Assembly (NCBI GenBank): GCA_964472565.1
Contig: CAYYNB010000010.1
Coordinates: forward strand, 253 to 64,252
Source of the DNA: an uncultured Anaerolineaceae bacterium
Lineage (GTDB): Bacteria > Chloroflexota > Anaerolineae > Aggregatilineales > Aggregatilineaceae
Direction: 5' to 3'
Length of the DNA: 64,000 nt
The notes below the pieces were generated by a model. It ran no database searches. It saw only the letters and a program-made list of their open reading frames with translations, and was not told where the DNA came from. This document shows positions 1 to 64,000 of the stretch, in pieces. Every line of letters starts with the position of its first letter. Positions within the stretch are counted from its first letter, which is position 1. Made by a program: the position numbers and the translations under genes.

Positions 1-721
1 ACGTCCAGATCAAACAGGCAACATAGTTGTTTAAAATCAAATAGGGCAGAATGAGGAATATCACCGTAAAAACATAGGCTATGCCGGTATAAATGGCTGA
101 TTTGAGCGGGTTTTGTTTGGTTTGTTCACCCTGCGAAGCCTGCGTCGAGAGATATTCCGAAGCGGCCATTGATAAAGAAGCTGAAATGCCGGTAATAAAG
201 CCCGCCAATGCGATCACCTGTGTATCTTGGAAGGCAAAAGTCAGGCCTGCCAGTGCGCCCGTTAGCTCAACCAGAGCATCATTCAGTCCCAGCACGACAG
301 AGCCAATATATTTCAGACTCTCCTCATCGATCATATCGATGAGTTCGGTTTCGTGTTGTTCTTCTTCTTTGAGAACGCCTTCAATTTCTGGAAGGGATTG
401 GAGAATGCTGGCGTAACTCTTCTGTCCGGCCTCTTCTCCTTTTTCCATCAATTTGATTGCAAAAGTCAGACCAAACAGCTTGGCAATCCAAAAGTAAAGC
501 CGCACCTTGAACTGATCGGGCTGAACATCGGTTTGAGTGTAATTTTTCCAGATCAGATAGTGTTGGTATTCTTGCTCAGCAATTTGATGCAGGGTTTCCT
601 TGTTATGACTATCCGTTACCATTTCCGCCAGCTTATGATACATGTGATAGCTGGCTATCTCGGCTTTTTGCATGACCAGAAGCTGCCCACGCAGCTCAGG
701 TTTGATCGTTTGGACATCCAT
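1..721 (-). CDS. VIT1/CCC1-family metal transporter with N-terminal ferritin/rubrerythrin-like domain (3' end runs off the window)
   Basis: My own minus-strand translation from the ATG at 721-719 gives MDVQTIKPELRGQLLVMQKAEIASYHMYHKLAEM...EEEQHETELIDMIDEE. This is followed by Gly/Ala-rich TM segments (GSVVLGLNDALVELTGALAGL, ASLSMAASEYLS, IAYVFTVIFLILPYLIL). The frame is open to position 1, so the gene is missing from the ORF track. Confidence 0.7.
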   Translation of the reverse strand, partial: MDVQTIKPELRGQLLVMQKAEIASYHMYHKLAEMVTDSHNKETLHQIAEQEYQHYLIWKNYTQTDVQPDQFKVRLYFWIAKLFGLTFAIKLMEKGEEAGQKSYASILQSLPEIEGVLKEEEQHETELIDMIDEESLKYIGSVVLGLNDALVELTGALAGLTFAFQDTQVIALAGFITGISASLSMAASEYLSTQASQGEQTKQNPLKSAIYTGIAYVFTVIFLILPYLILNNYVACLIWT

Positions 722-754
722 CGTGTGTTTTCTCCATTAGGCGTGTAGCTAAAA

Positions 755-1681
755 TTATGATTCGGCAGCAAGCGGGCGTAAGTCAGCATTTTCAGGCGCA
801 AATACAAAATCCCAGAATGCGGCTCGTGCTTCTTGTGCGCGAAAATCGGTATTACGCGCCATATAGAGTTTTTGTACCAATTGCAGCCCTTCAACCGGAA
901 TACTCACCGCGAGTTCTTCATGTAAAACATGCCGTGTGGCAATCTGTGAGACAAATGCTGGCCCAACCCCTTCACACACTGCCTGTATAATTGCCTCTGT
1001 ATTTTCCAAAACCAACCTTGTCTGAAGCATCTCGACATTGAGATCGTACTTGGAAAGCTCGCGGTTTAGGGTGATCGATGTTCCTGAACTTGATTCGCGC
1101 AAAACAATAGGATATTCAACCAGATTTTCCGGCAGCAAACGGTCTGCTTGTGCCCAGGCATGGCCCTTCGGAACTATCAGCACAAGCTCATCATCGGCGA
1201 AGTGCTGGTACTCAATATGGTGTCGTGGAACCCGTAAACTGCTGATCGCCAGATCAACTTCCCCTGCGGTCAGGCTTTCCAATGCCTGGTCGCGTGGTCC
1301 AACCCGGCAGACCGTCCGCACATTAGGATAACAGGTCATGAAGCGCGCCATGATTTTAGGCAGAATATATTTGCCTGCTGCCGTGCTGCACCCTATTGTG
1401 AGCGTCCCCCATAACTCGCCGCGCTGCGAGCTAATCATTTCCTCCAGACAGGTCGCATCGCGCAGCAGCTTGCGCACACCGGGAACCGCCGCCTCACCAA
1501 TATCACTCAGACGAATACTGCGTCCTACCCGGTCAAATAATAGAATTCCAAGCTTTTCTTCCAATGTTTGAATATGGGCACTCACCGCCGATTGGGACAA
1601 ATTCAAGATACGCGCGGTTTCCGAAAAGTTCTCAGTTTCAGCCGCGATCAGAAAAATTTGTAGTTCATAAAGTTCAAGCAT
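755..1681 (-). CDS. LysR-family transcriptional regulator
   Basis: 308 aa. N-terminal wHTH FSETARILNLSQSAVSAHIQTLEEKLG plus a LysR-type substrate-binding body. Divergent from the cytochrome gene. Confidence 0.9.
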   Translation of the reverse strand: MLELYELQIFLIAAETENFSETARILNLSQSAVSAHIQTLEEKLGILLFDRVGRSIRLSDIGEAAVPGVRKLLRDATCLEEMISSQRGELWGTLTIGCSTAAGKYILPKIMARFMTCYPNVRTVCRVGPRDQALESLTAGEVDLAISSLRVPRHHIEYQHFADDELVLIVPKGHAWAQADRLLPENLVEYPIVLRESSSGTSITLNRELSKYDLNVEMLQTRLVLENTEAIIQAVCEGVGPAFVSQIATRHVLHEELAVSIPVEGLQLVQKLYMARNTDFRAQEARAAFWDFVFAPENADLRPLAAES

Positions 1682-1865
1682 CGTTCCAACCTTTGGTCAG
1701 CGACCATGTAAGCTGTGGTAATTATGAATCCTTCTTAGCAGATTTTGGAAGGGCGAGATACAGCCAAATATCACAAGAAAAACGGATAAATGCCAGTGCC
1801 TCTTATCAGTTAATCAGTTTACACTGTGCTATAGGAATGCGTTTTACGCACGACTCGGAGTGCAA

Positions 1866-3539
1866 ATGAAAAAATTTAACAGTAGCGGGCTGCTTGCTCT
1901 CATCGGAGGGTTGGCCACAGGTGTGGTAGTCCTGGCGGGTTGTGGACCAGATAAAACAGCCCCGGAATTTGCCCAGGTTATCCAGCCAACGACGGTAGCT
2001 CTCGAACCTACACTGGCGGCCACAATTTCTCCCAATCCGGTTATAGATACTGAATGTTTGGCTTGCCATCAGGATCAGGATCGCCTAAAAGAACTGGCAG
2101 TTGAAGACGTCCAGGCAGAAACTTTATCCGAAGGGCCTGGCTGAGGCGGCTCTGTGCCTCCGTTGGAGGCTTGGGAGAAAGTCTGGATTAACGGCGAAAC
2201 ATTTGCCAGCGATGTACATTCATATATCAACTGCACAACTTGTCACTTGGGACAATCAGTGGACGATATGGAACTGGCTCATCAGGGCTTAGTCACAGAT
2301 CCATCTGAAAACCCGGAACAGGTCTGTGCCAGTTGTCATCCAGATGTAGCACCGCATTCTGTAAATAGTTTGCATACAACGCTTGCGGGATACGATACGG
2401 TCCTCCATCAACGTAGTTCGCCCGAACATTATGAAACATTAGAACTGATGGAGTCGTATCACTGCGACTCATGTCATGCCTCCTGCGGTCAGTGTCATGT
2501 CAGCCAGCCCACATCGGTTGGCGGCGGGTTGTTAGAAGGCCATACCTTTGTTCAAACCCCGCCGATGAGCCGGACCTGTACAGGATGTCACGGCAGCCGT
2601 GTCAAAAATGAGTATTATGGTCTAAACGAAGGTTTTCCTGGCGATGTCCATCTCCGCGAAGCGCGTATGGCCTGTACGGACTGTCATACTGGAGCGGAAA
2701 TGCATGGCGGCACCGATTCGTTGGAGACCGTCGATGTATTGGTCAGTGACGGACAGGATACACCCGCTTCGAAGCCTATGACACACCGTTATGATGCGCC
2801 CCGTGAACCCACCTGTGAGTCATGCCACACGGAGCAAATCGGTGTTGGATCCGGCATACCAGAACATGAAGTCCACCCGGTAGAACTTTTGGCTTGCGAA
2901 GTTTGCCACAGCGTGAGCTACACCCACTGCACAAACTGCCATGTAGAACGAACAGAGGATGATGTTGCCTTCTACAGTATCGAGTCCCATAGTCTTGGAT
3001 TCTACATTGGCCTCAACTCGCGCACATCCGATCGCCCTTACAAATATGTCCCGGTACGTCACGTACCAGTTGACATCAATTCCTTTAGTTTCTATGGCGA
3101 AGGCTTGCTGGCGAATTTTCTGAACCGCGCCACCTGGGCGTATGCCACACCGCATAATACCCAGTTGGATACACCCCAAACCCAGACATGTTTAGCCTGT
3201 CACGAAAATGACGCCATCTTTCTGACCCCGGATAAAGTGGACCCTGCTGAATTGGACGGCGCAAATCTGGAAGTTATAGTCGAACATGCACCGGCTTTCC
3301 CCGAAGGATATGAACAATATCTGGAAGCGCAGGAAGCCGAAGCTCAGCCATCCGAGTCTGGTGAAGAAGAAACTGCGCCATCCGGCGATAGTGATGCGGA
3401 TTTCTGGGGCAGCGACAGCAGCCCAATACCTACCGAGTCCAGCAGTGATGCCGATTTTTGGGGTGAGGACAGTAGTCCTGCACCTACAGAAGCCAGTAGC
3501 GATGCCGATTTCTGGGGCAGCGACAGCACCCCTGAATAG
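1866..3539 (+). CDS. Multihaem (11 x CxxCH) c-type cytochrome lipoprotein, interrupted by an in-frame TGA at 2142-2144 (Sec/recoding candidate or pseudogene)
   Basis: GGAG lies 5 nt before the ATG at 1866. Signal peptide with lipobox LAGC. One CxxCH lies before the TGA and ten after it (CTTCH, CASCH, CDSCH, CGQCH, CTGCH, CTDCH, CESCH, CEVCH, CTNCH, CLACH). Both ORF-track pieces are in the same frame. Confidence 0.7.
2152..2174 (+). promoter_or_regulatory. Hairpin 3' of the in-frame UGA (SECIS-like candidate)
   Basis: GCCUCC-GUU-GGAGGC (2156-2170) is a perfect 6-bp stem, extendable with G-U pairs to C2152-G2174. It starts 12 nt after the UGA and has a G/U loop. Confidence 0.3.
3386..3536 (+). 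repeat. Coding tandem repeat at the cytochrome C-terminus (3 x SDADFWG-x-DS-x-P-x-PTE)
   Basis: GDSDADFWGSDSSPIPTESS / SDADFWGEDSSPAPTEAS / SDADFWGSDSTPE. The nucleotide units gatgc(g/c)gatttctggggc recur. Confidence 0.85.
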
Positions 3540-3573
3540 ATTTGAGACAAGAAGATATGGAGGCCCAGGTTAT

Positions 3574-5229
3574 ATGCGAAAACTAATTTCTTTCCTGTTT
3601 GTACTGGCACTCATTGTGCCGCTTGCACTCCCCTTTGCGCCTGTTCTGGCTCAAGATGGAACAGCCGTTGTTGCACGTCTTGAGGAGTATAATGCTAATC
3701 TGCCCAGCGGATACGGTAATGTGTCAATTACCGATCTTTCCGCTGAACTGGTGGATAACCCGGACATTCTGCTGCTTGATGTGCGCCAGCCCGAAGAATA
3801 TGCTGAGGGTCACATTGCCGGGGCATTCAACATCCCCATCCGCGATGTCGTTAAGAACCTCAATCTGCTGCCCGATCTAGACGCCAAAATTGTGGCGATA
3901 TGTGGGTCAGCATTCCGCTCTTCAATTGGCATGACCGCGCTCCAAATCTTGGGGTACACGGACGTTCGTAGCATGTCCGGCGGTATGAGTGCCTGGAAGG
4001 AAGAGGGTCTGGCTACCGTCACTGATGCGTTCACGCCCGAAGCCAGTACGGCTCCTGAAATTGATTCTGAAGTATTAGCGGCAGTCGATGCGGCGTTGTC
4101 AGGGTTGCCTGAAGGCTTTGGCGGCGTCAAAGCGGAAGATCTAAATGCCGAAATGGCGGACAATCCTCCGGCTCAGTTGATCGATGTGCGCACGCCTGAC
4201 GAATGGGCCACTGGTTACATCGCGGGTGCGGTTCACATGCCCCTCGAATCTTTTATGAGCTATGCTGGGGAACTGCCGACAGACAAAGCGGCTAATCTGG
4301 TTGTGTATTGCAAGGGTGGACATCGTGGCAATATGGTTGCCACAATGCTGCGCACGTTGGGGTATACCAATGTGCGGAATATATCAGGTGGTATTGGCGG
4401 CTGGACAACAGCCGGATTGGCAATTGAAGGCGCGGCCCCTGCTGAACCGGCTGCCGAACTCGATCTCGTCACACTGCTGGATAGCTATATTACGGGTCTG
4501 CCCAACACCTTTAACGCGGTCAAAGCCAGTGATCTGGCCGTCGAATTAGCTGAAACCCCCGATCTGCTGCTCGTCGATGTTCGCACCGTAGACGAATATG
4601 TGGAAGGACATATCGAAGGCGCGATCAACATCCCGCTGACCGAAATTACCGATCATCTGGATATGCTTCCAGCACTCGATCAACCAATGGTGATCTACTG
4701 TGGTAGCGGGCACCGTTCTGTGATGGCAATGGCTGTATTCAATCTGTTGGGTTATGTCAACGCCCGTAGTATGTTGGGCGGCGTGAAAGCCTGGACCTCC
4801 GCAGAACTACCTTTGACGACAGATGAAATTACGTATGAAGCTGGAACCGCTCCTGCTATTGACCCGGCGTTGTTCGCGGCCTTAGATGCCTATGTGAAGG
4901 CGATCCCGGCAGGTTATTATGCCATCAGCGCCGACGATCTCAATGTGGCCCTGGTTGAAACGCCACCCGCGCTCATTGATGTTCGCACTGATGAAGAAGT
5001 TGCCAATGGGATTATCGAGGGCGCACAGCATATTGAACTGCGTAGTTTTGTAGCCCAGATGAGTGCATGGCCCGCGGACAAAGCCGCTCCCATTGTGATC
5101 TACTGCGGCAGTGATCACCGTGCCGTAATCGCAATGGTGGCTATGCAGTTGATGGGCTACCAGGATGTACGCACACTTGGCGGCGGACTTCAAGCCTGGT
5201 TAGCCAAAGAATATCCTGTTGTACAGTAA
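3574..5229 (+). CDS. Secreted protein with four tandem rhodanese (sulfurtransferase) domains
   Basis: Start moved to ATG 3574 (GGAGG at 3559). Signal peptide MRKLISFLFVLALIVPLALPFAPVLAQ. Four DVR-x-x-x-EY/W modules, each with an active-site loop: CGSAFRS, CKGGHRG, CGSGHRS, CGSDHRA. Confidence 0.85.
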   Translation: MRKLISFLFVLALIVPLALPFAPVLAQDGTAVVARLEEYNANLPSGYGNVSITDLSAELVDNPDILLLDVRQPEEYAEGHIAGAFNIPIRDVVKNLNLLPDLDAKIVAICGSAFRSSIGMTALQILGYTDVRSMSGGMSAWKEEGLATVTDAFTPEASTAPEIDSEVLAAVDAALSGLPEGFGGVKAEDLNAEMADNPPAQLIDVRTPDEWATGYIAGAVHMPLESFMSYAGELPTDKAANLVVYCKGGHRGNMVATMLRTLGYTNVRNISGGIGGWTTAGLAIEGAAPAEPAAELDLVTLLDSYITGLPNTFNAVKASDLAVELAETPDLLLVDVRTVDEYVEGHIEGAINIPLTEITDHLDMLPALDQPMVIYCGSGHRSVMAMAVFNLLGYVNARSMLGGVKAWTSAELPLTTDEITYEAGTAPAIDPALFAALDAYVKAIPAGYYAISADDLNVALVETPPALIDVRTDEEVANGIIEGAQHIELRSFVAQMSAWPADKAAPIVIYCGSDHRAVIAMVAMQLMGYQDVRTLGGGLQAWLAKEYPVVQ

Positions 5230-5253
5230 CCATCAGTTTTAGGGTAAGAATCA

Positions 5254-5285
5254 AGCCTCAGCGTTGTATGCTGGGGCTTTTTTAT
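5254..5285 (+). terminator. Rho-independent terminator
   Basis: AGCCUCAGC-7 nt loop-GCUGGGGCU (one G-U pair) followed by TTTTTTT. Confidence 0.7.
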
Positions 5286-5349
5286 TGTGAGCCATACAGG
5301 TTTGCATTAGTATCAATATAGGTGAGGTTAGTCGAACAGTCATGCGCGC

Positions 5350-6039
5350 ATGAAACGACGTTTATCTCTAATCCTGGTGCTGGTACTCGCGAGCAGTTTT
5401 GCCTGTATCTCTACCCTTTTCCCCATTTCACTATCGAGCAGCGCGAAGTCTTTCGCTGTTAGCTCGCTCACACCGTTTCGACAACTACCAGGACGCCCTA
5501 CGCCAACTTCGCGCCAGACATCTACCCCCAACCCCTCAACTGTTTCTCCTACACCGGTATATGATTGCACATCCATATTTCCGCTGGAAAATATCGAGGC
5601 GATTGAGTTTGGCCGTACGACGATTCAACAACTTGAGTCCACTTTTGGGCGTGGAACATACCATACCGGACGCCCTGTGCGGTTTAAGTTTGAAGAGGGT
5701 GGTTGTACTTTATTCGTTGAGATGGGCACCAATGAAGCACAGGAAGTTGAACTCTTGAGTTATGGCACCCTGGAAATGTTAATAGAGCGCTACGGAGAAC
5801 CCGCAACAGTGGGAATTTCACAAGGTAATCTGACATTGCTGACCGCTGATGTAGCCGTTCTTTTCTACCCCAAGCAGGGTGCCATTGCGATTTTTGACGT
5901 TAGCCCTGATTTTCTGACACCAACGACGCCTATCAGTCATTTATTTTTACGGCCAGCGTTTGAGATTGATAAACAACTGAAGCGTCTGAATGTTCAACCC
6001 GTAGAATGGGATGCGCCCTCAATTGCTCCTTCTCAGTAA
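5350..6039 (+). CDS. Hypothetical lipoprotein
   Basis: 229 aa. MKRRLSLILVLVLASSFAC signal/lipobox and a Pro/Ser/Thr-rich linker. No recognisable domain. Confidence 0.5.
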   Translation: MKRRLSLILVLVLASSFACISTLFPISLSSSAKSFAVSSLTPFRQLPGRPTPTSRQTSTPNPSTVSPTPVYDCTSIFPLENIEAIEFGRTTIQQLESTFGRGTYHTGRPVRFKFEEGGCTLFVEMGTNEAQEVELLSYGTLEMLIERYGEPATVGISQGNLTLLTADVAVLFYPKQGAIAIFDVSPDFLTPTTPISHLFLRPAFEIDKQLKRLNVQPVEWDAPSIAPSQ

Positions 6040-6104
6040 GATCGTGTAAAATTCAGCCATTCCTACCCCGTCTTTATGTTAATTCTTCGTCAAGGAGTAG
6101 ACGA

Positions 6105-6680
6105 ATGGAAAATTTTAATGAAATGGTTAAATTGTTAGGCCTCACCGATCAAATTCAGTGGGATTTTGCTCTTTATTGGCTTTTCTTTATCAACGTTATT
6201 TTGCTGATGGTCCAGCCCGAAGGCTCCGCTTTCGCAACAATGTTGGGAATTGCGGTACTTGTTTCGGCAGTGATCGATAAAACGTTTGCGTTTGGCTATA
6301 TGCTAGACCCAGGAGCCTATACACCTCAAAAATATCATGAGGAGGTCTTCATTGGCACCTATCTCGTTCGGGTTGCAATGTTTGTTGGGCCTCTAACAGT
6401 GGCTGGCTCAACAAAAGACCCAAAAGTTCGTGGGCTGGCAATCATCGCGGGCATTTCCGGTGGGGTTTATATGTTTGCCCGGTGGTTTTTCCAGCAGTAC
6501 AAATCGGATGTCAAAGGTCGTATTAGCTACCTTGACATCCAATTCGCATTGCAAGATGTTGGGTTACTGCTGCTTTTGGGGCGTGTCTGGTTGCGTCACC
6601 ACTTCACGGTAAACCGGAACATTCCAGTGACCGTACTGGGCAACGTTGCCTCGGACGACGTTGAAATAAAGATCGCGTAG
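6105..6680 (+). CDS. Hypothetical small membrane protein
   Basis: AAGGAG at 6092 then ATG 6105. About 4 hydrophobic helices. The 3' end overlaps the ilvE 3' end by 117 nt. Confidence 0.45.
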   Translation: MENFNEMVKLLGLTDQIQWDFALYWLFFINVILLMVQPEGSAFATMLGIAVLVSAVIDKTFAFGYMLDPGAYTPQKYHEEVFIGTYLVRVAMFVGPLTVAGSTKDPKVRGLAIIAGISGGVYMFARWFFQQYKSDVKGRISYLDIQFALQDVGLLLLLGRVWLRHHFTVNRNIPVTVLGNVASDDVEIKIA

Positions 6681-7529
6681 CTGGCTTACCACCGGCCCGA
6701 TTTTGCCTGTCCCAACAGCGCGATGATCGACTTCTGTGACAGCGACAACTTGGACGCCAGTTCCACAGAAGAAAATTTCGTCTGCAACAAACACTTCTGT
6801 CCGGTCAATCTGGCGAATCTCCACATCCAGTCCCATTTCTTCCTGCAATAACTGGATGATGGTACGGCGGGTGATGCCCTCAAGAATATTAGCACTGCTT
6901 GGGGGCGTGACCGCAACTCCATTCCGGATCATAAAGAAGTTTTCAGCGCTGCCCTCGGCAATATGCCCATCCTCGTTTAACACGATAGCTTCATCAAAAC
7001 CCTTTAGTGCGGCATCTGTTTTGATCAAAGCGGAATTTGCATATGCACCTGTGATTTTGCCCCTTGCGGGAATCGCATTGTCATCAATCCGTCGCCATGA
7101 TGAAAATGTAGCGCGGGCACCTTCCTCATTCGGAATATAACTGCCAAACGGAAGCGCAAACATCGTAAAATCGCTGTCCAGGTTGTGCAGCCGTACCCCA
7201 ATCCCCGCCGAAGACGCATAAATGAGCGGACGGACATAAACATCTTGATGATAATTTTCTTGATGAAGGAGGTCCAGTAAAATTTGCAGCATGGATTCAG
7301 GTGTGTAGGGCAAATTCATCAATAGAATTTTGCCCGAATCGAGTACGCGCTTAAAATGATCAAGGGGACGAAAAATATATAATTCCTCGTGCTCCTCATT
7401 CCAATAGGCCCGAATTCCGCCAAAGGCTCCTGTACCATAATTCAAAGCGTGCGTCATGACGCTGACTTTCGCTTCTTCTATTGGTACAATTTTCCCCTGG
7501 AAATACGCAAATGACGGTCCTTGAGACAT
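6564..7529 (-). CDS. ilvE: Branched-chain amino acid aminotransferase (fold-type IV)
   Basis: 321 aa. FAYFQGKIVPIEEAKVSV..HALNYGTGAFGGIRAY..; EGSAENFF; GITR; C-terminal GPVVSQLRDLYFNVVRG. Confidence 0.9.
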   Translation of the reverse strand: MSQGPSFAYFQGKIVPIEEAKVSVMTHALNYGTGAFGGIRAYWNEEHEELYIFRPLDHFKRVLDSGKILLMNLPYTPESMLQILLDLLHQENYHQDVYVRPLIYASSAGIGVRLHNLDSDFTMFALPFGSYIPNEEGARATFSSWRRIDDNAIPARGKITGAYANSALIKTDAALKGFDEAIVLNEDGHIAEGSAENFFMIRNGVAVTPPSSANILEGITRRTIIQLLQEEMGLDVEIRQIDRTEVFVADEIFFCGTGVQVVAVTEVDHRAVGTGKIGPVVSQLRDLYFNVVRGNVAQYGHWNVPVYREVVTQPDTPQKQQ

Positions 7530-7637
7530 TCAATCGCCTCCCGAATATGCGATCAGACGAAATACGACCAGATTATAATCGCTCGCAGGACCTGCTAACA
7601 GCCCAAGCAGAGCCAATATCGGCTAAAACTAGTGCGT

Positions 7638-8378
7638 TTACGGCTCAAATTCAAGATAGGTTGTGGTCATTTGATCCAAATCGCTGTAACTTCCCCGCCG
7701 ATCTTCAGGCAACAAGGCGGCAAGTTGCCACATAGCTTCGCGCGTCATTTGATGCATTTCGTCACGTGGAGTCCGCTTGGGATTACTCGGTGCAAATCGG
7801 AATGGATGCCCAATGTGAACCTCGACCTGGGCACGACGTAGTCGTTTAAGACAACCGGGGAAATTGTGCGTTCCTTCCAGTCCAATCGGAACAATCGTCG
7901 CGTTGGTTTTTAGCGCAACATAGGTCATGCCGTCTTTTGCCTCAATCAGCGCCGGATTCCGCGTGCCCTCCGGCGCAATCAGTACCGCATGGCCATGATT
8001 TAATAAATCCAGGGTGCTGGCAAGGGCCTGTCGGTCAATTTCGCCGCGCCGCACCGGATACGCCCCCCAACTGCGCGCCATGATCCCTATAATCGGGTGC
8101 TGATAATTTTCGATCTTGGACATGGGAACCAAAAAACGATTTTTCACCACGCCGACAACGACAAATGGATCAATCCCCGCAACATGGTTCATAATGACAA
8201 TGATCGGCCCGGCTGAAGGAACATGCTCGCCCCCTTCAACTCGCACCCGAACAAAGAACCGGAAAGCAATTTGCCGGAGCAAAAAATCGCGGATAAAGTG
8301 GCGGATCCAGTTATAACGTTCCTGGTGTTGAGTTACAGGATGGCCTTGAGACGATGTAGGGCTTGATGTGGCATCCAT
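7638..8378 (-). CDS. Lysophospholipid (1-acyl-sn-glycerol-3-phosphate) acyltransferase family
   Basis: HxxxxD box NHVAGID and APEGTRN motif. Confidence 0.85.
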   Translation of the reverse strand: MDATSSPTSSQGHPVTQHQERYNWIRHFIRDFLLRQIAFRFFVRVRVEGGEHVPSAGPIIVIMNHVAGIDPFVVVGVVKNRFLVPMSKIENYQHPIIGIMARSWGAYPVRRGEIDRQALASTLDLLNHGHAVLIAPEGTRNPALIEAKDGMTYVALKTNATIVPIGLEGTHNFPGCLKRLRRAQVEVHIGHPFRFAPSNPKRTPRDEMHQMTREAMWQLAALLPEDRRGSYSDLDQMTTTYLEFEP

Positions 8379-8380
8379 AC

Positions 8381-9109
8381 TTACTCCGTTCGGTGCTGCC
8401 TTTTGAGTTGCTGGATTTCAGCAGGCGACAAGGTGCGAAACTCGCCTGGGTGCATATGTCCAACATCAATCGTATCGATCTTAACGCGAATGAGTCGTTT
8501 GACCCGGTATCCTAGAATCTCCGCTACGTTACGGATCTGCCGCTTTCGCCCCTCACGCATGACAATCTGGATCCACGTATCCTGATTGGTCTCAGAGAGA
8601 ACTTTCACTTTGGCGGGAGCCGTCATTTTTTCCTCCAACATGACTCCCTGCCGCCACTGGTCCAAATTCTTTGGTGTGGGATGTCCATCAACCAGTACAT
8701 GATACGTTTTGGTATGCCCATAGCGAGGATGGGTCATCAAATCGGCCAGTTCTCCATCATTGGTGAGAATAATCAGGCCCTCGCTGTCCGCATCCAACCG
8801 TCCTACCGTAAACAGATGGCCTTCGTAGGGAATCAAATCTCGAACCAGTTTGCGCTTTTCGTTTGGAAAACGGCGGTTCGTTGAGAGCACATTCACGGGT
8901 TTGTACAGCAGATAGTAGACATAGTCTACCTTCGCTTTAAGCGTAACATCATCGACCTGGACTTTATCATGTTCCAGATCAGCTTTATCCCCTAACTGGG
9001 CAACTTTTCCATTGACACGAACACGCCCCTGGCGGATGAGATTTTCAGCCGCCCGGCGCGATGCTATACCGGCTTGTGAAATGAGTTTCTGTAATCGTTC
9101 CTCTGTCAT
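8381..9109 (-). CDS. rluB: Pseudouridine synthase, RsuA/RluB family
   Basis: S4 domain (RLQKLISQAGIASRRAAENLI..GRVRVNG) and catalytic GRLDADSEGLIILTNDG. Confidence 0.85.
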   Translation of the reverse strand: MTEERLQKLISQAGIASRRAAENLIRQGRVRVNGKVAQLGDKADLEHDKVQVDDVTLKAKVDYVYYLLYKPVNVLSTNRRFPNEKRKLVRDLIPYEGHLFTVGRLDADSEGLIILTNDGELADLMTHPRYGHTKTYHVLVDGHPTPKNLDQWRQGVMLEEKMTAPAKVKVLSETNQDTWIQIVMREGRKRQIRNVAEILGYRVKRLIRVKIDTIDVGHMHPGEFRTLSPAEIQQLKRQHRTE

Positions 9110-10383
9110 TACGAGTGGGATTCCCCTGTATAACGAACAACAATGAGTGTGGTGTCATCAAAAGGCGGTGCCGCCCCCATAAACGCAAGCATTGAATCAG
9201 TAATCCGCTTTAAAATTTCGGCTGCGGGAAGTTCAGCCGATGCCCGAACCGTATCGAGCAGCCGTTCCTCACCATAGGGTTCAGCACTCAGATTCTCTGC
9301 CTCAGTCAGACCGTCCGTATAGTAAACCAATACGTCACCCGGTTCAAGGTGGTATTCCACAGCCGCAACAGGCAAATCTTCAAACCAGCCAAGCGGATAC
9401 CCCCCACGCGGCAAAAACTCATGGCGTTTTTGTTTGGTGTGATACAGAAGGGGTAAATTATGTCCCGCATTCACGCCAATAATCTTTCCATCAGCGTGTA
9501 AAACGGTGTAATAAACGGTGACAAACATGCCCGATTGGGTGTCAGACAAAATCACGTGATTGGTCTGTTTAAGCATATCTTCCGGGGTCGGAGCAGTTAA
9601 AGAATTCCCCCGAATCAAACTGCGCGCCACCGCCATAAAAATAGCCGCAGGAGCGCCCTTATCCGACACATCCGCGATGACAACCCCCAACCGCTCATTC
9701 GGCAAGTTGAAACAGTCATAAAAGTCACCTGCCACTTCTCTTGCAGATTTCCAATCAGCGGCGATCTCATAACCTGCAATCGTGGGCAATACACGGGGTA
9801 GCAACCCGCGCTGGATGTCATGCGCCATTTGTAATTCTTTTTCCATGCGCCCCTTTTCAACCGCCACCTTATAGAGCCGTGCGTTCTCAATGGCGACTCC
9901 GGCTTGACTGGCAAAGGCGGTCAGCAGCGCGAGATGTTCCGCGTTAAATAATCCGGCTTGCAGGCGGTTATCCACATACACCAGCCCCAGCAGCATCTCT
10001 CGAATCATAATGGGCACGCACAAAATAGATCGCAGTCCCAGCAGCATAATACTTTGTCCGCTGGAGAATCGCGCATCAAATTGAGCGTTATCGGTCAATA
10101 GACCCTTACGATCTTCGACTACACGCTTGACAATCGTCGTACTGACTTGAAATTCGGGTGATTCGAGATCGCTCCGGTTGATCCCCCGCGCCACCTTAAA
10201 AACCAGATCGTTTTTCTGATCTTCATGAATCATCAGAAAGCCGCGTTCAGCTCCAGTAACCTCAATAACACGATCCATAATATTTTCCAACACCTCATCC
10301 AGATCGAGGGTCGAATTTAGGGTTCGTGTGATCTCATATAACGTGGCAAGGTGTTCTTGTTTCGGGCTATCTGCATTGACCAT
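9109..10383 (-). CDS. GAF domain-containing PP2C/SpoIIE-type protein phosphatase
   Basis: N-terminal GAF, then a SpoIIE-like region (GDFYD...VIADVSDKGAPAAIFMAV...YYTDGLTEA). Its stop overlaps the rluB start by 1 nt. Confidence 0.85.
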   Translation of the reverse strand: MVNADSPKQEHLATLYEITRTLNSTLDLDEVLENIMDRVIEVTGAERGFLMIHEDQKNDLVFKVARGINRSDLESPEFQVSTTIVKRVVEDRKGLLTDNAQFDARFSSGQSIMLLGLRSILCVPIMIREMLLGLVYVDNRLQAGLFNAEHLALLTAFASQAGVAIENARLYKVAVEKGRMEKELQMAHDIQRGLLPRVLPTIAGYEIAADWKSAREVAGDFYDCFNLPNERLGVVIADVSDKGAPAAIFMAVARSLIRGNSLTAPTPEDMLKQTNHVILSDTQSGMFVTVYYTVLHADGKIIGVNAGHNLPLLYHTKQKRHEFLPRGGYPLGWFEDLPVAAVEYHLEPGDVLVYYTDGLTEAENLSAEPYGEERLLDTVRASAELPAAEILKRITDSMLAFMGAAPPFDDTTLIVVRYTGESHS

Positions 10384-10496
10384 TGGCGCATCCCCTACTG
10401 TAAATGCCTCGCATTATAGCATTCCACGCGGCGCTTTGCCCAACTGATGCTATAATCAGCCCCGATGACTTATATTTGCTTTTTGGGAGCGAATCA

Positions 10497-11867
10497 ATGA
10501 ATCCCTATGAATATGTGGATGCACATCAGCAGGCATTTCTGGAAGAACTCAAAGAAGTGTTGCGCATTCCCAGTATCAGTGCCAATGCCGAGTACAAACC
10601 ATCGATTGTTCAAGCCGCCGAATGGTTCAAAAATCATCTTGAATCGATTGGCATGACTCGCGCCAGACTCTTCGAGACAGCGGGCAATCCCATAGTATAC
10701 GCCGAATGGTTAGGTGCGGGTGAGCATGCCCCCACGGTTCTCATCTACGGACACTATGACGTGCAACCCGCCGACGATCCGGACAATCTTTGGAAAACTG
10801 ACCCCTTTGAGCCTGTTATCCGTGATGGAAAACTGTATGCACGTGGCTCCGCCGACGACAAAGGCCAAACCTTCACGCAAATCAAGGCTATTCAGAGCCT
10901 GCTGGTTTCGGGTGGCCTCCCGGTTAATGTTAAATTCGTGATCGAGGGTGAAGAAGAAAACGGCTCAGACCATTTTTATCCTTTCCTGGATGAGCATGCT
11001 GACTTGCTCAAAGCCGATGTAACGGTGATCTCCGACACCAGCATGCTGGGCCTCGATCACCCCTCGATTGTTTATGGATTACGCGGCATTGTCTCCTTTG
11101 AAATCGAAGTGCGTGGCGCGTCACATGACTTGCATTCAGGGGCATATGGCGGCCTTGTTCATAATCCGCTGCACGCGCTGATCGACATTCTGGCTGCCAT
11201 GCACGACGCTAACGGCAGCGTCTCCGTCCCCGGTTTTTATGATCGGGTGCGCATTCCTGACGCAGATGAGCGTGCCGAACTGGCAAAAACGCCCTTTCCA
11301 CTGGAGCGTTTAAAGAATGAAGCTGGCCTTGATAAGTTCTGGGGTGAGCCAGATTATCAGCCGCACGAACGCTTAGGTGTGCGTCCCACATTTGAGGTGA
11401 ATGGTCTGGTGGGGGGGTGGACGGGTGAGGGAGGCAAAACGGTGCTCCCAGCGAAAGCCCTTGCAAAGATTAGCTGCCGTTTGGTACCCGATCAAGACCC
11501 CGCTGAGATTTTCGAATTGGTTCGCCAATATGTCCAGCAAATCACACCGCCCACTGTGACCAGCGAAGTTCGCCTTTCACATAAGGGCTTTTGGGCCATC
11601 GTCGATGTCCACTCTCCCTATATGCAAGCCGCCCTCAAAGCCTATGAATTTGGTTTTGGCAAGCGACCTGTTTTTATGCGTGAGGGTGGTTCGATCCCGC
11701 TCGTGGGGTCATTCCAGAATGTGCTGCAAACCCCGGTGATTCTGATGGGCTTTGGCCTGCCCGATGATAATGCGCATGGCCCCAATGAGAAATATACGCT
11801 GGAAGCATTCCAGCGGGGCATGAAAACGGCAATTAACTTCTACGAACAGATCAGCCGAATGAAATAA
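10497..11867 (+). CDS. M20-family dipeptidase/peptidase
   Basis: Start moved to ATG 10497. Motifs YGHYDVQPADD, RGSADDKGQ, EGEEENGS. Confidence 0.85.
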   Translation: MNPYEYVDAHQQAFLEELKEVLRIPSISANAEYKPSIVQAAEWFKNHLESIGMTRARLFETAGNPIVYAEWLGAGEHAPTVLIYGHYDVQPADDPDNLWKTDPFEPVIRDGKLYARGSADDKGQTFTQIKAIQSLLVSGGLPVNVKFVIEGEEENGSDHFYPFLDEHADLLKADVTVISDTSMLGLDHPSIVYGLRGIVSFEIEVRGASHDLHSGAYGGLVHNPLHALIDILAAMHDANGSVSVPGFYDRVRIPDADERAELAKTPFPLERLKNEAGLDKFWGEPDYQPHERLGVRPTFEVNGLVGGWTGEGGKTVLPAKALAKISCRLVPDQDPAEIFELVRQYVQQITPPTVTSEVRLSHKGFWAIVDVHSPYMQAALKAYEFGFGKRPVFMREGGSIPLVGSFQNVLQTPVILMGFGLPDDNAHGPNEKYTLEAFQRGMKTAINFYEQISRMK

Positions 11868-11873
11868 TCCTCC

Positions 11874-11909
11874 AGAGGGGTGAGTTTTCAGATTCACCCC
11901 TCTATATTT
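11874..11909 (+). terminator. Hairpin terminator after the M20 peptidase gene
   Basis: Perfect 10-bp stem AGAGGGGTGA / TCACCCCTCT with a weak T-tail (atattt). Confidence 0.55.
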
Positions 11910-11998
11910 CATATAGTCATCATACAAATTTGTCGCTTCAGCCAAATCATCCTACAATGTTCAATACTCCCCAATGATTCACTAATGGAGATTGTGAC

Positions 11999-13900
11999 AT
12001 GGCACGCAATGGTGATTTCCCCAATAGTGATGTTTATTACCCACCCGATATAATTAAAACGAAGGCTTATATCCAGGATTACGACGCGACACAGCAGTCA
12101 ATGCACGCCGATTTAGCCGGATCGTGGGACCAGATTGCTCGCGAAGACTTCGAGTGGTTTGAACCCTGGCATACCACGCTTGACACCTCCAACGCGCCGT
12201 TTTTTAAGTGGTTCGTGGGTGGCAAAACCAACATCGTCCATAACGCGCTGGATCGCCACATGGATACGTGGCGGCGCAACAAAGCCGCCCTGATCTGGGA
12301 AGGCGAAAATTACGAGGAACGCTGTTATACCTATCAGCAGCTTCACCGCGAAGTCAGTCGATTTGCCAGCGTACTGCGCGCGATGGGCGTACGCAAAGGA
12401 GATCGCGTCACCATTTATATGGGCCGTGTCCCCGAACTACCAATCGCGATGCTGGCTTGCGCCAAGGTCGGAGCAGTTCATTCTGTCGTGTATGGGGGAT
12501 TTTCGGTCGAAGCGCTGCATGGTCGCATCGAAGACAGCCAGAGCAAAGTCGCTATTACCTCCGATGGCGCATGGCTGCGGGGCAACATTGTGCCGCTGAA
12601 GGACATTATGGACGAAGCGCTTCAGCGTGCCCCGACGATTCAGACCCTGATTGTTGTCAAACGCACCGGGCAGGACGTAAAGATGGAACAGGGGCGCGAT
12701 TTTTGGTATCACGACCTGATGAGCCTGCCGATTGCGGATATGCACGTCGAAACCGAAGTGATGGACGCCGAAGACCCACTTTACATGCTCTACACAAGCG
12801 GGACCACGGGCAAGCCTAAAGCAATTCTTCACACGCACGGCGGCTATATGGTCGGGGTGGCAACAACGCTCAAATGGGTCTTTGACCTCAAAGAAGAAGA
12901 TACATGGTGGTGCGCAGCCGATCCCGGCTGGGTAACAGGCCATAGCTATATCGTCTATGGGCCGCTGCTGCTGGGAGCTACCAGCGTGATGTACGAGGGT
13001 GCGCCCAATCACCCATTCCCGGATCGCTGGTGGGATATTGTGGAGCGGCACGGGGTCACAGTCCTGTATACAGCGCCTACCGCAATTCGCGGCCTCATGC
13101 GCTTCGGAGATGCTTGGCCGGAGCGACACAATCTAAGCAGTCTGCGCCTGCTAGGCAGCGTCGGAGAGCCGATCAACCCCGAAGCATGGCGCTGGTACTA
13201 TCGCGTAATTGGCAGGGAACGCTGCCCCATCATGGACACCTGGTGGCAGACGGAAACCGGCAGCTTTATGATCACGCCCCTGCCGATCACACCGCTTAAG
13301 CCGGGCAGTGCCACGAAGCCCTTTCCTGGTATCGAAGTCGATGTGTTGGACGAAGAGGGCGAACCTGTTGGACCAAACGAAGAAGGCTATCTGGTCATCA
13401 AAACCCCCTGGCCCGCCATGATGCGCACCATCTACAATGACCCCGATCGCTACGTGAGCCAATACTGGAGCCGCTTCCCTGGCATGTACATGACGGGAGA
13501 CAGTGCGCGCCGGGATGAAGATGGCTATATCTGGGTCATTGGGCGGGTGGACGATGTGATCAAGGTCAGCGGCTACCGGCTGGGAACGGCGGAAATCGAG
13601 AGCGCCCTGGTCAGCCACCCCTCCGTCGCAGAAGCCGCTGTTATCGGAGTGCCAGATGAAGTCCGGGGGAGCGTCATCAAAGCATACTGCATCCTGCGGG
13701 CGGGCATCGAGTCATCGCCGCGACTGGCCGAACAACTGCGCGACCACGTGGGGCACGAAGTCGGTCCCATCGCCAAGCCCGCAACCATCGAATTCGTGGA
13801 CATGCTGCCTAAAACGCGCAGCGGCAAAATCATGCGCCGGGTGCTGAAAGCGCGCGCGCTGGGCCAGGAAGAAGGCGACCTGAGTACGCTGGAAACCTAA
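11999..13900 (+). CDS. acs: Acetyl-CoA synthetase (acetate--CoA ligase)
   Basis: 633 aa. AMP-binding motif [11 protein letters not shown]; WWQTETG; C-terminal [11 protein letters not shown]. Confidence 0.95.
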
Positions 13901-13930
13901 CACCAGCTCAAAATCGAAAAAGGAATCAGC

Positions 13931-13957
13931 CGCCCCGATCCGTCGGGGCGTTTTTTT
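13931..13957 (+). terminator. Rho-independent terminator of acs
   Basis: CGCCCCGA-tccg-TCGGGGCG followed by TTTTTTT. Confidence 0.85.
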
Positions 13958-14020
13958 CGTATAGCCATGATTAACAGACCCGTTCCACACAAAAGGGCCA
14001 GATCAGGAAAGTAACCTTTT

Positions 14021-14172
14021 TCTAACCGGGTGCAGGTTAGAACGGGGTATATTCAGCCTAAATAATAAGCCTTATGTGGGATAAATTAAGGCTTATTTGG
14101 GATAAAAAAGCGCAAGATTCAGGCTAAATAGGTCAAGATTTATGCTGAATCGCAGAGGATTCAGCATAAATC
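14021..14172. repeat. Intergenic cluster of three hairpins and a reiterated ATTCAG-NN-TAAAT motif
   Basis: Hairpins: TCTAACC/GGTTAGA (14021-14041), ATAAGCCTTA/TAAGGCTTAT (14065-14096), GATTTATGCTGAATC/GATTCAGCATAAATC (14137-14172, perfect 15 bp). ATTCAG occurs at 14051, 14117 and 14159, and inverted at 14145. Confidence 0.8.
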
Positions 14173-14180
14173 CGCAGACC

Positions 14181-15701
14181 TCACTCCGCTGCCAGTGAGG
14201 ACTCAACGTGCCAGACGCGCACATTGCGCTTGATCGCGGTGCGTCCAAATACATCGAGCAGGTTCAGCTTCAAGTTGAGTTTATCTGTTGGAAAGGGGAT
14301 TTCGTCCGGCTGGTACGTCGTCATCCATTCATGGCCGTTGTATACCAGATAGGACGTTTTAAAGTAGGTTAGTTCTTCAGGGTACGCAAAGTCGTTCAAA
14401 CACTGCACCGGCAGCGTGGTGTAGAAATAGAGAGCCTGACAGGTGCCGTGCGAGGCATAAATAGGTTCGGACGGCTGGCGAACCTTTTCTAAAAGGACTA
14501 CAGCCTGCTGCATCGCTTCGCCGCCAAAATTGCCGCTAAAGTACCGTTCGATGTCACTGCGTCGGAGAGGGAGATTATTCGCATCCGTCCACATTTTAGA
14601 GTTGAGCGGCAGCGCAAAGAACACCAGCCAAGCAGCACCGACGACGAACACTGTTCCCCGAAGAACAGGCTGCCGTTTTTCCCAAATACGCCATGCTGCA
14701 TAACTCACAAGGATCACAAGCGGCATAGCTACCGGCATCAAATAGCGCGAACGGATACCATTCGAGGCGATAAGCGGAAGCGCGACAATCAGCGCCAGCC
14801 ACGCTAGCAGGAAAATGCTATAACGACGCGAGTCAGATTCAAATCCGATTAAATAAATAAGGGCGGCTGCACCCGCAACCAACAACGCCGAAGACGCAAA
14901 TCCAGCGATTTCGGATGTCACCGTACCGACTTCATCAATACGAGTAGATGACTCATCCAACTGGCGTAGATTATGATCATTCACCAGCACAAACGCCTCA
15001 TCAGTACCCGCGACTTGTGCCGCCGGAAGCAGAATAGGCAGCCAACAAACCGTCATAACCGCGATCGCTACCAGTCCGGCGGGAAGGTAACGCTTCATCC
15101 AGCCGCGCAGCGCGGCCATTTTGCCCTGCGGCCACTCATAGAAAAGCGCTGTCGCCACAACAGGCAGCAGCGGAATTAACCCCATTGTCAGTTTTGCCAT
15201 CAGTGACAGTGCAGTGAGCAGCCCGATCCATATTCCTTCGCGCAGACTGGGGTGGCGGGCAAAAATCAGAGAGCGCCACGCGAGCAATGTCACAAAACCG
15301 CCAGCAAATGGATCCGCGAGGGCCATCCGCTCGAAAAATACCGCCAAAGGCAAAACAGCATACAGCGCCAGCGCCAACATCCCAACTTTGGGATTGGCTA
15401 ACTGCCGCCCAACCACATAGACCGCCGCAGCACTCACCAGGGAGAAAATCGCCATCGATGTACGGGCGGTGTATAACCCAGTAACTGGGCGAGGATCAAA
15501 AAAGCCGAGCCAGAAATAGAGCAGGAACTTACCATGCGCATCCTGGGCGGGATGGCTTTCGAAGTGCCAGACTTTGAGGGCGCGATGAACGTGATAACCT
15601 TCGTCAATAAACGGTTCTTGTCCGGTGATGACATGCGCACGAACAAAAAAAACAATCCACAACAGCATCACAAGAAGTGCAAGATGCGTCCATCGCTTCA
15701 T
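14181..15701 (-). CDS. Polytopic membrane glycosyltransferase, GT39/ArnT-PMT-like
   Basis: 506 aa, more than 10 TM helices, with a DE-containing first loop (FIDEGYHVHRA) typical of ArnT/PMT-type transferases. The family call rests on architecture only. Confidence 0.55.
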   Translation of the reverse strand: MKRWTHLALLVMLLWIVFFVRAHVITGQEPFIDEGYHVHRALKVWHFESHPAQDAHGKFLLYFWLGFFDPRPVTGLYTARTSMAIFSLVSAAAVYVVGRQLANPKVGMLALALYAVLPLAVFFERMALADPFAGGFVTLLAWRSLIFARHPSLREGIWIGLLTALSLMAKLTMGLIPLLPVVATALFYEWPQGKMAALRGWMKRYLPAGLVAIAVMTVCWLPILLPAAQVAGTDEAFVLVNDHNLRQLDESSTRIDEVGTVTSEIAGFASSALLVAGAAALIYLIGFESDSRRYSIFLLAWLALIVALPLIASNGIRSRYLMPVAMPLVILVSYAAWRIWEKRQPVLRGTVFVVGAAWLVFFALPLNSKMWTDANNLPLRRSDIERYFSGNFGGEAMQQAVVLLEKVRQPSEPIYASHGTCQALYFYTTLPVQCLNDFAYPEELTYFKTSYLVYNGHEWMTTYQPDEIPFPTDKLNLKLNLLDVFGRTAIKRNVRVWHVESSLAAE

Positions 15702-15719
15702 ACCAGAGGCTCCCTACAC

Positions 15720-15750
15720 AAAAAAACGGCAGCTTAAAAAGCTACCGTTT
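15720..15750 (-). terminator. Rho-independent terminator downstream of tRNA-Cys
   Basis: Minus-strand RNA AACGGUAGC-uuuuua-GCUGCCGUU (one G-U pair) followed by UUUUUUU. Confidence 0.65.
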
Positions 15751-15753
15751 AAG

Positions 15754-15824
15754 AGGCGACGGTGGGAATCGAACCCACGGTAAGGGTTTTGCAGACCCGT
15801 GCCTTGCCACTTGGCGACGTCGCC
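15754..15824 (-). tRNA. tRNA-Cys (GCA)
   Basis: Reverse complement is GGCGACGTCGCCAAGTGGCAAGGCACGGGTCTGCAAAACCCTTACCGTGGGTTCGATTCCCACCGTCGCCT. It has a 7-bp acceptor stem, a GCA anticodon loop and a GGTTCGATTCC T-arm. CCA is not encoded. Confidence 0.9.
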
Positions 15825-15897
15825 GAACTGGTGTGTAGTATACACGATGCGCCCTGGATTGACAAGGCAAAAAATAACCAGGGAACTCCCTGGTTGT

Positions 15898-17103
15898 TTA
15901 GCTTAGGTAGTCGCGCAGGTTATGCGCCAGCCGTGGGTGCCGCAGCCGCCGCAGCGCTTCTTTTTCGAGTTGACGGATACGTTCACGACTCAGCCCGAAC
16001 TTGTTGGCGATCTCTTCCAGGGTATGGGGTTCACCGCCGCCCAACCCAAACCGCAGGCGTAAAATATGGCTCTGGCGGGGTGTGAGTTCACTCAACACCT
16101 CTTCAATCGTCTCTTGCAGCAAATGTTGAGTGGCCGCTTCGACCGGGCTGGGCGAGTCCTGATCTTCGATAAAATCACCGAATTCGCTGTCCCCGTCATC
16201 TCCAACAGGCCGCTCTAACGCAATCGCGTGCTGGCTGGCGTCCATCATCCCGCGCACGCTTTCCGCCGGAAGTTCCATCTCTTTGGCAATTTCCTCAGGC
16301 GTCGGGCGGTGTCCGAGGGTTTGTTCTAACACCTGTGCGGTGCGATACATCTGGCGAATACGTTCGGTCATATGCAGCGGAATACGGATCGTGCGCGTCT
16401 TTTGAGCTAACGCACGCGTGATCGCCTGACGAATCCACCATGTTGCATACGTGCTGAAGCGGTTGCCGCGCTTATAATCATATTTATCTACCGCGCGCAT
16501 CAACCCGACATTACCTTCCTGAATCAAATCCGGGAAGGGCAGACCTTGCCCCATATACCGCTTGGCAATGCTCACCACCAGCCGTGTATTGGCGCGGCCC
16601 AAATGTTCACGTGCGGCCTGACCATCCTCGATCAGTTGGTTGAGACTATCGTATTCCTCAGTGTAAGGGGGGATTTTTCTGATCTTATCGGAGGCTTCAC
16701 GCCCCAATTCGATCCGTTTGGCTAATTCGATCTCTTCCTGCGCCGTGAGCAGAGGTTCCTGCGCCATCTGACGAAAATACAGCCCAACCGGATCATCTGC
16801 TGATACCGCGTTAATATCACCTACACCCGGATCATGAGGCTCTTCTTCGGCCTCAAATTCCCGATCGCGGCGATCCATCCCATTATGGGCGGTTTCTTCC
16901 TGGCGAAGCTCAATCCCCAACTCATCGAGTTCATCGAGTACAGCCTCGATTGCATTTACATCATCACTATCTTCGTCAAGTAACTCTAAAACATCTTCAA
17001 ACGTCACATAACCGCGCTGGTCAGCCCGAAGCATGAGTTCCTGTATCACCTGAGTCCCGTTGCCTCCTGATGTACTGCTGATCGGAACTAATTCCTCTAC
17101 CAT
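15898..17103 (-). CDS. rpoD: Primary RNA polymerase sigma-70 factor
   Basis: 401 aa. Region 2 YATWWIRQAITRA, region 4 LEEIANKFGLSRERIRQLEKEALRRLR, acidic region 1. Confidence 0.95.
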   Translation of the reverse strand: MVEELVPISSTSGGNGTQVIQELMLRADQRGYVTFEDVLELLDEDSDDVNAIEAVLDELDELGIELRQEETAHNGMDRRDREFEAEEEPHDPGVGDINAVSADDPVGLYFRQMAQEPLLTAQEEIELAKRIELGREASDKIRKIPPYTEEYDSLNQLIEDGQAAREHLGRANTRLVVSIAKRYMGQGLPFPDLIQEGNVGLMRAVDKYDYKRGNRFSTYATWWIRQAITRALAQKTRTIRIPLHMTERIRQMYRTAQVLEQTLGHRPTPEEIAKEMELPAESVRGMMDASQHAIALERPVGDDGDSEFGDFIEDQDSPSPVEAATQHLLQETIEEVLSELTPRQSHILRLRFGLGGGEPHTLEEIANKFGLSRERIRQLEKEALRRLRHPRLAHNLRDYLS

Positions 17104-17293
17104 AGTAGTTCAGTCCCCAAAAATGCAGTGCCGTATCAGCCCTTTCAATAAGGAGAACGTACAAATTATATCATAATTTGATGGGGGGGGGAAGTGCAGA
17201 CATAATCCCCTAATTGTATCCATACTCCGCCCCGAATTACAAAAATTGACTTCTAAAGTTTAAGACAACTTTTATTTAATGTCCAGCTTTTTT

Positions 17294-17833
17294 TTACGTT
17301 TTTGACGAAGATGGCTCTTTTTCCCATTCTGGTGCCAACTTTGACCGCGGAATCCGCTGGTAAAAAGCGCGCGCCGGTGCCCGATTCAGATACCAGGTGA
17401 CATAGAGTGGAATCAAAATCATGCCGGGCACCTGGCACCGTAAAATATTGTCCCAGACCTCATCTGCCGATCCGCTGGTCAAAGGATTTGCCGTCGCCGT
17501 CAAAACTTCATAAATTCGATAGAGATTCACCAGAGTCGGTAGCACGATAGAAACAATAAGCACAAATCGAATCCAGGAGGGTCTTCCTCCCCACGCCAGA
17601 ATGCAAATGATGAGAATAATGCCCCCCAGCAGCGCATTCATATAATCCCAGATACTGATCCCTACACCACCGGCTATAAATGTCTCTTCGGCTGCGGCTC
17701 CAACGCGCTGCAAAAAATACAGGCTAAAGAGCGGCATTCCACCATACCATATGGCAGTGGCGATAATCGCCAACGTCAGGCCAAGAGGTCGATACACCCG
17801 CTCCGTTCGAGGTAAATTCGTTTCGTTACTCAT
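17294..17833 (-). CDS. Hypothetical membrane protein
   Basis: 179 aa, 4 predicted TM helices. 4-nt ATGA overlap with the upstream gene. Confidence 0.5.
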   Translation of the reverse strand: MSNETNLPRTERVYRPLGLTLAIIATAIWYGGMPLFSLYFLQRVGAAAEETFIAGGVGISIWDYMNALLGGIILIICILAWGGRPSWIRFVLIVSIVLPTLVNLYRIYEVLTATANPLTSGSADEVWDNILRCQVPGMILIPLYVTWYLNRAPARAFYQRIPRSKLAPEWEKEPSSSKT

Positions 17834-19086
17834 TCTAATGTCCCTGTTTGTGTGGGTCGCGACATATCCGACACACTATAACTGACAAGCTGAGGTTCGG
17901 GTGGCGTATCAGGATCGGGGAGCAGGACGGATATCACAACGGCAAAAAAGCCAATGGCGATCAGAATCGCACAGTGTTTCAACACTGGACTGGTAAATTC
18001 ACCGACGAGCAGCCGCATCATCCCGTTAGCGGTAATTTCGGCTACTAAAGTGCCACCACTCGCAAAACCTTGTTCCAACTCACCTTGTGATTCGATGCGT
18101 ATATCACCCATCAACAGGGGGAGAAAAAGAAGCGGAACTAAGGCGAACAAACTACCTATAATCAGCGGCCAGCCCATCCAGCGGAAGAACGATTTTGACG
18201 AGCGCACAGTGACAATCACAACGAGTGACATGAAAGCGGCGGGGATGAGATAGGCCAGATAGATGGTTTTTTGCCAGAGCCGTATACTGGATCGCATCGA
18301 ATTGAGTTCGGACTGTGAAAACACGTGCTCGCCTGGTGTAAGATGCTCTTCTGCGGCCTCATCCATTTCCTTGATGACATCTAACTCATCAGGAAGCGCA
18401 TTGGCGGCCTGGTTCTTTGCCACATGAAGTTGAATGGTCAGCCACTCCTTATAAGTTAGATCAGTGGCGTAATCCAGGCATTGGGTAGATTCTTCGGCAT
18501 CATACTCCGTGCATACTTCGACACCGATGAGCTTTTGATCGGGGGGAGTGGGTAAACAGTAGGGAAAAATGACTCCCGGTTTTTCTTTCGCAAAAGCAAC
18601 AAACTGTTGTTTCTCAGCATTTGTATCACACAGCGGAAAATGATTAACAATATCTTCGATAGCTCTTTCCCCAGGCTCGCCCAACAACCGATTCTTCAGG
18701 ACACCCGTCTCAAACCGGATTTCCAGTTCGCGTCGATCACCGTCCAGCCAGGAGAAAAAGGCATCCAGGTTCGTTTCTACCGCGCTGCTTACCCATTCTT
18801 TGGGGACCAGATTGGGAGAAATCCGCTCCCACTCGTCGTAATCCAGCGCCTTGATCGCCAGGGCGAGAGTGAGATCGCTGTTCTCTTCAAGGTTGGATTC
18901 TTGCAGCAAGGAAGGCAGCACTGCGGGGATTAATTGTTCGTAGAAATCTTCATCCACGAATAATTCCTTATACATATTCCCGTCAAGCGCGATTTGCTGA
19001 GTATTCACCGTCCACAGCGAACACGGGAGCAGCATCACGAATATAAAGACAAAACCTAGTGCGAGTAACTGTCCCAGACAGCGCAT
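17830..19086 (-). CDS. Hypothetical membrane protein
   Basis: 418 aa. N-terminal TM, a soluble acidic middle region and C-terminal TM helices. No recognised motif. Confidence 0.5.
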   Translation of the reverse strand: MRCLGQLLALGFVFIFVMLLPCSLWTVNTQQIALDGNMYKELFVDEDFYEQLIPAVLPSLLQESNLEENSDLTLALAIKALDYDEWERISPNLVPKEWVSSAVETNLDAFFSWLDGDRRELEIRFETGVLKNRLLGEPGERAIEDIVNHFPLCDTNAEKQQFVAFAKEKPGVIFPYCLPTPPDQKLIGVEVCTEYDAEESTQCLDYATDLTYKEWLTIQLHVAKNQAANALPDELDVIKEMDEAAEEHLTPGEHVFSQSELNSMRSSIRLWQKTIYLAYLIPAAFMSLVVIVTVRSSKSFFRWMGWPLIIGSLFALVPLLFLPLLMGDIRIESQGELEQGFASGGTLVAEITANGMMRLLVGEFTSPVLKHCAILIAIGFFAVVISVLLPDPDTPPEPQLVSYSVSDMSRPTQTGTLE

Positions 19087-19095
19087 AATAAATCC

Positions 19096-19581
19096 TTAAA
19101 AACCCTGCTTCTCACGCCACTCAGAAATCTCGGCGGCATGCTCTTCCTCATGCCAGATCGCGTTTTCATACACAAGATAACTCAGCGGTTCGCCCTCCAT
19201 CCAGGGCCACATGCGGTTGCTGTCAAGCGTGCGCTCATCAAGTTCTTGTACGGCTTTGATCAGGTGTTTATGCACGCCATGAAAATCTTCCAATACCGCA
19301 TCGATTGGGCGCGCGGCGCTGATCCGGTATTGTTCATCATTCCATTCATCGAGGTCTTCGATCTCAACCATGGTTGGCGCGCGGCGTTTATGTTGATCCA
19401 GATGCGATAGAGTCGTGACAATCTCCGACTCCCAGGCGGTCAGGTGCGCAATCACATCTTTAACCGACCAGATACCGACAGCTCCGACGCGCAGCATCTG
19501 ATCCGGGGTAAGGCCCTCAATGGCTTGCTGCAATTTCGCTCGTGCCTGGATCAGATCCGTTATAATATCATCTTTTGGCAT
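19096..19581 (-). CDS. DinB-superfamily (DinB/ClbS-like four-helix bundle) protein
   Basis: 161 aa. WSVKDVIAHLTAWE ... EEEHAAEI pattern of His/Glu-containing helices. Confidence 0.55.
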   Translation of the reverse strand: MPKDDIITDLIQARAKLQQAIEGLTPDQMLRVGAVGIWSVKDVIAHLTAWESEIVTTLSHLDQHKRRAPTMVEIEDLDEWNDEQYRISAARPIDAVLEDFHGVHKHLIKAVQELDERTLDSNRMWPWMEGEPLSYLVYENAIWHEEEHAAEISEWREKQGF

Positions 19582-19773
19582 ATAACTTCTCTCACATTTC
19601 GATTTTCAAACTGCCCGCATTATAGCATTACGCGGAGAACAAACTCAACTGTCAAAGCTCTACCCCAAAACTTAGGGGGATTTCTCAACAGAAAAACATC
19701 ATATTCTGGAATTCTGGGTTAAAATCGGATCATCCCCACGTTTTCACCCACTTTGGGAAAGGACGCAGAAGCG

Positions 19774-22572
19774 ATGTCAGTCAATACCACTGACAAATGG
19801 TACGCCTTATCAGTTGACGAAGTTGCGCGCCAGATCGAAACCGATCTGGTCAATGGACTTGATGATCCACAGGTTCAACAACGTCAGGCTAAATATGGCA
19901 AAAATGAACTCCCCAGCGAGGCTGGGCTTTCGATCTGGAAACTGTTGTTAAGCCAGTTTACCAGTGTAATGGTTATCGTTCTGGTTGCAGCCGCCATCAT
20001 TTCTGCATTCATCGGCGATACCAAAGACTCGGTTGTGATCATGGCGATTGTGGTTTTGAACGCCGCGTTGGGCTTCTTTCAGGAATATCAGGCGGAACAA
20101 GCGTTGGCGGCGTTGGGAGCCATGCAAACACCTCAGGTTCGGGTTCGCCGCAACCATCACGTGCAGGAACTGAGCGCGCTTGAACTCGTGCCGGGTGACA
20201 TTGTGCTGATGGAAGCCGGCGATCGGGTGCCTGCCGATGGCCGTTTGGCCGAGGCGGTTAATCTGCAAATTGAAGAGGCGGCACTGACCGGCGAATCAGT
20301 CCCGGTTCAAAAGACAAGTGAAGCCCAACCCGATTCAGATCCGCCCCCCGCGCTGGCTGACCGGCGTAACATCGCCTATATGGGGACGGCTGTCACCTAT
20401 GGCCGCGCCGAAATGATCGTCACATCAACCGGGGCCGCTACCCAACTCGGAAATATCGCCGCGCTGCTTCAGCGGGTGGAAGAAGGCCGCACACCGCTGC
20501 AAGAACGGCTGTCCAAAATGGGCATGTGGTTAGCTGGAGCCGCGTTGATTGTTTGTGCGCTGGTCTTTTTGACCGGCGTTATCCGCGGTGAAGACGCTCG
20601 CGAAATGTTCCTGACGGCGATTAGCCTCGCGGTTGCGGCTATCCCCGAAGGTCTGCCGGCGGTGATCACTATCGCTCTGGCACTCGGCGCACGCCGTATG
20701 ATCAAACGCCGGGCACTGATTCGTAAACTTCCGGCAGTCGAAACCTTAGGTTCTGTTTCGGTGATCTGTTCCGACAAGACCGGTACCTTGACCCGGAACG
20801 AGATGACTGTAACCGAGCTTGCCTTGCCCGGACGTGACGATGTACGGCTGACGGGGGTTGGTTATGAACCGGTAGGCGACTTCTTTGAAGGCGATAAACA
20901 AATCAACCCGGTTAACGATGATGTGCTGGCACGCATTCTCCAAGCGGCAGCGCTCAACACCGACGCCTATCTTGAAAAACCGGGCGAAGATGTGGGTTGG
21001 ACGGTGGTAGGTGATACGACAGAAGGCGCGCTTTTGGTACTTGCCCGCAAAGCCGGGTGGGGCCGTGATGTGCTTGAAGAAGACCTGCCGCGCGTGGCTG
21101 AGCTTCCTTTCAGTTCCGAACGAAAAGCGATGTCTACCATTCACCAACCCAAAGGTAGCTTTGCCGCGCATTTGTTTGAAGAAGCGCCTTATGTCTCCTT
21201 TACCAAAGGGGCACCGGATCAGTTAGTTAACTGGGCTTCTCAGGAGACAATGCCCTCTGGTCCCGCATCACTCACCCCGGAGCGGCGGGAAACATGGCAG
21301 AAACAGATCGAAAAAATGGCAAGCGAGGGCCTGCGTGTTATCGGGCTGGGATACCGGGCGCTGACTTCTATTCCCGATCCACTTGAACCCGAAACCTTAG
21401 AGCGTGGGCTGACTCTGTTGGGGCTGATTGGCATCGTAGATCCGCCGCGTGCCGAAGCCAAACGAGCGGTTGAAGTCGCTCACCATGCCGGTATTCGCAC
21501 GGTGATGATCACTGGCGATCACAAGCTCACCGCCGAAGCGATTGCCCGCCAACTGGGGATCATGAAATCGAATGACAAAGCCTTCACCGGGGTTGAACTG
21601 GACACCCTGACCGAAGAACAACTCAATCAAGTGGTTACAACCACCAGTGTCTATGCGCGTGTTTCCCCTGAACACAAGCTGCGGATTGTCAAAGCTCTCC
21701 AATCACACGGTCAGATCGTCGCGATGACAGGTGACGGGGTGAATGATGCACCCGCCCTGAAACAGGCCAACATTGGCGTGGCGATGGGCATTACAGGCAC
21801 CGATGTCAGCCAGGGCGCGGCGGATATGGTTCTGACCGATGATAACTTTGCCAGTATCGTCGCCGCCGTCGAAGAAGGCCGCACGATCTACGATAATATT
21901 CGTAAGTTCGTTGGCTATCTGCTCAGCGCGAATTCGGGCGAAATCAGCACCATGTTTGTTGCCCTGTTGATTGGCCTCAAAGCTCCTTTGCTTGCAATCC
22001 AGATTTTGTGGGTGAACCTCGTGACCGACGGCTTACCCGCCATTGCGCTCGGTTTTGAGCCGGGTGAAGCGGATGTCATGGACCGCAAACCGCGTCCCCC
22101 GCGCGAGAGTATTTTTGCGCACGGTGTGGGTTGGCGGGTGCTGTGGGTTGGCGCTTGGCTTGGAGCCAGTACCATTCTCGGCTTTATCTGGGCACTGAAC
22201 CGCAATGGGGGAGAGCTGCTCGACCCATCGGATCATGCGCTGGAAATTGCGCGCACGGTGGCTTTTGGCATTCTGGCGCTGTCCCAACTCTTTGTGGTCA
22301 CAGCGTTACACTCCGGCGATACCTCATTCTTCCGTGCCCCACTGCATAAAAATAAGCTGCTGTGGGTAGCCGTCGTGTTCACCATGCTGTTACAGATGGT
22401 TGCTATTTACGTCCCCGGTTTCCAGCATCTGCTGAATACCGTATCTCTGGATGGTGCAGAATTGGCGATAACATGGCTGCTATCAGCATCGGTCTTCCCG
22501 GCGCTGGAGGTTGAAAAGATTATTCGCCGCTACCTGGAACGTAAAAACAACGGACTAACCGAAGCCTCCTGA
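19774..22572 (+). CDS. P-type ATPase, type II (Ca2+/cation-transporting)
   Basis: Start moved to ATG 19774. Motifs [30 protein letters not shown], and 10 TM helices. Confidence 0.9.
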
Positions 22573-22580
22573 TCGACGAA

Positions 22581-22611
22581 AAATCCCCTTTCCACACGAG
22601 AGGGGATTTTT
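22581..22611 (+). terminator. Rho-independent terminator of the ATPase gene
   Basis: AAATCCCCT-11 nt-AGGGGATTT followed by a T-run. Confidence 0.8.
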
Positions 22612-22694
22612 GTATCTTTTGCCCATTATTTCGGGTTGATCCTGTGTTATACTTTCTCTAATTCTGCGAAATTTTACTATCTTGAGGCAGTTTG

Positions 22695-22781
22695 ATGTTT
22701 GGGGTCTTCATGGGTACCACAATGACCATGACTACCACCGGTATGATGACCGGGCGGTCAAATGCCGGTTGCTTCAGGTAG
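22695..22781 (+). CDS. Candidate 28-codon Thr/Met-rich leader peptide
   Basis: ATG TTT GGG GTC TTC ATG GGT ACC ACA ATG ACC ATG ACT ACC ACC GGT ATG ATG ACC GGG CGG ... TAG gives MFGVFMGTTMTMTTTGMMTGRSNAGCFR. GAGG lies 7 nt upstream. Too short for the ORF track. Confidence 0.55.
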   Translation: MFGVFMGTTMTMTTTGMMTGRSNAGCFR

Positions 22782-22812
22782 GTAGGGGCACAGAACATCA
22801 CCTCAGAAACCT

Positions 22813-22846
22813 AAAACGTGGAGCAAACCGGCCCCACGTTTTTTTA
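22813..22846 (+). terminator. Attenuator terminator between leader peptide and aspartate kinase
   Basis: AAAACGUGG-12 nt-CCACGUUUU followed by a run of 7 T (22839-22845). It lies 29 nt before the lysC ATG. Confidence 0.6.
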
Positions 22847-22874
22847 TTTGTGTTAGGGACCTAAGGAGACAGGC

Positions 22875-24293
22875 ATGGCACTCATTACCATGAAGTTTGG
22901 CGGCACCTCAGTTGGCAGCGCCGAGGCGATTGCCCAGGTCGCACGGATTGTTGAACAAAGTTACCAACAGGGTCATCAGGTGCTCGTAGTCTGCTCGGCG
23001 ATGAGCAAAGTGACCGATATGTTGATCCAGGGCGCACGTACTGCAATGTCCGGCGATTCATCTTCTTATGTTACACTATCAAATAAGCTGCGCGAGAAGC
23101 ACGAGAACGCTATCCAGACATTGATCCCCTCGGAAGTCGAACAGATTGTGCTGCGCGATGAAGTGATGGGCCTGATCGATGAGTTTAAGACCCTGTGTTA
23201 TGGTATTTACGTGTTGCGCGAAGCGTCCCCCAAAGCTATGGACAAAGTAAGTTCGTTGGGTGAGCGCATGTCGATGCCCATTGTCTCCGCCGCAATTCGC
23301 CAGCTTGGTATTCCCAGCGTTACTGTGAGTGCCAGTTCGCTTATCATGACGGATGACCAGTACCAGAATGCAGGCGTGCTGTTTCCTGAAACCGAGACCC
23401 AGATTCAAACGCGACTGCTGCCGGTCCTTCAGCAGGGAATCGTGCCCGTTGTGACCGGCTTTATCGGCGCAACCCGTGAGGGGGTTATTACCACGTTGGG
23501 ACGCGGCGGTAGTGATTACAGCGCTGCACTGCTAGGAGCCTATGTCAACAGTGATGAGGTTTGGATCTGGACCGATGTGGACGGGGTAATGACCGCTGAT
23601 CCGCGTATTGTGCCCGAAGCTCGTGTGATTCCGGTGCTGTCTTACTATGAAGTCGGTGAAATGGCATACTATGGCGCAAAGGTGCTGCATGCCAAGACGG
23701 TGTTGCCGTGTGTCGAACGTGACATTCCGGTGTGGGTCAAAAATACGTTTAACCCGTCCTTTCCCGGTACTTTGATCACCCGTCGCGACGAGAATACCCC
23801 TGGCACCATTAAGGCAGTTACGGCGATTCGCGATGTAAGCCTCATTACGGTTGCTGGTCGCGGCATGATTGGCGTTCCGGGTATTGCGGCCCGTACTTTT
23901 TCGGCGGTCGCCAAACAGGGCGCGAACGTGTTGATGATCGCGCAGTCTTCCAGCGAGCAAAGTATCTGTTTTGTCGTGCCGCAAGACAAAAGCCGTGAAG
24001 TCGCGCTGGCTATTGAAGCTGAGCTTGCAACTGAGTTTGGCCGTCAGGATATTGAGCACGCCTCAATCAATGATGATGTTGAAATTCTTGCTGTCGTCGG
24101 TGCCGGGATGCGGTTGCAGTCCGGTGTAGCGGCACGTGTCTTTGGCGCGTTGGGCGACCAGAATGTAAATATTTTCGCCATCGCCCAGGGAGCCAGTGAT
24201 TACTGCTTTTCCGTGGTCGTCGATTCATCCTCGACCCAGACCGCGATTTGTGCGATTCACAAGTTAGTTCAGGTGAATGGCTACACCCATTAA
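22875..24293 (+). CDS. lysC: Aspartate kinase (monofunctional, two C-terminal ACT domains)
   Basis: AAGGAG RBS. MKFGGTSVGS; GRGGSDYSA; ACT repeats at the C-terminus. Confidence 0.95.
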   Translation: MALITMKFGGTSVGSAEAIAQVARIVEQSYQQGHQVLVVCSAMSKVTDMLIQGARTAMSGDSSSYVTLSNKLREKHENAIQTLIPSEVEQIVLRDEVMGLIDEFKTLCYGIYVLREASPKAMDKVSSLGERMSMPIVSAAIRQLGIPSVTVSASSLIMTDDQYQNAGVLFPETETQIQTRLLPVLQQGIVPVVTGFIGATREGVITTLGRGGSDYSAALLGAYVNSDEVWIWTDVDGVMTADPRIVPEARVIPVLSYYEVGEMAYYGAKVLHAKTVLPCVERDIPVWVKNTFNPSFPGTLITRRDENTPGTIKAVTAIRDVSLITVAGRGMIGVPGIAARTFSAVAKQGANVLMIAQSSSEQSICFVVPQDKSREVALAIEAELATEFGRQDIEHASINDDVEILAVVGAGMRLQSGVAARVFGALGDQNVNIFAIAQGASDYCFSVVVDSSSTQTAICAIHKLVQVNGYTH

Positions 24294-24480
24294 AAGGGGC
24301 GGGAAACCGCCCCAAAAAATTCGAGTATCGTCATCCCACCATTCGTATGATACACTATGCCGTCTTACACGGAACTGTTACCACGCACCGCGCATCCCGC
24401 GCCCTTCCGCTTGCCGTTCTTCAGAGATAACCTCGCGTGTGTCGGTTATCCTTCTTAGCCGAATTGATGACAAATAAGCT

Positions 24481-25719
24481 ATGCAATTTAGTGAACTCCA
24501 GCTCATTGAACCGTTGCTGCGTGCTGTGCGCGCCGAAGGTTATACCGAACCCAGCCCTATCCAGACTCAGGCTATTCCGTCTGTTTTAGCCGGAAAAGAT
24601 CTGCTGGGCTGTGCCCAGACAGGCACTGGAAAAACCGCCGCTTTTGCGCTGCCCATTTTACAGCGTTTAGCCACCCGTAAAGCTCAGGGCGCGCGCCATC
24701 TGCGCGCGTTGGTGCTCACCCCGACTCGTGAACTGGCGAGCCAGATTGGTGAGAGTTTCAGTGTTTATGGTCAATACACGTCTATCCGCCAGGTGACTAT
24801 CTACGGGGGCGTGAATCAGAATCCGCAGGTAGATCGTCTGCGGCGGGGCGCAGATGTGTTAGTTGCCACGCCGGGTCGTCTGCTTGATCTGATTGATCAG
24901 GGTTATATCTCGCTGGATCGCCTCGAAGTGTTTGTGTTGGATGAAGCGGATCGAATGCTCGATATGGGCTTCATTCATGCGGTGCGAAAAATCATCATGT
25001 ACTTGCCCGTCAAGCGGCAAACGCTGCTGTTTTCGGCCACCATGCCCGCCGATATCCAATCGCTTGCCAACAGCATCCTGACCGATCCGGTTATGGTTTC
25101 CGTAGCTCCTGCTGCCACAACCGTGGAGACGATCCAGCAGTCTATCTTTTTCGTGGAAAAGCCCAACAAACCCGCCTTGCTCAATCATCTGTTGGCGGAT
25201 AAGTCCATGAAACGCGTTTTGGTGTTTACACGCACCAAACATGGGGCCGATAAGGTGGTGCGCCTGTTAAAACGCGAATCAGTATCAGCCGCCGCTATTC
25301 ATGGCAACAAATCTCAATCCGCGCGTGAACAGGCGCTTGCCAGCTTTAAGACCGGGACAGCGCGTGTTTTAGTGGCAACCGATATTGCGGCGCGGGGTAT
25401 CGATGTGGACAGCATCACGCACGTTATCAACTATGATCTACCCAACGAACCCGAAAGTTATGTGCATCGTATCGGACGGACCGGGCGTGCAGGCGCATCA
25501 GGGATCGCCTATTCGTTTTGCGATATGGATGAACGTCCCTATCTGACAGATATTGAGCGCCTTATTCGCATGCACATTCCAACCGCTGCCGAACATCCGT
25601 ATGCCGTCGAACCTCCGGCAGTGATCACGGTTGATAAGCCGCAAGCGGCAGTCAAACCAGGCAAGCCGTCATCCCGCCGGAATCGGAACAATCGGCGTCG
25701 TGCCAAAAACGCGAGCTGA
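24481..25719 (+). CDS. DEAD-box ATP-dependent RNA helicase
   Basis: Q motif, [23 protein letters not shown], and a basic C-terminal tail. Confidence 0.95.
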
Positions 25720-25876
25720 TTATTTCATCTAAAGAACGCAAAGCTGTTCTGGCTTGATTCCAGGGCGGCTTTTGGCTTCAGATAATAACTTATGAGAATG
25801 GTGCTTCTCAAAACTAATAAAAAAGGATAGAATTATGGATGTGCATCAAGAACGCTAATCGACTGGAAAATTCTCC

Positions 25877-26863
25877 GTGGCTGACGAAATTTCTTCCTAC
25901 AATCCATCTGGTTTAATTCCATCATCGCCCCCGCCGCTTGATTACCATCCGGTAGCTGTCTATCTGGCGAGTCTGGCTCCAGGCTCGCGCCGCACGATGC
26001 GTCAGGCGTTAGATACCATTGCCGCCATTCTCACCAACGGCCAACAGGATGCGCTGTCATTAAATTGGGGCGCTTTGCGTTATCAGCATACCGCCGCCGT
26101 TCGCTCTCGTTTAGCGGAACAGTTCAAACCCTCAACGGCGAACAAAATGCTGTCGGCCCTGCGCCAGGTGCTCCATCATGCCTGGAAGCTGGGCTTGATG
26201 TCGGCGGAAGATTATCAGCGTGCGCGCGATATAGGCGCGGTCAAAGGCAATACATTACCCGCCGGGCGCAGTTTGGATGCGGGTGAGATCGCGGCCCTGG
26301 TGATGACCTGCGAATCTGATCCCACACCGGCAGGTATTCGTGACGCTGCAATTATTGCGTTGATGTATGCGACAGGCATTCGCCGTGCATCCGTGATCAA
26401 ATTGGATCTGGATGATTATGATCCATCAGCCAAAACGCTGCGTGTGCGTGGGGCTAAGGGTCAAAAAGAATATTTAGCCCACATTCCCCAGAGCGGCGCA
26501 TTCCGCGCCCTTGAAGATTGGATCGCCATTCGCGGCGATAATTCCGGACCGTTGTTCTGGCCGATCACCAAAATGGGAAAGTTGGTCAACCGGCGGATGA
26601 GCACACAGGCCGTTTATAATCTGCTTGCCAAGCGGGCCAATGAAGCCGGAGTCGATCACTTTTCGCCGCACGATCTGCGCCGTACCCTGGCTGGTGATCT
26701 GTTGGATGCGGGGGCAGACATTGTGACCGTCCAGAAAATGTTAGCCCATGCGAATGTACAAACCACCGCCCGTTATGATCGCCGCCCCGAAGAAACCAAA
26801 CGCAAAGCCGCCAGCCTGATTCACATCCCCTATCGCGGGCGCAAAAAAAGCCCTAAATCATAA
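25877..26863 (+). CDS. Tyrosine site-specific recombinase/integrase
   Basis: 328 aa with a GTG start. Motifs ATGIRRASVIKLDLDD (Arg I), HDLRRT (box II His-x-x-Arg), LAHANVQTTARYDRR (catalytic Tyr). Confidence 0.9.
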   Translation: MADEISSYNPSGLIPSSPPPLDYHPVAVYLASLAPGSRRTMRQALDTIAAILTNGQQDALSLNWGALRYQHTAAVRSRLAEQFKPSTANKMLSALRQVLHHAWKLGLMSAEDYQRARDIGAVKGNTLPAGRSLDAGEIAALVMTCESDPTPAGIRDAAIIALMYATGIRRASVIKLDLDDYDPSAKTLRVRGAKGQKEYLAHIPQSGAFRALEDWIAIRGDNSGPLFWPITKMGKLVNRRMSTQAVYNLLAKRANEAGVDHFSPHDLRRTLAGDLLDAGADIVTVQKMLAHANVQTTARYDRRPEETKRKAASLIHIPYRGRKKSPKS

Positions 26864-26924
26864 TCGCTTGCTTGCCACACTTAAACTATCCGCGTACGAT
26901 AGAAGGATTATCGGCTAACTGTGT

Positions 26925-27608
26925 GGATACTTATCGAGGCTTTCTACTGTATTCTCTTGCGCTGTTGTGGGTCTGAATGGTGAAATTATTCAAGTGGAGG
27001 TGGACTTTAACCCGCATGGTATGCCCTCCTTCACGGTGGTGGGGCTGCCGGATACGGCGGTACAGGAAAGCCACGAACGTGTCCGATCCGCCATTCGCAA
27101 CAGTGGCTTACAGTTTCCCAACAAGCATTACACCGTAAATTTAGCGCCAGCCAGTCTGCGCAAAGCCGGCCCTGCCTATGACCTGCCAATTGCGATTGGT
27201 GTGTTAGCCTCGACCGATCAGGTTCCCTTACACAGGCTCACCGGGGCCTTGTTCGTCGGCGAACTCTCCCTTGATGGCAGCGTCCGCCATATCAGCGGTG
27301 TGCTTCCGGTAGCTCATCGGGCGTGGCAGGAAGGCTTCGAATGCATTTATGTTCCCGAAGAAGATGTATCTCAGGCGGCGCTTGTTCCTGACATTGATGT
27401 CATTCCCGTTCATTCCCTCGGCCAGTTGGTCGAACATCTCTATGATCTTCAGCCCATCCCGCCCTATGTGCGCCAGAACATCGATCTGAGCGTTCCTGAC
27501 GACCTGGATGGTTTGACCGACTTCGCCGATGTAAAAGGGCAAAGGTATCTGAAACGCGCTCTTTGTGAAGTTGCTGAAGATTGGATCACATATCATTTTG
27601 ACTGTTGA
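26925..27608 (+). pseudogene. comM: comM/yifB 5' fragment (residues ~5-204), start codon lost
   Basis: LSTVFSCAVVGLNGEIIQVEVDFNPHG...DFADVKGQ is collinear with residues 5-204 of the intact copy. Homology ends after GGG CAA (27537-27542), followed by a 22-codon tail and stop. The positions of both ATGs of the intact copy are mutated. Confidence 0.85.
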
Positions 27609-27870
27609 CTCACTTGGCGATGATAATCACCGATGGCTCGTGCATTTTAAGGTTGGACTACCCATCCACCTCACTAATTCTCACATGATACAGACGAACT
27701 ATGGATTGTGTACTTCGCCGCGATTGGTGTCTAGATAAGTCGGCCAAGAGGCTGAAACCGCCAACGAGGACATGCATAATTATTTTGAGGAGTTGACTTT
27801 CCCGCACCTAGCATTTGAGCTAGGATATATTTGTTGATAGTACCTTTATTGTTGCTATCCCAAGGCGGAT

Positions 27871-29412
27871 ATGCTCATGCTTTCGACTGTTTATTCATGC
27901 GCGATTGTAGGACTAGAAGGTGAAATTGTTCAGGTAGAAGTTGATTTTAATCCCCATGGGATGCCCGCGTTTACAGTTGTTGGTTTGCCTGATGCGGCAG
28001 TTCAAGAGAGTCGCGAGCGTGTTCGGTCGGCTATTCGCAATAGCGGTTTGAATTTTCCCAATAAACGATATACCGCGAATCTTGCCCCAGCGAATCTGCG
28101 TAAAGAGGGCCCAGCCTACGATTTACCATTAGCAATGGGCGTCTTGGCCTCAACTGATCAGGTGCCATTGCATCGTTTAAACGGCGCGGTATTTGTGGGC
28201 GAACTTTCACTGGATGGTACGGTGCGGCATATTGGCGGTATCCTGCCGATTGCGTATTGTGCATGGCAAGAAGGGTACGAGTGTATCTATGTGCCTGAAG
28301 AGGATGCTCCACAGGCAGCACTTGTGCCAGAAATCGACGTAATCCCCGTGCGTTCGCTGGGGCATTTGGTCGAACACCTTTACGATCTGCAGGTTATTGC
28401 CCCCTATGTGCGTGGCGAGATGAACCTAAGAGTACCCGGTGATTTGGGAGGGTTAACGAATTTCTCTGATATTAAAGGTCAACAACATGTTAAGCGTGCG
28501 CTCGAAGTTGCTGCGGCTGGTTCGCACAATGTGCTTATGATTGGACCGCCTGGCGTTGGGAAAACATTGCTCGCGCGGGCGTTGCCTGGTATTCTGCCGA
28601 CGATGTCACTCGACGAAGCGCTTGAAGTAACGCGCATCTATTCAGTGGCAGATTTGCTACCGCCCGATAATCCCCTGGTGCAGATTCGTCCATTCCGTGC
28701 ACCTCACCATACGATCAGTGATGCCGGCTTGGTCGGTGGTGGTTCGTTGCCTCGGCCCGGCGAAGTCTCGCTTTCACACCGTGGAGTTCTTTTTCTCGAT
28801 GAAATGCCCGAATTTGGCACCCATGCTTTGGAAGTACTACGCCAGCCGATTGAAGACAAGCATGTCACTATCAGCCGCGCACGCGTCTCTCTTTCGTTCC
28901 CGGCAAATTTCATGCTGGTTGCGGCAATGAATCCCTGTCCTTGTGGATTTCACGGCGATCCTGTTAAGGAATGTACGTGCTCGCCAGCGCAGGTACGGCG
29001 TTACCAACAGCGTCTATCAGGTCCGTTGCTGGATCGGATTGATATTCATATTGACGTGCCGCGGGTGGATTATGACAAGCTTACCGATGACCGGCGAGGT
29101 GAAAGTTCTTCAGCAATTCGTGAGCGTGTCGAAGCGGCGCGTGATCGACAGCGCGTTCGTTTTCGGGATGAAGCGCGGCTGCAAGCGAATGCCGATATGG
29201 GGCCTGGCGAAATCCGGCGCTATTGTAAGCCATCCAACGAGGGACAGCAGTTGCTGAACACTACGCTGCGCCAGATGCAGTTGAGCGCGCGTGCCTATCA
29301 CCGGATTCTCAAGTTGAGCCGGACGATTGCCGATCTTGCGGCGAATGACACAATTGAGATCGAACACCTTGCCGAGGCGATTCAATACCGCCCGCGCAAA
29401 GTGATTTATTAG
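27871..29412 (+). CDS. comM: ComM/YifB-family Mg-chelatase-like AAA+ ATPase (intact copy)
   Basis: 513 aa. N-terminal Lon-like domain, Walker A GPPGVGKT, LFLDE, a CPCG zinc-like motif, and a C-terminal ChlI-like helix bundle. Confidence 0.9.
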   Translation: MLMLSTVYSCAIVGLEGEIVQVEVDFNPHGMPAFTVVGLPDAAVQESRERVRSAIRNSGLNFPNKRYTANLAPANLRKEGPAYDLPLAMGVLASTDQVPLHRLNGAVFVGELSLDGTVRHIGGILPIAYCAWQEGYECIYVPEEDAPQAALVPEIDVIPVRSLGHLVEHLYDLQVIAPYVRGEMNLRVPGDLGGLTNFSDIKGQQHVKRALEVAAAGSHNVLMIGPPGVGKTLLARALPGILPTMSLDEALEVTRIYSVADLLPPDNPLVQIRPFRAPHHTISDAGLVGGGSLPRPGEVSLSHRGVLFLDEMPEFGTHALEVLRQPIEDKHVTISRARVSLSFPANFMLVAAMNPCPCGFHGDPVKECTCSPAQVRRYQQRLSGPLLDRIDIHIDVPRVDYDKLTDDRRGESSSAIRERVEAARDRQRVRFRDEARLQANADMGPGEIRRYCKPSNEGQQLLNTTLRQMQLSARAYHRILKLSRTIADLAANDTIEIEHLAEAIQYRPRKVIY

Positions 29413-29448
29413 GTTGGTTTCATACCAGTATTGCTGGTCGATGTTTGA

Positions 29449-29737
29449 TGTCAAAATTCGGATGCTGTCAGCGAAATCGGAATCGGGCAGCGAGCGCCGC
29501 AAAAGATGAAATGCGTGTCGCGGCTCTTTAATGCGGTGCGCCAAATTATCGAAACCGTCAACGGACAATTGACCGAGCAGTTTCATATTGAGCACAATCA
29601 TGCCCATACCTTTGAGGGGCTGTGTGCGCGTTTGATGTCCAAATTGACGGCTCATACGTTGTATCGCTTCTTGGGCAAGCCTGATTTCCTGCAAATCAAA
29701 GCCCTTGCTTTCCCGATCTAGCATAAGGACCTATTAG
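29449..29737 (+). mobile_element. IS982-like element, 3' remnant only (last ~90 codons of transposase plus terminal inverted repeat)
   Basis: ...RLFNAVRQIIETVNGQLTEQFHIEHNHAHTFEGL...ALAFPI*. The terminal repeat CTAGCATAAGGACCTATTAG (29718-29737) matches the repeats at 35287 and 36867. Confidence 0.6.
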
Positions 29738-29748
29738 TGAGGCTGTCG

Positions 29749-30459
29749 ATGAGTAAATTGAAGATCATTGCTTGCGCGACAGTCATCGAGGAAATGCTGC
29801 CTATTCTGCCTCCTGACATCCCCTATGATGCGCTAGATTTTGGCCTGCATCTCCGGCCCGAAGGTCTCAAAACGGCGCTGCAACAAGCCATTGATCAAGC
29901 GAGTGATCAGGCAGACACGATCATACTGGGATATGGTTTGTGCGCGATGGCTGTGGTTGGTTTGCGGGCCACAAATTGTACCTTAATTATCCCACATGTC
30001 GATGACTGCATCGCTATTTTTCTTGGCTCGCGCGAAGCATACGAGTACCAGTCAGGCCAAACACCGGGTACTTACTACCTGACCAAAGGATGGATCGAAG
30101 TTAACGATACTCCCTTTGAAGAACACAAACGTTTGGTCGAACGTTACGGAGTAGAACGCGCTGACCGGATGATGCAGTTAATGCTCAAACATTACACCCG
30201 GTTGGCCTTTATCGACACCGGACAGCAAAATCAGGAACACTACCGCGCTTATGCCCGCGAGGCAGCAGCGAAGTTCAATTTGAAATACGAAGAAATTCCA
30301 GGTTCAAACCGGTTAATTAAAAAAATGATTTGGGGACCCTGGGATGATGAGGACTTTGTTATTGCTCAACCCGGACAAATTGTTACGTATGCTGACTTTA
30401 AGACGACGGTTACCACCACTGGCAACTTGATCACATTTAGCCCTGATAACAATGGGTAG
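29749..30459 (+). CDS. DUF1638-like protein (commonly linked to corrinoid methyltransferase operons)
   Basis: 236 aa from ATG 29749. KIIACATVIEEM...ILGYGLC...HVDDCIAIFLGS pattern. Confidence 0.65.
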   Translation: MSKLKIIACATVIEEMLPILPPDIPYDALDFGLHLRPEGLKTALQQAIDQASDQADTIILGYGLCAMAVVGLRATNCTLIIPHVDDCIAIFLGSREAYEYQSGQTPGTYYLTKGWIEVNDTPFEEHKRLVERYGVERADRMMQLMLKHYTRLAFIDTGQQNQEHYRAYAREAAAKFNLKYEEIPGSNRLIKKMIWGPWDDEDFVIAQPGQIVTYADFKTTVTTTGNLITFSPDNNG

Positions 30460-30463
30460 AGGC

Positions 30464-32293
30464 ATGTCTGAAATAGACTTTGAGCCTGTTGGCAAACGCA
30501 TCGAGGTAGTCACAGGGACAACACTCTTGGATGCTGCGCGGCTTTCCGGTGTCGAACTGACTTCAGATTGTGGCGGTCAGGGTAGATGTGGGCAGTGTCG
30601 AATTGCCGTGATTGAGGGTGCAGTTACAAGTCCTAACGCCTCTGAAAAATCCATACTTACTGATGCTGAACTGAATCGTGGCGAGCGGTTGGCTTGCTGT
30701 GTCCATGCCGAGGGTGATGTCAAAGTACATATCCCGAAACGCTCACTGGTCATGGACCAGCGGCTGCAAATTTCGGGAATTGAGCAAACAGTAACGCTTG
30801 ACCCGATAATCCAAAATTATCCGATCGCCGCGCCCGCGCCCAACCTACAAGATTTACGAGCCGATACACAGCGGATTATTGATACCTTGGAGCTAACTCA
30901 CAATCTGTTTAGCTTAAGTATTGATCCCTTTGTAGTCAGACAGATTTCTCAAAACGCCAGAATAGTTGACTGGCAAATGACGGTAACCATTCGTGAGGAC
31001 GAGATAATCGGGATTGCACCCATTGATGCCAGGCCGGTTGGTCTGGCTGTAGACCTGGGAACAACCAAAATCGCCGCCCATCTGGTCGATTTGGAGCACG
31101 GTCACGATCTGGCTGTTGCCGGGATCATGAACCCGCAAATTGGATATGGAGAGGATGTCATCAGCCGTCTGGTTTTCACACGCCGGAATGAGGGTGGCGC
31201 TCAGATGCTGGCAACTATGATCCGTTCGGCACTGGATGAACTGCTCGGCGATTTGCTCCAACGAGCGGGTGTCGAACGTGAGCAGGTAGCTGATATGTGC
31301 ATTGTGGGTAACACGGCAATGACACATCTCCTGCTGCAATTCCCTGTAAATCAACTGGCCGCAGCGCCCTATGTGGCCGCCAGTGAGACCGCGTTGGACA
31401 TTAAAGCGCGTGACTTAAATCTGCGTACTGCGCCTGGAGCTTACGTGCATATTCTGCCGGGCATCGGCGGCTTTGTAGGGGCCGATCATGTTGCAATGAT
31501 CCTTGCCAGTGACCTGGATCATACTGATCGGGTAACGCTTGGGATTGATATTGGCACCAATACTGAGATCACACTGGCGCAACCGGGTGAAGGCTTTTTG
31601 GCGGCTGTCTCTTGTGCATCTGGTCCGGCTTTTGAAGGTGCGCATATCAGCGACGGTATGCGGGCGACCTCCGGTGCAATTGAGGCGGTGAGACTGACTG
31701 ATACGCACATCCAACTCCAAACGATCGATGATGCGCCTGCCATTGGCCTTTGTGGATCCGGTATTGTGGATGCAATTGCAGAACTTCATCGCTGGAATCT
31801 CATCAACGCACATGGTCGCCTCGACCGCAGCAGCAGCCGGGTATATGAAGGGCGACACGGGCCGGAGTTCTTATTGGTGCATGAAAAACAAAGCGGCGGT
31901 CAGCGTGATATTGTCATTTCACAGAAAGATATAAACGAGATTCAGTTGGCAAAAGGCGCTGTCCGGGCCGGGCTGGATGTACTGCTGGATAGTGCCGGGA
32001 TCAGCTATGAGGAAGTTGAGACAGTATTGATTGCCGGTGCATTTGGAACTTATCTTAATCTGCAAAGTGCCCTGGCGATTGGTCTACTTCCCGATTTCCC
32101 TCATGCTGAATACCGCCAAATCGGGAATGCAGCGGTGTTAGGCGCAAAACGGGCGCTGGTATCTCGACAAGAACGAGAGCGGGCGCGCCAGATTGCAAAA
32201 CAGACGCAATACATTGAACTGACAACCAACCCTCGATTTAAACGTTTGTTTGCATATGGCATGCTTTTCCCTGATGAAATTCGGACCCCATAA
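30464..32293 (+). CDS. Corrinoid activation/regeneration protein (RACo-type: 2Fe-2S ferredoxin domain + ASKHA ATPase/DUF4445)
   Basis: N-terminal CGGQGRCGQCRI...LACC plant-type ferredoxin cysteines. C-terminal DLGTTK / DIGTNTE sugar-kinase/actin-fold phosphate loops. Confidence 0.85.
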   Translation: MSEIDFEPVGKRIEVVTGTTLLDAARLSGVELTSDCGGQGRCGQCRIAVIEGAVTSPNASEKSILTDAELNRGERLACCVHAEGDVKVHIPKRSLVMDQRLQISGIEQTVTLDPIIQNYPIAAPAPNLQDLRADTQRIIDTLELTHNLFSLSIDPFVVRQISQNARIVDWQMTVTIREDEIIGIAPIDARPVGLAVDLGTTKIAAHLVDLEHGHDLAVAGIMNPQIGYGEDVISRLVFTRRNEGGAQMLATMIRSALDELLGDLLQRAGVEREQVADMCIVGNTAMTHLLLQFPVNQLAAAPYVAASETALDIKARDLNLRTAPGAYVHILPGIGGFVGADHVAMILASDLDHTDRVTLGIDIGTNTEITLAQPGEGFLAAVSCASGPAFEGAHISDGMRATSGAIEAVRLTDTHIQLQTIDDAPAIGLCGSGIVDAIAELHRWNLINAHGRLDRSSSRVYEGRHGPEFLLVHEKQSGGQRDIVISQKDINEIQLAKGAVRAGLDVLLDSAGISYEEVETVLIAGAFGTYLNLQSALAIGLLPDFPHAEYRQIGNAAVLGAKRALVSRQERERARQIAKQTQYIELTTNPRFKRLFAYGMLFPDEIRTP

Positions 32294-32306
32294 GAAAGGA
32301 GTTTTT

Positions 32307-33101
32307 ATGCAAATTATTGGTGAGAAAATTAATGGCACGCGCAAGCGGGTTGCCCAGGCTATCGCCGAACGGGACGTCGAATATATCAAGAACCTGGCAG
32401 CGAAACAGGCCGAGGCGGGTTCACATTGGCTTGATGTGAACGCTGGTACGCACCCTGATCGGGAGATAGACGATCTCATCTGGCTTATTGAACAGGTGCA
32501 GGCAGTCACTGACATACCGCTCTGTCTTGACAGTGCTAATCCCAAAGCGCTGACCGCCGCAATCGAGGTGGTTAACAAAACGCCGATGATTAATTCGATC
32601 AGCGGGGAGCCGGAACGACTAAAAAACATGGCGCCTATCGTTGCGGAGCATGGATGTCAGGTAATCGCTCTGTCGATGGATGAAAAGGCAATACCCGAAA
32701 CCAGCCAGGAACGCCTGAATATCATCCGCCGTTTGATCGAATACACGCGTACCAGCGGCATCCCGGATGCTAACGTTTATGTTGATACACTGGCCATGAC
32801 GATTGGAACCAATACCAACAGCGCGGTGATCGCGCTTGACACCATGCGTCAGGTTCGCCAGGAATTTCCCGATGCTCATCTCACCATCGGACTGAGCAAC
32901 ATCTCATTCGGGTTACCGGCGCGCGCCTATATCAACCGCACATTTTTAACGTTGGCGATGCAGGCTGGTTTGGACAGCGCCATCTTAGATCCACTGGATT
33001 CAGAAATACGTGCCGCTGTTCTTGCCACCGAATTGGTGTTAGGCCGTGATAAACATTGTCTAAATTTCGTCCGCGCGTCACGTGCCGGAGTCTTTGACTA
33101 G
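32307..33101 (+). CDS. Methyltetrahydrofolate:corrinoid methyltransferase (pterin-binding, MT-II)
   Basis: AAAGGAG RBS. IIGEKINGTRK; LDVNAG; CLDS; NSIS; GLSNISFGLP, typical of the MeTr/AcsE-type pterin-binding barrel. Confidence 0.85.
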   Translation: MQIIGEKINGTRKRVAQAIAERDVEYIKNLAAKQAEAGSHWLDVNAGTHPDREIDDLIWLIEQVQAVTDIPLCLDSANPKALTAAIEVVNKTPMINSISGEPERLKNMAPIVAEHGCQVIALSMDEKAIPETSQERLNIIRRLIEYTRTSGIPDANVYVDTLAMTIGTNTNSAVIALDTMRQVRQEFPDAHLTIGLSNISFGLPARAYINRTFLTLAMQAGLDSAILDPLDSEIRAAVLATELVLGRDKHCLNFVRASRAGVFD

Positions 33102-33175
33102 GAGGGGAGCTATCGACAGAAATTAAGGACTTCATGTGCCATAAAAAAGCCTTTCATAAGTAAAAGGATTGGACT

Positions 33176-33799
33176 ATGTTACAGAAACTGATAGACGCTA
33201 TTACCGAAATGCGCGAGGAAGACGCGCTGAAAATCACCGATGAACTCATCGCCAGCAAGACAGACCCGCTGAAGATTCTGGAAGCCTGTCGCAAGGCGAT
33301 GGAGATCATTGGAGCGCGTTTTGAAACGGGTGACTGTTTTGTACCCGAACTGATGCTGGCTGGTGAGGTGCTCAAGGAGATCACAGAAAAAGTCAAGCCC
33401 ATGATGACCGGAGCTGCGGAAGCGAAAAAGCTCGGCTCGATCGTGTTGGGCACCGTCGAGGGCGACATCCATGATATTGCAAAAGATATTGTGGCCTTCA
33501 TGCTGGATATCAACGGTTTTGCGGTGACAGATCTGGGTGTAGACGTGCCGCCCGCAAAGTTTGTCAAGGCCGTCCAAGAAACCGGCGCAACGATAGTTGG
33601 GCTGAGTGGTTTCCTGACATTGGCCTATGATCCGATGAAAGCTACTGTTGTTGCCCTGAAAGAAGCCGGACTGAATGTGAAAGTCATGATCGGCGGCGGT
33701 CAGATCGATGAGCAAATCCGCGAGTACACTGGCGCTGACGCTTACGGACGCGATGCTATGGCAGCCGTCAGCCTGGCGAAGCAGTGGACAGGAGGTTAA
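33176..33799 (+). CDS. Corrinoid (B12-binding) protein
   Basis: 207 aa. N-terminal helical cap plus a Rossmann B12 domain with GDIHDIAKDIV (a DxHxxG-type loop, with Ala in place of Gly), SGFLT and GGG. Confidence 0.9.
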   Translation: MLQKLIDAITEMREEDALKITDELIASKTDPLKILEACRKAMEIIGARFETGDCFVPELMLAGEVLKEITEKVKPMMTGAAEAKKLGSIVLGTVEGDIHDIAKDIVAFMLDINGFAVTDLGVDVPPAKFVKAVQETGATIVGLSGFLTLAYDPMKATVVALKEAGLNVKVMIGGGQIDEQIREYTGADAYGRDAMAAVSLAKQWTGG

Positions 33800-33802
33800 G
33801 AG

Positions 33803-35152
33803 ATGTTCACCATACCTGAAAACTGGAATAAACTGTCACCAAAAGAGCGGCAAGAAGCCCGCCTCCAAAGCTGGGCGCTAGCCAAAATCGAGTTTGCCAG
33901 CCCTGCGGCAGAACAGGGATACCGTCAGCGCGCCAAGATGATCAAAGATGTTATTCAGTTGAAAAAACCTGAACGTATCCCAATCGTACCCTGGTGGGGT
34001 GTCTATCCTGCTCACTATGCCGGGATCACCGTTCAAGAAGCCATGTACGATTACGGTAAGCTCGGCGACGCCTGGAAAAAATTCAATGCCGACTTTATGC
34101 CCGATGCGCTGGTAAGCGCGGCATTGATTGGACCGGGCAAGGTTTTTGACATGCTCGATTACAAAATCTATCGCTGGCCCGGTCACGGCACGCCACCCGA
34201 CAGCTCGTACCAGTGTGTTGAAGGCGAATACATGGCATCTAATGATTACGATGCTTTTATTACTGATCCGAGTAATTACTTTATGCGCAGTTACCTGCCG
34301 CATGTTCTGGGGGCGTTGGGACCGTGGCAGATGCTTGGACCCTGGACCGACATTATCGAGATGCCTTTCGTCGGACTCGGCTTGATTCCGGCGGGCATAC
34401 CGGATGTGCAGGCCGCATTTAAGACCTTCCTGGAAGCAGGTCAGGCCGTTATGGAATGGATTTCGGCTGTGGGACCAATTGAGGGAGCATCCATCGCCGG
34501 GCTGGGTCTGCCAAGCACAACGGGCGGTTTTACTAAGGCCCCATTCGACACCCTGGGTGATACGATGCGCGGCACGCGGGGCATCATGCTGGATATGTAC
34601 CGCCAGCCAGATAAACTGCTTACAGCCCTGGATCGCTTGGTTCCGATTGCGATTGAGATGGGCGTGCGGAATGCTAACGCCAACGATAATCCGCTGATCT
34701 TCATGCCGCTGCACAAGGGAGCAGACGGTTTCATGTCGAACAAGGATTTCGCAAAATTCTACTGGCCGACCTTGAAGGCCGTTATTCTGGGATTGATCGA
34801 AGCCGGCACGATTCCCTATCTGTTCGTTGAGGGTGGTTATAACCAACGCCTGGATATCATAGCCGATCCCGACATTCCGGCTGGGCACACGGTCTGGCTG
34901 TTCGACCAAACGGATATGCGAGAAGTTAAAAAGAAGCTGGGTGGTTGGGCCTGTTTTGGTGGCAACGTACCCGGTTCGCTGCTGAAAGCCGGAACACCGG
35001 AAGAAGTGGCCAATTATGTCAAAAAACTGATCGATGATGTCGCTCAGGATGGCGGCTATATTCTGGCTAACGGCGCGGTTCTCGACGACAGCACCCCCGA
35101 AAATGTTCACGCCATGATTGATACCGCAAAACAATACGGTGTCTATCGCTGA
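33803..35152 (+). CDS. Uroporphyrinogen-decarboxylase-family methyltransferase (substrate:corrinoid MT-I; substrate unknown)
   Basis: 449 aa. URO-D-like barrel. Position and size fit the MT-I component of three-component O-demethylase-type systems. Confidence 0.75.
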   Translation: MFTIPENWNKLSPKERQEARLQSWALAKIEFASPAAEQGYRQRAKMIKDVIQLKKPERIPIVPWWGVYPAHYAGITVQEAMYDYGKLGDAWKKFNADFMPDALVSAALIGPGKVFDMLDYKIYRWPGHGTPPDSSYQCVEGEYMASNDYDAFITDPSNYFMRSYLPHVLGALGPWQMLGPWTDIIEMPFVGLGLIPAGIPDVQAAFKTFLEAGQAVMEWISAVGPIEGASIAGLGLPSTTGGFTKAPFDTLGDTMRGTRGIMLDMYRQPDKLLTALDRLVPIAIEMGVRNANANDNPLIFMPLHKGADGFMSNKDFAKFYWPTLKAVILGLIEAGTIPYLFVEGGYNQRLDIIADPDIPAGHTVWLFDQTDMREVKKKLGGWACFGGNVPGSLLKAGTPEEVANYVKKLIDDVAQDGGYILANGAVLDDSTPENVHAMIDTAKQYGVYR

Positions 35153-35382
35153 TCCACAGAAAAACCGGATCTGGCGCTTTCCCATTGGAAGCTTGCGAGA
35201 TCCGGTAATGGTTGCGGCCAAAAACGATACCCTATGGTAAAGTCAGACGGCGGAACCAAACATGCTCCTACCATTCACAGCAATTGGCCTACTAGGGCCT
35301 TATGCTAGTTTTTTTCTAGGCCGGGAAAGCGTGATCGTTCGAGGAATGGGAAAGGAGAGGTAAACTTGGGGAGGAGGAGAAA

Positions 35383-36111
35383 ATGCGGATCAGTGTGCGC
35401 TTGCCCCAAGTGAACCCCACAAAATATCACGAAACAGAACAGTGTCCGTATGGATGTGGCGGTCAGCAATTCAAGCGGCACGGGATCAAGGGCGAACACA
35501 AAGTTCTACGGGACTTGGACCACAATGAGGTATGCAGCTACCGACTGAAATGCCTACGGTGCCAACGGACCTTTCGGGTCTATCCGCAGGGCGTGAGCAA
35601 GGGAGCGCAGCAGAGTGAGCGGCTGAAAGGCATGAGTGTGCTGTTGTATGTGCTGGGGTTGAGTTATGGCGCGGTTGCGGATTTTCTCACGGCCTTGGGT
35701 CTGGAAATTGGAAAGACAACGGTGTATGAGAATGTGCAAGCGGCAGGGATGAAGTCCCGTCAGCGTCAAAGCCAAGCGGTCGAACGGAGTAAGAAACGCG
35801 CGGTGATTGGCACGGACGGAACCTATGTGAAAGTCAAAGGGGAGAAGGTCGGATTGCAGGTCGTGGTGGATGACCGGACGGGCGACCTGTTGGGCTTGGA
35901 CCTGATCGTGAGCGAAGAAAAAGAAGAGGTGGTGGACCTGATCCGTGTGGTAGCGGCGCAGGTTAAAGCCGAAGTGATGGTGAGTGACGACGGGGGCAGC
36001 TATCAGGAAGTCGCGGACGAACTGGGCCTCGACCATCAACTCTGTCGCAGTCATGTGCAGCGCAATGTCGATGAAATCGCCGACAGCTTGCGAACGGACG
36101 CGGGCGCCTGA
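35383..36111 (+). CDS. DDE transposase with N-terminal zinc ribbon (IS6-like by motif), probably C-terminally truncated
   Basis: CPYGCGG..CLRCQRTF zinc ribbon; TDGTYVKVKGEKVGL...VSDDGGSY...HVQRNVDE resembles the DDE spacing of IS6-type enzymes. The ORF ends abruptly inside the IS982-like element. Confidence 0.55.
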   Translation: MRISVRLPQVNPTKYHETEQCPYGCGGQQFKRHGIKGEHKVLRDLDHNEVCSYRLKCLRCQRTFRVYPQGVSKGAQQSERLKGMSVLLYVLGLSYGAVADFLTALGLEIGKTTVYENVQAAGMKSRQRQSQAVERSKKRAVIGTDGTYVKVKGEKVGLQVVVDDRTGDLLGLDLIVSEEKEEVVDLIRVVAAQVKAEVMVSDDGGSYQEVADELGLDHQLCRSHVQRNVDEIADSLRTDAGA

Positions 36112-36782
36112 GTTTTCTGGTTAGCACGAGGCAGGGTCAAGAGCCGCAGGCGATTAGCGCGCAGCAACTCAGCCGCGACAACGGCGCTGATGTAGCCTTT
36201 GTCGCCATATACCGTCAAGTCCGTGTGTTGCTCCAACAACTCAACACTCACTTTCAAATCCCCCTCATTGGCGGGGGCCAGTTCAAAATCCAGAATCACC
36301 CCGCCCCGGGTAATCAACAGATGCAGCTTGTAGCCGAAGATCGTGAGCTTCTTGGACGACACCTTGCCAAAGGTTGCTCCATGCGTCGACCAATCCCCCG
36401 TCGAACCAGGGACCAGATGAAATTGCACCGCCGGAATGGGCAAGCTGTCAATGGCACACTGCCGGTCCGGGATCACATCCAACCGCTGCAAAACGGCCTG
36501 ACGGATCAGATTGATCGCTCCCATCAAGTTACGCCGCCGCCGATTGAACCGGCTTTGGCAGGGAAGGCGCGGAAACAGGTCGCCATGTTCTCCCCAGTAA
36601 CTGAGCATATCGGTTTCCAAGTCCCACCCGCGACATTCGCCGACCAGAGCCATCGTGATCAGTTCACTGTCGCTGCATTCCGGTGCTGGTCCTCAGCGCT
36701 TGAGCAGCGGCGCTATTTGTTGCATAACATCATCGACCATCACATACACGTACAGGCAAAAATCATCAAAACTGTCTATCAT
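36051..36782 (-). pseudogene. IS982-family transposase pseudogene (in-frame TGA at 36693-36695, C-terminus missing)
   Basis: Own translation gives MIDSFDDFCLYVYVMVDDVMQQIAPLLKR*GPAPECSDSELITMALVGECRGW...IDSLPIPAV...GYKLHLL...GDKGYIS. It stops matching the 3' remnant at about residue 240. Confidence 0.7.
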
Positions 36783-37251
36783 TGGGGTGTCTCCTGGTCG
36801 GCTTGGAATGAGTTTGGATGCTCTACTCCATACCTTACCGGGAGACTGCGTTTTATTCAACGAAAACTAGCATAAGGGCCAAGTAGGCAAAAAGGGGCCA
36901 ACCAGAGGTCAGGAGCTTACACAACTAATCCAAACAGTCCGGCGATGAACTGCTGTTGGGTTTGGCTATTTCCCTTTTCAACGCCTTCGATTTGTCCCTT
37001 CCTGATCATATGTATGACTTCGTAACGAACTTGGTTTCGCCCAGATAGGGGATCAAATCCTGCGCCAGCATCAAGGTTAGCCTCTCACCGTTCCTGAACT
37101 CCGGCTTGCTGAACGGTTTCCCGTTCAGCAAGCTCTGTCCCATGAGTTGGTGCCAGTTGTAAACCTCAGTAAACGACCAGGTCCACCGGAGTGCTTTTTC
37201 ACGCCTCATCAGTCGGTTTTTCACCACTAACTCAAAAAAGATAACCCGCTA

Positions 37252-37626
37252 TTAGCCTTCTCGTTCAAGCTGCTGTCGATAATAGTCCCGATAGTGAGCA
37301 ATCTTGCCGCTTATTAATTCAAGATGCCGACCAAGTTCCTCGATCTTCTGTTTTACTCTGGTTTGGTGTTCTTCAAGTAAGGACAGCCGCTGCATTACTG
37401 TGCTGTCCCCTTGTTGGGCGAGTTCAACATAACGCTGGATGTCCGCAATGGGCATTCCAGAAGCACGCAATTGGATCACGAAAACGATCCGGTACACATC
37501 GTCCTCGGAATAAAGACGATGCCCGTTCTGCTGGCGGGAGATAGGTGCGACCAGTCCAATTTGTTCGTAATAGCGTAGGGTGTGAATGCTCAACCCGGTC
37601 TCCACTGATACTTCTTGAATTCGCAT
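37252..37626 (-). CDS. MerR-family transcriptional regulator
   Basis: 124 aa. MRIQEVSVETGLSIHTLRYYEQIGLV HTH plus a coiled-coil dimerisation helix. Confidence 0.9.
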   Translation of the reverse strand: MRIQEVSVETGLSIHTLRYYEQIGLVAPISRQQNGHRLYSEDDVYRIVFVIQLRASGMPIADIQRYVELAQQGDSTVMQRLSLLEEHQTRVKQKIEELGRHLELISGKIAHYRDYYRQQLEREG

Positions 37627-37638
37627 AAAACACTCCCT

Positions 37639-38622
37639 TTACCGTCCCAGAATCTGATCAATCTGATCCATCTGATCGATGGTTAGTGGGCCAAAGTTCA
37701 TTGCCTGAATATTTTCTTCGACTTGAGCCACCGTCCGAAAGCCGGGGATGGGGATGGTGCGTTCGCTGCGGGACCAGATCCAGGCCAACGCACCCTGAAC
37801 CAGTGTTCGCCCGCCGCTAGTCAGTACCTCACGGAGATCAGGGAGTTTTGTCAAAGCTGTAACATACCATTCGGGGTGGCGTGTTCGGAAATCTTGGGCT
37901 GCTAACACTGTATCCAGATTCTCCGGCGTATATTTGCCGCTGAGAAATCCACCGGCTAGTGGCCCCCGAATGATACCTGCCTGATCATAACGATCACAGA
38001 CGGCCAGCATTCTTGGCGCGTCGCCCACGACATTCAGGTGAAGTTGGATCGCCGTGCCATGCTCTCCCTGAGCAAAAAAACTGGCCCGTTCGAGATCGTC
38101 CGTGCTCCAACCATAAAAGCGGATTTTACCCTCTGAGACGAGAGTCTCCAGGATGTCGCGCACTTCTCCGGCCTGATCGAGGGGAAAGTCCATTAAGTGA
38201 AACTGGTACAGGTCGATATAATCAGTATTCAATCGCCGCAGACTGGCCTCGCATTCGCGGTGCAGGTTCTGGATCACTTCTTCCGGACTGGTATAAAGCC
38301 CAAACCAGTTTCTCTCCTCTTCGACCTTTTTGCCGAACTTGGTCGCCAGGATGACCTGATCCCGGCAGTGTGCAAAAGCACGACCGAGTAACCGCTCACT
38401 TTTCCCAGCCCCGTAGGCGGCGGCGGTGTCATAGAAAGTAACGCCGCTAGCCAGGGCAAGATGGAGCGCCCGCAGTGATTCGGAGTCGTCAACTTCGCCC
38501 AAATAAAACAGATGGTCCGTCCCGGTTTCGCCCCGTATCATAGAACCGCCGATAGACATACATCCCAGTCCTAATGCGCCCACCTCAAGCTTACTTCTTC
38601 CAAGCAGTCGTTTTTGCAGCAT
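37639..38622 (-). CDS. Aldo/keto reductase
   Basis: 327 aa. LGLGCMSIGG; FYDTAAAYG; DLYQFH; IPIPGFR, typical AKR motifs. Confidence 0.9.
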   Translation of the reverse strand: MLQKRLLGRSKLEVGALGLGCMSIGGSMIRGETGTDHLFYLGEVDDSESLRALHLALASGVTFYDTAAAYGAGKSERLLGRAFAHCRDQVILATKFGKKVEEERNWFGLYTSPEEVIQNLHRECEASLRRLNTDYIDLYQFHLMDFPLDQAGEVRDILETLVSEGKIRFYGWSTDDLERASFFAQGEHGTAIQLHLNVVGDAPRMLAVCDRYDQAGIIRGPLAGGFLSGKYTPENLDTVLAAQDFRTRHPEWYVTALTKLPDLREVLTSGGRTLVQGALAWIWSRSERTIPIPGFRTVAQVEENIQAMNFGPLTIDQMDQIDQILGR

Positions 38623-38662
38623 GTTTTCTCTTTTTCACTCACCATGTCTATTTAACATTTCT

Positions 38663-38694
38663 ATGCTACAACCTTGAGTGAACTCTAGGTCAAG
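38663..38694 (-). promoter_or_regulatory. MerR-type promoter with 19-bp spacer and internal dyad
   Basis: Minus strand reads TTGACC (38693-38688) - 19 nt - TAGCAT (38668-38663). Dyad CTTGA-N12-TCAAG (38673-38694) spans the spacer. It lies 41 nt upstream of the AKR start. Confidence 0.5.
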
Positions 38695-39072
38695 CATGAA
38701 TTTTCAGGTAGTGGTGAACTACTGACTGATGCACGCTTGATTGGCCACATTTCGGGCAAGTCAATCCATAATTGAGGCGAGAAATAGCCCGTACCCCTAA
38801 AACAGGCCCTATGTGGGCTGTATGCCGTCGAAATCTTTGGGACAGAGGCGGGCCACAACTTCCGGAGTCAGTTGAGGCTCTTCACCGTAAATCTATGCCA
38901 AGTGAATTCCGACGCACAAGCGGACTTTCCACGCGAAAAGATGCGGAATGTGGACACTTTGCATGGGGCAAAGTGTCTTGGGCGTACATCGCACGGGGGA
39001 TCGTGTTGTGCTTGCAGCTTGAGCCTCTCTCTGTTCGGCGAATAGTGGTGCGTCAATTCAGACCACACGGTG

Positions 39073-39999
39073 TCATTCTCGATTTCGCCGTTCTGCCAGT
39101 ACTTCTGCAATGGTTGTGCGCCCCGCTCTGACGCCAGCACTCGTCAGTTCGGACAACACCTGGTTCACCGAAAGCGCCTCCAGGGCGGGATTGGAGTCCA
39201 GATGCTCACGGACACACGCTTTGACGCCATGGCGTCCGTTGGTCCGGTGTTCGCTCTGTCCGGTTCCTGCGGACAATAAACGGACAGCGGACGACTGTCC
39301 GGTACCCAGATAGCCCTTGACTTCAGACAGCACACGCCGGCGAGCATCTCGTTCATCCAGGCCAGTCTGCAGATACCGCACAAAGACGGCACGGTAGACG
39401 ACCGTGAACTCAACCTCCTGCCACTGGCGCTCACGGAAGTCGGTTTGCTCGCCCTGCTCAAGCGTCAGGTCCGCCAGTCCATCACCGGCCACCAGCGTGC
39501 CGATCGGGATGATGAACGCGGCCAGATCGGCCATGACGAGTGCTGCCTGGCTCGTGGCAGGCAGGGTATCGAAACTGTGGACAATGGCCGAAAAGGAGAG
39601 GCTTTCCAGGTGGTTGGCCGCGACGACCGACACCAACGAACCGGCACCGTTGACCAGAATAGAGGTCACGAAGAGCAACACTTCCATGGCCCACAAGGTC
39701 CAGGGAAGCGTCTGGTCGCGGGATTGAGCCAGTCGGCGCCGGAAGGCCGCATACAAGAGACCGAACTCAACACCCACTGGGGCGATGAATCCCCACCCAG
39801 GTGTGAGCATGTTGAAGATATCGGCGGTGTGCGGGGCGGAGAGACCGAACAGCACCAGGGCGACAATCACAATCCAGTAGGGGACGCTGTCGGCCACCAC
39901 ATCCCGAAACGACCGGCGCGGCGCTTCGTCATGCAGCCAGCGCTGGCGCTCTTCACGATAGAGGGTTTCCATATCCAGGGTCTCGTTCATTTGCTTCAC
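39073..39999 (-). CDS. Hypothetical protein: 4-TM N-terminal half plus C-terminal HTH-like segment
   Basis: 308 aa and visibly more GC-rich than its neighbours. TM helices (YWIVIVALVLFGL, FIAPVGVEFGLLYAAF, WAMEVLLFVTSILV, LAAFIIPIGTLVA). The C-terminus SVNQVLSELTSAGVRAGRTTIAEVL looks like an HTH. Confidence 0.5.
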   Translation of the reverse strand: MKQMNETLDMETLYREERQRWLHDEAPRRSFRDVVADSVPYWIVIVALVLFGLSAPHTADIFNMLTPGWGFIAPVGVEFGLLYAAFRRRLAQSRDQTLPWTLWAMEVLLFVTSILVNGAGSLVSVVAANHLESLSFSAIVHSFDTLPATSQAALVMADLAAFIIPIGTLVAGDGLADLTLEQGEQTDFRERQWQEVEFTVVYRAVFVRYLQTGLDERDARRRVLSEVKGYLGTGQSSAVRLLSAGTGQSEHRTNGRHGVKACVREHLDSNPALEALSVNQVLSELTSAGVRAGRTTIAEVLAERRNRE

Positions 40000-40012
40000 T
40001 CCTCACACTCGA

Positions 40013-41119
40013 ATGGGACGGTTGGGGTCTAATCGGCAAATGACGACAAAAGGAGCGGACACGTTGCGCCCCGCCAACACGCAGATGATCATGACAACTC
40101 CACTTCCACGCGAGAGATGGTGTTATCGTGCAAGGAGTACACGAGACGATAGGTCAAAGATGAGGTCTTGTTGTAAGAATGCCTGCGGTCAGGAGCACGT
40201 CAAAAGAGCGCTGGAGGTTGCCGCCGCTGGTTCGCATAATCTTTTGATGGTTGGCCCGCCCGGAGTCGGCAAGACCCTGTTGGCCCGCGCTTTACCGGGC
40301 ATTTTACCTACGATGTCACTGGAAGAGGCGCTTGAGGTCACACAGATTTACTCCGTCGCCGACAAACTCCCGCCCGGCAAACCGTTGATCCGGGTTCGCC
40401 CGTTCCGCGCGCCGCACCACACCGTGAGTGAGGCGGGTTTGATCGGCGGCGGATCATGGCCGCGCCCTGGTGAAGTATCGCTGGCCCATCATGGGTTGCT
40501 CTTTCTGGACGAGCTGTTGGAATATGGCTCGCATTCGCTCGAAGTGCTCCGCCAGCCGATTGAAGACAAAATTGTGACCATCAGCCGTGCCCAGGTCGCG
40601 TTGATGTTTCCGGCTAATTTTATGTTGGTCGCTGCCATGAATCCGTGCCCCTGTGGCTACTACGGCGATCCGGTGAAGGAATGCACCTGCTCAATCTCTG
40701 CGATCCGCCGTTACCAGCAGCGGCTTTCTGGCCCGATGTTAGATCGCATCGATATTCATGTGGATGTCCCGCGTGTGGATTACGATAAACTGACCGATGA
40801 TCGCCGGGGTGAGCCTTCGTCGGCCATCCGTGCTCGTGTCGAAGCGGCGCGAGATCGCCAGCGGATTCGCTTTCGTGGGGAACCCCGCTTGCAGTCCAAC
40901 GCCGACATGGGCGCAAGTGACATCCGGCGTTTTTGCCACCCGGATGCGGCGGGCCAGCAGTTGTTGAATACAACCCTGCGCCAGATGCAGCTCAGCGCGC
41001 GCGCTTACCATCGTATCCTCAAACTCAGCCGCACTATCGCCGATCTGGCAGACTGCGAAACTATCGAAATCGGCCATTTAGCCGAGGCGATTCAATATCG
41101 CCCGCGCAAGATCATGTAA
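40013..41119 (+). pseudogene. comM: comM/yifB 3' fragment (residues 203-513) fused in frame to 58 unrelated N-terminal codons
   Basis: From GGT CAG at 40187: GQEHVKRALEVAAAGSHNLLMVGPPGVGKT... to the normal C-terminus AIQYRPRKIM. About 85% aa identity to the intact copy. The Lon-like N-domain is absent. Confidence 0.85.
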
Positions 41120-41122
41120 ACA

Positions 41123-42664
41123 TCAGGGGATATGATCCGCTTGCGTGGCTAAAATATTCGCTTCTTTTAAGTACGCTTGTCGGATTCCGGCAACTGCCTC
41201 ATAAGCACTATACGACAGCGTGCCCCAAAAATCGGCTGGCTTGGCGATCTGCCCGTTCATCTTTTGAACATAGGCTTTGATCCACGCCCAAAACGCTTCA
41301 TCACCCAGTTGTTTTCGCAGTTCCTGCATCATCAACGCCCCCCGCAGATACACCGCGTTAATATAACCGCGCGGGGAATAAAAATCGTAGACCGTCGCAT
41401 CTACATAGCCGCTGGGCGTGTACATCGTGACACGGAACTGCCACCACCAGTCTACCAGTTCAGGGTAAGTGTGTTCCAGATACAGCACTTCACTATAAAT
41501 CGCTAAGGCTTCATCCAGATACGGCGTATTCCCCTGATCGCTGCCCACAATACAGTACCACCACTGGTGCGCGACCTCATGCACCGTGATCAATGTCAGC
41601 CAGTCGTTCGGGATCCCCTGCCACGTTCGGAACCATGCCTCACTGACGAACACCAGCCCGCTGAATTCCATTCCATCGGGAAAGTCGCCTTCAACGATCA
41701 CCATCCGCCCATGAGGATATGGACCGTATAATTTTTCGTACAGTGCGAGGGCATCCGCCGCTGTTTGGAGCGCATAGCGCGGCGTATCCAGTGTCTCGAA
41801 TGTAGGGAAGTAAAAGAGTTCGACGGTAACACCAGAATCGGTTCGGGTGCTGAGCGTGCGATACTGCTCTGACACCGACAGCACCAGATCGCGCGCCTGC
41901 TGCAATTCAAAGCGCCACGTGTGTTCAGCTTTTTTGCTGACCTTGCCCGGCCCTGCAATATGAATTTCATCCGGCGCATTTTTGATCGAAAAATCAACAT
42001 AAAAATCGGCGCTCGGCGTAACACTCTGTTCGCCCAGCCAGTAGTAAGTCGGCGTGATCCAACTGTTATATGGATCATATCCGGCGACCAGCGGGAACCA
42101 CATACCCAGGTTGAGTTGGCGCGAACTGTATCCCCAATAGCCGAGGTGATTCTTACGGTAGCCATCAACCGTCACCGGAATGGTTAGCGTATAGCTCAAC
42201 GTGAGATGGACTGTCGCCTTCGAATCGACGGCTTGCGCAACGACCAACTGCGTACCGTTCAGGCTGTAATCCGCGCGTTTTTTGTCCACGAGGATATGCT
42301 TTAACGTGAAATCGCCTGGTTCCTGGTTCACTTCGACATTAAACGCAATTTCGTTCTGCCGCTGTTCATACAGGTTGCGGTAGGTCACTTGCTGTTCAAC
42401 CTGCATCGTGTGGGTAGTCCAGTTGAGTTCCGCCGAAATATCGTACCGGATGGCAGATTGCACCGTGTCCTCAGGCTGAGTCTCATCAGTTGCGGCTTTA
42501 TCCGGTAAGGCGGTAGGCGGCGTATCCGTCTGGAATAGCACGCTCGTATAACGCGGCGTTTGTGTCACCACGCGCGGTTCAGAAGAAGTTTTCGACTCTG
42601 GCTGGCACGCCAGACTGATCATCAGGCAAATGATAAATACGAACATCACGATATAACGCTGCAT
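41123..42664 (-). CDS. M1-family zinc metallopeptidase, lipoprotein
   Basis: HEVAHQWWY (HExxH) plus downstream LDEALAIYSE. Signal/lipobox MISLAC. Confidence 0.85.
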   Translation of the reverse strand: MQRYIVMFVFIICLMISLACQPESKTSSEPRVVTQTPRYTSVLFQTDTPPTALPDKAATDETQPEDTVQSAIRYDISAELNWTTHTMQVEQQVTYRNLYEQRQNEIAFNVEVNQEPGDFTLKHILVDKKRADYSLNGTQLVVAQAVDSKATVHLTLSYTLTIPVTVDGYRKNHLGYWGYSSRQLNLGMWFPLVAGYDPYNSWITPTYYWLGEQSVTPSADFYVDFSIKNAPDEIHIAGPGKVSKKAEHTWRFELQQARDLVLSVSEQYRTLSTRTDSGVTVELFYFPTFETLDTPRYALQTAADALALYEKLYGPYPHGRMVIVEGDFPDGMEFSGLVFVSEAWFRTWQGIPNDWLTLITVHEVAHQWWYCIVGSDQGNTPYLDEALAIYSEVLYLEHTYPELVDWWWQFRVTMYTPSGYVDATVYDFYSPRGYINAVYLRGALMMQELRKQLGDEAFWAWIKAYVQKMNGQIAKPADFWGTLSYSAYEAVAGIRQAYLKEANILATQADHIP

Positions 42665-42788
42665 AATATCCCTCTAGTGAGGATGATAACCCCAGGATCA
42701 TACCTTGCACTCGATGGAAAGCCAACGCTTGCCCCACAGATGTGCTATACTTTCAGGCATACTTTTTTGACAAAGATGGATTGTTACG

Positions 42789-44909
42789 ATGGATAAACAA
42801 GCACTGGATGCTCAGTCGCTGCCCCCCACTGGTGATGTTGATCTGCGCGACCCTGCGCTGTATATCAACCGCGAACTCAGTATGCTGGAATTTAACTATC
42901 GCGTGCTGGAAGAGGCGCTTGATCCGACTATTCCGCTGCTCGAACGGGTGAAGTTTCTGGCGATTTTTGCCAACAACATGGACGAGTTTTTCATGATTCG
43001 CGTCTCTGGCCTGCGCGAACAGGTCGCCGCCGGGGTGATCGAAACGCCTGCCGATGGTCTGACCCCCGCCCAGCAGCTCGCTGCGATTCGCAAACGCTTC
43101 CAGCCCATGCTCGACAACCAGTACCGCCTCTACCAGGATGAGCTGATCCCGGCCTTAGATGTGGAAGGTTTATATGTTGTTCCCTATGCCGACCTGAACG
43201 AGGAACGTCAGAAAGCCCTTCAGATTTTTTATGAAAACGAGATTTTCCCGGTGCTGACGCCGCTGGCCGTTGATCCAGGTCGCCCCTTTCCCCATATTTC
43301 AAATTTAAGTCTCAATCTGGCCGTGCTGCTGCGTGACGAAAAAGGGCAGGAACGGTTTGCCCGCGTCAAAGTGCCGCCTACGCTGCCCCGTATTGTCGCC
43401 GCCCATGATATGGCGCAGAAGCATCTGGGGACCAAAGCCGGGCGCAAAAAGCAGTTTGTTTACTTAGAAGAAATTATTGCGGCCAATTTGGGGAAACTCT
43501 TCCCCGGTATGCAGATTTTAGAATCCCATCCTTTCCGGGTCACGCGTAATGCTGACATGGAAATTGAAGAAGACGAAGCGCCCGATTTGTTAGAGACGAT
43601 TGAGGCGGGGGTCCGGCAGCGGCGTTTTGGGCGTGTCGTGCGCATGGAAGTTCAGGAGTCCATGCCCAAGACCCTGGTCGAACTGTTAAAAGGTTTCCTC
43701 AACATTGAGCGCTCCGACATTTACACCGCCAATGGCCCACTCGGTATGAGCCAGCTTTTCGAATTAGCGGACCTTGATGTGCCGTCCTTAAAATATCCGC
43801 CTTTTGTGCCGGTGCGTCCGCCAATCTTTGATCAGCATGACGACATCTTCTCCGCGATCCGCGCCCAGGATATTTTATTGTACCATCCCTACGATTCGTT
43901 TTTGCCTGTCATCCAGTTTATCCGTACCGCCGCCTACGATCCCCAGGTCTTAGCCATCAAAACCACCTTGTACCGGGTCGGTAATAATTCTCCCATCGTC
44001 AATGCGCTGCTTGAAGCCCAGGAGAATGGGAAGCAGGTCGCCGTGCTGGTTGAACTCAAAGCTCGGTTCGACGAAGAAAACAATATCGTGTGGGCGCGCA
44101 AGCTGGAAGCGCAGGGTGTGCATGTGGTCTATGGTTTGGTCGGCTTGAAAACCCACTGTAAAGTGGCGCTGGTCGTCCGCAAAGAAGAAGATGGCTTGCG
44201 GCGTTATGTCCATCTCAGCACCGGTAACTACAACGCCAGCACCGCCCGGATGTACAGTGATATTGGCATGTTCACCTGCCAGGATGACATCGGGATTGAC
44301 GCCAGCGAACTTTTCAACCGCCTGACCGGATACGCACCGGCAGCCGCCTATAAAAAACTGCTGGTTGCACCGGAATATTTGCGTGACCAGTTCGAAGCGT
44401 TGATTCTGCGCGAAATCGAACATGCCCGTGCGGGACGCCCAGCACGCCTCATTTTTAAGATGAATGCCCTGGTCGATTCCAAACTGATCCGGCGGCTCTA
44501 TGAAGCATCCATCGCCGGGGTAAAAGTGATATTATTCGTTCGTGGAATTTGCTGTCTGCGGCCTGGGATCAAGGGTGTCAGCGAGAACATTCGTGTGACC
44601 AGTGTGGTCGGACGTTTTCTTGAACACCCCCGCATTTACTACTTCACCAATGACGGCCAGGAAGAAATTTACATGGGTAGTGCTGACTTGATGCCGCGTA
44701 ACCTGGATCGCCGCGTCGAAACCATTTTCCCGGTGGAGGATGCGGCGCTCAAGTCGCGTATCCTCAATGAAATTCTTACCATCGAAATGGCGGATAACGT
44801 CAAAGCGCGTGAACTCCAACCGGACGGCACCTACCGGCGTCTGAAGCCCGAAAATGGACAACCGCCGCTCAATTCCCAATCCTGGTTTATGGAGCGGGCG
44901 CGTGCCTAA
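42789..44909 (+). CDS. ppk: Polyphosphate kinase 1
   Basis: 706 aa. N-terminal YINRELSMLEFNYRVLEEA; two PLD-like HKD-type domains (KTHCKVALVVR; RFLEHPRIYYF). Confidence 0.95.
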   Translation: MDKQALDAQSLPPTGDVDLRDPALYINRELSMLEFNYRVLEEALDPTIPLLERVKFLAIFANNMDEFFMIRVSGLREQVAAGVIETPADGLTPAQQLAAIRKRFQPMLDNQYRLYQDELIPALDVEGLYVVPYADLNEERQKALQIFYENEIFPVLTPLAVDPGRPFPHISNLSLNLAVLLRDEKGQERFARVKVPPTLPRIVAAHDMAQKHLGTKAGRKKQFVYLEEIIAANLGKLFPGMQILESHPFRVTRNADMEIEEDEAPDLLETIEAGVRQRRFGRVVRMEVQESMPKTLVELLKGFLNIERSDIYTANGPLGMSQLFELADLDVPSLKYPPFVPVRPPIFDQHDDIFSAIRAQDILLYHPYDSFLPVIQFIRTAAYDPQVLAIKTTLYRVGNNSPIVNALLEAQENGKQVAVLVELKARFDEENNIVWARKLEAQGVHVVYGLVGLKTHCKVALVVRKEEDGLRRYVHLSTGNYNASTARMYSDIGMFTCQDDIGIDASELFNRLTGYAPAAAYKKLLVAPEYLRDQFEALILREIEHARAGRPARLIFKMNALVDSKLIRRLYEASIAGVKVILFVRGICCLRPGIKGVSENIRVTSVVGRFLEHPRIYYFTNDGQEEIYMGSADLMPRNLDRRVETIFPVEDAALKSRILNEILTIEMADNVKARELQPDGTYRRLKPENGQPPLNSQSWFMERARA

Positions 44910-47245
44910 TCATGGGTATAAACCCACAGCTTTTTTCCATCCGTGACTATTTCAATGGTGCCCTGCTGATCCGTGCGATACAGCGGGGCTTGTAGCCGTT
45001 CCGCAACCGCCGGGTCCGGCAGATTGGCCCGGTTCCCGGCTCCGACTGAAACCACCGCCATCTGCGGTCCGACTTTATCCAGAAAATCGGCTGAATTTTC
45101 CTCGTCGCGCCCATACGCCGGGAGTTCAAGCACCGTACTCCCCACATACCACCCCGCCTGGATGAGCGCTTCTCCCGCCTCGACATCCATATTGGGTGTG
45201 ATCAAAAAGCTGGTATCGCCATAACTCAGCCGCAGCACCATTGACACTCGTTTTGAATCATCCTCGCTGCTAGGCGTTGTTTGTGGGCTGAGAACCTCGA
45301 TCCGAACCCCATCCTGTGTTTGAAGCTGGTATCCCGCCGTGACGGGCTGCACTTTCGTCTTCTGATCCGCCCATGCCCGCTCTAAAGTTTCGCTGCGCTG
45401 TCCATTTGTCAGCGCCAGCTTGACCGAGTACCGTTCCAACAGGGCAGGGAGTCCGCCAATTGCGGCATCTTCCGCCTGAGTCATGATCACCACGTCCAGC
45501 GCCTTGTCCCAGAACGGCAGCACATCGCCGACTGCCTGCCGGAGTTGGCTGGGATTCGGCCCACCATCTACCAGAATTTGACTCCCTTGTGGCGTCTGGA
45601 TCAGTACCGCATGCCCATGCCCCACGTCGAGAAACCACACATGCAGCCGCCTATCCGGTTGGTTGAGCGCGGCGGCCCACACCAGGATCGCCAGAATCGC
45701 GCCGCTCACCATCAGCCCATAGACCACCGCGCGCTGCTGAAGACGCCGGAACAGTGCCGCTCGATCATCAGGATGTTGAAAACGCAGCCAAGCCACGATC
45801 AATAATCCCCCATAGAATAGCCAGGCATACGTGGATGATAGGGTAAATGAAATCGACGCCCAATCCCACCGTCCCATTTTGCGTACCACTTCTAACGTAT
45901 ACGTCAGTGGAATCCACACCACCCAGGCGGCCAGTTCTCCCAGCGGTTCCCACACCAGTCCGATCAGCACGGCCAGCCAGCCTAAAACCATGACATAGCT
46001 TTGCGCCGGAACAATCAGAATATTCGCCAGCAAGCCGACCACCGACAGCCGCCCGAAATACAGCAAAATAAGCGGCGTGGTTGTAATCTGCGCTGCGAGA
46101 CTGACCGCCAGGGGTTCAGAAAGGAACTTCACGATCTGGCGTGTGGTATCCTGCGCAAATAGCCGCTTCAAAAAACGTTCCAGATAAGAAGTAAATTGAT
46201 CGCTGAATACAACCAGCCCAATCGTTGCCGCCGCGCTCAACTGGAATCCAATATCCCACAGCACGAGCGGGTTGATCATCGACATCACCCACACGGCAAA
46301 CGCCAGCGTGGTTAAGCCGTAAGCCCGCCGCCCCAGGTGCGCTGCCAGCAGTGCCAGCCCGCCCATGATTGCTGCCCGAACTACCGCCGCATCCGCTCCC
46401 ACGAACAACGTATACAGCAGCACGCCGATCAGAGTGATCCCACTCGCGCGTTTTTTGCCTGCCAGCGGGATAAAAAGGCGCATCAAAACACCCATCACGA
46501 CGATGATATTCGCGCCTGAAATTGCAATAATATGCGATGTCCCGGTGTTGTTGAAGGCTTCCCGTACATCGGTTGGAATTTCGGTGTCAAGACCCAGCAG
46601 TATCCCACTCAACAGCGGAGCTTGTGGGCTGGGCAGCAGCCGCGTAATGATGCGGTGCGCCCGCGCTTTCAGATCATACAGCGCCGCATACCAGGGTTGT
46701 CCCTGGTCGTGTTCCACGATCTCAATTTCTGCATTGGGGATCATGACATGCACGCCGCGCCGCGCAAGATAATCCCGGTACGAAAAATCGTCAAATTCAG
46801 GCGGCGTTAGCAGCGATCCGCTAATCGTGACGCGATCTCCATACCGGTATTCCCCGTAACGCGGCACTTGCGCCAGGACGGTTCCCTTCACATCCACGCG
46901 CCGCCCGTTTTGCTCGACCTGTTCAGCTTCAATCGTCAGGTTGGTATGCTGCTCCCGCACGTCCGCATCGCGGCTGATGATCCCGGTTATGGTACTCCAT
47001 CCCCGATAATGTCCAATGTGATTATTGTCCAGGGGGTGTTCCGCCCAACTGGTTCGCGCTGCGCCGCAGGCAAGCAGGGCCAGGCCAATAAATGCTAAAC
47101 GTTTGGTCCGCTCGTGTCTTACAAAAAGAGCCAGGAGAAAACTCCCGGCTCCGAATGCCAGCCATAATTCAGCAGCAGATGAATTCGCTGCGTCTGCCAG
47201 AAAAATCCCAGTTACCCATGCGGCAACCAGATAAAGCAGCGTCAT
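44906..47245 (-). CDS. comEC: ComEC/Rec2 DNA internalisation competence protein with C-terminal metallo-beta-lactamase domain
   Basis: 779 aa. Competence integral membrane core (GTSHIIAISGANI) plus an MBL-type motif (FLDVGHGHAVLIQT). Confidence 0.9.
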   Translation of the reverse strand: MTLLYLVAAWVTGIFLADAANSSAAELWLAFGAGSFLLALFVRHERTKRLAFIGLALLACGAARTSWAEHPLDNNHIGHYRGWSTITGIISRDADVREQHTNLTIEAEQVEQNGRRVDVKGTVLAQVPRYGEYRYGDRVTISGSLLTPPEFDDFSYRDYLARRGVHVMIPNAEIEIVEHDQGQPWYAALYDLKARAHRIITRLLPSPQAPLLSGILLGLDTEIPTDVREAFNNTGTSHIIAISGANIIVVMGVLMRLFIPLAGKKRASGITLIGVLLYTLFVGADAAVVRAAIMGGLALLAAHLGRRAYGLTTLAFAVWVMSMINPLVLWDIGFQLSAAATIGLVVFSDQFTSYLERFLKRLFAQDTTRQIVKFLSEPLAVSLAAQITTTPLILLYFGRLSVVGLLANILIVPAQSYVMVLGWLAVLIGLVWEPLGELAAWVVWIPLTYTLEVVRKMGRWDWASISFTLSSTYAWLFYGGLLIVAWLRFQHPDDRAALFRRLQQRAVVYGLMVSGAILAILVWAAALNQPDRRLHVWFLDVGHGHAVLIQTPQGSQILVDGGPNPSQLRQAVGDVLPFWDKALDVVIMTQAEDAAIGGLPALLERYSVKLALTNGQRSETLERAWADQKTKVQPVTAGYQLQTQDGVRIEVLSPQTTPSSEDDSKRVSMVLRLSYGDTSFLITPNMDVEAGEALIQAGWYVGSTVLELPAYGRDEENSADFLDKVGPQMAVVSVGAGNRANLPDPAVAERLQAPLYRTDQQGTIEIVTDGKKLWVYTHD

Positions 47246-47248
47246 ACC

Positions 47249-47950
47249 CTATCCTTCAGTTTTCACCGACTGGTGCTGTTTGATGATCTGGTACAGTGCT
47301 TCTATCGACTCGTCGAGGGTCAGCGTGGTGGTATCAAGATAAATCGCATCATTCGCCCGTTGAAGCGGCGCGGTTTTACGGCTGCTGTCATATTGATCGC
47401 GTGCCCGCATCGCCTCACGGATGGCGTCCAGGTCTGCCGTTTCCCCGTTATCAATCCGCTGCTGGTATCGTCGTTCGGCGCGAATATCCAGTGATGCATC
47501 AATATAAACTTTGAGATCGGCATCCGGCAGAACAACGGTGCCAATATCGCGTCCGGCCAAAATCGCTTTGCCACGCCGCGCCACCATGCGCTGCACATCC
47601 ATCAAAGCATCGCGCACAGCCGGGTTAGCCGCCACCACGGACACCTTGCTGTCTACCAGGGGCGAATGAATTTTGAGCGTAATATCCTCGCCATCGGCCA
47701 GCAGGGTATACTGTCGCTGATCATCCCCTGGATCAGGGGTCATATCCAGCCGGGTCTTCTGAGCGAGTTGGGCGATCTGTTGGGGGTCATCAAAATTAAG
47801 CTGTCGTTCGATTGCCAGGAGCGTGATCGCGCGATAGAACGCGCCTGTATCGATAAACAGGTACTCAATCCGCTGCGAAACGGCAAATGCGACGGTGCTT
47901 TTGCCCGATCCGGCAGGGCCATCAACTGCAATGGTATTCGGTAAAGACAA
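47249..47950 (-). CDS. cmk: Cytidylate kinase
   Basis: IAVDGPAGSGKSTVA P-loop; GRDIGTVVLPDA. Confidence 0.95.
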   Translation of the reverse strand: MSLPNTIAVDGPAGSGKSTVAFAVSQRIEYLFIDTGAFYRAITLLAIERQLNFDDPQQIAQLAQKTRLDMTPDPGDDQRQYTLLADGEDITLKIHSPLVDSKVSVVAANPAVRDALMDVQRMVARRGKAILAGRDIGTVVLPDADLKVYIDASLDIRAERRYQQRIDNGETADLDAIREAMRARDQYDSSRKTAPLQRANDAIYLDTTTLTLDESIEALYQIIKQHQSVKTEG

Positions 47951-48076
47951 GTCCTTTACTCCAGGTTGGATAGAAGCTTTAACAGTCCCAACTATACCCC
48001 AACTTGGCTAAACTTGCGCTGTCTCGTACAATCACTGCAAAATGTCCTGTGGGGGGTCACGGGAGGATAAACCGTT

Positions 48077-50800
48077 ATGCGAAAATTCTTTTTGACACTC
48101 ACCATTCTTTTTCTACTGAGTGTGCTAGGTGTGCTGGGTGTTCATGCCCAGGACGATATGCTGGTTCTGGCTTACGGTCAGATGATCGATGGCAGCCTCA
48201 ACGCTGATCAGCCGAGCGCGTTTTATGCCTTTGACGCGCTGCGTAACGATGTCATCACCATCACGATGGAAGTCACCGGCGGGGAAATTGATCCCTTCCT
48301 CGTGCTTAACGATTCGGCGCGCCGCCCACTCATCACCGATGATAACAGCGGCGGCGGTGTGAATGCACGCCTGACCTTTGTGATCCCTGGCGATGGGCGT
48401 TACATCATTCAATCGACGCATGCTGGCGGCGGTTTGGCGGAAATTACAGGTACCTTCCGCCTGACGTTAACCTCGGCGGGCTTTGAAGGTGAACCCGTTC
48501 TCGTTGATCCGGCGGCGGTCCAACCAGCTTTACCGACCCCCACACCTGCTGGCGAATCAACACCTGTCACTGAGCCTGCCGTTGAGTCGACCCCCGCCGT
48601 CTCAGATGCCCCGGTGGAACAGGGCGACAGCACCCGCCTTGTCGCGCTCACATCAGGTTCCCGGATCAACGACACCCTGACTCGTCAAACCCCGCTCCGT
48701 TTTTACTGGTTTGAGGCGGGTGAAGGCGATCAGGTGACGCTGACCCCTGAACCATTAGGGGCGTTCCAGCCGCTTTTGATCCTCTATAATGCCAGCTTCG
48801 CTGAAATTCAGCGCTCCGCCGATGGCACAGCGCTCACCGCGAGTTTTGACACTGACGGGATTTATTTTGTGTCCGTCTCAGTCCCCGCTGTCACCAGCGA
48901 GGGCGGCGATTACGGTTTTTCCTTCGATCTGCGCGGCAATCTGGCCCAGGAAGGCAACTTTATCGATGTGCTGTACGGCCAGAGCCAGCAGGGGACGATT
49001 GACAATAATATACCTGCGGTGACCTATCGTTTTTTTGGCTCGGCGGGCGATAACGTTACTATCAGTATGAGCCGCGTGGGCGGTGATCTGGACAGCTATC
49101 TCTACCTGTTCGACTCGAACGGGCAGCCTTTATTTGAGGACAATGACAGCGGCGGAACAGATGGAAACGCCCGGATTGTTTTTTCACTTCCCGCCGATGG
49201 AGCCTATCTCATTATGGCGACACGTTTGGGCCAGACACAGGGTACAACCAGCGGCAGTTATCTGCTTGATCTTCTTTCCGACGCCGCGCCGCCTGTGGTC
49301 CAGCCTACCGCCGCGCCCACGCTTCCCGCCGACTATGCCGACTTCCCGACCATCGCCTATGACCAGACCGTTGAAGGTCAAATCACCGCCGCGAAGTTTT
49401 TGGAAGTATATGTCTTTGAGGGCAAGCAGGACGATACGATTCTCGTCGAAATGAGCAGCCAGAATTCCGAGGAAGTGAATGGCCTCGATCCCATGCTGAT
49501 TCTGCTGGACGACAGCCGTATTCCCCTGATCGAAAACGATGACATTGTAGACGGCGAAGTGCGCGATTCCCGCATCGAATTTACGCTCCCCAAGACAGGT
49601 TATTACGCTATTGTTGCCACCCGTTTTGATCAGGAGAACGGCACCAGCGAAGGCGGCTACTCGCTCACCTTGACCGGTCCTGGCTCTTTTGAATCAACCC
49701 CGGAGAACGAAACACCTGTCGCCCAAACTCCGGTGACACGTATTCCGTCAACCGCCCTGGAACCCAGCGCGCCGCTACAGGCCATCTTTGATCAGCCGGT
49801 TACAGCCTACACCTTTAACGCGGCGGCCAATGTGGTTATCGACCTGACCATGACCACCGATCCAGGTGTTGATTCCGTGCTAATTCTGGCCGATCAAAAT
49901 CTAAATGAAGTGCTTTCCAGCGGCACGGGCGAACTGGCTGGCATCACCATTCCGGCGGACGGGGAATACCTTGTCCTCGTTGCCCCGCGCTTTGGTCCCG
50001 TCGAGGCAGCAGGCAGTGGTTATATTCTGGCGTTGTCTGGCGCGGGTGAAACCGGTGAACCTGAGACGGCGACTGCCGAAGTCATCGAAGGCCCTCAGCC
50101 GATCAATTTGGGTCAAACGGTGCGCGGGGTAATCGACGATACCAATGTCAGCATCATTTATACGTTCAGCGGTACAGCGGGCACACAGGTTCGCATCACG
50201 ATGGAAGCCGTCGCTGGCTCAACCCTTGACTGTTATATGGAGCTTCAGTCCGCCGATGGAACCGTGATCGATGCCAATGATGACATTGATCCGGGGGTGG
50301 TCCGTAATTCGCAGCTTGTGGTCGAACTTCCCGCGGATGGCGAATATCAGATTCTCGCCTCCCGTTATGTCGGGCCGGATGCCGACATTACATCGGGTGC
50401 CTTTGATCTCACCCTGGAAAACGTAACCGGACAGGACATCACCCCCCTGAACACGGATATGCTTCCCCTGAGCTATGGCGAAAGTGCGACAGGCGAGGTG
50501 AATGATGAACAGTACCTGCTGTTTTATGTCTTTGATGGCACGGCTGGTGATATCGTGACTATCCAGATCGATAATTTGAGCGGTAATCTGGACTCGGTTC
50601 TTTATTTGTATCAGTCTTCGACAGCAGGCTGGGTCAAAATGGCCGAAAATGACGACAGTCCAACCGGGGCCACCTTCGATGCCCTGTTAAGCAATATCGT
50701 GCTTCCGGTTACTGGCAAATACCTGATCGCCACCGGACGCTACGATCTGGAAACCGGCACGACGAGCGGAACCTTTTCGATCACCTTGAGCAAACAATAA
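48077..50800 (+). CDS. Secreted protein composed of about seven PPC (pre-peptidase C-terminal)-like repeat modules
   Basis: Signal peptide, then modules of about 110 aa sharing Y-F-x-G-x-x-GD-x-v-x-I, LD-x-x-L-x-L, NDD/DDS-G, ARI-x-F-x-LP-x-DG-x-Y-x-I-x-ATR, G-x-Y-x-L-x-L. No catalytic domain seen. Confidence 0.65.
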   Translation: MRKFFLTLTILFLLSVLGVLGVHAQDDMLVLAYGQMIDGSLNADQPSAFYAFDALRNDVITITMEVTGGEIDPFLVLNDSARRPLITDDNSGGGVNARLTFVIPGDGRYIIQSTHAGGGLAEITGTFRLTLTSAGFEGEPVLVDPAAVQPALPTPTPAGESTPVTEPAVESTPAVSDAPVEQGDSTRLVALTSGSRINDTLTRQTPLRFYWFEAGEGDQVTLTPEPLGAFQPLLILYNASFAEIQRSADGTALTASFDTDGIYFVSVSVPAVTSEGGDYGFSFDLRGNLAQEGNFIDVLYGQSQQGTIDNNIPAVTYRFFGSAGDNVTISMSRVGGDLDSYLYLFDSNGQPLFEDNDSGGTDGNARIVFSLPADGAYLIMATRLGQTQGTTSGSYLLDLLSDAAPPVVQPTAAPTLPADYADFPTIAYDQTVEGQITAAKFLEVYVFEGKQDDTILVEMSSQNSEEVNGLDPMLILLDDSRIPLIENDDIVDGEVRDSRIEFTLPKTGYYAIVATRFDQENGTSEGGYSLTLTGPGSFESTPENETPVAQTPVTRIPSTALEPSAPLQAIFDQPVTAYTFNAAANVVIDLTMTTDPGVDSVLILADQNLNEVLSSGTGELAGITIPADGEYLVLVAPRFGPVEAAGSGYILALSGAGETGEPETATAEVIEGPQPINLGQTVRGVIDDTNVSIIYTFSGTAGTQVRITMEAVAGSTLDCYMELQSADGTVIDANDDIDPGVVRNSQLVVELPADGEYQILASRYVGPDADITSGAFDLTLENVTGQDITPLNTDMLPLSYGESATGEVNDEQYLLFYVFDGTAGDIVTIQIDNLSGNLDSVLYLYQSSTAGWVKMAENDDSPTGATFDALLSNIVLPVTGKYLIATGRYDLETGTTSGTFSITLSKQ

Positions 50801-52282
50801 TTGAGGTGCCCGGTGTGGCGCTTAGCATTTTTTATCGTCTTGATCGCACTGGCTGCCGGACCTCTCCCGGCGGCTGGTGCTCGCCAGGGCGGGATCGCGC
50901 TTCCCTTTGGTGAGCCGGTTGTTGGGGCGCTGGACGATCAGAACTTCCGGCAAATCTACTACTTTGAGGTCCGCGCGGGTGATGTCATCGCGCTCACCAT
51001 GTCTACCATCGAAGGCGATCTCGACGCGATGATCCTGCTAACCGATGAGCGCGGGGTGATCATTGCCGAAAGCGATGATGAAGGCGCGGGCACTGATGCC
51101 CGGATCGAATCCAAGCACATTCCGGCGGATGGGCGCTACTTTGTGATCGCTACCCGGTTTGGGCAGGAACATGGCAGCACCAAGGGGGATTATTCACTGC
51201 TGTTGGAACGTGTGGGAACAGCGGCGGAAACTCCCGGCACAACCACCCTGCGGTACGGCGACAGCGTTTTGGGCACCATCACCCAGGATGCGCCGATGGT
51301 GTTCTATTTTGTCCAGGCCAAACGTGGCGACGTGCTGAATCTCGTCATGAAACGCACATCCGGCACCTTAGACCCCCATGTTGATTTGGCAACGGTTGAA
51401 GGGACAATTCTGGTTGCTAACGATGATGATCCCGAAGCGGCGGGGACGCTGGACGCCGCTATCGCCAATTATACTGTTACCCAGGATGGCCTGTATCTGA
51501 TTGTGGCGACTCGTTTTGGCCGCGAAGTCGGTGATACGCAGGGCACCTACGTCCTCAGCCTCACCCAGACCCCGCCCGAACAGTTAGGCGGTCAGCCCGA
51601 AACAGCCCGCCTCCTTGATTATGGCATGACCCTCGACGGGACTATTGATGATGAAGTTTTTGAGCGGTACTATCGGTTTGACGCCAGCCGGGGCGATGTG
51701 ATCACTGTGACCCTCACCGCCCAGGAGGGCAACCTGGACCCCCTGCTGAAGCTCCTTGATCAGAACTTGGAAGAACTATCCCAAAACGATAACAGCAGCG
51801 GCAAAGACGCACGCATTGCCGCCTTCACCATCCCCGATACTGGCTCTTACTACCTGCTGGCGACTCGTTTTGGCGGGCAGACGGGCAAAACGACGGGCAC
51901 CTTTGCGATTGATCTGAATGGCCGTGCGGGGGTAATGGGCGGGCAGGCCCTCGAAATTATGTATGGCGCAACTGTGACCGGAATGATCGACGCTCAGCAG
52001 AGTTCCGAAGAATATGTTTTTATGGGGCAAGAGGGAGATGTGATTCGTATCACGATGCAGCGAGCCTCCGGCGATCTGGATTCCCTGGTGACGCTGTACG
52101 ACAGCCAGCGCAAACAGCTTATTTTCAGCGATGACGACGGGGGCGAGAAAGATTCCCTCATTGACGAATTTGTGCTGCCGCGTGATGATATGTATTTCTT
52201 GGTCGCGTCACGGTACGAGCGCGACGCGGGGATAACAAGTGGGGCTTACATTTTAACGTTGGAATTAGTGCGGGCGGGGTGA
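50801..52282 (+). CDS. Secreted protein composed of four PPC-like repeat modules
   Basis: Same module consensus four times. Starts directly after the stop of the previous gene (TTG 50801, or GTG 50813 with GAGGTG upstream). Confidence 0.65.
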   Translation: MRCPVWRLAFFIVLIALAAGPLPAAGARQGGIALPFGEPVVGALDDQNFRQIYYFEVRAGDVIALTMSTIEGDLDAMILLTDERGVIIAESDDEGAGTDARIESKHIPADGRYFVIATRFGQEHGSTKGDYSLLLERVGTAAETPGTTTLRYGDSVLGTITQDAPMVFYFVQAKRGDVLNLVMKRTSGTLDPHVDLATVEGTILVANDDDPEAAGTLDAAIANYTVTQDGLYLIVATRFGREVGDTQGTYVLSLTQTPPEQLGGQPETARLLDYGMTLDGTIDDEVFERYYRFDASRGDVITVTLTAQEGNLDPLLKLLDQNLEELSQNDNSSGKDARIAAFTIPDTGSYYLLATRFGGQTGKTTGTFAIDLNGRAGVMGGQALEIMYGATVTGMIDAQQSSEEYVFMGQEGDVIRITMQRASGDLDSLVTLYDSQRKQLIFSDDDGGEKDSLIDEFVLPRDDMYFLVASRYERDAGITSGAYILTLELVRAG

Positions 52283-52292
52283 GGAGTCACGA

Positions 52293-53657
52293 GTGGGTGA
52301 AGCTGAGACGACAGAGAAAGTTCCTTATTGGAGAACGCTGCTTTATTCGCTGGGAAATGCCGCCGGGCTGTTAACCTACTGGACCTTCAATCAGTATATC
52401 CTCTACTTCTATACGACAGTCAAAGGCCTTGATCCCGCCTGGGTAGGGCGGGGTTGGTTCGCCTTTGGTTTCTGGAATGCCGTCAACGATCCTATCGCGG
52501 GCTGGCTGTCGGACCGCACCAGCACGCGTTGGGGACGCCGCCGCTTTTATATTGGTCTGCTGGCTGTCCCCGCCGCCATTGCCTTTGCGCTGATCTGGAT
52601 GCCGCCCTTCGATAAACACAATCCGACAGCCATGCTGGCCTACTTTCTGGTGATCATCAGCATCTACGATATGCTGCAAACCATCCTGACTTTGAACCAG
52701 GATGCGTTGTTCCCAGAGATGTACCAGGAAACCAGCAGCCGCGCGAATGGCGCGAGTATCCGGCAGCTCATCGGCTCGATTCTCGGCATGGGGTTGGCGA
52801 TTGGTGTCTCCCCGACCATCTATGAGCATTTCGGTTGGTCTGCGATGGCGGTGTTGTGGGGCGGCGTGGCTTCACTGCTCTATTTCGCCTCCCTGATCGG
52901 CATTCAGGAGAACGTTGCCTTTTCCAAACAGGAAAAAACGTCCCTGCGCGCGCAACTTCGTGTCGTACTGCGCAACCGGACCTTTTTAATTGTTTTATGC
53001 ATCAATTTTGCCACCCGCTTTATTTCTGCCGTGCTGGTCGCGGTCATGCCCTTTTATGCCAAATATGTTCTGCGCGTCAGCGACTCCAAGATCACACTGC
53101 TGACTATTCCCTTGTTTGCCGCCTCTGGCATTTCCGTTCTGGTCTGGCAGCAAATCATCAAACGGTATGGTTCTCGCGCCTCGATGATCGCCTCGATGAC
53201 TATTGCGGCTGTATTTGCGGTTCCCCTCCTGTTTGTGAATAGCCTGTGGGCTGCGGCTGTTATCCTGGGTTTGTTGGGGTTAGCGGTGGGCGGTACGGTT
53301 CTAGGACCCGATTTGCTCTTTGCCGAAGTTGTGGATGATGATTATGTCCGCACCGGGTTGCGCCGTGAGGGGATGTACCGGGGCATGTTAGGCTTTATCT
53401 ATCGTTTCCCGCCCGCCGTAGCCGGGTTGATTCTGGGGGAAGGGCTGTCTTGGGCTGGCTTCAATGAGGACTTAGGCCGGGTGCAGCCCGATGCGGTGGT
53501 TAACACCATCCGTGTTTTTTCCGCTGTGCTTCCGCTGCTGTCTGTGTTTTTTGGCATCCTGCTGCTGTTTGCCTATCCCCTCTATGGCAAGCACCTGCAC
53601 GACATCCAGCAGCGTGCCACCCACTTACGCCAACAGGCCGCCCGCCGCACCACGTAA
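52293..53657 (+). CDS. MFS transporter, glycoside-pentoside-hexuronide (GPH) cation symporter-like
   Basis: 12 TM helices. DRTSTRWGRRR loop typical of the GPH family. GTG start. Confidence 0.75.
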   Translation: MGEAETTEKVPYWRTLLYSLGNAAGLLTYWTFNQYILYFYTTVKGLDPAWVGRGWFAFGFWNAVNDPIAGWLSDRTSTRWGRRRFYIGLLAVPAAIAFALIWMPPFDKHNPTAMLAYFLVIISIYDMLQTILTLNQDALFPEMYQETSSRANGASIRQLIGSILGMGLAIGVSPTIYEHFGWSAMAVLWGGVASLLYFASLIGIQENVAFSKQEKTSLRAQLRVVLRNRTFLIVLCINFATRFISAVLVAVMPFYAKYVLRVSDSKITLLTIPLFAASGISVLVWQQIIKRYGSRASMIASMTIAAVFAVPLLFVNSLWAAAVILGLLGLAVGGTVLGPDLLFAEVVDDDYVRTGLRREGMYRGMLGFIYRFPPAVAGLILGEGLSWAGFNEDLGRVQPDAVVNTIRVFSAVLPLLSVFFGILLLFAYPLYGKHLHDIQQRATHLRQQAARRTT

Positions 53658-53658
53658 T

Positions 53659-53690
53659 AAAAACCGGGAGCGCAAAACTCCCGGTTTTAT
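53659..53690. terminator. Bidirectional rho-independent terminator
   Basis: AAACCGGGAG-7 nt-CTCCCGGTTT flanked by an A-run and a T-run, between convergent genes. Confidence 0.85.
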
Positions 53691-53993
53691 CTAAATCGAC
53701 GGATCATCCTGATTTTTATCTGGCACAGGAATGCTGGCTTTGACGCTGGAAGCAGCCGTCAGGTCTTCATCCTCGTCGAACTGGCGCTTCGGCTTTTCAT
53801 CGGGTTGTTCGGGCACAATCAGCATCAAAACAACGTAGAGCACGAATCCTGCGCCGCTGCTGAGCAGCGCCAGCGCGACAAAAACCAACCGGACCAGGGT
53901 TGGATCAACTTCAAGATATTCCGCAACGCCCCCACAAACCCCCGCAAACATGCGGTCTTTCGTGGATCGGTATAATCGTTTCTGAGGATTCAT
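53691..53993 (-). CDS. PspC domain-containing membrane protein
   Basis: LYRSTKDRMFAGVCGGVAEYLEVDPTLVRLVFV is the PspC signature. Confidence 0.85.
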   Translation of the reverse strand: MNPQKRLYRSTKDRMFAGVCGGVAEYLEVDPTLVRLVFVALALLSSGAGFVLYVVLMLIVPEQPDEKPKRQFDEDEDLTAASSVKASIPVPDKNQDDPSI

Positions 53994-54026
53994 CAGTTTA
54001 CACCCTCCTGTTTTTTAGATTATACG

Positions 54027-54707
54027 CTAGGACTGGGCGGATGGTTGCGCCGCTTTGAGATACGCCATGCTTTCGCCGTGTTGTTTGATAGTCTTGAGTT
54101 GCTGTGACAGGAATGCGAAATACATCACCTCAAAGATCAGGTTGTAAAGCGGACCAAATGGCCCATAGCTGAACCCACGCCACCGGGTAATTAACCGCGT
54201 GCTGCCCCCTTTGCGCCGTTCGAGCAGATACAGCGCCGAAAGGTCCTGCGTGATCCCAAATTGGCGCGGCAGTTCAAACCCTGCAAACAACAGTTGGCGG
54301 TTAGGTTCTACCTCGACGATTTTGTAGCCCCCATTCATCGTCATTTCTTTTTCAGGAGCAGACAAATCCTGGCGAATAAAAGTCACGCTCGGAATACCCT
54401 GATTATCCAGCATATCCAACGCGTAATAACCGCTGCGTTCACGTCCCATCTGTGCCAGCCAGGGCCATATCGCTTCGGCAGGCGCATCAATATTAATCGC
54501 GTGAGTCATCTGGAAATTCGGCTGCGGGATCAACTCATCACCAGGGAGTCGGCGCTGCGACTCGCCGAGCAGCGTTCCCCATTTCAACAGTTGAGGCCGC
54601 AGAAAGAAATAATAAGTCAACGATGCACAAGCGCTGACCAGTAATGGGAATCCAGAATTTTCATTCTTTTGGCTCACAGGTCGCTCCGGATGGTTAACAT
54701 TAGCCAA
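54027..54707 (-). CDS. Hypothetical membrane-anchored protein, possibly SRPBCC/START-like fold
   Basis: 226 aa. One N-terminal TM. The IDAPAEAIWPWLAQMGRERSGYY pattern recalls SRPBCC proteins. Weak call. Confidence 0.35.
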   Translation of the reverse strand: MANVNHPERPVSQKNENSGFPLLVSACASLTYYFFLRPQLLKWGTLLGESQRRLPGDELIPQPNFQMTHAINIDAPAEAIWPWLAQMGRERSGYYALDMLDNQGIPSVTFIRQDLSAPEKEMTMNGGYKIVEVEPNRQLLFAGFELPRQFGITQDLSALYLLERRKGGSTRLITRWRGFSYGPFGPLYNLIFEVMYFAFLSQQLKTIKQHGESMAYLKAAQPSAQS

Positions 54708-54925
54708 TTCGAACTATAACGCTCCCCTGCTGAGTTCGCAACCCTGCTGTTTTAATTTTTAATCATGAACTCCGCGTACAGCATACATTGTATTTTTGAT
54801 CGTCACTGGTTAGATTATAGGCGTGTACCCTCGGTTTATTCGTGAAATCTTCACAATGGATTGTGATAAATTTCCCAAGCCAATGATATAATGAGAGGGT
54901 TGTATGCAAGTCCTGTGGAGGGGTA

Positions 54926-56791
54926 ATGGAATACATCATCATCATGCTGCGTCAGACTCGGCCTTTTCGAAACCTGGATGACGACACGCTGGCAGTCATT
55001 GCATCTTTAGTCGAAGTGGTGAATTACCGGCCCCACCAATATTTGTTTCACGAACGTGGCCCGCGCGATTCGCTCATGATTATTTTGAGCGGCGAAGTGA
55101 TCATTACACATGGTATTGGGCAGCGCCCCTTTACCCTGACCACCCTTACCGCCGGAGCCATGTTAGGCGAGCGTCTGCTGTTAGGCAGTCAAACCCATGT
55201 AGCGTCGGCCTATGCCAATACGCCCGCCCGTGTCGCGCGTTTGCCCAAAGCGGCTATTGATAAACTGTACAACGAATATCCCGACGTTTATCAGCAGCTT
55301 GTTTTAGTCGCGGCGCAGAGTCTGGGTGAACGCCTGGATCACACCCGTGCCCAGTTGACCGGCAAACCGGCGCGCCCACAGTCGGGCCATTATCGCGTTG
55401 AGCATGATCTGCTCGGTGAGCGTGAAATCCCCGATGAATACTACTACGGTATCCAGACCGTTCGCGCTGTCGAAAACTTCCCAATCTCCGATACGCCGAT
55501 CAGCAAATATCCTTTTCTCATTGAAGCCCTCGGTTGTGTCAAGCAGGCGGCGGCGATGGCCAACCGCGATTTGCGCCTGTTAGAGCCGGAAGTCGCCAAG
55601 TCGATTATCATGGCCTGCGAAGAAGTCCGCCAGGGTACCTGGAACGATCAGTTTGTGGTTGATGTGATTCAGGGCGGTGCGGGGACTTCAACCAACATGA
55701 ATGCCAACGAAGTCATCGCCAACCGCGCCCTGGAACTCATGGGCCGCCAGCGGGGTGAATACAATGTGATTCATCCCCTCAATCATGTCAATCTGTCGCA
55801 AAGTACCAACGATGTCTATCCCACCGCGCTCAAACTGGCCTTGCATTTAGCGATCACCCAACTGTTAAATGTGATGGCCGAACTGCGCGACGCTTTTAAT
55901 GCCAAAGCGGGTGAGTTCAGCGACGTGATCAAAATGGGGCGTACTCAGCTTCAGGATGCGGTGCCCATGACCCTCGGTCAGGAATTTAGCACCTATGCCG
56001 TCATGACCGATGAAGACATCCAGCGCCTGCGCGAAGCGGCCCGTTTGATCCTGGAGATCAACATGGGAGCAACTGCCATTGGCACGGGCATCAACGCGCA
56101 TCCCGAATATGCCGGGTTGGTTTGCCGTTATCTCCGCCAGCTTACCGGAGTTGAATTTGTGACTGCGCCCAATCTGATCGAGGCCACCCAGGATACAGGT
56201 GTTTTTGTCCAGCTATCGGGCGTGCTTAAACGAATTGCGGTCAAGCTGTCCAAGTCCGCGACCGATCTGCGCTTGCTCTCGTCCGGTCCGCGTGCCGGGC
56301 TGTTTGAGGTTAATCTGCCTGCCGTACAACCCGGCTCATCGATCATGCCCGGCAAAGTGAATCCGGTGATCCCCGAAGTGGTCAATCAGGTGGCGTTTGA
56401 AGTTATGGGGAATGATGTAACGGTGACAATGGCAGCGCAGGCCGGGCAGTTGCAGCTAAATGTGATGGAGCCGGTAATCGCCTATGCGCTCTTTAACAGC
56501 CTGATGCACCTGCGTAATGCCTGTCAGGTGTACATTACGCGCTGTATTCAAGGCATCACCGCGAACAGGGATCACCTGCGTCGCATGGTCGAAAACTCAA
56601 TCGGTGTCGTGACCGCGCTCAATCCATACATCGGCTACGAAAATGCGACCATGATCGCCACCGAAGCGATTGAAACGGGACGCGGGGTGTACGAACTCGT
56701 TCTCGAACACGAACTGCTCACCCAAGATCAGTTGGACGATATTCTGAAGCCCGAAAATATGACCCATCCGCGCTGGGTCATGTCCAGGTAA
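54926..56791 (+). CDS. aspA: Cyclic-nucleotide-binding-like domain fused to aspartate ammonia-lyase (class II fumarase/aspartase family)
   Basis: Residues 1-150 are a CNB/Crp-type beta-roll (FRNLDDDTL...GEVIITH...GAMLGERLLL). From about residue 165: YRVEHDLLGEREIPDEYYYGIQTVRAVENF, TNMNANEV, GSSIMPGKVNPV signature. Confidence 0.85.
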   Translation: MEYIIIMLRQTRPFRNLDDDTLAVIASLVEVVNYRPHQYLFHERGPRDSLMIILSGEVIITHGIGQRPFTLTTLTAGAMLGERLLLGSQTHVASAYANTPARVARLPKAAIDKLYNEYPDVYQQLVLVAAQSLGERLDHTRAQLTGKPARPQSGHYRVEHDLLGEREIPDEYYYGIQTVRAVENFPISDTPISKYPFLIEALGCVKQAAAMANRDLRLLEPEVAKSIIMACEEVRQGTWNDQFVVDVIQGGAGTSTNMNANEVIANRALELMGRQRGEYNVIHPLNHVNLSQSTNDVYPTALKLALHLAITQLLNVMAELRDAFNAKAGEFSDVIKMGRTQLQDAVPMTLGQEFSTYAVMTDEDIQRLREAARLILEINMGATAIGTGINAHPEYAGLVCRYLRQLTGVEFVTAPNLIEATQDTGVFVQLSGVLKRIAVKLSKSATDLRLLSSGPRAGLFEVNLPAVQPGSSIMPGKVNPVIPEVVNQVAFEVMGNDVTVTMAAQAGQLQLNVMEPVIAYALFNSLMHLRNACQVYITRCIQGITANRDHLRRMVENSIGVVTALNPYIGYENATMIATEAIETGRGVYELVLEHELLTQDQLDDILKPENMTHPRWVMSR

Positions 56792-56793
56792 AA

Positions 56794-56829
56794 CAATCAA
56801 GCCCAGGCGCGTCGGTCGGGGCTTGATTG
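56794..56829. terminator. Hairpin terminator between convergent genes
   Basis: CAATCAAGCCC-13 nt-GGGCTTGATTG. Confidence 0.7.
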
Positions 56830-56835
56830 TTCTAC

Positions 56836-57813
56836 TTATCGTCGTAAGCTGAGTCCGAGGCGGCGCGCGTGTCCGTCAATATTCAGGATGCGCGCTTTAA
56901 CCGTGTCGCCTTCATGCACCACGTTGCGCGGGTGTAAAAAGTGGCCTTCAGCCAGCTCTGAAACGTGAATCAGCCCTTCGAGACCCTCTTCAATGCACGC
57001 GAACGCCCCAAAATCGACTACATTCGTAATCACGCCTTCCACAATCTGATCGATCTGGTAGCGCTGTTCCACCGTCTGCCACGGGTCCGGGCGCAGCCGT
57101 TTGAGACTCAGCGCTACCCGTCCCTGATCCTGATCCACATGCATCACATACACGCTGATCGTATCCCCGCGCGACAAAATATCTTTGGGATGTCCAACCC
57201 GCCCCCAGCTTAATTCGCTGATATGAATCAGCCCTTCCAGCCCGCCCAGGTCAACGAATACCCCGAAATCACACAAATTAGTGACCTGACCGCTGGAAAT
57301 CGCCCCTTCCCGTATGGTCTTGAGAATGCCCGCACGGGTACCGGGCTGGACTTGCGCAGCGCGTTCCGACAGAATAAGCCGGTTCTGAATCCGGTCCAGT
57401 TCGATCACGCGCAAGTTCACGCTGTTTCCCACGCGCGAGGCCAGGGCTTCCCGTCGTAGGCGGTTATCCGCCGTTGCTGGAAAATTCACGAGCTGGCTGG
57501 CTGGTACAAACCCCCGCAGCGAATTCCACTCGACCAGCAGCCCCCCTCGATTGTAGCCAATGATGCGCAGTTCTACGGTGGTATCTGAATCAAAAACTTG
57601 TTGCACTTGCTCCCAGTCAGCCAGTGATCCGCCAAAGGGGCTGGCCTGGATGGGTTGATCAAATTCAAAACTGTCCCAAAATGGATCTTTTTGCCGAGGT
57701 GCCCCCCCCTCAGCATCGATTTCACCTTCCTGTAAAAGGGCTTCCCAGTAACCCTCATCTGGGGGAAGGGGCGGAGAGGAGCTGTATTGCTGAACCTCTG
57801 AACTCATACGCAT
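56836..57813 (-). CDS. S1 RNA-binding domain protein (three S1 repeats; short ribosomal protein S1-like)
   Basis: Repeated GxV..v..fGaFV.l.g.eGLiHiSEl motifs, three times. Confidence 0.8.
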   Translation of the reverse strand: MRMSSEVQQYSSSPPLPPDEGYWEALLQEGEIDAEGGAPRQKDPFWDSFEFDQPIQASPFGGSLADWEQVQQVFDSDTTVELRIIGYNRGGLLVEWNSLRGFVPASQLVNFPATADNRLRREALASRVGNSVNLRVIELDRIQNRLILSERAAQVQPGTRAGILKTIREGAISSGQVTNLCDFGVFVDLGGLEGLIHISELSWGRVGHPKDILSRGDTISVYVMHVDQDQGRVALSLKRLRPDPWQTVEQRYQIDQIVEGVITNVVDFGAFACIEEGLEGLIHVSELAEGHFLHPRNVVHEGDTVKARILNIDGHARRLGLSLRR

Positions 57814-57908
57814 TTACCTTCCTCAACCTCATACCTAACGACCGATATCTGCTCTTTCCTTCCAGCAACGAGGCCATTATAGAAACCCTGAAAAAGCTTG
57901 TCAAACCG

Positions 57909-59840
57909 CTAGGGTTGGCTTTTGTGTTCCATTTCCTCAATCTGCCGCGCTACCTCTTCAATCGCCACCCGTTGTTTACGGTACAAATCCGACTCGCTCA
58001 TCGCGAGCCGCAGCGCCACATCGCGCACTTTTCGCCCCTGCAAAAAACGCATTTCAAGAATATTATACAAAATCCATTCCGATGTGGTCAGGCTGCGCTG
58101 TCCCTGGGGCTTCAGGTTTTCAATCGCTTGTGCCAGCACGGTTCGTAACGCGCGCACCGGATTCTGATCCGATGCCTCTTCCATCTCACGCCACACAATA
58201 TTCAGTTTCAGCAGTTCGCTGTCCGTCAGCTTTGGCCCCCCCCAATAATCCCGCAGCGCATCTTTCACAAAATCCGTAAAGTTCGGATTAGTCGTGACAT
58301 CGGCGGTGGGTTCTGGCAGCGCCGCTACATGCCCATACCGCGAGATACCCCGCAGTTGCTGCATCCGATCCATCTGTGAGGCTAACCCGTCCAGCACCAG
58401 AAAAACCTGTGCCTGCTGCTGGACATCTTCCAACACCTGGCCAGCTTGCGCCGTCAGTGTATGGAATCGTTCGTTTTCTTCCTCGTCCAGATTGGGTTCC
58501 GGGGCGCGCGCCCAGACGCCCAGCACACCGATCATTCGCCCTGAACTCTCGCCGTTCCCGCGCGTCGAGCGCAGCGGAACCAGCCAGTACGAGTGCCAGA
58601 TAAAAATATCGCCGACCTGTCTGATTTTATTATCTGTTTCCTCGCCGGTCCCGCCCAGTGCGCTCAGTTCGGGCGCTGTTAAGGCTTCGAGCGACGGCAC
58701 CAGCGAACCAACCACCTGCACCAGACTCGCGCCATCCGTCCCCATCCGCGCGACAAACGCGGTTGGCACGCGCATTTGATCGCAGATCGCCGCCAGGATC
58801 GACTCAAGAAGCTGAGCAGCATCAGCTTCGGTCAGCAGTCGCTCACTTAACTTCTGAATCCACTGGGCGCGCTGTTGATCGGTGGTGTAAACTAGCCAAC
58901 GTTCCAGCACCGGCAGCAGCGTTGTGATGCTCCATTGCAGCACCAGCAGCAGCGTAACCGCGACAAAAGGCATCAGGGCATCGCCGTCTAATCCCAGAAA
59001 GTTCGTCACGCGTGGCACGAAGATAATCACGGTTAGCACCACGCCCCCGGTCAGCGGGCCGCGCAGCATCATCTCTAGTAATCTGGCTTTGATCACCCGA
59101 TCTGGCTGTTCGGTGCCAAAAAATGACAGCGGATACGCCATAAAAATCACCATCAGCATGATGATCAGATTCGCCAGGTTCAGAATCAAATAGAGGGTAA
59201 CGGTAGGTTCACGCCCCAGCGGCAGCAGCAGCGAATAAGGAAAAATGCCATAGGCCGGGGTCAAAAAAACCGCCAGCAGATACGTCATCCTGCGGCGTGT
59301 ATACAAGGTCAGGCAGCGGCGGCGGGCGCGTATCACGTTAATCGTGGCAATCGACCCGTTGGTAATCAGATACGCCAGATACACCGGAAACGCCGCGCCC
59401 GGTCGCATCTGCGGCAGTATCCCTTTTTCAGGCCCGCTGATCACGGCATTGGTGAACAGGGCCAGCAGGGCAAACAACGCGCTGATCATGTAATTGATCC
59501 GCACGACTTTCGTTCGCCGCCCGCGTGAGGGTCGTCCTGTCGTGGCGAGCAGCGCATCAGAAAGGTGGAACAGCGCGGCGGGCACAAACGCGATCCCAAT
59601 CCACTGAAACCGGAGCCACACCGCGTAATAATCTTCGTTCGGGTCCAGCGCCAGGAACACTTCGGTCAGATACGCCACAATCACGCAGACCAGCACGACA
59701 GCAGAGGCCCGCGTAACCCGATCCTTGGTTCGGCGTGTCAGGTTATACAGCAGGATCGATACGGCGACAATGACAATGGTGGCAGTGAGGGTTTCATTTA
59801 GAAGTTCCAGGATAGTCAGAGCGAGGTCCGAGTCGATCAT
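57909..59840 (-). CDS. Membrane regulator: N-terminal 7-TM module, central GAF-like domain, C-terminal sigma70-region-4/LuxR-like HTH
   Basis: 643 aa. 7 hydrophobic helices in the first ~300 aa. The C-terminus is SEWILYNILEMRFLQGRKVRDVALRLAMSESDLYRKQRVAIEEVARQI. Confidence 0.5.
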   Translation of the reverse strand: MIDSDLALTILELLNETLTATIVIVAVSILLYNLTRRTKDRVTRASAVVLVCVIVAYLTEVFLALDPNEDYYAVWLRFQWIGIAFVPAALFHLSDALLATTGRPSRGRRTKVVRINYMISALFALLALFTNAVISGPEKGILPQMRPGAAFPVYLAYLITNGSIATINVIRARRRCLTLYTRRRMTYLLAVFLTPAYGIFPYSLLLPLGREPTVTLYLILNLANLIIMLMVIFMAYPLSFFGTEQPDRVIKARLLEMMLRGPLTGGVVLTVIIFVPRVTNFLGLDGDALMPFVAVTLLLVLQWSITTLLPVLERWLVYTTDQQRAQWIQKLSERLLTEADAAQLLESILAAICDQMRVPTAFVARMGTDGASLVQVVGSLVPSLEALTAPELSALGGTGEETDNKIRQVGDIFIWHSYWLVPLRSTRGNGESSGRMIGVLGVWARAPEPNLDEEENERFHTLTAQAGQVLEDVQQQAQVFLVLDGLASQMDRMQQLRGISRYGHVAALPEPTADVTTNPNFTDFVKDALRDYWGGPKLTDSELLKLNIVWREMEEASDQNPVRALRTVLAQAIENLKPQGQRSLTTSEWILYNILEMRFLQGRKVRDVALRLAMSESDLYRKQRVAIEEVARQIEEMEHKSQP

Positions 59841-59866
59841 AGTTACACGCTTTTATTGAAACATAA

Positions 59867-60430
59867 CTACACGCTTTTACTGAAAAACAGCGCAATATCC
59901 TGATTGCTGTAGTGATGATCGTTATATCCACAAAATACAAACCCGTGCTTTTTAGCAAAAGTAATCGCCGGGTAATTTTTCGTCTGCATTTCGAGGCTGA
60001 CCCGCTGAAGCTGGTGCAGCCGTGCCCATCGAAGCGCCTGATCCAACAGGGCGCTGCCAATTCGACGGCGGCGAAACGGTTGTCCAACCACCAGATCAGC
60101 GATCCAGCCCTGGTTCCCGTGGACCCGCATCTGGATATACCCCAATATAAGGTTATCCGCATCCACTGTCGCCACCAAAAAACAATCCCGGAACTTCCAG
60201 GACAGCGCTAATTCCTGGCTGTCACGCGGGTAGGGCACCTGCATCGCACGCGGCAGGCGCACCGTTCGGAACCGGATCGTAACATCCTCGCCATCTTCTC
60301 GTTCGTCCATCTGCCAGACATAATCCGACTCGTAACTGTGGTCGAGTTCCAGGCATAATTGGAGTTCTTTCTCTGAACTCAGCTCGCGTACAATAAACTG
60401 GCTGCGTTTTCGTGTCGTCATATTTTGCAT
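59867..60430 (-). CDS. GNAT-family N-acetyltransferase
   Basis: Start set at ATG 60430 (GGAGGA upstream). Acetyl-CoA motif A: VVGQPFRRRRIGSALLDQALRWA. Confidence 0.8.
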   Translation of the reverse strand: MQNMTTRKRSQFIVRELSSEKELQLCLELDHSYESDYVWQMDEREDGEDVTIRFRTVRLPRAMQVPYPRDSQELALSWKFRDCFLVATVDADNLILGYIQMRVHGNQGWIADLVVGQPFRRRRIGSALLDQALRWARLHQLQRVSLEMQTKNYPAITFAKKHGFVFCGYNDHHYSNQDIALFFSKSV

Positions 60431-60546
60431 TCTACCCCATCCTCCCCCTCCTGTCCTATTTGTGTAACCTTGCGTGTTCATGTACAATGCTTTCAGATTT
60501 ATCATAATGCACCTCAACTGCTACTTGAAGAGAAAGGCTAGACCTC

Positions 60547-61707
60547 ATGGGACGCCTTGTCGCACAATTTAAAATCATGGCTCGCCCCGTTATTAATTCC
60601 TTGTCTCCCTCACTATTCCGTCTGGGATTGGTTTTGTTGGGCGTATTGATCGGCTTGTTCTGGGGCTATCAGAATGTCAAATTCTACGATGGCTCGCCGG
60701 CACAGCTTGCCGAAGGTCATCAAGATGAGTGGATCAAAATGACCGCGACCCGGCTGTCCGAAAATCCCGCCCAGAATACCACCTGGGCCAAAGATCGCGT
60801 TCGTGAGGGCGGCATCACCATCGCCGATGTTGATCAATTGATCACCGATAATCCCAACGACGCGACCCTGGTTGCGCAGCTTACCACCCTGCGTCAGGTC
60901 ATCGCCTCCGACTCGGCGCTTCAGAAAGAGGCTGAAGACAACGCGAAAGAGTACGAACCCAGTACCCTCAGCAATATCTTAGGTCCCTTAACCTGCATTG
61001 GCGGCACCCTGATCATCGGCATCATCTTGGCCTTTATTTTTACGTTCTACTGGGCTGTCCCGGTGGGCAAATGGTCCAAGGGCGCAGGCGCTGCGCGCGC
61101 GGCAGCCACCTCTGGTGTCGCTTCCAGCACCCATGCCGCTCGTCAGGCCGCCCAGCGTGCCGTAGCCGACCAGAAAACCGACTTTGTAGCGGTAGGCGAA
61201 ACGCCGCCTGTCAGCCAATATATGTCCACCTACATTCTCGGTGACGATCTCTACGATGATTCGTTCAGCATCGAAACCGCCTCGGGTGAATTCCTGGGCG
61301 AATGCGGCTCTGGCATTTCCGAAACCATCGGCGTCGGCGATCCCAAAAAAGTTACCGCGACAGAAGTCTGGCTTTTCGATAAAAACGACATTCGCACCGT
61401 CACTAAAGTGCTTATGACCGAACACGCCTTTAACGATCAGGCCCTGCGTACCAAACTCGCGCCGAAAGGCGAAGCGGTTCTGGCGACGGCGGGCGGCGTG
61501 ACAATGCTCGAAACCCAGACCTTGCGCGTGCGCGTGCGCATCGTCGATCTTCAGTACGGCGAAGGTTCACTGCCGCCCAAGAGCTTCCTGGAACGCCTCA
61601 CCGTCGAAATCGCGGCATGGCCCAAAGAAGGTTCCGCCAGCGGCGGCGACGCTGGCAAACCGCAGTCTGCTGCGTTTGGCGACACCGCCGAACTCCTGAA
61701 CTACTAG
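60547..61707 (+). CDS. Hypothetical membrane protein (2 TM)
   Basis: 386 aa with no recognised motifs. Two hydrophobic segments (LGLVLLGVLIGLFWGY; IGGTLIIGIILAFIFTFYWAV). Confidence 0.5.
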   Translation: MGRLVAQFKIMARPVINSLSPSLFRLGLVLLGVLIGLFWGYQNVKFYDGSPAQLAEGHQDEWIKMTATRLSENPAQNTTWAKDRVREGGITIADVDQLITDNPNDATLVAQLTTLRQVIASDSALQKEAEDNAKEYEPSTLSNILGPLTCIGGTLIIGIILAFIFTFYWAVPVGKWSKGAGAARAAATSGVASSTHAARQAAQRAVADQKTDFVAVGETPPVSQYMSTYILGDDLYDDSFSIETASGEFLGECGSGISETIGVGDPKKVTATEVWLFDKNDIRTVTKVLMTEHAFNDQALRTKLAPKGEAVLATAGGVTMLETQTLRVRVRIVDLQYGEGSLPPKSFLERLTVEIAAWPKEGSASGGDAGKPQSAAFGDTAELLNY

Positions 61708-61715
61708 CCTTTAAC

Positions 61716-61750
61716 AAAGGAACCTGTCATGAGCAGGTTCCTTTCTTTAT
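61716..61750. terminator. Bidirectional rho-independent terminator
   Basis: AAAGGAACCTG-7 nt-CAGGTTCCTTT then CTTTAT, between convergent genes. Confidence 0.8.
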
Positions 61751-61774
61751 ACCCATAAGGTACGCACAATCCGA

Positions 61775-62257
61775 TCAGCGCGTAATGCTGACAATCTTAA
61801 CAACCCATTCCCCCCCCGGTGTTTCGACACGCACGGTTTCGCCCTTGCGATGCCCCATCAAAGCCGCGCCGATTGGGCTTTCATACGAAATCTTACCGTT
61901 TCGCGGGTCCGCTTCTGCCGCGCCCACAATCCGGTACGTTTCCGACTCTTCGCCTTCCGCCTTAATCGTGACCGTTGTTCCTACCTTGATCTCCTGCGGC
62001 GCTTTACTGCTCGACTCGTCGATCACTTTCGCGCTTCGTAAGAGGTTTTCCAGGTATTGGATCCGTCCTTCCAGAAACGCCTGCTGCTCTTTTGCATCAT
62101 GATAATCGGCGTTTTCTGATAGATCGCCCATGCTGATCGCCTCTTTTAAGCGATACGCCAGTTCTGGTCGCTTGACTTTAAGGAGGTGCTCAAGTTCAGC
62201 GCGGAGTTCCGCTGCACCATCTGCCGTCAAGAACTGTTCTTCTGCCATGTGCTTCAA
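61775..62257 (-). CDS. greA: Transcription elongation factor GreA
   Basis: 160 aa. LT..G...L..EL..L...RPE; DLSENADYHDAKEQQ; C-terminal ISYESPIGAALMGHRKGE. Confidence 0.95.
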   Translation of the reverse strand: MKHMAEEQFLTADGAAELRAELEHLLKVKRPELAYRLKEAISMGDLSENADYHDAKEQQAFLEGRIQYLENLLRSAKVIDESSSKAPQEIKVGTTVTIKAEGEESETYRIVGAAEADPRNGKISYESPIGAALMGHRKGETVRVETPGGEWVVKIVSITR

Positions 62258-62272
62258 CCCTCTCCATTTTCA

Positions 62273-63430
62273 TTAGGTTCGAGTGAACGGGTCAAATAGC
62301 CGTTCCCACTCTTGTAGTGCATAACGATCCGTCATCCCCGCAATATAATCGGTCACGCCCCGGTACAGGCCGCGTTGTTCGACGGCTTGTTGTACCGTTG
62401 GCGGCAGTTGGGCCGGTTCCGCCGTATAGGTGTTAAAAAGTTCCGTAATGAAGCGTTCGGCCTTCACCGCCATTCGGACTACGCGGTGGTGCCGGTAAAG
62501 TTCCCGGTACAAAAAATCCTTGTGTTCGCGGTTGATCTCGTTTAGTTCTGCCGAATGGCAAACCACGTTGTGCGGCAGCCGTTGTAAGGCATCCGCCGAT
62601 GGCAGATCGAGCTGTGCCAACTGATCTCCGGTGGCTCTGATCACATCATCAATTTCAATCCCGATCATCCGCCGGATAATCCGGTGCCGAATCTGCTCAT
62701 TAAACTGGTTGCCATCCCACCCAATGCTTTCTTTGAGCATCTGCCACAACTGCAAACGATCCAACTGGTGGGGTTCGATCAGTCCGGCGCGCAGCCCATC
62801 ATCCAGATCGTGCGCATTATACGCCAGTTCATCCGACACATTGGCGATCTGCGCCTCAATTGAGCCGCGTTTGTCGGGGTCAAACCCTTCCGAAATCGAA
62901 TCGCTCAGATCATATTCCGTTTCGTGCTTAACGATCCCCTCGCGTACCTCATACGTCAGATTCAGCCCGCGCCACTGAGGATAACGTGACTCCAACTCCG
63001 TGACAATGCGCAGCGACTGTTTGTTATGGTCAAATCCACCGTGATCCGCCATTAACTTATTCAGAATCGACTCGCCCGAATGACCAAACGGCGGGTGTCC
63101 CAAGTCATGGCTTAAACAGATCGCCTCCACCAGGTCCTCATTCGCACCGAGCGCCCGCGCCAGGCCGCGCCCAATCTGGGTGACTTCGAGGGTGTGCGTG
63201 AGGCGGGTTCGGTAGTAATCGCCTTCATAATTAATAAAAACCTGCGTTTTATATTCCAGCCGCCGAAACGCGGTCGTATGTAGAATCCGCTCCCGGTCCC
63301 GCTGAAAGGCCGTTCGGTATTCCCCTTCATCATCGGGATACACGCGTCCCAGGCTCTGCCCGCTTTTACTGGCATACGGCGCAAGCCGCTGCGCTTCGTC
63401 GTCTTCCATACTTTGTCGTGTAATGATCAT
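62273..63430 (-). CDS. dgt: dGTP triphosphohydrolase-like HD-domain protein
   Basis: FQRDRERILHTTAFRRLEYKTQVF; RLTHTLEV; HDLGHPPFGH. Confidence 0.9.
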   Translation of the reverse strand: MIITRQSMEDDEAQRLAPYASKSGQSLGRVYPDDEGEYRTAFQRDRERILHTTAFRRLEYKTQVFINYEGDYYRTRLTHTLEVTQIGRGLARALGANEDLVEAICLSHDLGHPPFGHSGESILNKLMADHGGFDHNKQSLRIVTELESRYPQWRGLNLTYEVREGIVKHETEYDLSDSISEGFDPDKRGSIEAQIANVSDELAYNAHDLDDGLRAGLIEPHQLDRLQLWQMLKESIGWDGNQFNEQIRHRIIRRMIGIEIDDVIRATGDQLAQLDLPSADALQRLPHNVVCHSAELNEINREHKDFLYRELYRHHRVVRMAVKAERFITELFNTYTAEPAQLPPTVQQAVEQRGLYRGVTDYIAGMTDRYALQEWERLFDPFTRT

Positions 63431-63486
63431 TGGTCCTCTACTCCCAGCAGCAAAAAGTTATTTAAAAGTATATCATCGTTAGTAAG

Positions 63487-63511
63487 CAAAAGGGGCACTC
63501 CCCGTGCCCCT
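63487..63511 (-). terminator. Rho-independent terminator of uvrB
   Basis: Minus-strand AGGGGCAC-gggga-GUGCCCCU followed by UUUU. Confidence 0.7.
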
Positions 63512-63543
63512 CTCGTGTGATGCCTTATGGACTATGTGATCGG

Positions 63544-64000
63544 CTAGGGGGGGGGGCGGGGCCGGGGCTGTGCGACCAGCCCAAAGCTGAGATCGCCATC
63601 CGACTCCTTCAACACCATAATCTGCCGCAGTTCGAGCAGTTGATCGCGCAGTGCCGCTGCTTTCTCGAATTCCAGCGCTTTTGCCGCTGCTTTCATCTCG
63701 TTTTCAATCGAATCAATCAACCGCTTCAATTCCGTCTTTGGCATTTCAGCCGGAGCCGCTGTTTTTTCCTCTTTCGGGCTGCCGCTGAGTTGCTGCTGCA
63801 TCCGCTGTGTCAGATCGCGGATCTCCTTCACGATGCTGGCCGGTTCGATGTGATGTTTCTCGTTGTACGCCTTCTGTACCGCGCGGCGGCGTTCTGTTTC
63901 GTCGATTGCACCCTTCATCGCATCCGTCATCTTATCCGCGTACATGATCACATGCCCGTTGATATGCCGTGCGGCGCGTCCAATGTTCTGGATCAGCGCC
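63544..64000 (-). CDS. uvrB: Excinuclease ABC subunit B, C-terminal part (5' end outside the window)
   Basis: LIQNIGRAARHINGHVIMYADKMTDAM... and the UVR domain LEFEKAAALRDQLLELRQ. The frame is open to position 64000. Confidence 0.9.
   Translation of the reverse strand, partial: ALIQNIGRAARHINGHVIMYADKMTDAMKGAIDETERRRAVQKAYNEKHHIEPASIVKEIRDLTQRMQQQLSGSPKEEKTAAPAEMPKTELKRLIDSIENEMKAAAKALEFEKAAALRDQLLELRQIMVLKESDGDLSFGLVAQPRPRPPP

Follow-up and report, generated by a model that had tools for sequence, protein, structure and literature searches.

Is the UGA at positions 2142-2144 the end of a gene, or is it a codon within one? The stretch of Anaerolineaceae DNA that we analysed (64,000 nucleotides, referred to below as the window) carries two public gene calls here, 1860-2144 and 2154-3539. 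An ATG at 1866 and the TGA are in phase; the TGA is followed by GGC GGC TCT and then by the GTG at 2154, and the frame remains open until the TAG at 3537-3539. The upstream piece contains MKKFNSSGLLALIGGLATGVVVLAGC, the lipobox LAGC and one CxxCH (C64-H68), and the downstream piece contains ten CxxCH and lacks a signal peptide. The earlier note had described an 11-haem lipoprotein cytochrome c split by an in-frame UGA, with its only export signal upstream and a downstream piece starting at GTG, and this layout is confirmed. Haem c is attached outside the cytoplasm during cytochrome c maturation, so the large downstream ORF, taken alone, would be an impossible, signal-less cytochrome. The features of the locus are collected in Table 1.

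Table 1. The cytochrome gene, its proposed recoding signals and its neighbours in the window.
Feature	Positions	Strand	Basis or remark
LysR-family regulator, divergent	755..1681	-	Pfam HTH_1 and LysR_substrate
Undecahaem cytochrome c lipoprotein, 557 residues, proposed Sec93	1866..3539	+	Single frame; TGA-less homologues are single ORFs
Signal peptide, lipobox LAGC	1866..1943	+	Read from the sequence; sole export signal for 11 haem sites
Haem motif 1 (CLACH), 5' of the UGA	2055..2069	+	C64, C67 and H68 invariant in 74/74 relatives
G-P-G-UGA-G-G motif; UGA 2142-2144 is the proposed Sec93 codon	2133..2150	+	TGA in 78/78 loci
SECIS-like hairpin	2154..2172	+	Stem 2156-2161/2165-2170, GUU loop 2162-2164
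Protein body, haem motifs 2 to 11	2232..3203	+	Also 11 (nearly) invariant non-motif histidines
Acidic C-terminal tail, three 18-residue repeats, each with an invariant FWG	3402..3518	+	FWG columns kept in homologues
Ribosome-binding site GGAGG of the rhodanese gene	3559-3563		
Secreted protein, four rhodanese domains	3574..5229	+	Pfam PF00581, four stretches, E = 1e-79; signal peptide

The UGA is conserved. All 78 related Chloroflexota loci that reach the site, at 45-89% identity, have TGA at this column within an invariant G-x-G-UGA-G-G motif; the same TGA gene is present in the cultured Aggregatilinea lenta, at BFCB01000001.1:404,800-408,400 of assembly GCA_003569045.1, and one locus (L032) keeps the TGA with frameshifts around the site. 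The glycine codons at -3, -1, +1 and +2 keep their amino acid without exception and leave the third base free (+1: GGG 39, GGT 19, GGC 16, GGA 4; +2: GGC 49, GGT 14, GGA 10, GGG 5), which argues that they are translated in frame on both sides of the UGA. Both halves of the gene are under purifying selection, and the peptide across the proposed selenocysteine (Sec) would read ...SLSSGPG-U-GGSVPPVEAWER. More than 110 of the best 120 protein matches are gene calls that start just past the TGA, and a protein search with a 121-residue query across the UGA returned the window's own N-terminal ORF as its sole match.

The hairpin 3' of the UGA is conserved as well. Its core, GCCUCC-GUU-GGAGGC at 2156-2170, begins 11 nt from the UGA and is flanked in the window by a U.U mismatch (2155:2171) and a G.U pair (2154:2172). 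The core reported in the earlier note therefore stands, conserved and co-varying, but the proposed extension to 2152-2174 is interrupted by the mismatch. Alone, the hairpin has an energy of -10.3 kcal/mol; the fold of the 71-nt region is unexceptional in energy (z = -0.39), so the argument for the hairpin comes from its relatives. A compensatory switch is seen at pair 16:28, with C-G in 29 loci and G-C in 45, pair 15:29 changes from G-C to A-U in 2 loci, and L027 and L028 have GTA in place of GTG, compensated within the hairpin by an A-U pair. Sliding the 3' partners by 1-3 columns lowers the share of paired cells from 93.3% to 39-51%, and none of 500 shuffles scored as high as the observed value. 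Codon choice within the hairpin is narrow: valine is GTG in 74/76 loci, as opposed to 11/74 at a valine nine codons downstream, glutamate is GAG in 74/74, as opposed to 46/71 three codons downstream, leucine is TTG in 56/56 and proline is CCG in 71/75. Judged by this comparison, the hairpin is under selection as RNA.

It also has the dimensions of a bacterial SECIS element. The published bSECIS limits are a loop of 3-9 nt with a G within its first two positions, a stem of 4-16 bp, a minimum free energy of at most -7.5 kcal/mol and 16-37 nt from UGA to loop (PMC13188914). The hairpin here satisfies this model, with its 3-nt GUU loop, a stem of 6-8 bp and 17 nt from UGA to loop; across the loci, the first loop base is G in 73/78 and the energy is -7.5 kcal/mol or lower in 74/78. 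Rfam gave no match at the hairpin at the gathering threshold, and such short hairpins may lack Rfam models. Like the Escherichia coli fdhF type and the bSECISearch consensus, it lies within the coding sequence directly after the UGA and has a small loop starting with G-U. Its distances from UGA to loop and to stem are likewise those of bacterial SECIS elements, the minimal fdhF SECIS element having 11-nt spacing. Unlike fdhF-type elements, it is very short (6-bp core, 3-nt loop) and has no evident bulged U.

Several readings other than Sec have to be weighed. The earlier note had itself proposed a recent nonsense mutation, GGA to TGA, in a glycine linker, and a pseudogene or a sequencing error would look alike. 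TGA is indeed one substitution from GGA, and L032 is frameshifted near the site. Comparison refutes this explanation, which we regard as highly improbable, as the TGA recurs in all 78 loci, which come from different assemblies, and in a cultured isolate, selection purifies both halves, the supposed linker glycines belong to the invariant G-x-G-U-G-G, and at most one distant aligned homologue (P0281) has Gly at the column. In some uncultivated bacteria and in mycoplasmas, UGA has become a sense codon (Gly or Trp) throughout the genome, and apart from the in-frame UGA itself nothing speaks for such a reassignment here. It is refuted by the use of UGA as an ordinary stop, which terminates 9 of the 39 long ORFs in the window, and no other gene in the window or in the related loci is interrupted by TGA; we hold it to be vanishingly improbable. 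More has to be said about a true stop between two genes, a small monohaem lipoprotein and a decahaem protein re-initiated at GUG 2154. All public gene callers make the split call, and a Shine-Dalgarno-like UGAGGNGG followed by the conserved GUG resembles a ribosome-binding site with its start codon; the codon 6-7 nt after the GAGG is GTG in 74/78 loci. However, the downstream piece needs extracytoplasmic haem attachment and has no signal peptide, the codons from UGA to GUG are kept as Gly-Gly with free third bases, the GTA of L027 and L028 is no start codon and is compensated in the hairpin, and the TGA-less homologues are single fused ORFs in which the valine at the GTG position is kept. We consider two genes quite unlikely; the Shine-Dalgarno-like element and the GUG would instead explain why gene callers open a false downstream ORF.

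The earlier note had suggested asking whether orthologues have Cys, TGA or Gly at this column, and close relatives turned out to have TGA, distant ones Cys. Cys is found in the representatives P0294 (GEGCGGTVPEMEAW), P0289, P0342, P0277 and P0280. These Cys-type homologues, recovered by an exhaustive representative search, are distant only (34-39% identity to the P0038 query), and they keep an intact G-x-G-C-G-G motif. A Sec-only family lacking Cys homologues had been suggested by a too-strict DNA-pattern scan for Cys and Trp variants, which required V-[PA]-P and yielded only L287 (TGG) and one chance match; the Cys forms found by the representative search led us to reject it. Close relatives without the UGA have Trp, Leu or Gln at the column, and none of them has Cys. 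Among the relatives with a replaced codon, TGG stands in P0093/P0116, L287, P0245, P0250, P0270 and P0333. Where P0093 (TGG; L283/L284) and P0038 (CTG; L286) have replaced the codon, the hairpin is degraded and the downstream rhodanese gene is gone; in L287, the rhodanese is gone and the hairpin is still mostly intact. Beside the Cys-type distant homologues, the rhodanese is absent in 2 of 3 assessable cases.

Sec insertion also needs its machinery, for which the earlier note had proposed a search. selA, selB and tRNA-Sec do occur in relatives; neither these nor selD lie within the 64 kb of the window, and selD was not found in the Chloroflexota locus stretches, which cover short flanks only. 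In L007, selA and selB are 4.4-6 kb from the cytochrome gene, in L016 the tRNA-Sec is 3.7 kb away, and L083-L086 and L092 carry selA-selB-tRNA-Sec clusters. Among the matches listed, at least 11 cytochrome-bearing assemblies were also found in scans for selA or tRNA-Sec. A. lenta has a SelA (P0192), probably on the same contig as its TGA gene. These findings bear on a further reading, in which the UGA is recoded in another way: hairpin and context would drive read-through, for example by near-cognate tRNA-Trp, so that position 93 would become Trp or some other standard residue. Trp is what near-cognate decoding of a UGA would give, and the relatives that replaced the codon mostly have TGG; there is also no CxxU-type redox motif, and the Sec assignment is sequence-based. 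TGG, however, is one base from TGA and its frequency needs no functional reason, and the loss of the rhodanese in close TGG relatives suggests lost function rather than equivalence. The intact motif of the distant homologues contains Cys, not Trp, the hairpin has SECIS spacing and a SECIS-type loop, and selA, selB and tRNA-Sec co-occur with the gene, sometimes adjacent to it. We thus think read-through with a standard residue unlikely. Comparison shows selection on the UGA, on the hairpin and on the codons around the UGA, all within a single reading frame, and shows that Sec machinery co-occurs; the selenocysteine candidate of the earlier note has become a strongly supported case of Sec insertion at UGA 2142-2144. 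By the same comparison, these genes almost certainly constitute a widespread, so far unannotated 11-haem selenoprotein family in Anaerolineae (Chloroflexota), listed neither in NCBIfam 20.0 nor in the table of a review from May 2026.

What kind of protein would this be? Its 11 CxxCH motifs are all invariant among 74 reconstructed full-length relatives, and 11 conserved non-motif histidines would be enough for bis-His ligation of all 11 haems; in the same relatives, no open catalytic haem is evident from the conserved histidines and haem motifs. Cys26 would be the lipidated N-terminus. There is no conserved non-haem Cys, and 60 of the 74 relatives have no non-haem Cys whatsoever. The cysteines nearest to the UGA lie 26 residues upstream of it (C67) and 30 residues downstream (C123). 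The earlier note was right that no Cys lies within about 25 residues and that a CxxU or UxxC motif is missing, but this is not valid as an argument against Sec. MccSep (ExtKL, GSU2937-2936) of Geobacter sulfurreducens, a multihaem protein proven to contain Sec, reduces both polysulfide and selenite (PMC13510729; PDB 9wt8), and its Sec stands in the context ..PDGUPT.. with no CxxU motif (PMC13510729), so such a motif is not required. Residues 105-198 are weakly and locally similar to the haem 4/5 region of NrfA only (E = 2e-5). A structure was predicted for the non-Sec homologue P0038, standing in for the window's protein, with a mean pLDDT of 62 and values below 50 for residues 28-116, which include the Sec-equivalent loop; because the model is poor around this loop, it does not place the Sec relative to the haems. 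Foldseek of the P0038 model against the PDB gave no match below E = 1.

The partner gene is constant too. A multi-domain secreted rhodanese is encoded directly downstream of the cytochrome in all 75 assessable Sec-type loci, and in the window each of its four rhodanese domains keeps the catalytic Cys (C110, C246, C376, C511) in a C-x4-[RK] loop. This constant partner points to sulfur or selenium redox chemistry. From analogy and gene linkage, we infer that the rhodanese passes sulfur or selenium to the undecahaem enzyme, which acts on it; the same two considerations suggest polysulfide/S0, thiosulfate or tetrathionate, or selenite as the substrate, and likewise the direction of electron flow. 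An NrfCD/Qrc-like module adjoins the locus in about 40 relatives, consisting of a membrane-anchored multihaem cytochrome, an Fe-S protein and an NrfD-like membrane protein; we looked for this module in the window, and it is absent there.

As a whole, the explanation that we favour is one gene, with its UGA read as Sec via a SECIS hairpin and its product a rhodanese-linked extracytoplasmic chalcogen oxidoreductase, and we consider it probable. The ribosome would decode UGA 2142-2144 as selenocysteine, with the hairpin 11 nt downstream acting as the bacterial SECIS for SelB and Sec-tRNA(Sec). The cytochrome would be exported via its single N-terminal lipoprotein signal, receive its 11 c-type haems outside the cytoplasm and be lipid-anchored at the outer face of the membrane. 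Sec93 would then lie between the first and the second haem, in the invariant loop flanked by glycines (G-x-G-U-G-G), where its selenol may be the reactive nucleophile of the oxidoreductase. It could take sulfane sulfur (or selenium) from the persulfide cysteines of the rhodanese, forming an Se-S (or Se-Se) bond that electrons from the haem chain would cleave. In many relatives, these electrons may come from menaquinol via the adjacent Qrc/NrfCD-type module.

The closest known parallel is MccSep. Its gene, extKL, shares a named ext gene set with the rhodanese lipoprotein ExtH (PMC13510729). Both proteins are exported multihaem cytochromes c; in each case an in-frame UGA splits the annotated gene and a SECIS-like hairpin follows closely, and in both the proposed or proven Sec lies beside Gly without a CxxU motif, in a loop that is mobile in MccSep. 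Each has a rhodanese-type partner, the four-domain protein here and, for MccSep, ExtH, the gene of which we take to be in the same cluster as extKL. In contrast to MccSep, the Chloroflexota protein has 11 haems rather than 5, its proposed Sec (residue 93 of 557) falls near the N-terminus between haems 1 and 2 rather than in a C-terminal Ig-like domain, and it has no conserved non-haem Cys matching the haem-ligating C239. It comes from Chloroflexota rather than Desulfobacterota or Nitrospirota, and it is a lipoprotein in a phylum usually considered to have no classical outer membrane. No match to MccSep was obtained at E <= 1 in the PDB set, which contains 9wt8 and 9wt9, or at E <= 0.01 with the MccSep/ExtKL model NF040886; the cytochrome matches none of the NCBIfam models. 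It is possible, if rather doubtful, that multihaem selenoenzymes have evolved a second time here, as an independent class in which Sec has no partner Cys in its own chain and instead binds the persulfide of a dedicated secreted multi-rhodanese protein through a transient Se-S or Se-Se bond.

Other systems resemble it in part. In Wolinella succinogenes, polysulfide reductase is supplied by Sud, a rhodanese-like polysulfide-sulfur transferase of the periplasm. As with Sud, a secreted rhodanese-type sulfur carrier is here encoded with a proposed respiratory sulfur reductase; unlike Sud, it has four tandem domains with the catalytic Cys kept, and its partner would be a haem/Sec protein, not a molybdoenzyme. 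The OTR (octahaem tetrathionate reductase) and NrfA-type reductases are also multihaem proteins and act on small S or N compounds, and the OTR family has a recorded Sec form (PMC13188914). The TIGR04315 model for octahaem tetrathionate reductase does not match the cytochrome. Similarity to NrfA covers about 90 residues only and, unlike NrfA, the cytochrome has no CxxCK or Lys-ligated haem motif, all of its motifs being CxxCH. With it, the cytochrome-type selenoproteins would number three families, the other two being ExtKL/MccSep and the Sec forms of OTR.

Anaerolineae are usually regarded as fermenters. If the family is the second, independent class of multihaem selenoenzyme considered above, many of them would have at their surface a quinol-linked route to respire or detoxify elemental sulfur, polysulfide or selenium oxyanions. 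The family also offers a testable tie between extracytoplasmic redox reactions of sulfur or selenium and the Anaerolineae that abound in wastewater, sediment and groundwater. Hundreds of public Chloroflexota genomes, including that of A. lenta, annotate the gene as two hypothetical ORFs. The joint loss of Sec and rhodanese may be a clue to how the selenol is used, and the cultured carrier A. lenta offers an experimental handle. On the other side of the cytochrome gene, a LysR homologue adjoins it in 56 of the 78 related loci; in the window, a ferritin/VIT1-like gene lies to the left of the LysR gene.

The in-frame UGA of the 11-haem lipoprotein cytochrome c is very probably recoded as selenocysteine (Sec). 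The split gene is as the earlier note described it in frame, lipobox, CxxCH counts and hairpin position: the upstream piece carries MKKFNSSGLLALIGGLATGVVVLAGC, with the lipobox LAGC, and a single CxxCH (C64-H68); the downstream piece has ten CxxCH motifs and lacks a signal peptide. The genetic code is the standard one, since 9 of the window's 39 long ORFs end in TGA.

Features of the cytochrome locus and of the window around it
Feature	Position	Strand	Remarks
Ferritin-like/VIT1-type partial gene	1-750	-	Left of the LysR gene, where about 40 relatives have a quinol module
Cytochrome, upstream piece	ATG 1866 to TGA 2142-2144	+	GTG 1860 is the start in the ORF list
Cytochrome, downstream piece	GTG 2154 to TAG 3537-3539	+	Same frame, past GGC GGC TCT
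Hairpin GCCUCC-GUU-GGAGGC	2156-2170	+	11 nt between UGA and stem
C-terminal tail repeats of the cytochrome	3402-3518	+	Three 18-residue repeats (..SDADFWGSDSSP..), FWG invariant in each
Secreted rhodanese protein	3574-5229		A catalytic Cys loop in each of its four rhodanese domains
tRNA-Cys (GCA)	15753-15824	-	Sole tRNA in the window; unrelated to the cytochrome finding

A recent nonsense mutation, which the earlier note had offered as the alternative, is rejected because TGA is conserved in related loci. The joined cytochrome sequence, used as a protein query, had 1,425 matches. Of the best 120, over 110 cover only about 82% of the query and start directly past the UGA; these gene calls, from Anaerolineae or Chloroflexota, are all shortened at one site. 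We took 80 related loci (89% down to about 45% identity to the window) from species-representative genomes. Among the 78 that reach the UGA site, 77 have TGA at the identical column, with an in-frame ORF carrying CxxCH upstream and the motif G-x-G-TGA-G-G-[SEDA]-[VL]-[PA]-P-x-E-x-W. The 78th (L032, about 5860-6130) also keeps ...SSGPG-TGA, with frameshifts before and after it that are either assembly indels or signs of a decaying gene. The cultured Aggregatilinea lenta shows the same arrangement (SSGPG-TGA-GGSVPPVEAW), and its large piece (P0007) is annotated "hypothetical protein."

Could the UGA be a true stop, with re-initiation at the GUG yielding two separate proteins? The sequence UGAGGNGG looks like a Shine-Dalgarno site before the GUG, and 74 of 78 loci have GTG as the Val codon after the UGA. 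However, two loci (L027 and L028) have GTA, which is unable to start translation; a C-to-U change in the opposite hairpin arm keeps the pairing there, as A-U. The downstream piece, moreover, would not be exportable for haem attachment. In addition, the Gly codons at -3, -1, +1 and +2 around the UGA are invariant in amino acid while their third base is free to vary (at +1, GGG 39, GGT 19, GGC 16 and GGA 4), which argues for selection on a protein running through the UGA. Homologues that lack the UGA (P0038, P0093, P0104, P0116 and L287) are each one fused ORF. We consider re-initiation highly improbable. A Shine-Dalgarno-like GAGG, 6-7 nt upstream of the conserved GUG, overlaps the proposed Sec codon (window 2142-2156, UGAGGCGGCUCUGUG). 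Because GAGG precedes this GUG, nearly all public gene calls have a false ORF start at MPP/MAP; some internal initiation or ribosome pausing could also occur in this context.

The hairpin that the earlier note placed 3' of the UGA is present. Judged from the window alone it could be due to chance (the 71-nt fold of the UGA region has an ordinary energy, z = -0.39, and the isolated hairpin folds at -10.3 kcal/mol), and it is the relatives that decide. We compared it across an ungapped alignment of the 78 loci (A2), counting the U of UGA as position 1. At the six core pairs, 73-78 of the 78 sequences have a standard pair, and pair 16:28 is C-G in 29 loci and G-C in 45, a switch that appears in the protein as a coupled swap of VPPLEA to VAPLEP. 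Paired cells make up 93.3%, versus 39-51% after sliding the 3' partners, and none of 500 shuffles reached the observed pairing or the observed covariation. Synonymous positions within the hairpin hardly vary: Val is GTG in 74/76 (11/74 for a downstream control Val), Glu is GAG in 74/74 (46/71 for a downstream control Glu), Leu is TTG in 56/56, Pro is CCG in 71/75, and the Ala/Pro third base is T in 76/78. This covariation, together with the freezing of sites that vary in downstream controls, argues that the hairpin is selected as RNA. The bacterial SECIS model, as quoted in a 2026 review (PMC13188914), allows a loop of 3-9 nt, an upper stem of 4-16 bp, a UGA-to-loop distance of 16-37 nt and an energy of at most -7.5 kcal/mol. 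The hairpin lies within every one of these limits, with an apical loop of 3 nt (first base G in 73/78 loci, mostly followed by U), an upper stem of 6-8 bp, a distance of 17 nt and, in 74/78 loci, an energy at or below -7.5 kcal/mol. Read-through of the UGA without Sec, which would likewise give one continuous protein, is in our estimate very unlikely.

Residues that replace the proposed Sec were sought with the fused homologue P0038 as query in an exhaustive search of 1.84 billion representatives. It returned 620 relatives, and about 40 of the best 150 span the U column, which we read from the alignment of haem 1 to haem 2. The column, TGA in the related loci, holds Cys in distant homologues (P0294, with the same motif, GEGCGGTVPEMEAW; P0289, P0342, P0277 and P0280), so the comparison that the earlier note proposed does find Cys there. 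It holds Trp in P0093, P0245, P0250, P0270 and P0333 and other residues in the remainder. The classical Sec/Cys exchange is therefore seen, in distant members only.

The 64-kb window contains no tRNA-Sec, selA, selB or selD, and no selD was seen in the short flanks of related Chloroflexota loci. Sec genes do occur near the cytochrome in some relatives. One locus (L007) has selA (327-1688) and the start of selB (1-320) 4.4-6 kb from the cytochrome gene, another (L016) has tRNA-Sec (2535-2630) at 3.7 kb, and five (L083-L086 and L092) have selA-selB-tRNA-Sec clusters; in L284, selA (411-1745) adjoins a cytochrome that has lost its Sec codon. At least 11 TGA-cytochrome assemblies were also matched by the SelA or tRNA-Sec pattern scans (CAYRNY01, JAHDWP01, DAOTZZ01, CBINGT01, DAOTUD01, DAOUFU01, DAOTVD01, CAYMTN01, CAKZOB01, JAFGRA01 and JBBIHG01), and in at least four of them the match shares a contig with the cytochrome. 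In A. lenta, SelA (P0192) and the cytochrome are probably on one contig, the longest contig being 907,116 bp for both. Several SelA and cytochrome clusters have equal-sized contigs, down to 7.6 and 10.2 kb, which suggests frequent linkage. Where selA, selB or tRNA-Sec lies directly beside the cytochrome/NrfCD cluster (L007, L284, L016), the cytochrome may rank among the main selenoproteins of the genome.

The strongest functional clue comes from the rhodanese gene. Of the 78 TGA loci, 75 have a homologue immediately downstream, and in the remaining three the contig stops too early to tell. Close relatives in which the UGA is replaced have lost the rhodanese gene and kept the other neighbours: P0093 (L283/L284) has TGG, and P0038 (L286) has CTG, with the fumarylacetoacetate-hydrolase-family gene (Pfam FAA_hydrolase) that normally follows the rhodanese now directly after the cytochrome. 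The hairpin has decayed in both. An Anaerolineales MAG of a different subfamily (L287, 4702-6255, minus strand) has TGG (Trp) in a single 517-residue ORF, again with no rhodanese gene and with LysR directly following; its hairpin is mostly intact, as is its G-x-G-x-G-G motif, and this looks like a recent loss of Sec/rhodanese function. The rhodanese is thus present in 75/75 assessable Sec-type loci versus 0/3 UGA-replaced loci, from at least two independent lineages, and this joint loss argues that selenol and rhodanese work together. Among three assessable distant Cys-type homologues, it is absent in two (L290, L293), and the apparent start of a rhodanese lipoprotein follows the third (L291). 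A LysR regulator adjoins the cytochrome in 56 loci. In about 40 loci the neighbouring genes form a module that comprises a multihaem cytochrome anchored in the membrane, an Fe-S protein resembling DsrO/QrcC and a membrane protein resembling QrcD/NrfD; this module is absent from the window.

The ORF list starts the rhodanese at ATG 3286, overlapping the cytochrome tail (window 3286-3573). Translation almost certainly begins at ATG 3574 instead, where the product opens with a signal peptide (MRKLISFLF...) and GGAGG lies upstream at 3559-3563. Several shortened cytochrome pieces (e.g., P0042, P0043 and P0045) bear the JGI label "thiosulfate/3-mercaptopyruvate sulfurtransferase," contain no rhodanese domain, and apparently took the label from the neighbouring gene.

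All 11 CxxCH motifs of the cytochrome are invariant, and a further 11 histidines are invariant or nearly so, a number that would suffice for bis-His ligation of every haem; no non-haem cysteine is conserved. The proposed Sec sits in a glycine-flanked loop past an acidic linker. From linkage, co-loss and analogy, we give roughly even chances to sulfur or selenium chemistry in general, by a rhodanese-fed chalcogen oxidoreductase. A specific inter-protein Se-S mechanism, drawn from the same observations, is more tentative and rather less likely than not: the rhodanese persulfide would pass sulfane sulfur or selenium to an exposed, nucleophilic selenol, and electrons delivered via the haems, in many relatives perhaps drawn from quinol by way of the Qrc-like module, would cleave the Se-S bond so formed.

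We take extKL and extH to share one gene cluster in Geobacter. The closest proven analogue of the cytochrome is MccSep (ExtKL) of Geobacter, a Sec enzyme with five haems and reductase activity on polysulfide and selenite; its gene name groups it with the rhodanese lipoprotein ExtH in one ext set (PMC13510729). The cytochrome gave no match to MccSep in a PDB search set that included 9wt8, to the ExtKL, GSU2204 or octahaem tetrathionate reductase (OTR) family models, or to any NCBIfam model (best, HmcA, E = 0.006, far below cut-off); its likeness to NrfA is limited to a 94-residue stretch, the NrfA haem 4/5 region. A May 2026 review counts ExtKL, the GSU2204 family and OTR-type octahaem proteins as cytochrome-type selenoproteins, and Chloroflexota are absent from its account of them (PMC13188914). 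Openly accessible full texts yielded nothing on a Chloroflexi multihaem selenoprotein. Read with Sec, the cytochrome represents a new selenoprotein family on the ordinary bacterial Sec pathway, possibly one already listed computationally in a subscription journal or in the supplementary tables of a large selenoproteome screen. Its acidic C-terminal tail, in which homologues have 2-5 repeat copies, may be a cell-envelope anchor.

Follow-up and report, generated by a model that had tools for sequence, protein, structure and literature searches.

The aspartate kinase (AK) gene of the window (the whole stretch of DNA that was analysed, 64,000 nt) is preceded by a short reading frame dense in Thr and Met codons and by a terminator hairpin, which raises the question of how transcription of this gene is controlled, and by the supply of which amino acids. 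A first-pass annotation had read the region as a translation-coupled leader-peptide attenuator, a reading that is supported by the conservation, covariation and predicted folding presented here. The best explanation, and one that we hold with good confidence, is that the AK gene is under multivalent transcription attenuation, mediated by a ribosome and responding to Thr or to Met. The elements on which the argument is built are listed below from 5' to 3'.

22579-22611, forward strand: intrinsic terminator of the P-type Ca-ATPase gene (terminator scan; 14 pairs and a T run)
22635-22662, forward strand: candidate promoter, with two alternative readings (read from the sequence, guided by relatives)
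22684-22687, forward strand: putative Shine-Dalgarno (SD) sequence GAGG of the leader ORF, 7 nt 5' of its ATG (identical GAGG and spacing in the relative L005)
22695-22781, forward strand: leader ORF of 28 codons plus TAG, product MFGVFMGTTMTMTTTGMMTGRSNAGCFR (sequence reading; kept in relatives)
22710-22751, forward strand: regulatory codon run (codons 6-19), with 7 Thr (ACC/ACA/ACU), 5 Met (AUG) and 2 Gly
22737-22771, forward strand: predicted anti-antiterminator hairpin(s) sequestering strand B (RNAfold; RNAalifold consensus of 11 relatives)
22764-22776, forward strand: antiterminator 5' strand, B, GCCGGUUGCUUCA, within the last five leader codons
22813-22845, forward strand: intrinsic terminator (attenuator), AAAACGUGG (22813-21) with CCACGUUUU (22834-42), U7 at 22839-45
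22819-22832, forward strand: antiterminator 3' strand, C, UGGAGCAAACCGGC, comprising the last 3 nt of the terminator 5' arm and almost the whole loop
22863-22868, forward strand: SD sequence AAGGAG of the AK gene, outside the terminator hairpin
22875-24293, forward strand: AK gene, monofunctional, 472 aa (NCBIfam NF004938, 530.7 bits, cut-off 528)

The regulated gene was named lysC in the first-pass annotation, a name that proved unjustified. The closest solved structures to its product are those of the Methanocaldococcus jannaschii AK (3C1M/2HMF, E ~1e-113), which is a threonine-sensitive enzyme, while the lysine-sensitive LysC of E. coli is far more distant (E 1e-52); the gene is therefore referred to here simply as that of a monofunctional AK. 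A protein scan with one genome per species recovered 14 Chloroflexota loci, most of them labelled Anaerolineae and two Chloroflexia, the nearest relative being an Aggregatilineaceae MAG with 96% AK identity.

The upstream gene, encoding a P-type Ca-ATPase, ends at 22572 and has a terminator of its own, which delimits the AK transcription unit on its 5' side. The promoter of this unit can be read in two ways, either as TTGATC (22635-40) and TCTAAT (22657-62) separated by 16 nt and ending 32 nt 5' of the leader ATG, or as an extended -10 element, TGtTATACT (22645-53). A consensus promoter scan upstream of the leader ORF in the window reported no promoter, and both candidates are weak or ambiguous, so that their position is a tentative one, read from the letters and from the arrangement in relatives. 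Of 33 loci of relatives, 28 had a sigma-70-type promoter (TTGAC[AG]-17/18-TAnnnT) a short distance 5' of the leader, and in the clade of the window the distance from promoter to leader ATG was mostly 32-34 nt. In seven relatives the ATG lies just 7-10 nt past the -10 hexamer, indicating that their leader ORF is leaderless; the start signal of the leader in relatives is thus either an SD sequence or an ATG at this short distance from the -10 hexamer.

The leader ORF begins at ATG 22695 and ends at TAG 22779-22781; the 29-aa version of the peptide reported by the ORF tool starts from an in-frame TTG (22692). Both the 28-codon Thr/Met-rich frame and the composition that had been described for codons 6-19 are present in the sequence, Thr or Met accounting for 12 of these 14 codons. 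The 5' leader of this biosynthetic gene therefore contains a short ORF equipped with a start signal for translation and with a cluster of codons for end products (Thr and Met) of the regulated pathway, and the ORF is probably translated, to judge from its start signal and its reading frame. Its glycines also have a part in the RNA. The self-complementary motif CCGG occurs in the ORF in two copies that derive from ACC-GGN (Thr-Gly) codons and in a third from GCC-GGU; the ACC-GGN codons are in this way the source of CCGG pairing elements in the leader, which accounts for the conserved leader glycines. A His/Asp/Tyr-rich ORF of 60 aa (22682-22864) was discarded as a by-product of the ACN/AUG repeats, having no conservation in relatives. 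A scan of the 64-kb window for further mini-ORFs with amino-acid runs, as would be expected of other attenuators, found none.

Between the leader ORF and the AK gene stands the intrinsic terminator. As first described, its hairpin with a U7 tail begins 32 nt past the leader stop, and the AK ATG (22875) follows 29 nt after the U run. The hairpin has 9 bp, with an inner G-C, C-G pair, and appears in the MFE structure from RNAfold as well as in the centroid; a simple terminator scan did not detect it because its loop is 12 nt long. Conservation of the pairings was evaluated on an alignment of 11 leaders from the clade of the window (A2), in which pairing in the terminator helix was kept at 95% and compensatory changes were seen at two pairs, one from G-C to A-U and the other from U-A to C-G.

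The antiterminator helix (22764-76 with 22819-32) comprises 13 bp, and 96.4% of cells were paired across the 11 sequences, as against 24-57% for slid controls, with compensatory changes at two pairs (C-G to G-C and U-A to C-G). Its core is the pairing of CCGGU (22765-69) with ACCGG (22827-31) that the first-pass annotation had put forward as a competitor of the terminator stem. The second pairing proposed there, of GGGGC with GCCCC, fared less well: GCCCC was correctly placed at 22831-35, GGGGC lies at 22785-89 and not at 22786-90, and the pairing was set aside as only partly conserved, showing no covariation and crossing the main antiterminator; the model does without it. In the clade of the window the antiterminator overlaps just 3 nt of the terminator 5' arm, plus the loop, so that the two structures would exclude each other by topology and not by full competition for a strand.

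Among leader-bearing loci at large the complementarity was recovered less uniformly. The 3' end of the ORF was complementary to the terminator 5' arm and loop with a mean z of -1.9, and about 17 of 31 loci reached a z of -2 or below. In six more distant relatives (L009, L010, L011, L028, L053 and L059) GGGAAUUUCCGCGCGCC at the ORF end pairs with GAGCGUGUGGAAAUCC in the terminator (z -2.5 to -4.7). The automated duplex search found no complementarity better than shuffles in the distant loci L006, L012, L013, L014, L029, L047, L048 and L080, and about one third of the distant loci had nothing above shuffles in this search; in L012 the pairing of ORF end and terminator was traced by eye.

The predicted anti-antiterminator, which would hold B when the leader is not being translated, takes two forms. 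In the MFE structure 22737-44 pairs with 22762-69 and 22747-51 with 22756-60, while the conserved minimal form from RNAalifold pairs 22751-57 with 22765-71; the RNAalifold consensus consists of this small hairpin and the terminator. The upstream partner differs among relatives, which makes the anti-antiterminator the least precisely defined part of the element.

The reading of the first-pass annotation had been made to depend on conservation of the mini-ORF in relatives. The 14 genome loci were complemented with 80 more from a metagenome scan, and 95 AK-upstream regions were tested, a Thr/Met leader being defined as a short ORF containing a window of 10 codons with at least six Thr/Met. A Thr/Met-rich mini-ORF followed by a terminator was found directly 5' of AK in 10 of the 14 genome loci, and about 20 of the 80 metagenome loci carried the same arrangement. 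Overall, 32 of the 95 regions upstream of orthologous AK genes reached the threshold (at least 6 of 10 codons), whereas the opposite strand of the 95 yielded none and 1900 shuffled sequences yielded 7, and the leader was conserved down to AK identities of ~49%. With a stricter cut-off (at least 8 of 10 Thr/Met), the 463 kb of loci contained 22 mini-ORFs on both strands together, and every one of these 22 was located upstream of AK or of the homoserine dehydrogenase gene (hom).

Position and reading frame were kept along with codon content. The Thr/Met frame had an ATG, and a stop 18-36 nt ahead of the terminator, in all of the 27 loci compared; the two other frames had an ATG in 0/27 and 4/27 loci, with scattered stops. 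A strong terminator was located 13-36 nt past the leader stop in each of the 31 leader-bearing loci examined. The region from start to stop varies in length and sequence among relatives, and the element can be condensed into a compact motif consisting of the Thr/Met mini-ORF, GCCGGYUGCUYC, GCGYGGAGCA..CCGGCCCCRCGC and then a U run. An exact look-up of the leader peptides in public protein collections showed that they are mostly not called as genes, and none of them is named.

The leader follows the pathway and not the gene. In two relatives (L002 and L018) a hom gene precedes AK, and the homologous leader lies upstream of hom, sharing the motifs GCCGGUUGCUYC and GCGUGGAGCA...CCGGCCCCACGC. In a third (L003) a homologous leader with its terminator stands ahead of an operon of hom, an APH-family kinase gene and AK, the kinase being a candidate homoserine kinase. 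AK and Hom together make homoserine, the last intermediate that Thr and Met synthesis share, and not a precursor of Lys, in keeping with the Thr/Met codon content of the leader.

With these elements, the attenuator would operate as follows. Transcription would start ~25-35 nt 5' of the 28-codon leader ORF, and whether it continues into AK would be set by how much charged tRNA-Thr and elongator tRNA-Met is available. When both amino acids are plentiful, the ribosome would reach the stop codon (22779) and cover B (22764-76), since B lies within the last five codons; the terminator (22813-45) would then form, and RNA polymerase would halt ahead of AK. When Thr or Met is short, the ribosome would stall on codons 6-19 and keep the B-sequestering hairpin open, so that free B could pair with C (22819-32), the terminator would be blocked and AK transcribed. 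If the leader is not translated, B would be held by the upstream CCGG-containing segments, and in part by the SD region of the leader, and the terminator would form. Since codons of both kinds, Thr and Met, are interspersed in the run, a shortage of either amino acid should relieve termination, which is what is meant by multivalent attenuation.

The sequence of states was modelled by folding a transcript of the window cut at 22833, ahead of the 3' arm of the terminator, and taking the mean probability of B:C pairs as a co-transcriptional test. On the ribosome-free transcript the antiterminator had a predicted probability of 0.14; a ribosome whose A site was placed at any one of codons 6-19 raised this to 0.63-0.92, and one at the stop codon lowered it to 0.00. 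Folding of the cut transcript thus reproduces the classical three-state logic in the window, and the competing pairings postulated in the first-pass annotation gain support from it, the B:C helix being predicted to form only when the ribosome is stalled on the Thr/Met codons. In this model the antiterminator excludes the terminator, and its 5' strand is predicted to be masked by a ribosome at the stop and freed by a stall.

In the clade, 8 of 11 members were predicted to have a much higher antiterminator probability with a stalled ribosome than with a ribosome at the stop codon. In L001, L002 and L018 the leader ORF extends well past B, so that timing, and not occupancy at the stop, must matter there. 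The state with no ribosome was predicted to be antiterminated in 5 of the 11. When full-length RNAs were folded with ribosome-masked positions, the antiterminator took the place of the terminator in the window and in L005, L001 and L009; L012, L006 and L010 switched for some of the positions, and L008, L011, L013 and L014 showed no switch. Equilibrium folding of the complete RNA was rejected as an explanation of the switch, given that the terminator was favoured at nearly all ribosome positions (by 2-9 kcal/mol when the ribosome was stalled, codon 19 being the exception). Folding of the truncated transcript does account for switching, so that the decision has to be a kinetic one, as it is in attenuators already known. 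A generic measure, the pairing of the terminator 5' arm with anything upstream, was also abandoned, with means of 0.57, 0.65 and 0.61 over 28 loci that did not separate the states, and helix-specific probabilities were adopted in its place.

The alternative that survives best, although we regard it as unlikely, is that the element senses Thr only, the AUG codons serving RNA pairing or being a compositional accident, with the supply of Met irrelevant. Thr is indeed the dominant residue across the 32 leaders (23.6%, against 13.4% for internal Met), one leader (L027) has no internal Met and two others (L029 and L055) have one each, and the AUG/ACC repeats join local hairpins, such as 22707-12 with 22725-30. 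Met starvation would also lower fMet-tRNA and hence initiation at the leader itself, a push towards termination that counts against Met as a signal. On the other hand, the share of internal Met is about six-fold over the frequency in a typical proteome, for which ~2% is the baseline; internal Met is found in 31 of the 32 leaders, usually as 3-8 codons, at positions that shift among leaders yet stay in frame. When amino-acid pairs were ranked, Met+Thr was the best-scoring pair (26 loci), ahead of Gly+Thr (17 loci), and the enzymes concerned, AK and Hom, feed the Thr branch as well as the Met branch. The weight of this evidence is with control by either amino acid.

A very improbable reading is that a protein-binding or metabolite-binding RNA, akin to a riboswitch, controls the terminator, the small ORF being incidental and untranslated. 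The strong sequence conservation of B, C and the terminator segments would suit such an RNA, as would the general knowledge that AK genes in other phyla are controlled by lysine riboswitches. Against it, scans with Rfam models found no riboswitch, T-box or Thr_leader match, either at the gathering threshold in the 64-kb window or at a permissive setting (E up to 10) in 22000-23500, and no family at all was matched by the element; membership in Thr_leader (RF00506), the lysine riboswitch (RF00168) and T-box (RF00230) families was rejected accordingly. RNAalifold on 11 relatives found no conserved, aptamer-like multi-helix fold. In addition, the variable region always keeps one Thr/Met-rich open frame, with its ATG behind an SD sequence or a leaderless promoter, and the leader stop is at a fixed distance from the terminator, features which argue for a translated leader. 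The same Rfam scans returned chance-level sRNA matches on terminators, and one tRNA-Cys.

Equally far from probable is that the mini-ORF peptide, or the terminated leader RNA of ~185 nt, acts mainly in trans, with control of AK secondary. Attenuator-derived sRNAs and leader peptides with functions in trans provide a precedent (PMC6614838, PMC7298713), as shown for rnTrpL/peTrpL of Sinorhizobium, and inside clades the peptide is fairly well conserved towards its C-terminus (G-C/N/S-F-R). That conservation coincides with the antiterminator strand, and is thus explained by RNA pairing, whereas the peptide outside the Thr/Met run has no conservation between clades; moreover, the element is always upstream of AK or hom. 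A function in trans would in any case add to the attenuator and not replace it. Finally, a chance ORF beside an ordinary terminator, or an annotation artefact, would fit the small size of the ORF and a full-region fold z-score of just -2.18, but the controls with shuffles, the reverse strand and whole loci in practice refute this reading, which also sits badly with a leader kept across AK identities of 49-96% and with covariation in both the antiterminator and the terminator helices.

The preferred reading, attenuation by a ribosome that responds to Thr or Met, would give a well-supported regulatory annotation to a key branch-point enzyme in Anaerolineae, which are abundant in sediments, digesters and soils, have few cultured members and, to our knowledge, have almost no characterised gene regulation. 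The chances are about even, in our estimation, that this is the first recognised leader-peptide attenuator family of the Chloroflexota (Anaerolineae) and the clearest natural case of Met+Thr sensing, that is, of control of the homoserine branch by "either Thr or Met". If the reading is true, the controlled branch would consist of AK, hom and possibly a homoserine kinase, and the element would be a natural example of methionine codons as attenuation sensors; such sensors are, as far as we know, rare, perhaps as Met starvation also affects initiation. The attenuator would also be indirect evidence for transcription-translation coupling in Chloroflexota, where we know of no study of this coupling, which is not universal among bacteria. 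Tight coupling would then be implied in a little-studied phylum, and the leaderless members would imply ribosome loading from the first transcribed base. The mechanism itself is that of the textbook, so that the case is tidy and useful to the specialist and not surprising. A covariance model built from the motif could serve in annotating genomes, where gene callers would then no longer overlook leader ORFs of this type or wrongly list them as hypothetical proteins.

The element is a non-homologous form of a well-known regulatory kind, in a phylum from which, as far as was found, it had no description. A search of full-text literature, subscription journals being outside its coverage, returned no leader peptide of AK or hom described in Chloroflexota and no Thr/Met leader. 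According to a 2010 survey, leader-peptide systems were then known just in Proteobacteria and Actinobacteria, and were extended to Firmicutes (PMC2965389).

The nearest counterpart is thrL of E. coli (RF00506), where a short ORF with dense Thr codons, mixed with those of a second pathway-related amino acid, is likewise followed by an intrinsic terminator, with an antiterminator that competes with it, ahead of an aspartate kinase gene. In E. coli that gene is thrA, encoding AK-I/homoserine dehydrogenase I, and thrL attenuation is multivalent. The thrL logic that the first-pass annotation had invoked is supported by the predicted states, with several differences: the second amino acid is Ile in E. 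coli and Met in the Chloroflexota leader, the two leaders are not homologous in sequence or in structure (RF00506 gave no match at E up to 10), the gene regulated is a monofunctional AK of the archaeal, M. jannaschii type, or a hom-AK operon in relatives, and the host belongs to the Chloroflexota, some relatives having leaders read from leaderless mRNA.

The accompanying remark, that a mixed Thr+Met leader was not recognised as described, needs qualifying. Vitreschak et al. (2004, FEMS Microbiol Lett 234:357) reportedly predicted a Pasteurellales thrA leader with Thr, Ile and Met codons, and are said to have taken Met beside Thr codons as a sign of control by both end products, so that the idea of a Thr+Met leader is not conceptually new. 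That leader resembles the present one in having Met codons beside Thr ones, upstream of an AK/homoserine dehydrogenase gene. It is a computationally predicted gammaproteobacterial homologue of thrL with Ile codons, whereas the Chloroflexota leader is unrelated in sequence, belongs to another phylum and is nearly devoid of Ile (3.0% of residues across the 32 leaders).

Other known systems are related by their function. The lysine riboswitch (L-box, RF00168) at lysC also controls aspartate kinase by a choice between terminator and antiterminator in the 5'-UTR, but it senses lysine directly with its own aptamer and needs no ORF; in the Chloroflexota leaders Lys codons are depleted (1.0%), and RF00168 gave no match. 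The T-box leaders (RF00230) of Thr and Met genes in Firmicutes likewise sense the charging of specific tRNAs and act by antitermination; they do so as large, structured, untranslated RNAs that bind uncharged tRNA directly, and the present element gave no RF00230 match. The enterobacterial ilvGMEDA and ilvBN leaders, although they differ in amino acids, pathway and phylum and have no homology with the element described here, are like it in being multivalent, with interleaved codons of several end products (Leu/Val/Ile).

The Thr/Met-rich leader proposed to attenuate the monofunctional aspartate kinase (AK) gene is limited to one part of the AK family, since many AK orthologues lack it. Among the related loci, it was absent from many orthologues at about 48-57% identity (L023, L024, L004, L007 and most of L061-L095, the last group with AK identities of about 48-52%), including L023 and L024, in which homoserine dehydrogenase and AK genes form operons without a leader. 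At the related locus L003, the leader is the first element of a region (575-4407) in which it precedes a three-gene operon, arranged as follows:

575-673, Thr/Met leader
772-1851, homoserine dehydrogenase gene, first in the operon
1900-2922, APH-family phosphotransferase gene, second, between homoserine dehydrogenase and AK
within 575-4407, AK gene, third

The APH-family phosphotransferase had no NCBIfam match, and is possibly a non-canonical homoserine kinase.

In seven relatives (L006, L008, L029, L055, L056, L080 and L085), all with promoters of the form TTGAC[ACG]-17/18-TAnnnT, just 7-10 nt separate the -10 hexamer from the leader ATG, so that the mRNA translated into the leader peptide would be leaderless or nearly so. 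For two of these relatives the coordinates are:

L006, 2734-2790
L008, about 2790-2835

In the window, the leader 5' UTR and Shine-Dalgarno region (22672-22690) is complementary to 22770-22788, a stretch that takes in the leader stop-codon region along with the 3' half of strand B of the antiterminator (duplex of -15.9 kcal/mol, z = -2.0). The corresponding pairing was stronger than that of the window in L017, L019 and L022, where the Shine-Dalgarno region (GGAGCAGC) mimics terminator segment C, the 3' strand of the antiterminator; it was weak in the other relatives. This pairing could act as a second anti-antiterminator, sequestering strand B when no ribosome is stalled on the leader, or as a curb on leader re-initiation.

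Another reading frame overlaps the leader and runs through the terminator:

22682-22864, 60-aa ORF rich in His, Asp and Tyr

It was rejected as a real gene, being a by-product of the ACN/AUG repeats with no conservation in the relatives.

A 7-bp all-G-C hairpin (GGGGCGG GAAA CCGCCCC, 24296-24313) lies 3 nt past the AK stop codon. It is bordered by A runs on the + strand and therefore has a terminator score for the - strand only, on which there is no converging gene. Farther downstream are found:

25877-26863, tyrosine integrase gene
26967-27608, 213-aa fragment with the N-terminal ChlI domain only, adjoining the integrase gene
27871-29412, full-length ComM/YifB-type Mg-chelatase-like gene

This arrangement (25877-29412) looks like a mobile element inserted at comM, with duplication of a 5' gene fragment.

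Follow-up and report, generated by a model that had tools for sequence, protein, structure and literature searches.

The 64,000-nt stretch of DNA analysed here (the window), from an uncultured Anaerolineae bacterium, raises the question of how one strand came to carry the DNA-repair/competence gene comM/yifB three times, as a 5' piece (26940-27542), an intact gene (27871-29412) and a 3' piece (40187-41119), next to a tyrosine recombinase gene. An earlier note on this DNA had reported three same-strand comM-type sequences; all three were located, and a tblastn search of the whole window found no fourth. The answer that we favour, giving it about an even chance of being right, is one 12.6-kb insertion into a resident comM, copy A, by site-specific crossover of a circular block that brought in a second comM, copy B. 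The locus is laid out as follows.

25788-25815, + strand: conserved 28-nt imperfect palindrome, ACTTATGAGAA TGGTGC TTCTCAAAACT, ~60 nt upstream of the recombinase gene
25877-26863, + strand: Xer-like tyrosine recombinase gene, 328 aa, outside the fragment bracket (Pfam Phage_integrase, 1e-31)
26940-27542, + strand: A5', 5' fragment of the putative resident copy A, codons ~5-204, no start codon; 72% nt and 79% aa identity to B
27543-40186, no strand: inserted mosaic block, 12.6 kb, bracketed by A5' and A3'
27543-27578, + strand: tail at the left end of the block, putatively comM-derived in-frame stretch RYLKRALCEVA, matching codons 205-214/215
27813-27870, + strand: native upstream region of B with the motif TTTGAGCTAGGATAT (homology to locus L180; motif in relatives)
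27871-29412, + strand: B, intact comM/yifB, 513 aa (511 aa from the second ATG; domain and family matches)
40187-41119, + strand: A3', 3' fragment of the putative resident copy A, codons 203-513; 74% nt and 82% aa identity to B
41123-42664, - strand: M1 peptidase gene, right chromosomal flank, converging on A3', the two stop codons 3 nt apart (Pfam match)

A split copy beside an intact one

The three sequences are in exact register, with A5' at the B position minus 940 and A3' at the B position plus 11710. The same Gly-Gln codon pair, on the N-edge of the AAA+ domain, marks the break in both fragments, and the codons are those given in the earlier note (GGG CAA at 27537 in A5', GGT CAG at 40187 in A3' and GGT CAA at 28477 in B). 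Jointly they span residues 5-513 with nothing lost, and the whole AAA+ and C-terminal domains sit in A3', which covers positions 4-206 of the 207 of PF01078. The break codon at 27537 was placed correctly, but comM homology does not end there: tblastn follows it in A5' to residue 214 (27575), so that A5' and A3' overlap by ~12 codons (203-214). Nucleotide identity to B is 72.4% across 533 nt for A5' (26939-27542) and 74.0% across 914 nt for A3' (40187-41109), and the amino acid identities listed above fall short of the 83-85% first put forward.

This three-part arrangement is not an assembly artefact. It was assembled independently in contigs from seven JGI metagenomes and one SRA run, with the left junction lying within seven contigs, the right junction within three, and one further contig besides; all match the window at >99.8% identity, and both junctions are covered by a single contig of 66 kb. 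Every junction-spanning contig has the integrated form, and public data yielded neither an empty site nor an intact A nor a circular junction. In the population as sampled, the arrangement is fixed.

Copy B is intact at 513 aa, as previously read: its ChlI, Mg_chelatase and Mg_chelatase_C domains agree with a score of 604 bits against TIGR00368 YifB (cut-off 362), and it has no private substitution at any of 187 columns conserved to at least 97%. Copy A is decaying. The conserved start ATG reads AGG in A5', where both ATGs of B are missing (TTA...AGG, as the earlier note had seen), leaving an internal GTG as the sole start. Besides this loss, A has two more private changes at columns of at least 97% conservation. 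The promoter-like motif upstream of A5' is degenerate, and no sigma-70-like promoter for A3' was found in 38500-41300. B has probably taken over comM's job from the split A.

The mosaic block and the source of copy B

Apart from B, the block contains the following features.

29506-29737, + strand: IS982 transposase C-terminal remnant with terminal inverted repeat at 29718-29737 (NF033520, positions 193-241 of 243, E=4.5e-14; repeat in families D15/I4)
29737-35152, + strand: corrinoid methyltransferase cassette, with DUF1638, RACo activase, pterin-binding methyltransferase, B12-binding protein and URO-D-like methyltransferase genes (Pfam matches)
35284-36891, no strand: IS debris with 29-nt inverted repeats at its bounds (repeat I1)
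35383-36111, + strand: IS6/IS66-like fragment in the IS debris (NF033587)
36051-36653, - strand: IS982 transposase N-part in the IS debris (NF033520, positions 9-195 of 243, E=1e-34)
37207-38731, - strand: MerR/NmlR-type regulator gene (37252-37626) and aldo-keto reductase (AKR) gene (37639-38622), both on the - strand, between 31-nt inverted repeats (repeat I2; family matches)
39073-39999, - strand: orf308, helical membrane protein with a C-terminal HTH, adjoining the right junction (no family match)

The corrinoid cassette is flanked by IS982-type inverted repeats (29718-29737 and 35284-35312). orf308 has no match in the Pfam, NCBIfam or PHROG families and its AlphaFold2 model is poor (pLDDT 66); among its 307 homologues are some from outside this population that reach 92% and 86% identity, and it belongs to a multicopy family whose named members are recorded only in Anaerolineae/Chloroflexota, with three paralogues of 83-92% mutual identity in one MAG. 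No recombinase domain was found in any ORF scanned in the block, nor are Tn7-like genes or a target-site duplication present.

Contrary to the earlier view, not all of the DNA between the fragments is accessory. In the relative L179, comM is directly preceded by a MerR(-)-AKR(-) pair of ~50% aa identity with the same relative orientation, and the circularised block reads MerR(-)-AKR(-)-orf308(-)-[515-nt spacer]-comM(+), which is the same order. Because the pair is a natural neighbour of comM in L179, the block resembles the comM locus of a relative to which IS982-associated cargo has been joined; that the pair stands beside comM in only one relative counts against the history that we favour. 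The resident status of A draws support from the right flank, since A3' keeps a family-wide linkage of comM to the M1 peptidase gene that is seen in L001, L178, L179 and L181. In those relatives M1 precedes comM and shares its strand, an orientation unlike the one here; this counts against the favoured history, which then calls for at least one further rearrangement.

The two copies belong to different lineages, as the earlier note had proposed. B is nearest to the comM of another Aggregatilineaceae genome (P0043/L181; 93% aa, 81% nt), while the identity of the M1 peptidase to each of the four relatives is 63-69%; B thus stands closer to L181 than vertical descent would lead one to expect. With 77-85% identity to all four, A fits vertical descent, and its best identity in a search among 5.8 billion proteins is at most 85%. 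Nucleotide homology between B and L180 goes on for 58-68 nt upstream of the start codon, and the motif TTTGAGCTAGGATAT is common to L178, L179, L180 and L181. We infer that B was imported from another Aggregatilineaceae lineage. Third-position usage, which had been offered as a sign of foreign origin, does not mark it out: the GC3 of B is 0.49, inside the range of the 38 ORFs outside the block (0.435-0.668; mean 0.571, sd 0.057).

Junctions, the neighbouring recombinase and rival histories

The insertion point lies at codons 203/204, inside the almost invariant KGQEHVKRALEVAAAG motif. The two sides of the break complement each other cleanly and the target lost no nucleotides, which counts for a single insertion. 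In register, the tail at the left end shows a mean of 18.9/33 identities to 86 real comM genes, against a mean of 8.4/33 and a maximum of 14.1 among 2000 shuffles. By hand count it is ~70% identical to B and ~65% to A3', its KRAL is written with different synonymous codons, and unrelated codons then lead to a stop at 27606-27608. Judged by these comparisons, the tail comes from comM, with frame and register preserved, and chance does not explain it. No direct repeat of 9 nt or longer is common to both junctions, in keeping with the earlier failure to see an identical one longer than ~5 nt; attL and attR share only GGNCAR, with no common run >5 nt, and the missing identical core counts against site-specific insertion. 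Other elements also end inside comM, which bears out the suggestion that the gene is a recurrent attachment target. IMG/VR proviruses do so at residues ~347-355, and in L183 phage tail-fibre genes are joined to comM at ~residue 218, 3-4 codons from the end of our tail; surplus 3' pieces of comM are found in L008 and also in L074, where the displaced piece lies 3 kb downstream of an intact comM.

We propose that A once stood intact between the Xer-like recombinase gene and the M1 peptidase gene, and that a single 12.6-kb insertion at codons 203/204 cut it in two. The block would have brought the complete comM B of another Aggregatilineaceae lineage, its own upstream region included; with B brought along complete, ComM function would have been kept and A would have been free to decay. 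The IS982-bracketed corrinoid cassette and the IS debris would be additions to a relative-type comM neighbourhood. Entry would have been one reciprocal, conservative crossover between a circular form of the block and the conserved comM motif, likely catalysed by a site-specific recombinase that acted in trans or has since been lost, the block no longer encoding one. The element's attP copy of the target would then survive as the 33-nt comM-like stretch at the left end, and the element now looks immobilised.

The recombinase gene in the window lies outside the bracket as the earlier note described, ending 61 nt before the A5' start given there. It scores 119 bits against NCBIfam XerC, below the cut-off of 335, and is thus not an XerC/XerD equivalog. 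Its family is large (5512 homologues at E<=1e-20) and conserved, the named members among the best matches are Chloroflexota, and the usual setting is among housekeeping genes: homologues up to 75% identical show conserved housekeeping synteny (L093, L098, L172, L189), and comM stands beside the gene in 0 of 80 metagenome loci, bar one 37-aa scrap. No comM occurs in the ~700 nt downstream of L116, the closest homologue sampled (84% across the part that was recovered). The palindrome, which is the AT-rich stretch of the earlier note, has an 11+6+11 layout, follows a TATAAT-like box and recurs upstream of recombinase homologues (>30 loci by blastn; 34 of 86 loci by fuzzy-match search). It is single in the window by PWM (40.8 bits; next best site elsewhere 8.7) and absent from both junctions. 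Its inner stem covaries, with 24 G-U-type versus 3 A-C-type non-Watson-Crick pairs, a pattern that leans towards an RNA hairpin; it has no Rfam match. The L189 homologue is not at a GC-skew switch. Given the housekeeping synteny and the palindrome missing from the junctions, nothing ties this recombinase to the insertion of the block, and the link earlier drawn between them is not sustained.

The same insertion history might instead have begun with illegitimate, microhomology-mediated recombination, with no site-specific recombinase, of a piece of a relative's chromosome acquired by transformation or as an IS-generated circle. This is unlikely, if far from negligible: the block has no recombinase gene, the att core is not identical, junction microhomology is only 2+2 nt (GG..CA), the block resembles a relative's chromosomal DNA plus IS elements, and the presence of ComEC and ComM genes makes natural transformation plausible, but against it stand a target without a lost nucleotide, an in-register, in-frame comM-like left end beyond chance, and a break in a highly conserved motif near the L183 prophage junction. 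We regard it as improbable that the neighbouring recombinase inserted the block and can still excise it from outside, as host Xer proteins act on IMEX elements; excision, with the expected junction GCCTGCGGTCAG|AGGTATCTG, would then rebuild A and make the locus a recombinase-driven switch between two comM alleles. Finding such a gene <700 bp from an island junction by chance has a probability of ~1%, a rough estimate that assumes some tens of recombinase genes in a genome of a few Mb; moreover, L181 also has a (different) tyrosine recombinase directly upstream of comM, and the block has none of its own. Against this stand the synteny, the 80 loci, L116 and the junctions without a palindrome, all described above, the integrated form of all junction-spanning contigs, and the lost start codon of A, because of which excision would not restore a working gene.

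That A5' and A3' are halves of one gene was the earlier claim, and it fares well: their distance and dN profiles to relatives run parallel, the 5'/3' rank correlation (0.36) is typical of complete genes (median 0.40), and no test showed a chimera signal between them. That they are instead remnants of two comM copies, truncated independently by earlier insertions, seems to us a distant prospect. The overlap codons 203-214 are only ~65% identical, near the A-B divergence, bootstrap nearest neighbours differ between the 5' half (P0017/P0028) and the 3' half (P0002/P0003), and comM scraps pile up elsewhere (L008 and L154); yet two breaks within 12 of 513 codons in complementary order have a chance of roughly 5% or less, and, with a star-like phylogeny, the nearest neighbours of either half are weakly supported. 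We attach very little probability to a functional split, in which A5' (the N-terminal Lon-like domain) and A3' (the AAA+/C-terminal module) would be made as separate proteins alongside B. Open reading frames of 200 and 310 codons are kept, the break falls exactly at the domain border, an in-frame ATG lies 27 nt ahead of A3' (at 40160), and proteins of 213 and 319 aa are predicted by gene callers, but open frames are expected of a young pseudogene anyway, and the start loss in A5', the lack of a promoter-like site before A3' and the excess of private changes at conserved columns in A over B all speak against such a split.

Comparison with known systems

AbaR/Tn6022-type islands move by means of Tn7-like transposition proteins, carry terminal inverted repeats, duplicate a short target site on insertion, and deprive the cell of an intact comM. 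The locus described here resembles such resistance islands in Acinetobacter comM (PMC11014353) in its target and in the 5' and 3' fragments that flank a multi-kb accessory block. The likeness that the earlier note drew thus holds for the target gene and fails for the machinery, as Tn7-like genes, terminal repeats and duplication are absent here, and a complete spare comM is carried.

Some elements interrupt a gene reversibly, such as skin in B. subtilis sigK, the Anabaena nifD/fdxN/hupL elements and the Listeria comK prophage with its 'regulatory switch'; their recombinase lies inside, the split gene is the sole copy, and excision restores it. Our locus shares with them a gene split by a kb-sized element without coding loss and a nearby tyrosine recombinase gene; here, however, the recombinase lies outside, a spare comM is present and the start codon of the split copy is gone. 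IMEX elements use host Xer recombinases at dif. Single-recombinase Xer systems with a gene-linked dif are exemplified by XerS/difSL (PMC2731167) and in Legionellales (10.1101/2021.09.12.459815). A recombinase-less block near an Xer-like gene with a conserved palindrome immediately upstream recalls them, whereas the junctions here have no copy of the palindrome, which by its pairing leans towards an RNA hairpin, and the L189 homologue is off the GC-skew switch.

Phage 21 in icd and SXT in prfC insert inside a coding gene and bring a replacement part. In the cases of this type known to us, including dusA, only the displaced segment is carried, it is fused in frame at the att site, and the integrase is encoded adjacent. 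Insertion inside a coding gene with replacement of the displaced part is described for the dusA-specific integrase-mediated islands (PMC4482086). As in these elements, a conserved coding motif is hit, target-like sequence lies at the junction (here the 33-nt tail) and target function is kept by element-borne sequence, but the in-frame tail runs for 11 codons and then stops, no integrase gene lies inside, and a separate complete comM 330 nt downstream supplies the function. The prophages and islands that border comM in the IMG/VR loci L183-L188 and in the genomes L008 and L074 share comM as a recurrent attachment target; most of their junctions are at ~347-355 rather than 203, they replace only the 3' part where both copies are visible, and none has a complete extra comM. 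The locus is an unusual variant of ordinary genomic-island insertion and not a new kind of system.

Three comM copies and a probable split of the resident gene

In the window, tblastn finds exactly three comM (yifB)-type sequences, all on the plus strand. A resident copy, A, is present as a 5' piece (A5') and a 3' piece (A3') on either side of a 12.6-kb block (27543-40186), and a third copy, B, lies inside that block:

26939-27542, plus strand: A5', 72.4% identical in nucleotide sequence to the 5' part of B
27871-29412, plus strand: B, complete, 513 aa, with ChlI/Lon-like, AAA+ Mg_chelatase and C-terminal domains
40187-41109 (to 41119), plus strand: A3', 74.0% identical in nucleotide sequence to the 3' part of B

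B scores 604 bits against NCBIfam TIGR00368 (cut-off 362), as a full-length YifB/ComM protein does, and matches PF13541, PF01078 and PF13335 each across essentially the full model length; its database form is 511 aa. These family and domain matches, with the tblastn result, bear out the earlier note's account of three same-strand copies with B intact. A5' (codons 5-204(214)) and A3' (codons 203-513) lie in register as complementary halves around the block. The claim that they break at identical Gly-Gln codons holds, the register being exact (GGG CAA at 27537, GGT CAG at 40187 and GGT CAA at 28477 in B), as do the claims that both ATGs of B are missing from A5' and that 61 nt separate the end of the neighbouring tyrosine recombinase gene (25877-26863) from the start then assigned to A5'. 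The extent given for A5' (residues ~5-204) was right for its core and too short at its end, since homology continues to residue 214 (27575), so that the fragments overlap by ~12 codons. Amino-acid identity between A and B is 79% in the 5' part and 82% in the 3' part, not the 83-85% estimated earlier.

An assembly artefact was ruled out, as both junctions are present again in independent assemblies. Eleven contigs, from seven JGI bioreactor metagenomes (3300023203, 3300023207, 3300021561, 3300021843, 3300020812, 3300020813 and 3300029799) and one SRA run (SRR8165484), match the window at >99.8% identity; of these, seven cross the left junction and three the right, a 66-kb contig crossing both, and the insertion is present in every population contig that spans a junction. 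MAG annotation pipelines treat A as two genes, 'ChlI' and 'Mg chelatase'. For A5' they give a 213-aa 'ChlI' protein starting at an internal GTG; for A3' (40160-41119), which has an in-frame ATG 27 nt before the junction, they give a 319-aa 'Mg chelatase' protein. Both calls are probably annotation artefacts of a split pseudogene.

Jointly the two pieces span residues 5-513 with nothing lost, and against five relatives the two show parallel identity and dN profiles. For A, the distances of the 5' and 3' parts correlate by rank at 0.36; complete genes have a median of 0.40. The dS of A is saturated against every homologue, and dN/dS is <0.08 wherever dS can be estimated, so that purifying selection acted through nearly all of the history of A; dating the split by dN/dS was abandoned because of that saturation. 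A shows few signs of recent decay. AGG stands in place of the conserved start ATG, and at 187 columns that are at least 97% conserved A has two private substitutions beyond the start; B has no such substitution, and the median for the family is one. The motif T(T/C)TG(A/C)GCTAGGATAT, common to the upstream regions of B and of comM in four relatives (L178, L179, L180 and L181), is degenerate before A5', and no sigma-70-like site was found before A3'. From these comparisons we conclude that A was probably one gene, and that its disruption is recent when set against the divergence of A from all known homologues, with a star-like phylogeny limiting the power of the test. The upstream motif, which is probably a promoter or operator of comM, lies ~55-65 nt 5' of the comM start in Aggregatilineaceae (27807-27824 in the window), and in B forms part of a small hairpin (CCTAGCATTTGAGCTAGG).

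The nearest genomes belong to the Aggregatilineaceae (Anaerolineae, Chloroflexota). In a search of 5.8 billion proteins, where B itself is P0038, the protein nearest to B is P0043 (93% identical in amino acids and 81% in nucleotides, dS >1), encoded on contig L181 of GCA_050287305, followed by P0029 on L180, 87% and 91% identical in its two halves. The C-terminal part of the M1 peptidase encoded in the right flank is 63-69% identical to its counterparts in L001, L178, L179 and L181 alike, so these four relatives are about equally distant from this organism, and A, at 77-85% identity to their comM genes, stands where vertical descent would place it. That B is much nearer to L181 than expected is the best evidence that it is probably an imported copy. 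Third-position composition, invoked earlier to the same end, does not mark B out: its GC3 of 0.49 departs by no more than 1.4 sd from that of the window's genes, for which 38 ORFs beyond the block give a mean of 0.571 (sd 0.057, range 0.435-0.668). The idea that B is a local hybrid of two element-borne halves from tandem integrations was rejected, the same gene being found in L181 with both halves 93% identical. With the reconstituted A protein as query, no comM >85% identical to A was found among the 5.8 billion proteins or in GTDB species genomes, so an intact A, and hence an empty site, is not on record.

Junctions and contents of the block

The break falls inside the almost invariant motif KGQEHVKRALEVAAAG, exactly at the N-terminal edge of the AAA+ domain, and A3' retains PF01078 positions 4-206/207. 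In agreement with the earlier report of no direct repeat, the junctions share none of at least 9 nt, and have in common only GGNCAR and a 33-nt stretch that is ~65% similar with a 3-nt indel. We found no target duplication, no inverted repeat linking 27543-27875 to 39995-40186 and, in the search proposed for 27543-27870 and 39999-40186, no arm-type or direct repeats beyond chance.

The 33 nt that follow codon 204 of A5' encode RYLKRALCEVA. Compared in register with 86 real comM genes, this tail matches at a mean of 18.9 of 33 positions, against 8.4 (maximum 14.1) for 2000 shuffles; its KRAL uses synonymous codons other than those of A3' and B, and by hand count it is ~70% identical to B and ~65% to A3'. 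Since the rest of A has decayed so little, the tail is too diverged for a decayed target-site duplication. On the simplest reading it would belong to the insert, as an attP-type copy of the target such as elements that integrate inside genes carry. If the block were excised, a rebuilt A would read GCCGATGTAAAAGG(G/T)CA(A/G) joined to GAGCACGTCAAAAGAGCGCTGG, and the circle junction would read AAGAATGCCTGCGGTCAG joined to AGGTATCTGAAACGCGC.

From left to right the block contains:

first ~330 nt: the tail, then the native upstream region of B (homology to L180 begins at 27813)
27871-29412, plus strand: B
29506-29737: C-terminal remnant of an IS982 transposase (NF033520 positions 193-241) with a terminal repeat
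after the IS982 remnant: corrinoid methyltransferase cassette (DUF1638, RACo, pterin-binding, B12-binding and URO-D-like proteins)
35284-36891: 1.6-kb IS unit bounded by 29-nt inverted repeats
37207-37237 and 38701-38731: 31-nt inverted repeats with the MerR/NmlR-AKR pair
39073-39999, minus strand: orf308, an unannotated gene by the right junction

The IS unit holds an N-terminal part of IS982 (model positions 9-195 of 243, opposite strand) and an IS6/IS66-like fragment, and IS982-type repeats at 29718-29737, 35284-35312 and 36863-36891 match one another. The two IS982 remnants (model positions 193-241 and 9-195) thus lie on opposite strands, 6.3 kb apart, flanking the corrinoid cassette, which would fit either a single IS982 divided by an inversion (~29.5-36.05 kb) next to the IS6/IS66-like fragment or two partial copies. 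That the corrinoid cassette sits in inserted DNA between IS982-type repeats matters for metabolic inference. Within its RACo gene (30452-32293), five population contigs end within ~50 nt of one another (~32042-32093), and the product is called as 609 or 613 aa depending on the sample; strains may differ here, or the site may contain a repeat.

The only transposase sequences of the block are these interior IS982 and IS6/IS66-like fragments. Its scanned ORFs contain no recombinase domain, the sole recombinase gene lying outside the bracket, and no Pfam or NCBIfam match to Tn7-like genes (TnsA/B/C-type, tniA/B/C); nor does the block hold a remnant of an integrase of the type found in L181. Rfam gave two sub-threshold matches in 25000-41500, which we take as chance.

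With its ends joined, the block would read MerR(-)-AKR(-)-orf308(-)-515 nt-B(+), the same order as in L179 (M1(+), MerR(-), AKR(-), comM(+)), whose MerR and AKR are ~50% identical to those of the window. By this shared order the block resembles less a dedicated mobile element than a circularised comM neighbourhood from a related bacterium, its ends meeting at the IS debris. The earlier view that everything between the fragments is accessory is therefore partly right, and fails for MerR-AKR-comM, whose order is the natural one in L179. The 31-nt inverted repeats around the MerR/NmlR-AKR pair are 84% complementary, as though these two genes formed a separate cassette; their counterparts in L179, upstream of comM, show no nucleotide similarity to the repeats.

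The protein encoded by orf308 matches no known family. It has 307 homologues, all of those with a source name coming from Anaerolineae or Chloroflexota, and is absent from plasmid, phage and IMG/VR collections. Outside this population, homologues are 92% (P0243/P0244) and 86% (P0245, on a 937-kb contig) identical, and a single MAG carries three paralogues of the family (K8L97_30170, K8L97_30210 and K8L97_20395) that are 83-92% identical to one another. These paralogues, together with the close members in other organisms, suggest a mobile-element gene, and orf308 may mark a mobile family. The structural model, of low confidence, is a helical membrane protein with a C-terminal HTH; given this model and the missing family match, a hidden recombinase was rejected.

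The neighbouring recombinase and comM as a target

The recombinase, whose start codon is GTG, scores 119.5 bits against XerC (cut-off 335) and 105 bits against XerD (cut-off 330) in NCBIfam. Scores this low place it outside the XerC and XerD equivalogs, in an unnamed family of Xer-like tyrosine recombinases. Among 5512 homologues, the best 120 are 55-80% identical, and those that are named are Chloroflexota. Several homologues keep a housekeeping synteny (L093, L096, L097, L098, L172 and L189): a ~1060-aa protein(-), the recombinase(+), Ham1(-) and AOR, with a radical-SAM gene and rpoD coming next in L189; in L174-L177, IS elements follow the homologue. Apart from a 37-aa scrap in L154, comM adjoins the homologue in none of 80 metagenome loci, and the closest sampled homologue (L116, 84% identical over the recovered part) has no comM in the ~700 nt downstream. 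On these grounds, and given the housekeeping synteny, we rejected a comM-specific integrase, and the recombinase is linked to the insertion by proximity only.

The AT-rich stretch upstream of this gene, pointed out earlier, holds a 28-nt imperfect palindrome, ACTTATGAGAA-TGGTGC-TTCTCAAAACT, behind a TATAAT box (25788-25815). It is kept upstream of recombinase homologues only 52-75% identical (34 of 86 loci, some with proteins at just 52-60% identity, and with carriers among L099-L177), with the consensus GCTTATGAGAATGGTAATTCTCAAAACT, directly after a TATAAT-like box and 40-90 nt (up to 320 nt) upstream of the gene. A position weight matrix matches once in the window, at 25788, with no copy or half-site at the junctions, and Rfam has no match. 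The inner stem covaries, with 24 G-U-type against 3 A-C-type pairs, an excess more in keeping with an RNA hairpin in the leader than with a DNA core site; the palindrome may be such a hairpin or, less probably, a recombinase or operator site. Dimer resolution at the terminus of the XerS/difSL kind was also considered and is not supported: GC skew in the window tracks gene orientation, the skew in L189 is positive on both sides of the homologue without a switch, and a GC-rich clade lacks the motif.

In four relatives (L001, L178, L179 and L181) the M1 gene precedes comM on the same strand, the two being separated by zero to two variable genes (none in L001, CSD in L178, MerR-AKR in L179 and an integrase in L181). 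In the window A3' and M1 converge, with stop codons 3 nt apart, and there is no counterpart of the Wzy/TPR gene found after comM in L178 and L179. Judging from this gene order, the recombinase-comM unit must have been inverted at least once, before or after the insertion. The integrase of L181 is a different tyrosine recombinase (359 aa, 783-1862, 28% identical) that stands alone between M1 and comM, 95 nt upstream of comM, on a contig that stops 57 nt after it. Its position keeps the proximity of the window's recombinase notable, and in Aggregatilineaceae the region 5' of comM seems to act as a second hot spot for DNA that carries recombinase genes.

The comM gene itself is also interrupted elsewhere. 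Proviral contigs in IMG/VR end inside it at residues ~347-355 (L184, L187 and L188), a cluster at the CPCG motif, at ~268-275 (L185 and L186) and, immediately ahead of the Walker A motif, at ~218 (L183). The L183 junction joins phage tail-fibre genes to comM residues 218-507, 3-4 codons from the point where our tail ends. Stray fragments include a 3' fragment 3 kb downstream of an intact comM in L074 (14525-14955), three extra 3' fragments in L008 (2145-4089), the scrap beside the recombinase homologue in L154 (3779-3889) and a 5'-truncated comM in L076 (1382-2548). Together with the proviruses they point to comM as a recurrent attachment gene whose conserved motifs serve as attachment points. 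Literature searches on comM or yifB as an integrase target turned up Tn7-like and general island papers only.

Route of entry and relation to known systems

How the block entered can be weighed from its ends. We give roughly even chances to a site-specific recombinase that acted in trans or has since been lost, a route favoured by a junction that is conservative and in register, by the likeness of the tail to comM and by the prophage junction close by in L183. Illegitimate recombination, for which the missing integrase gene and the missing identical core both speak, seems unlikely given the same features. We consider it improbable, somewhat more so than illegitimate joining, that the neighbouring recombinase catalyses a still-reversible switch; its place 61 nt from the split gene speaks for this, and the lack of its palindrome at the junctions against. 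That A5' and A3' are two unrelated fragments is harder still to credit beside their complementary extents and parallel profiles, the star-like phylogeny notwithstanding. A functional split of A, against which the lost start codon speaks, is the least probable of all.

In the best-supported account, events would have run as follows. An intact resident A would have stood beside the recombinase gene and M1, and a relative's comM locus, in circular form, would have recombined once with the conserved motif at codons 203/204, the IS982-associated corrinoid cassette being in the circle already or gained later. ComM function would then have passed to B, A would have started to decay, and IS activity would have rearranged the interior of the block. 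A far-reaching version, to which we give little credence, holds that comM codons 203-218, just before Walker A, are the attachment site of undescribed Chloroflexota integrative elements that bring a whole replacement gene and so drive, in situ, xenologous replacement of a conserved helicase of DNA repair and competence; their machinery would include the orf308 family or the neighbouring recombinase in trans.

What the earlier note observed is thus confirmed, and its interpretation is partly supported. We read the locus as a genomic island that entered comM and brought along a whole xenologous copy of that gene. If this reading is true, incoming DNA destroys a resident housekeeping-type gene and supplies a substitute in one step, a concrete route to the xenologous gene displacement that is usually inferred only from phylogenies, and both Chloroflexota and a second position in the gene join the list of comM attachment sites. 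No long-standing question is opened by the locus, which neatly exemplifies gene displacement in situ. Two features stand to one side of this picture: the leader palindrome conserved with a widespread recombinase of Chloroflexota, and orf308 with its multicopy family.

Among known systems, the AbaR/Tn6022 islands, to which the earlier note likened the locus, have only the target gene in common with it; their defining features, Tn7-like genes, terminal repeats and target duplication, were each looked for in the block and are absent. In skin/nifD-type elements and phage regulatory switches the recombinase is internal and excision restores the only functional copy, whereas here the recombinase lies outside the block, an intact B is present and A has no start codon. 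IMEX elements, which use dif-Xer recombination, have dif-like core sites at their ends and a site at the replication terminus, whereas the palindrome here occurs only at 25788 and not at the block ends. Integrating elements usually carry an in-frame patch rather than a whole gene copy. In supplying the whole gene, and in the absence of an internal integrase gene and a repeated core, the locus differs from islands of the dusA type. It nevertheless works most like these integrase-type islands, which insert in a coding gene and compensate for the damage (dusA; PMC4482086). On present evidence the mechanism itself is not new, and every component is of a known class.
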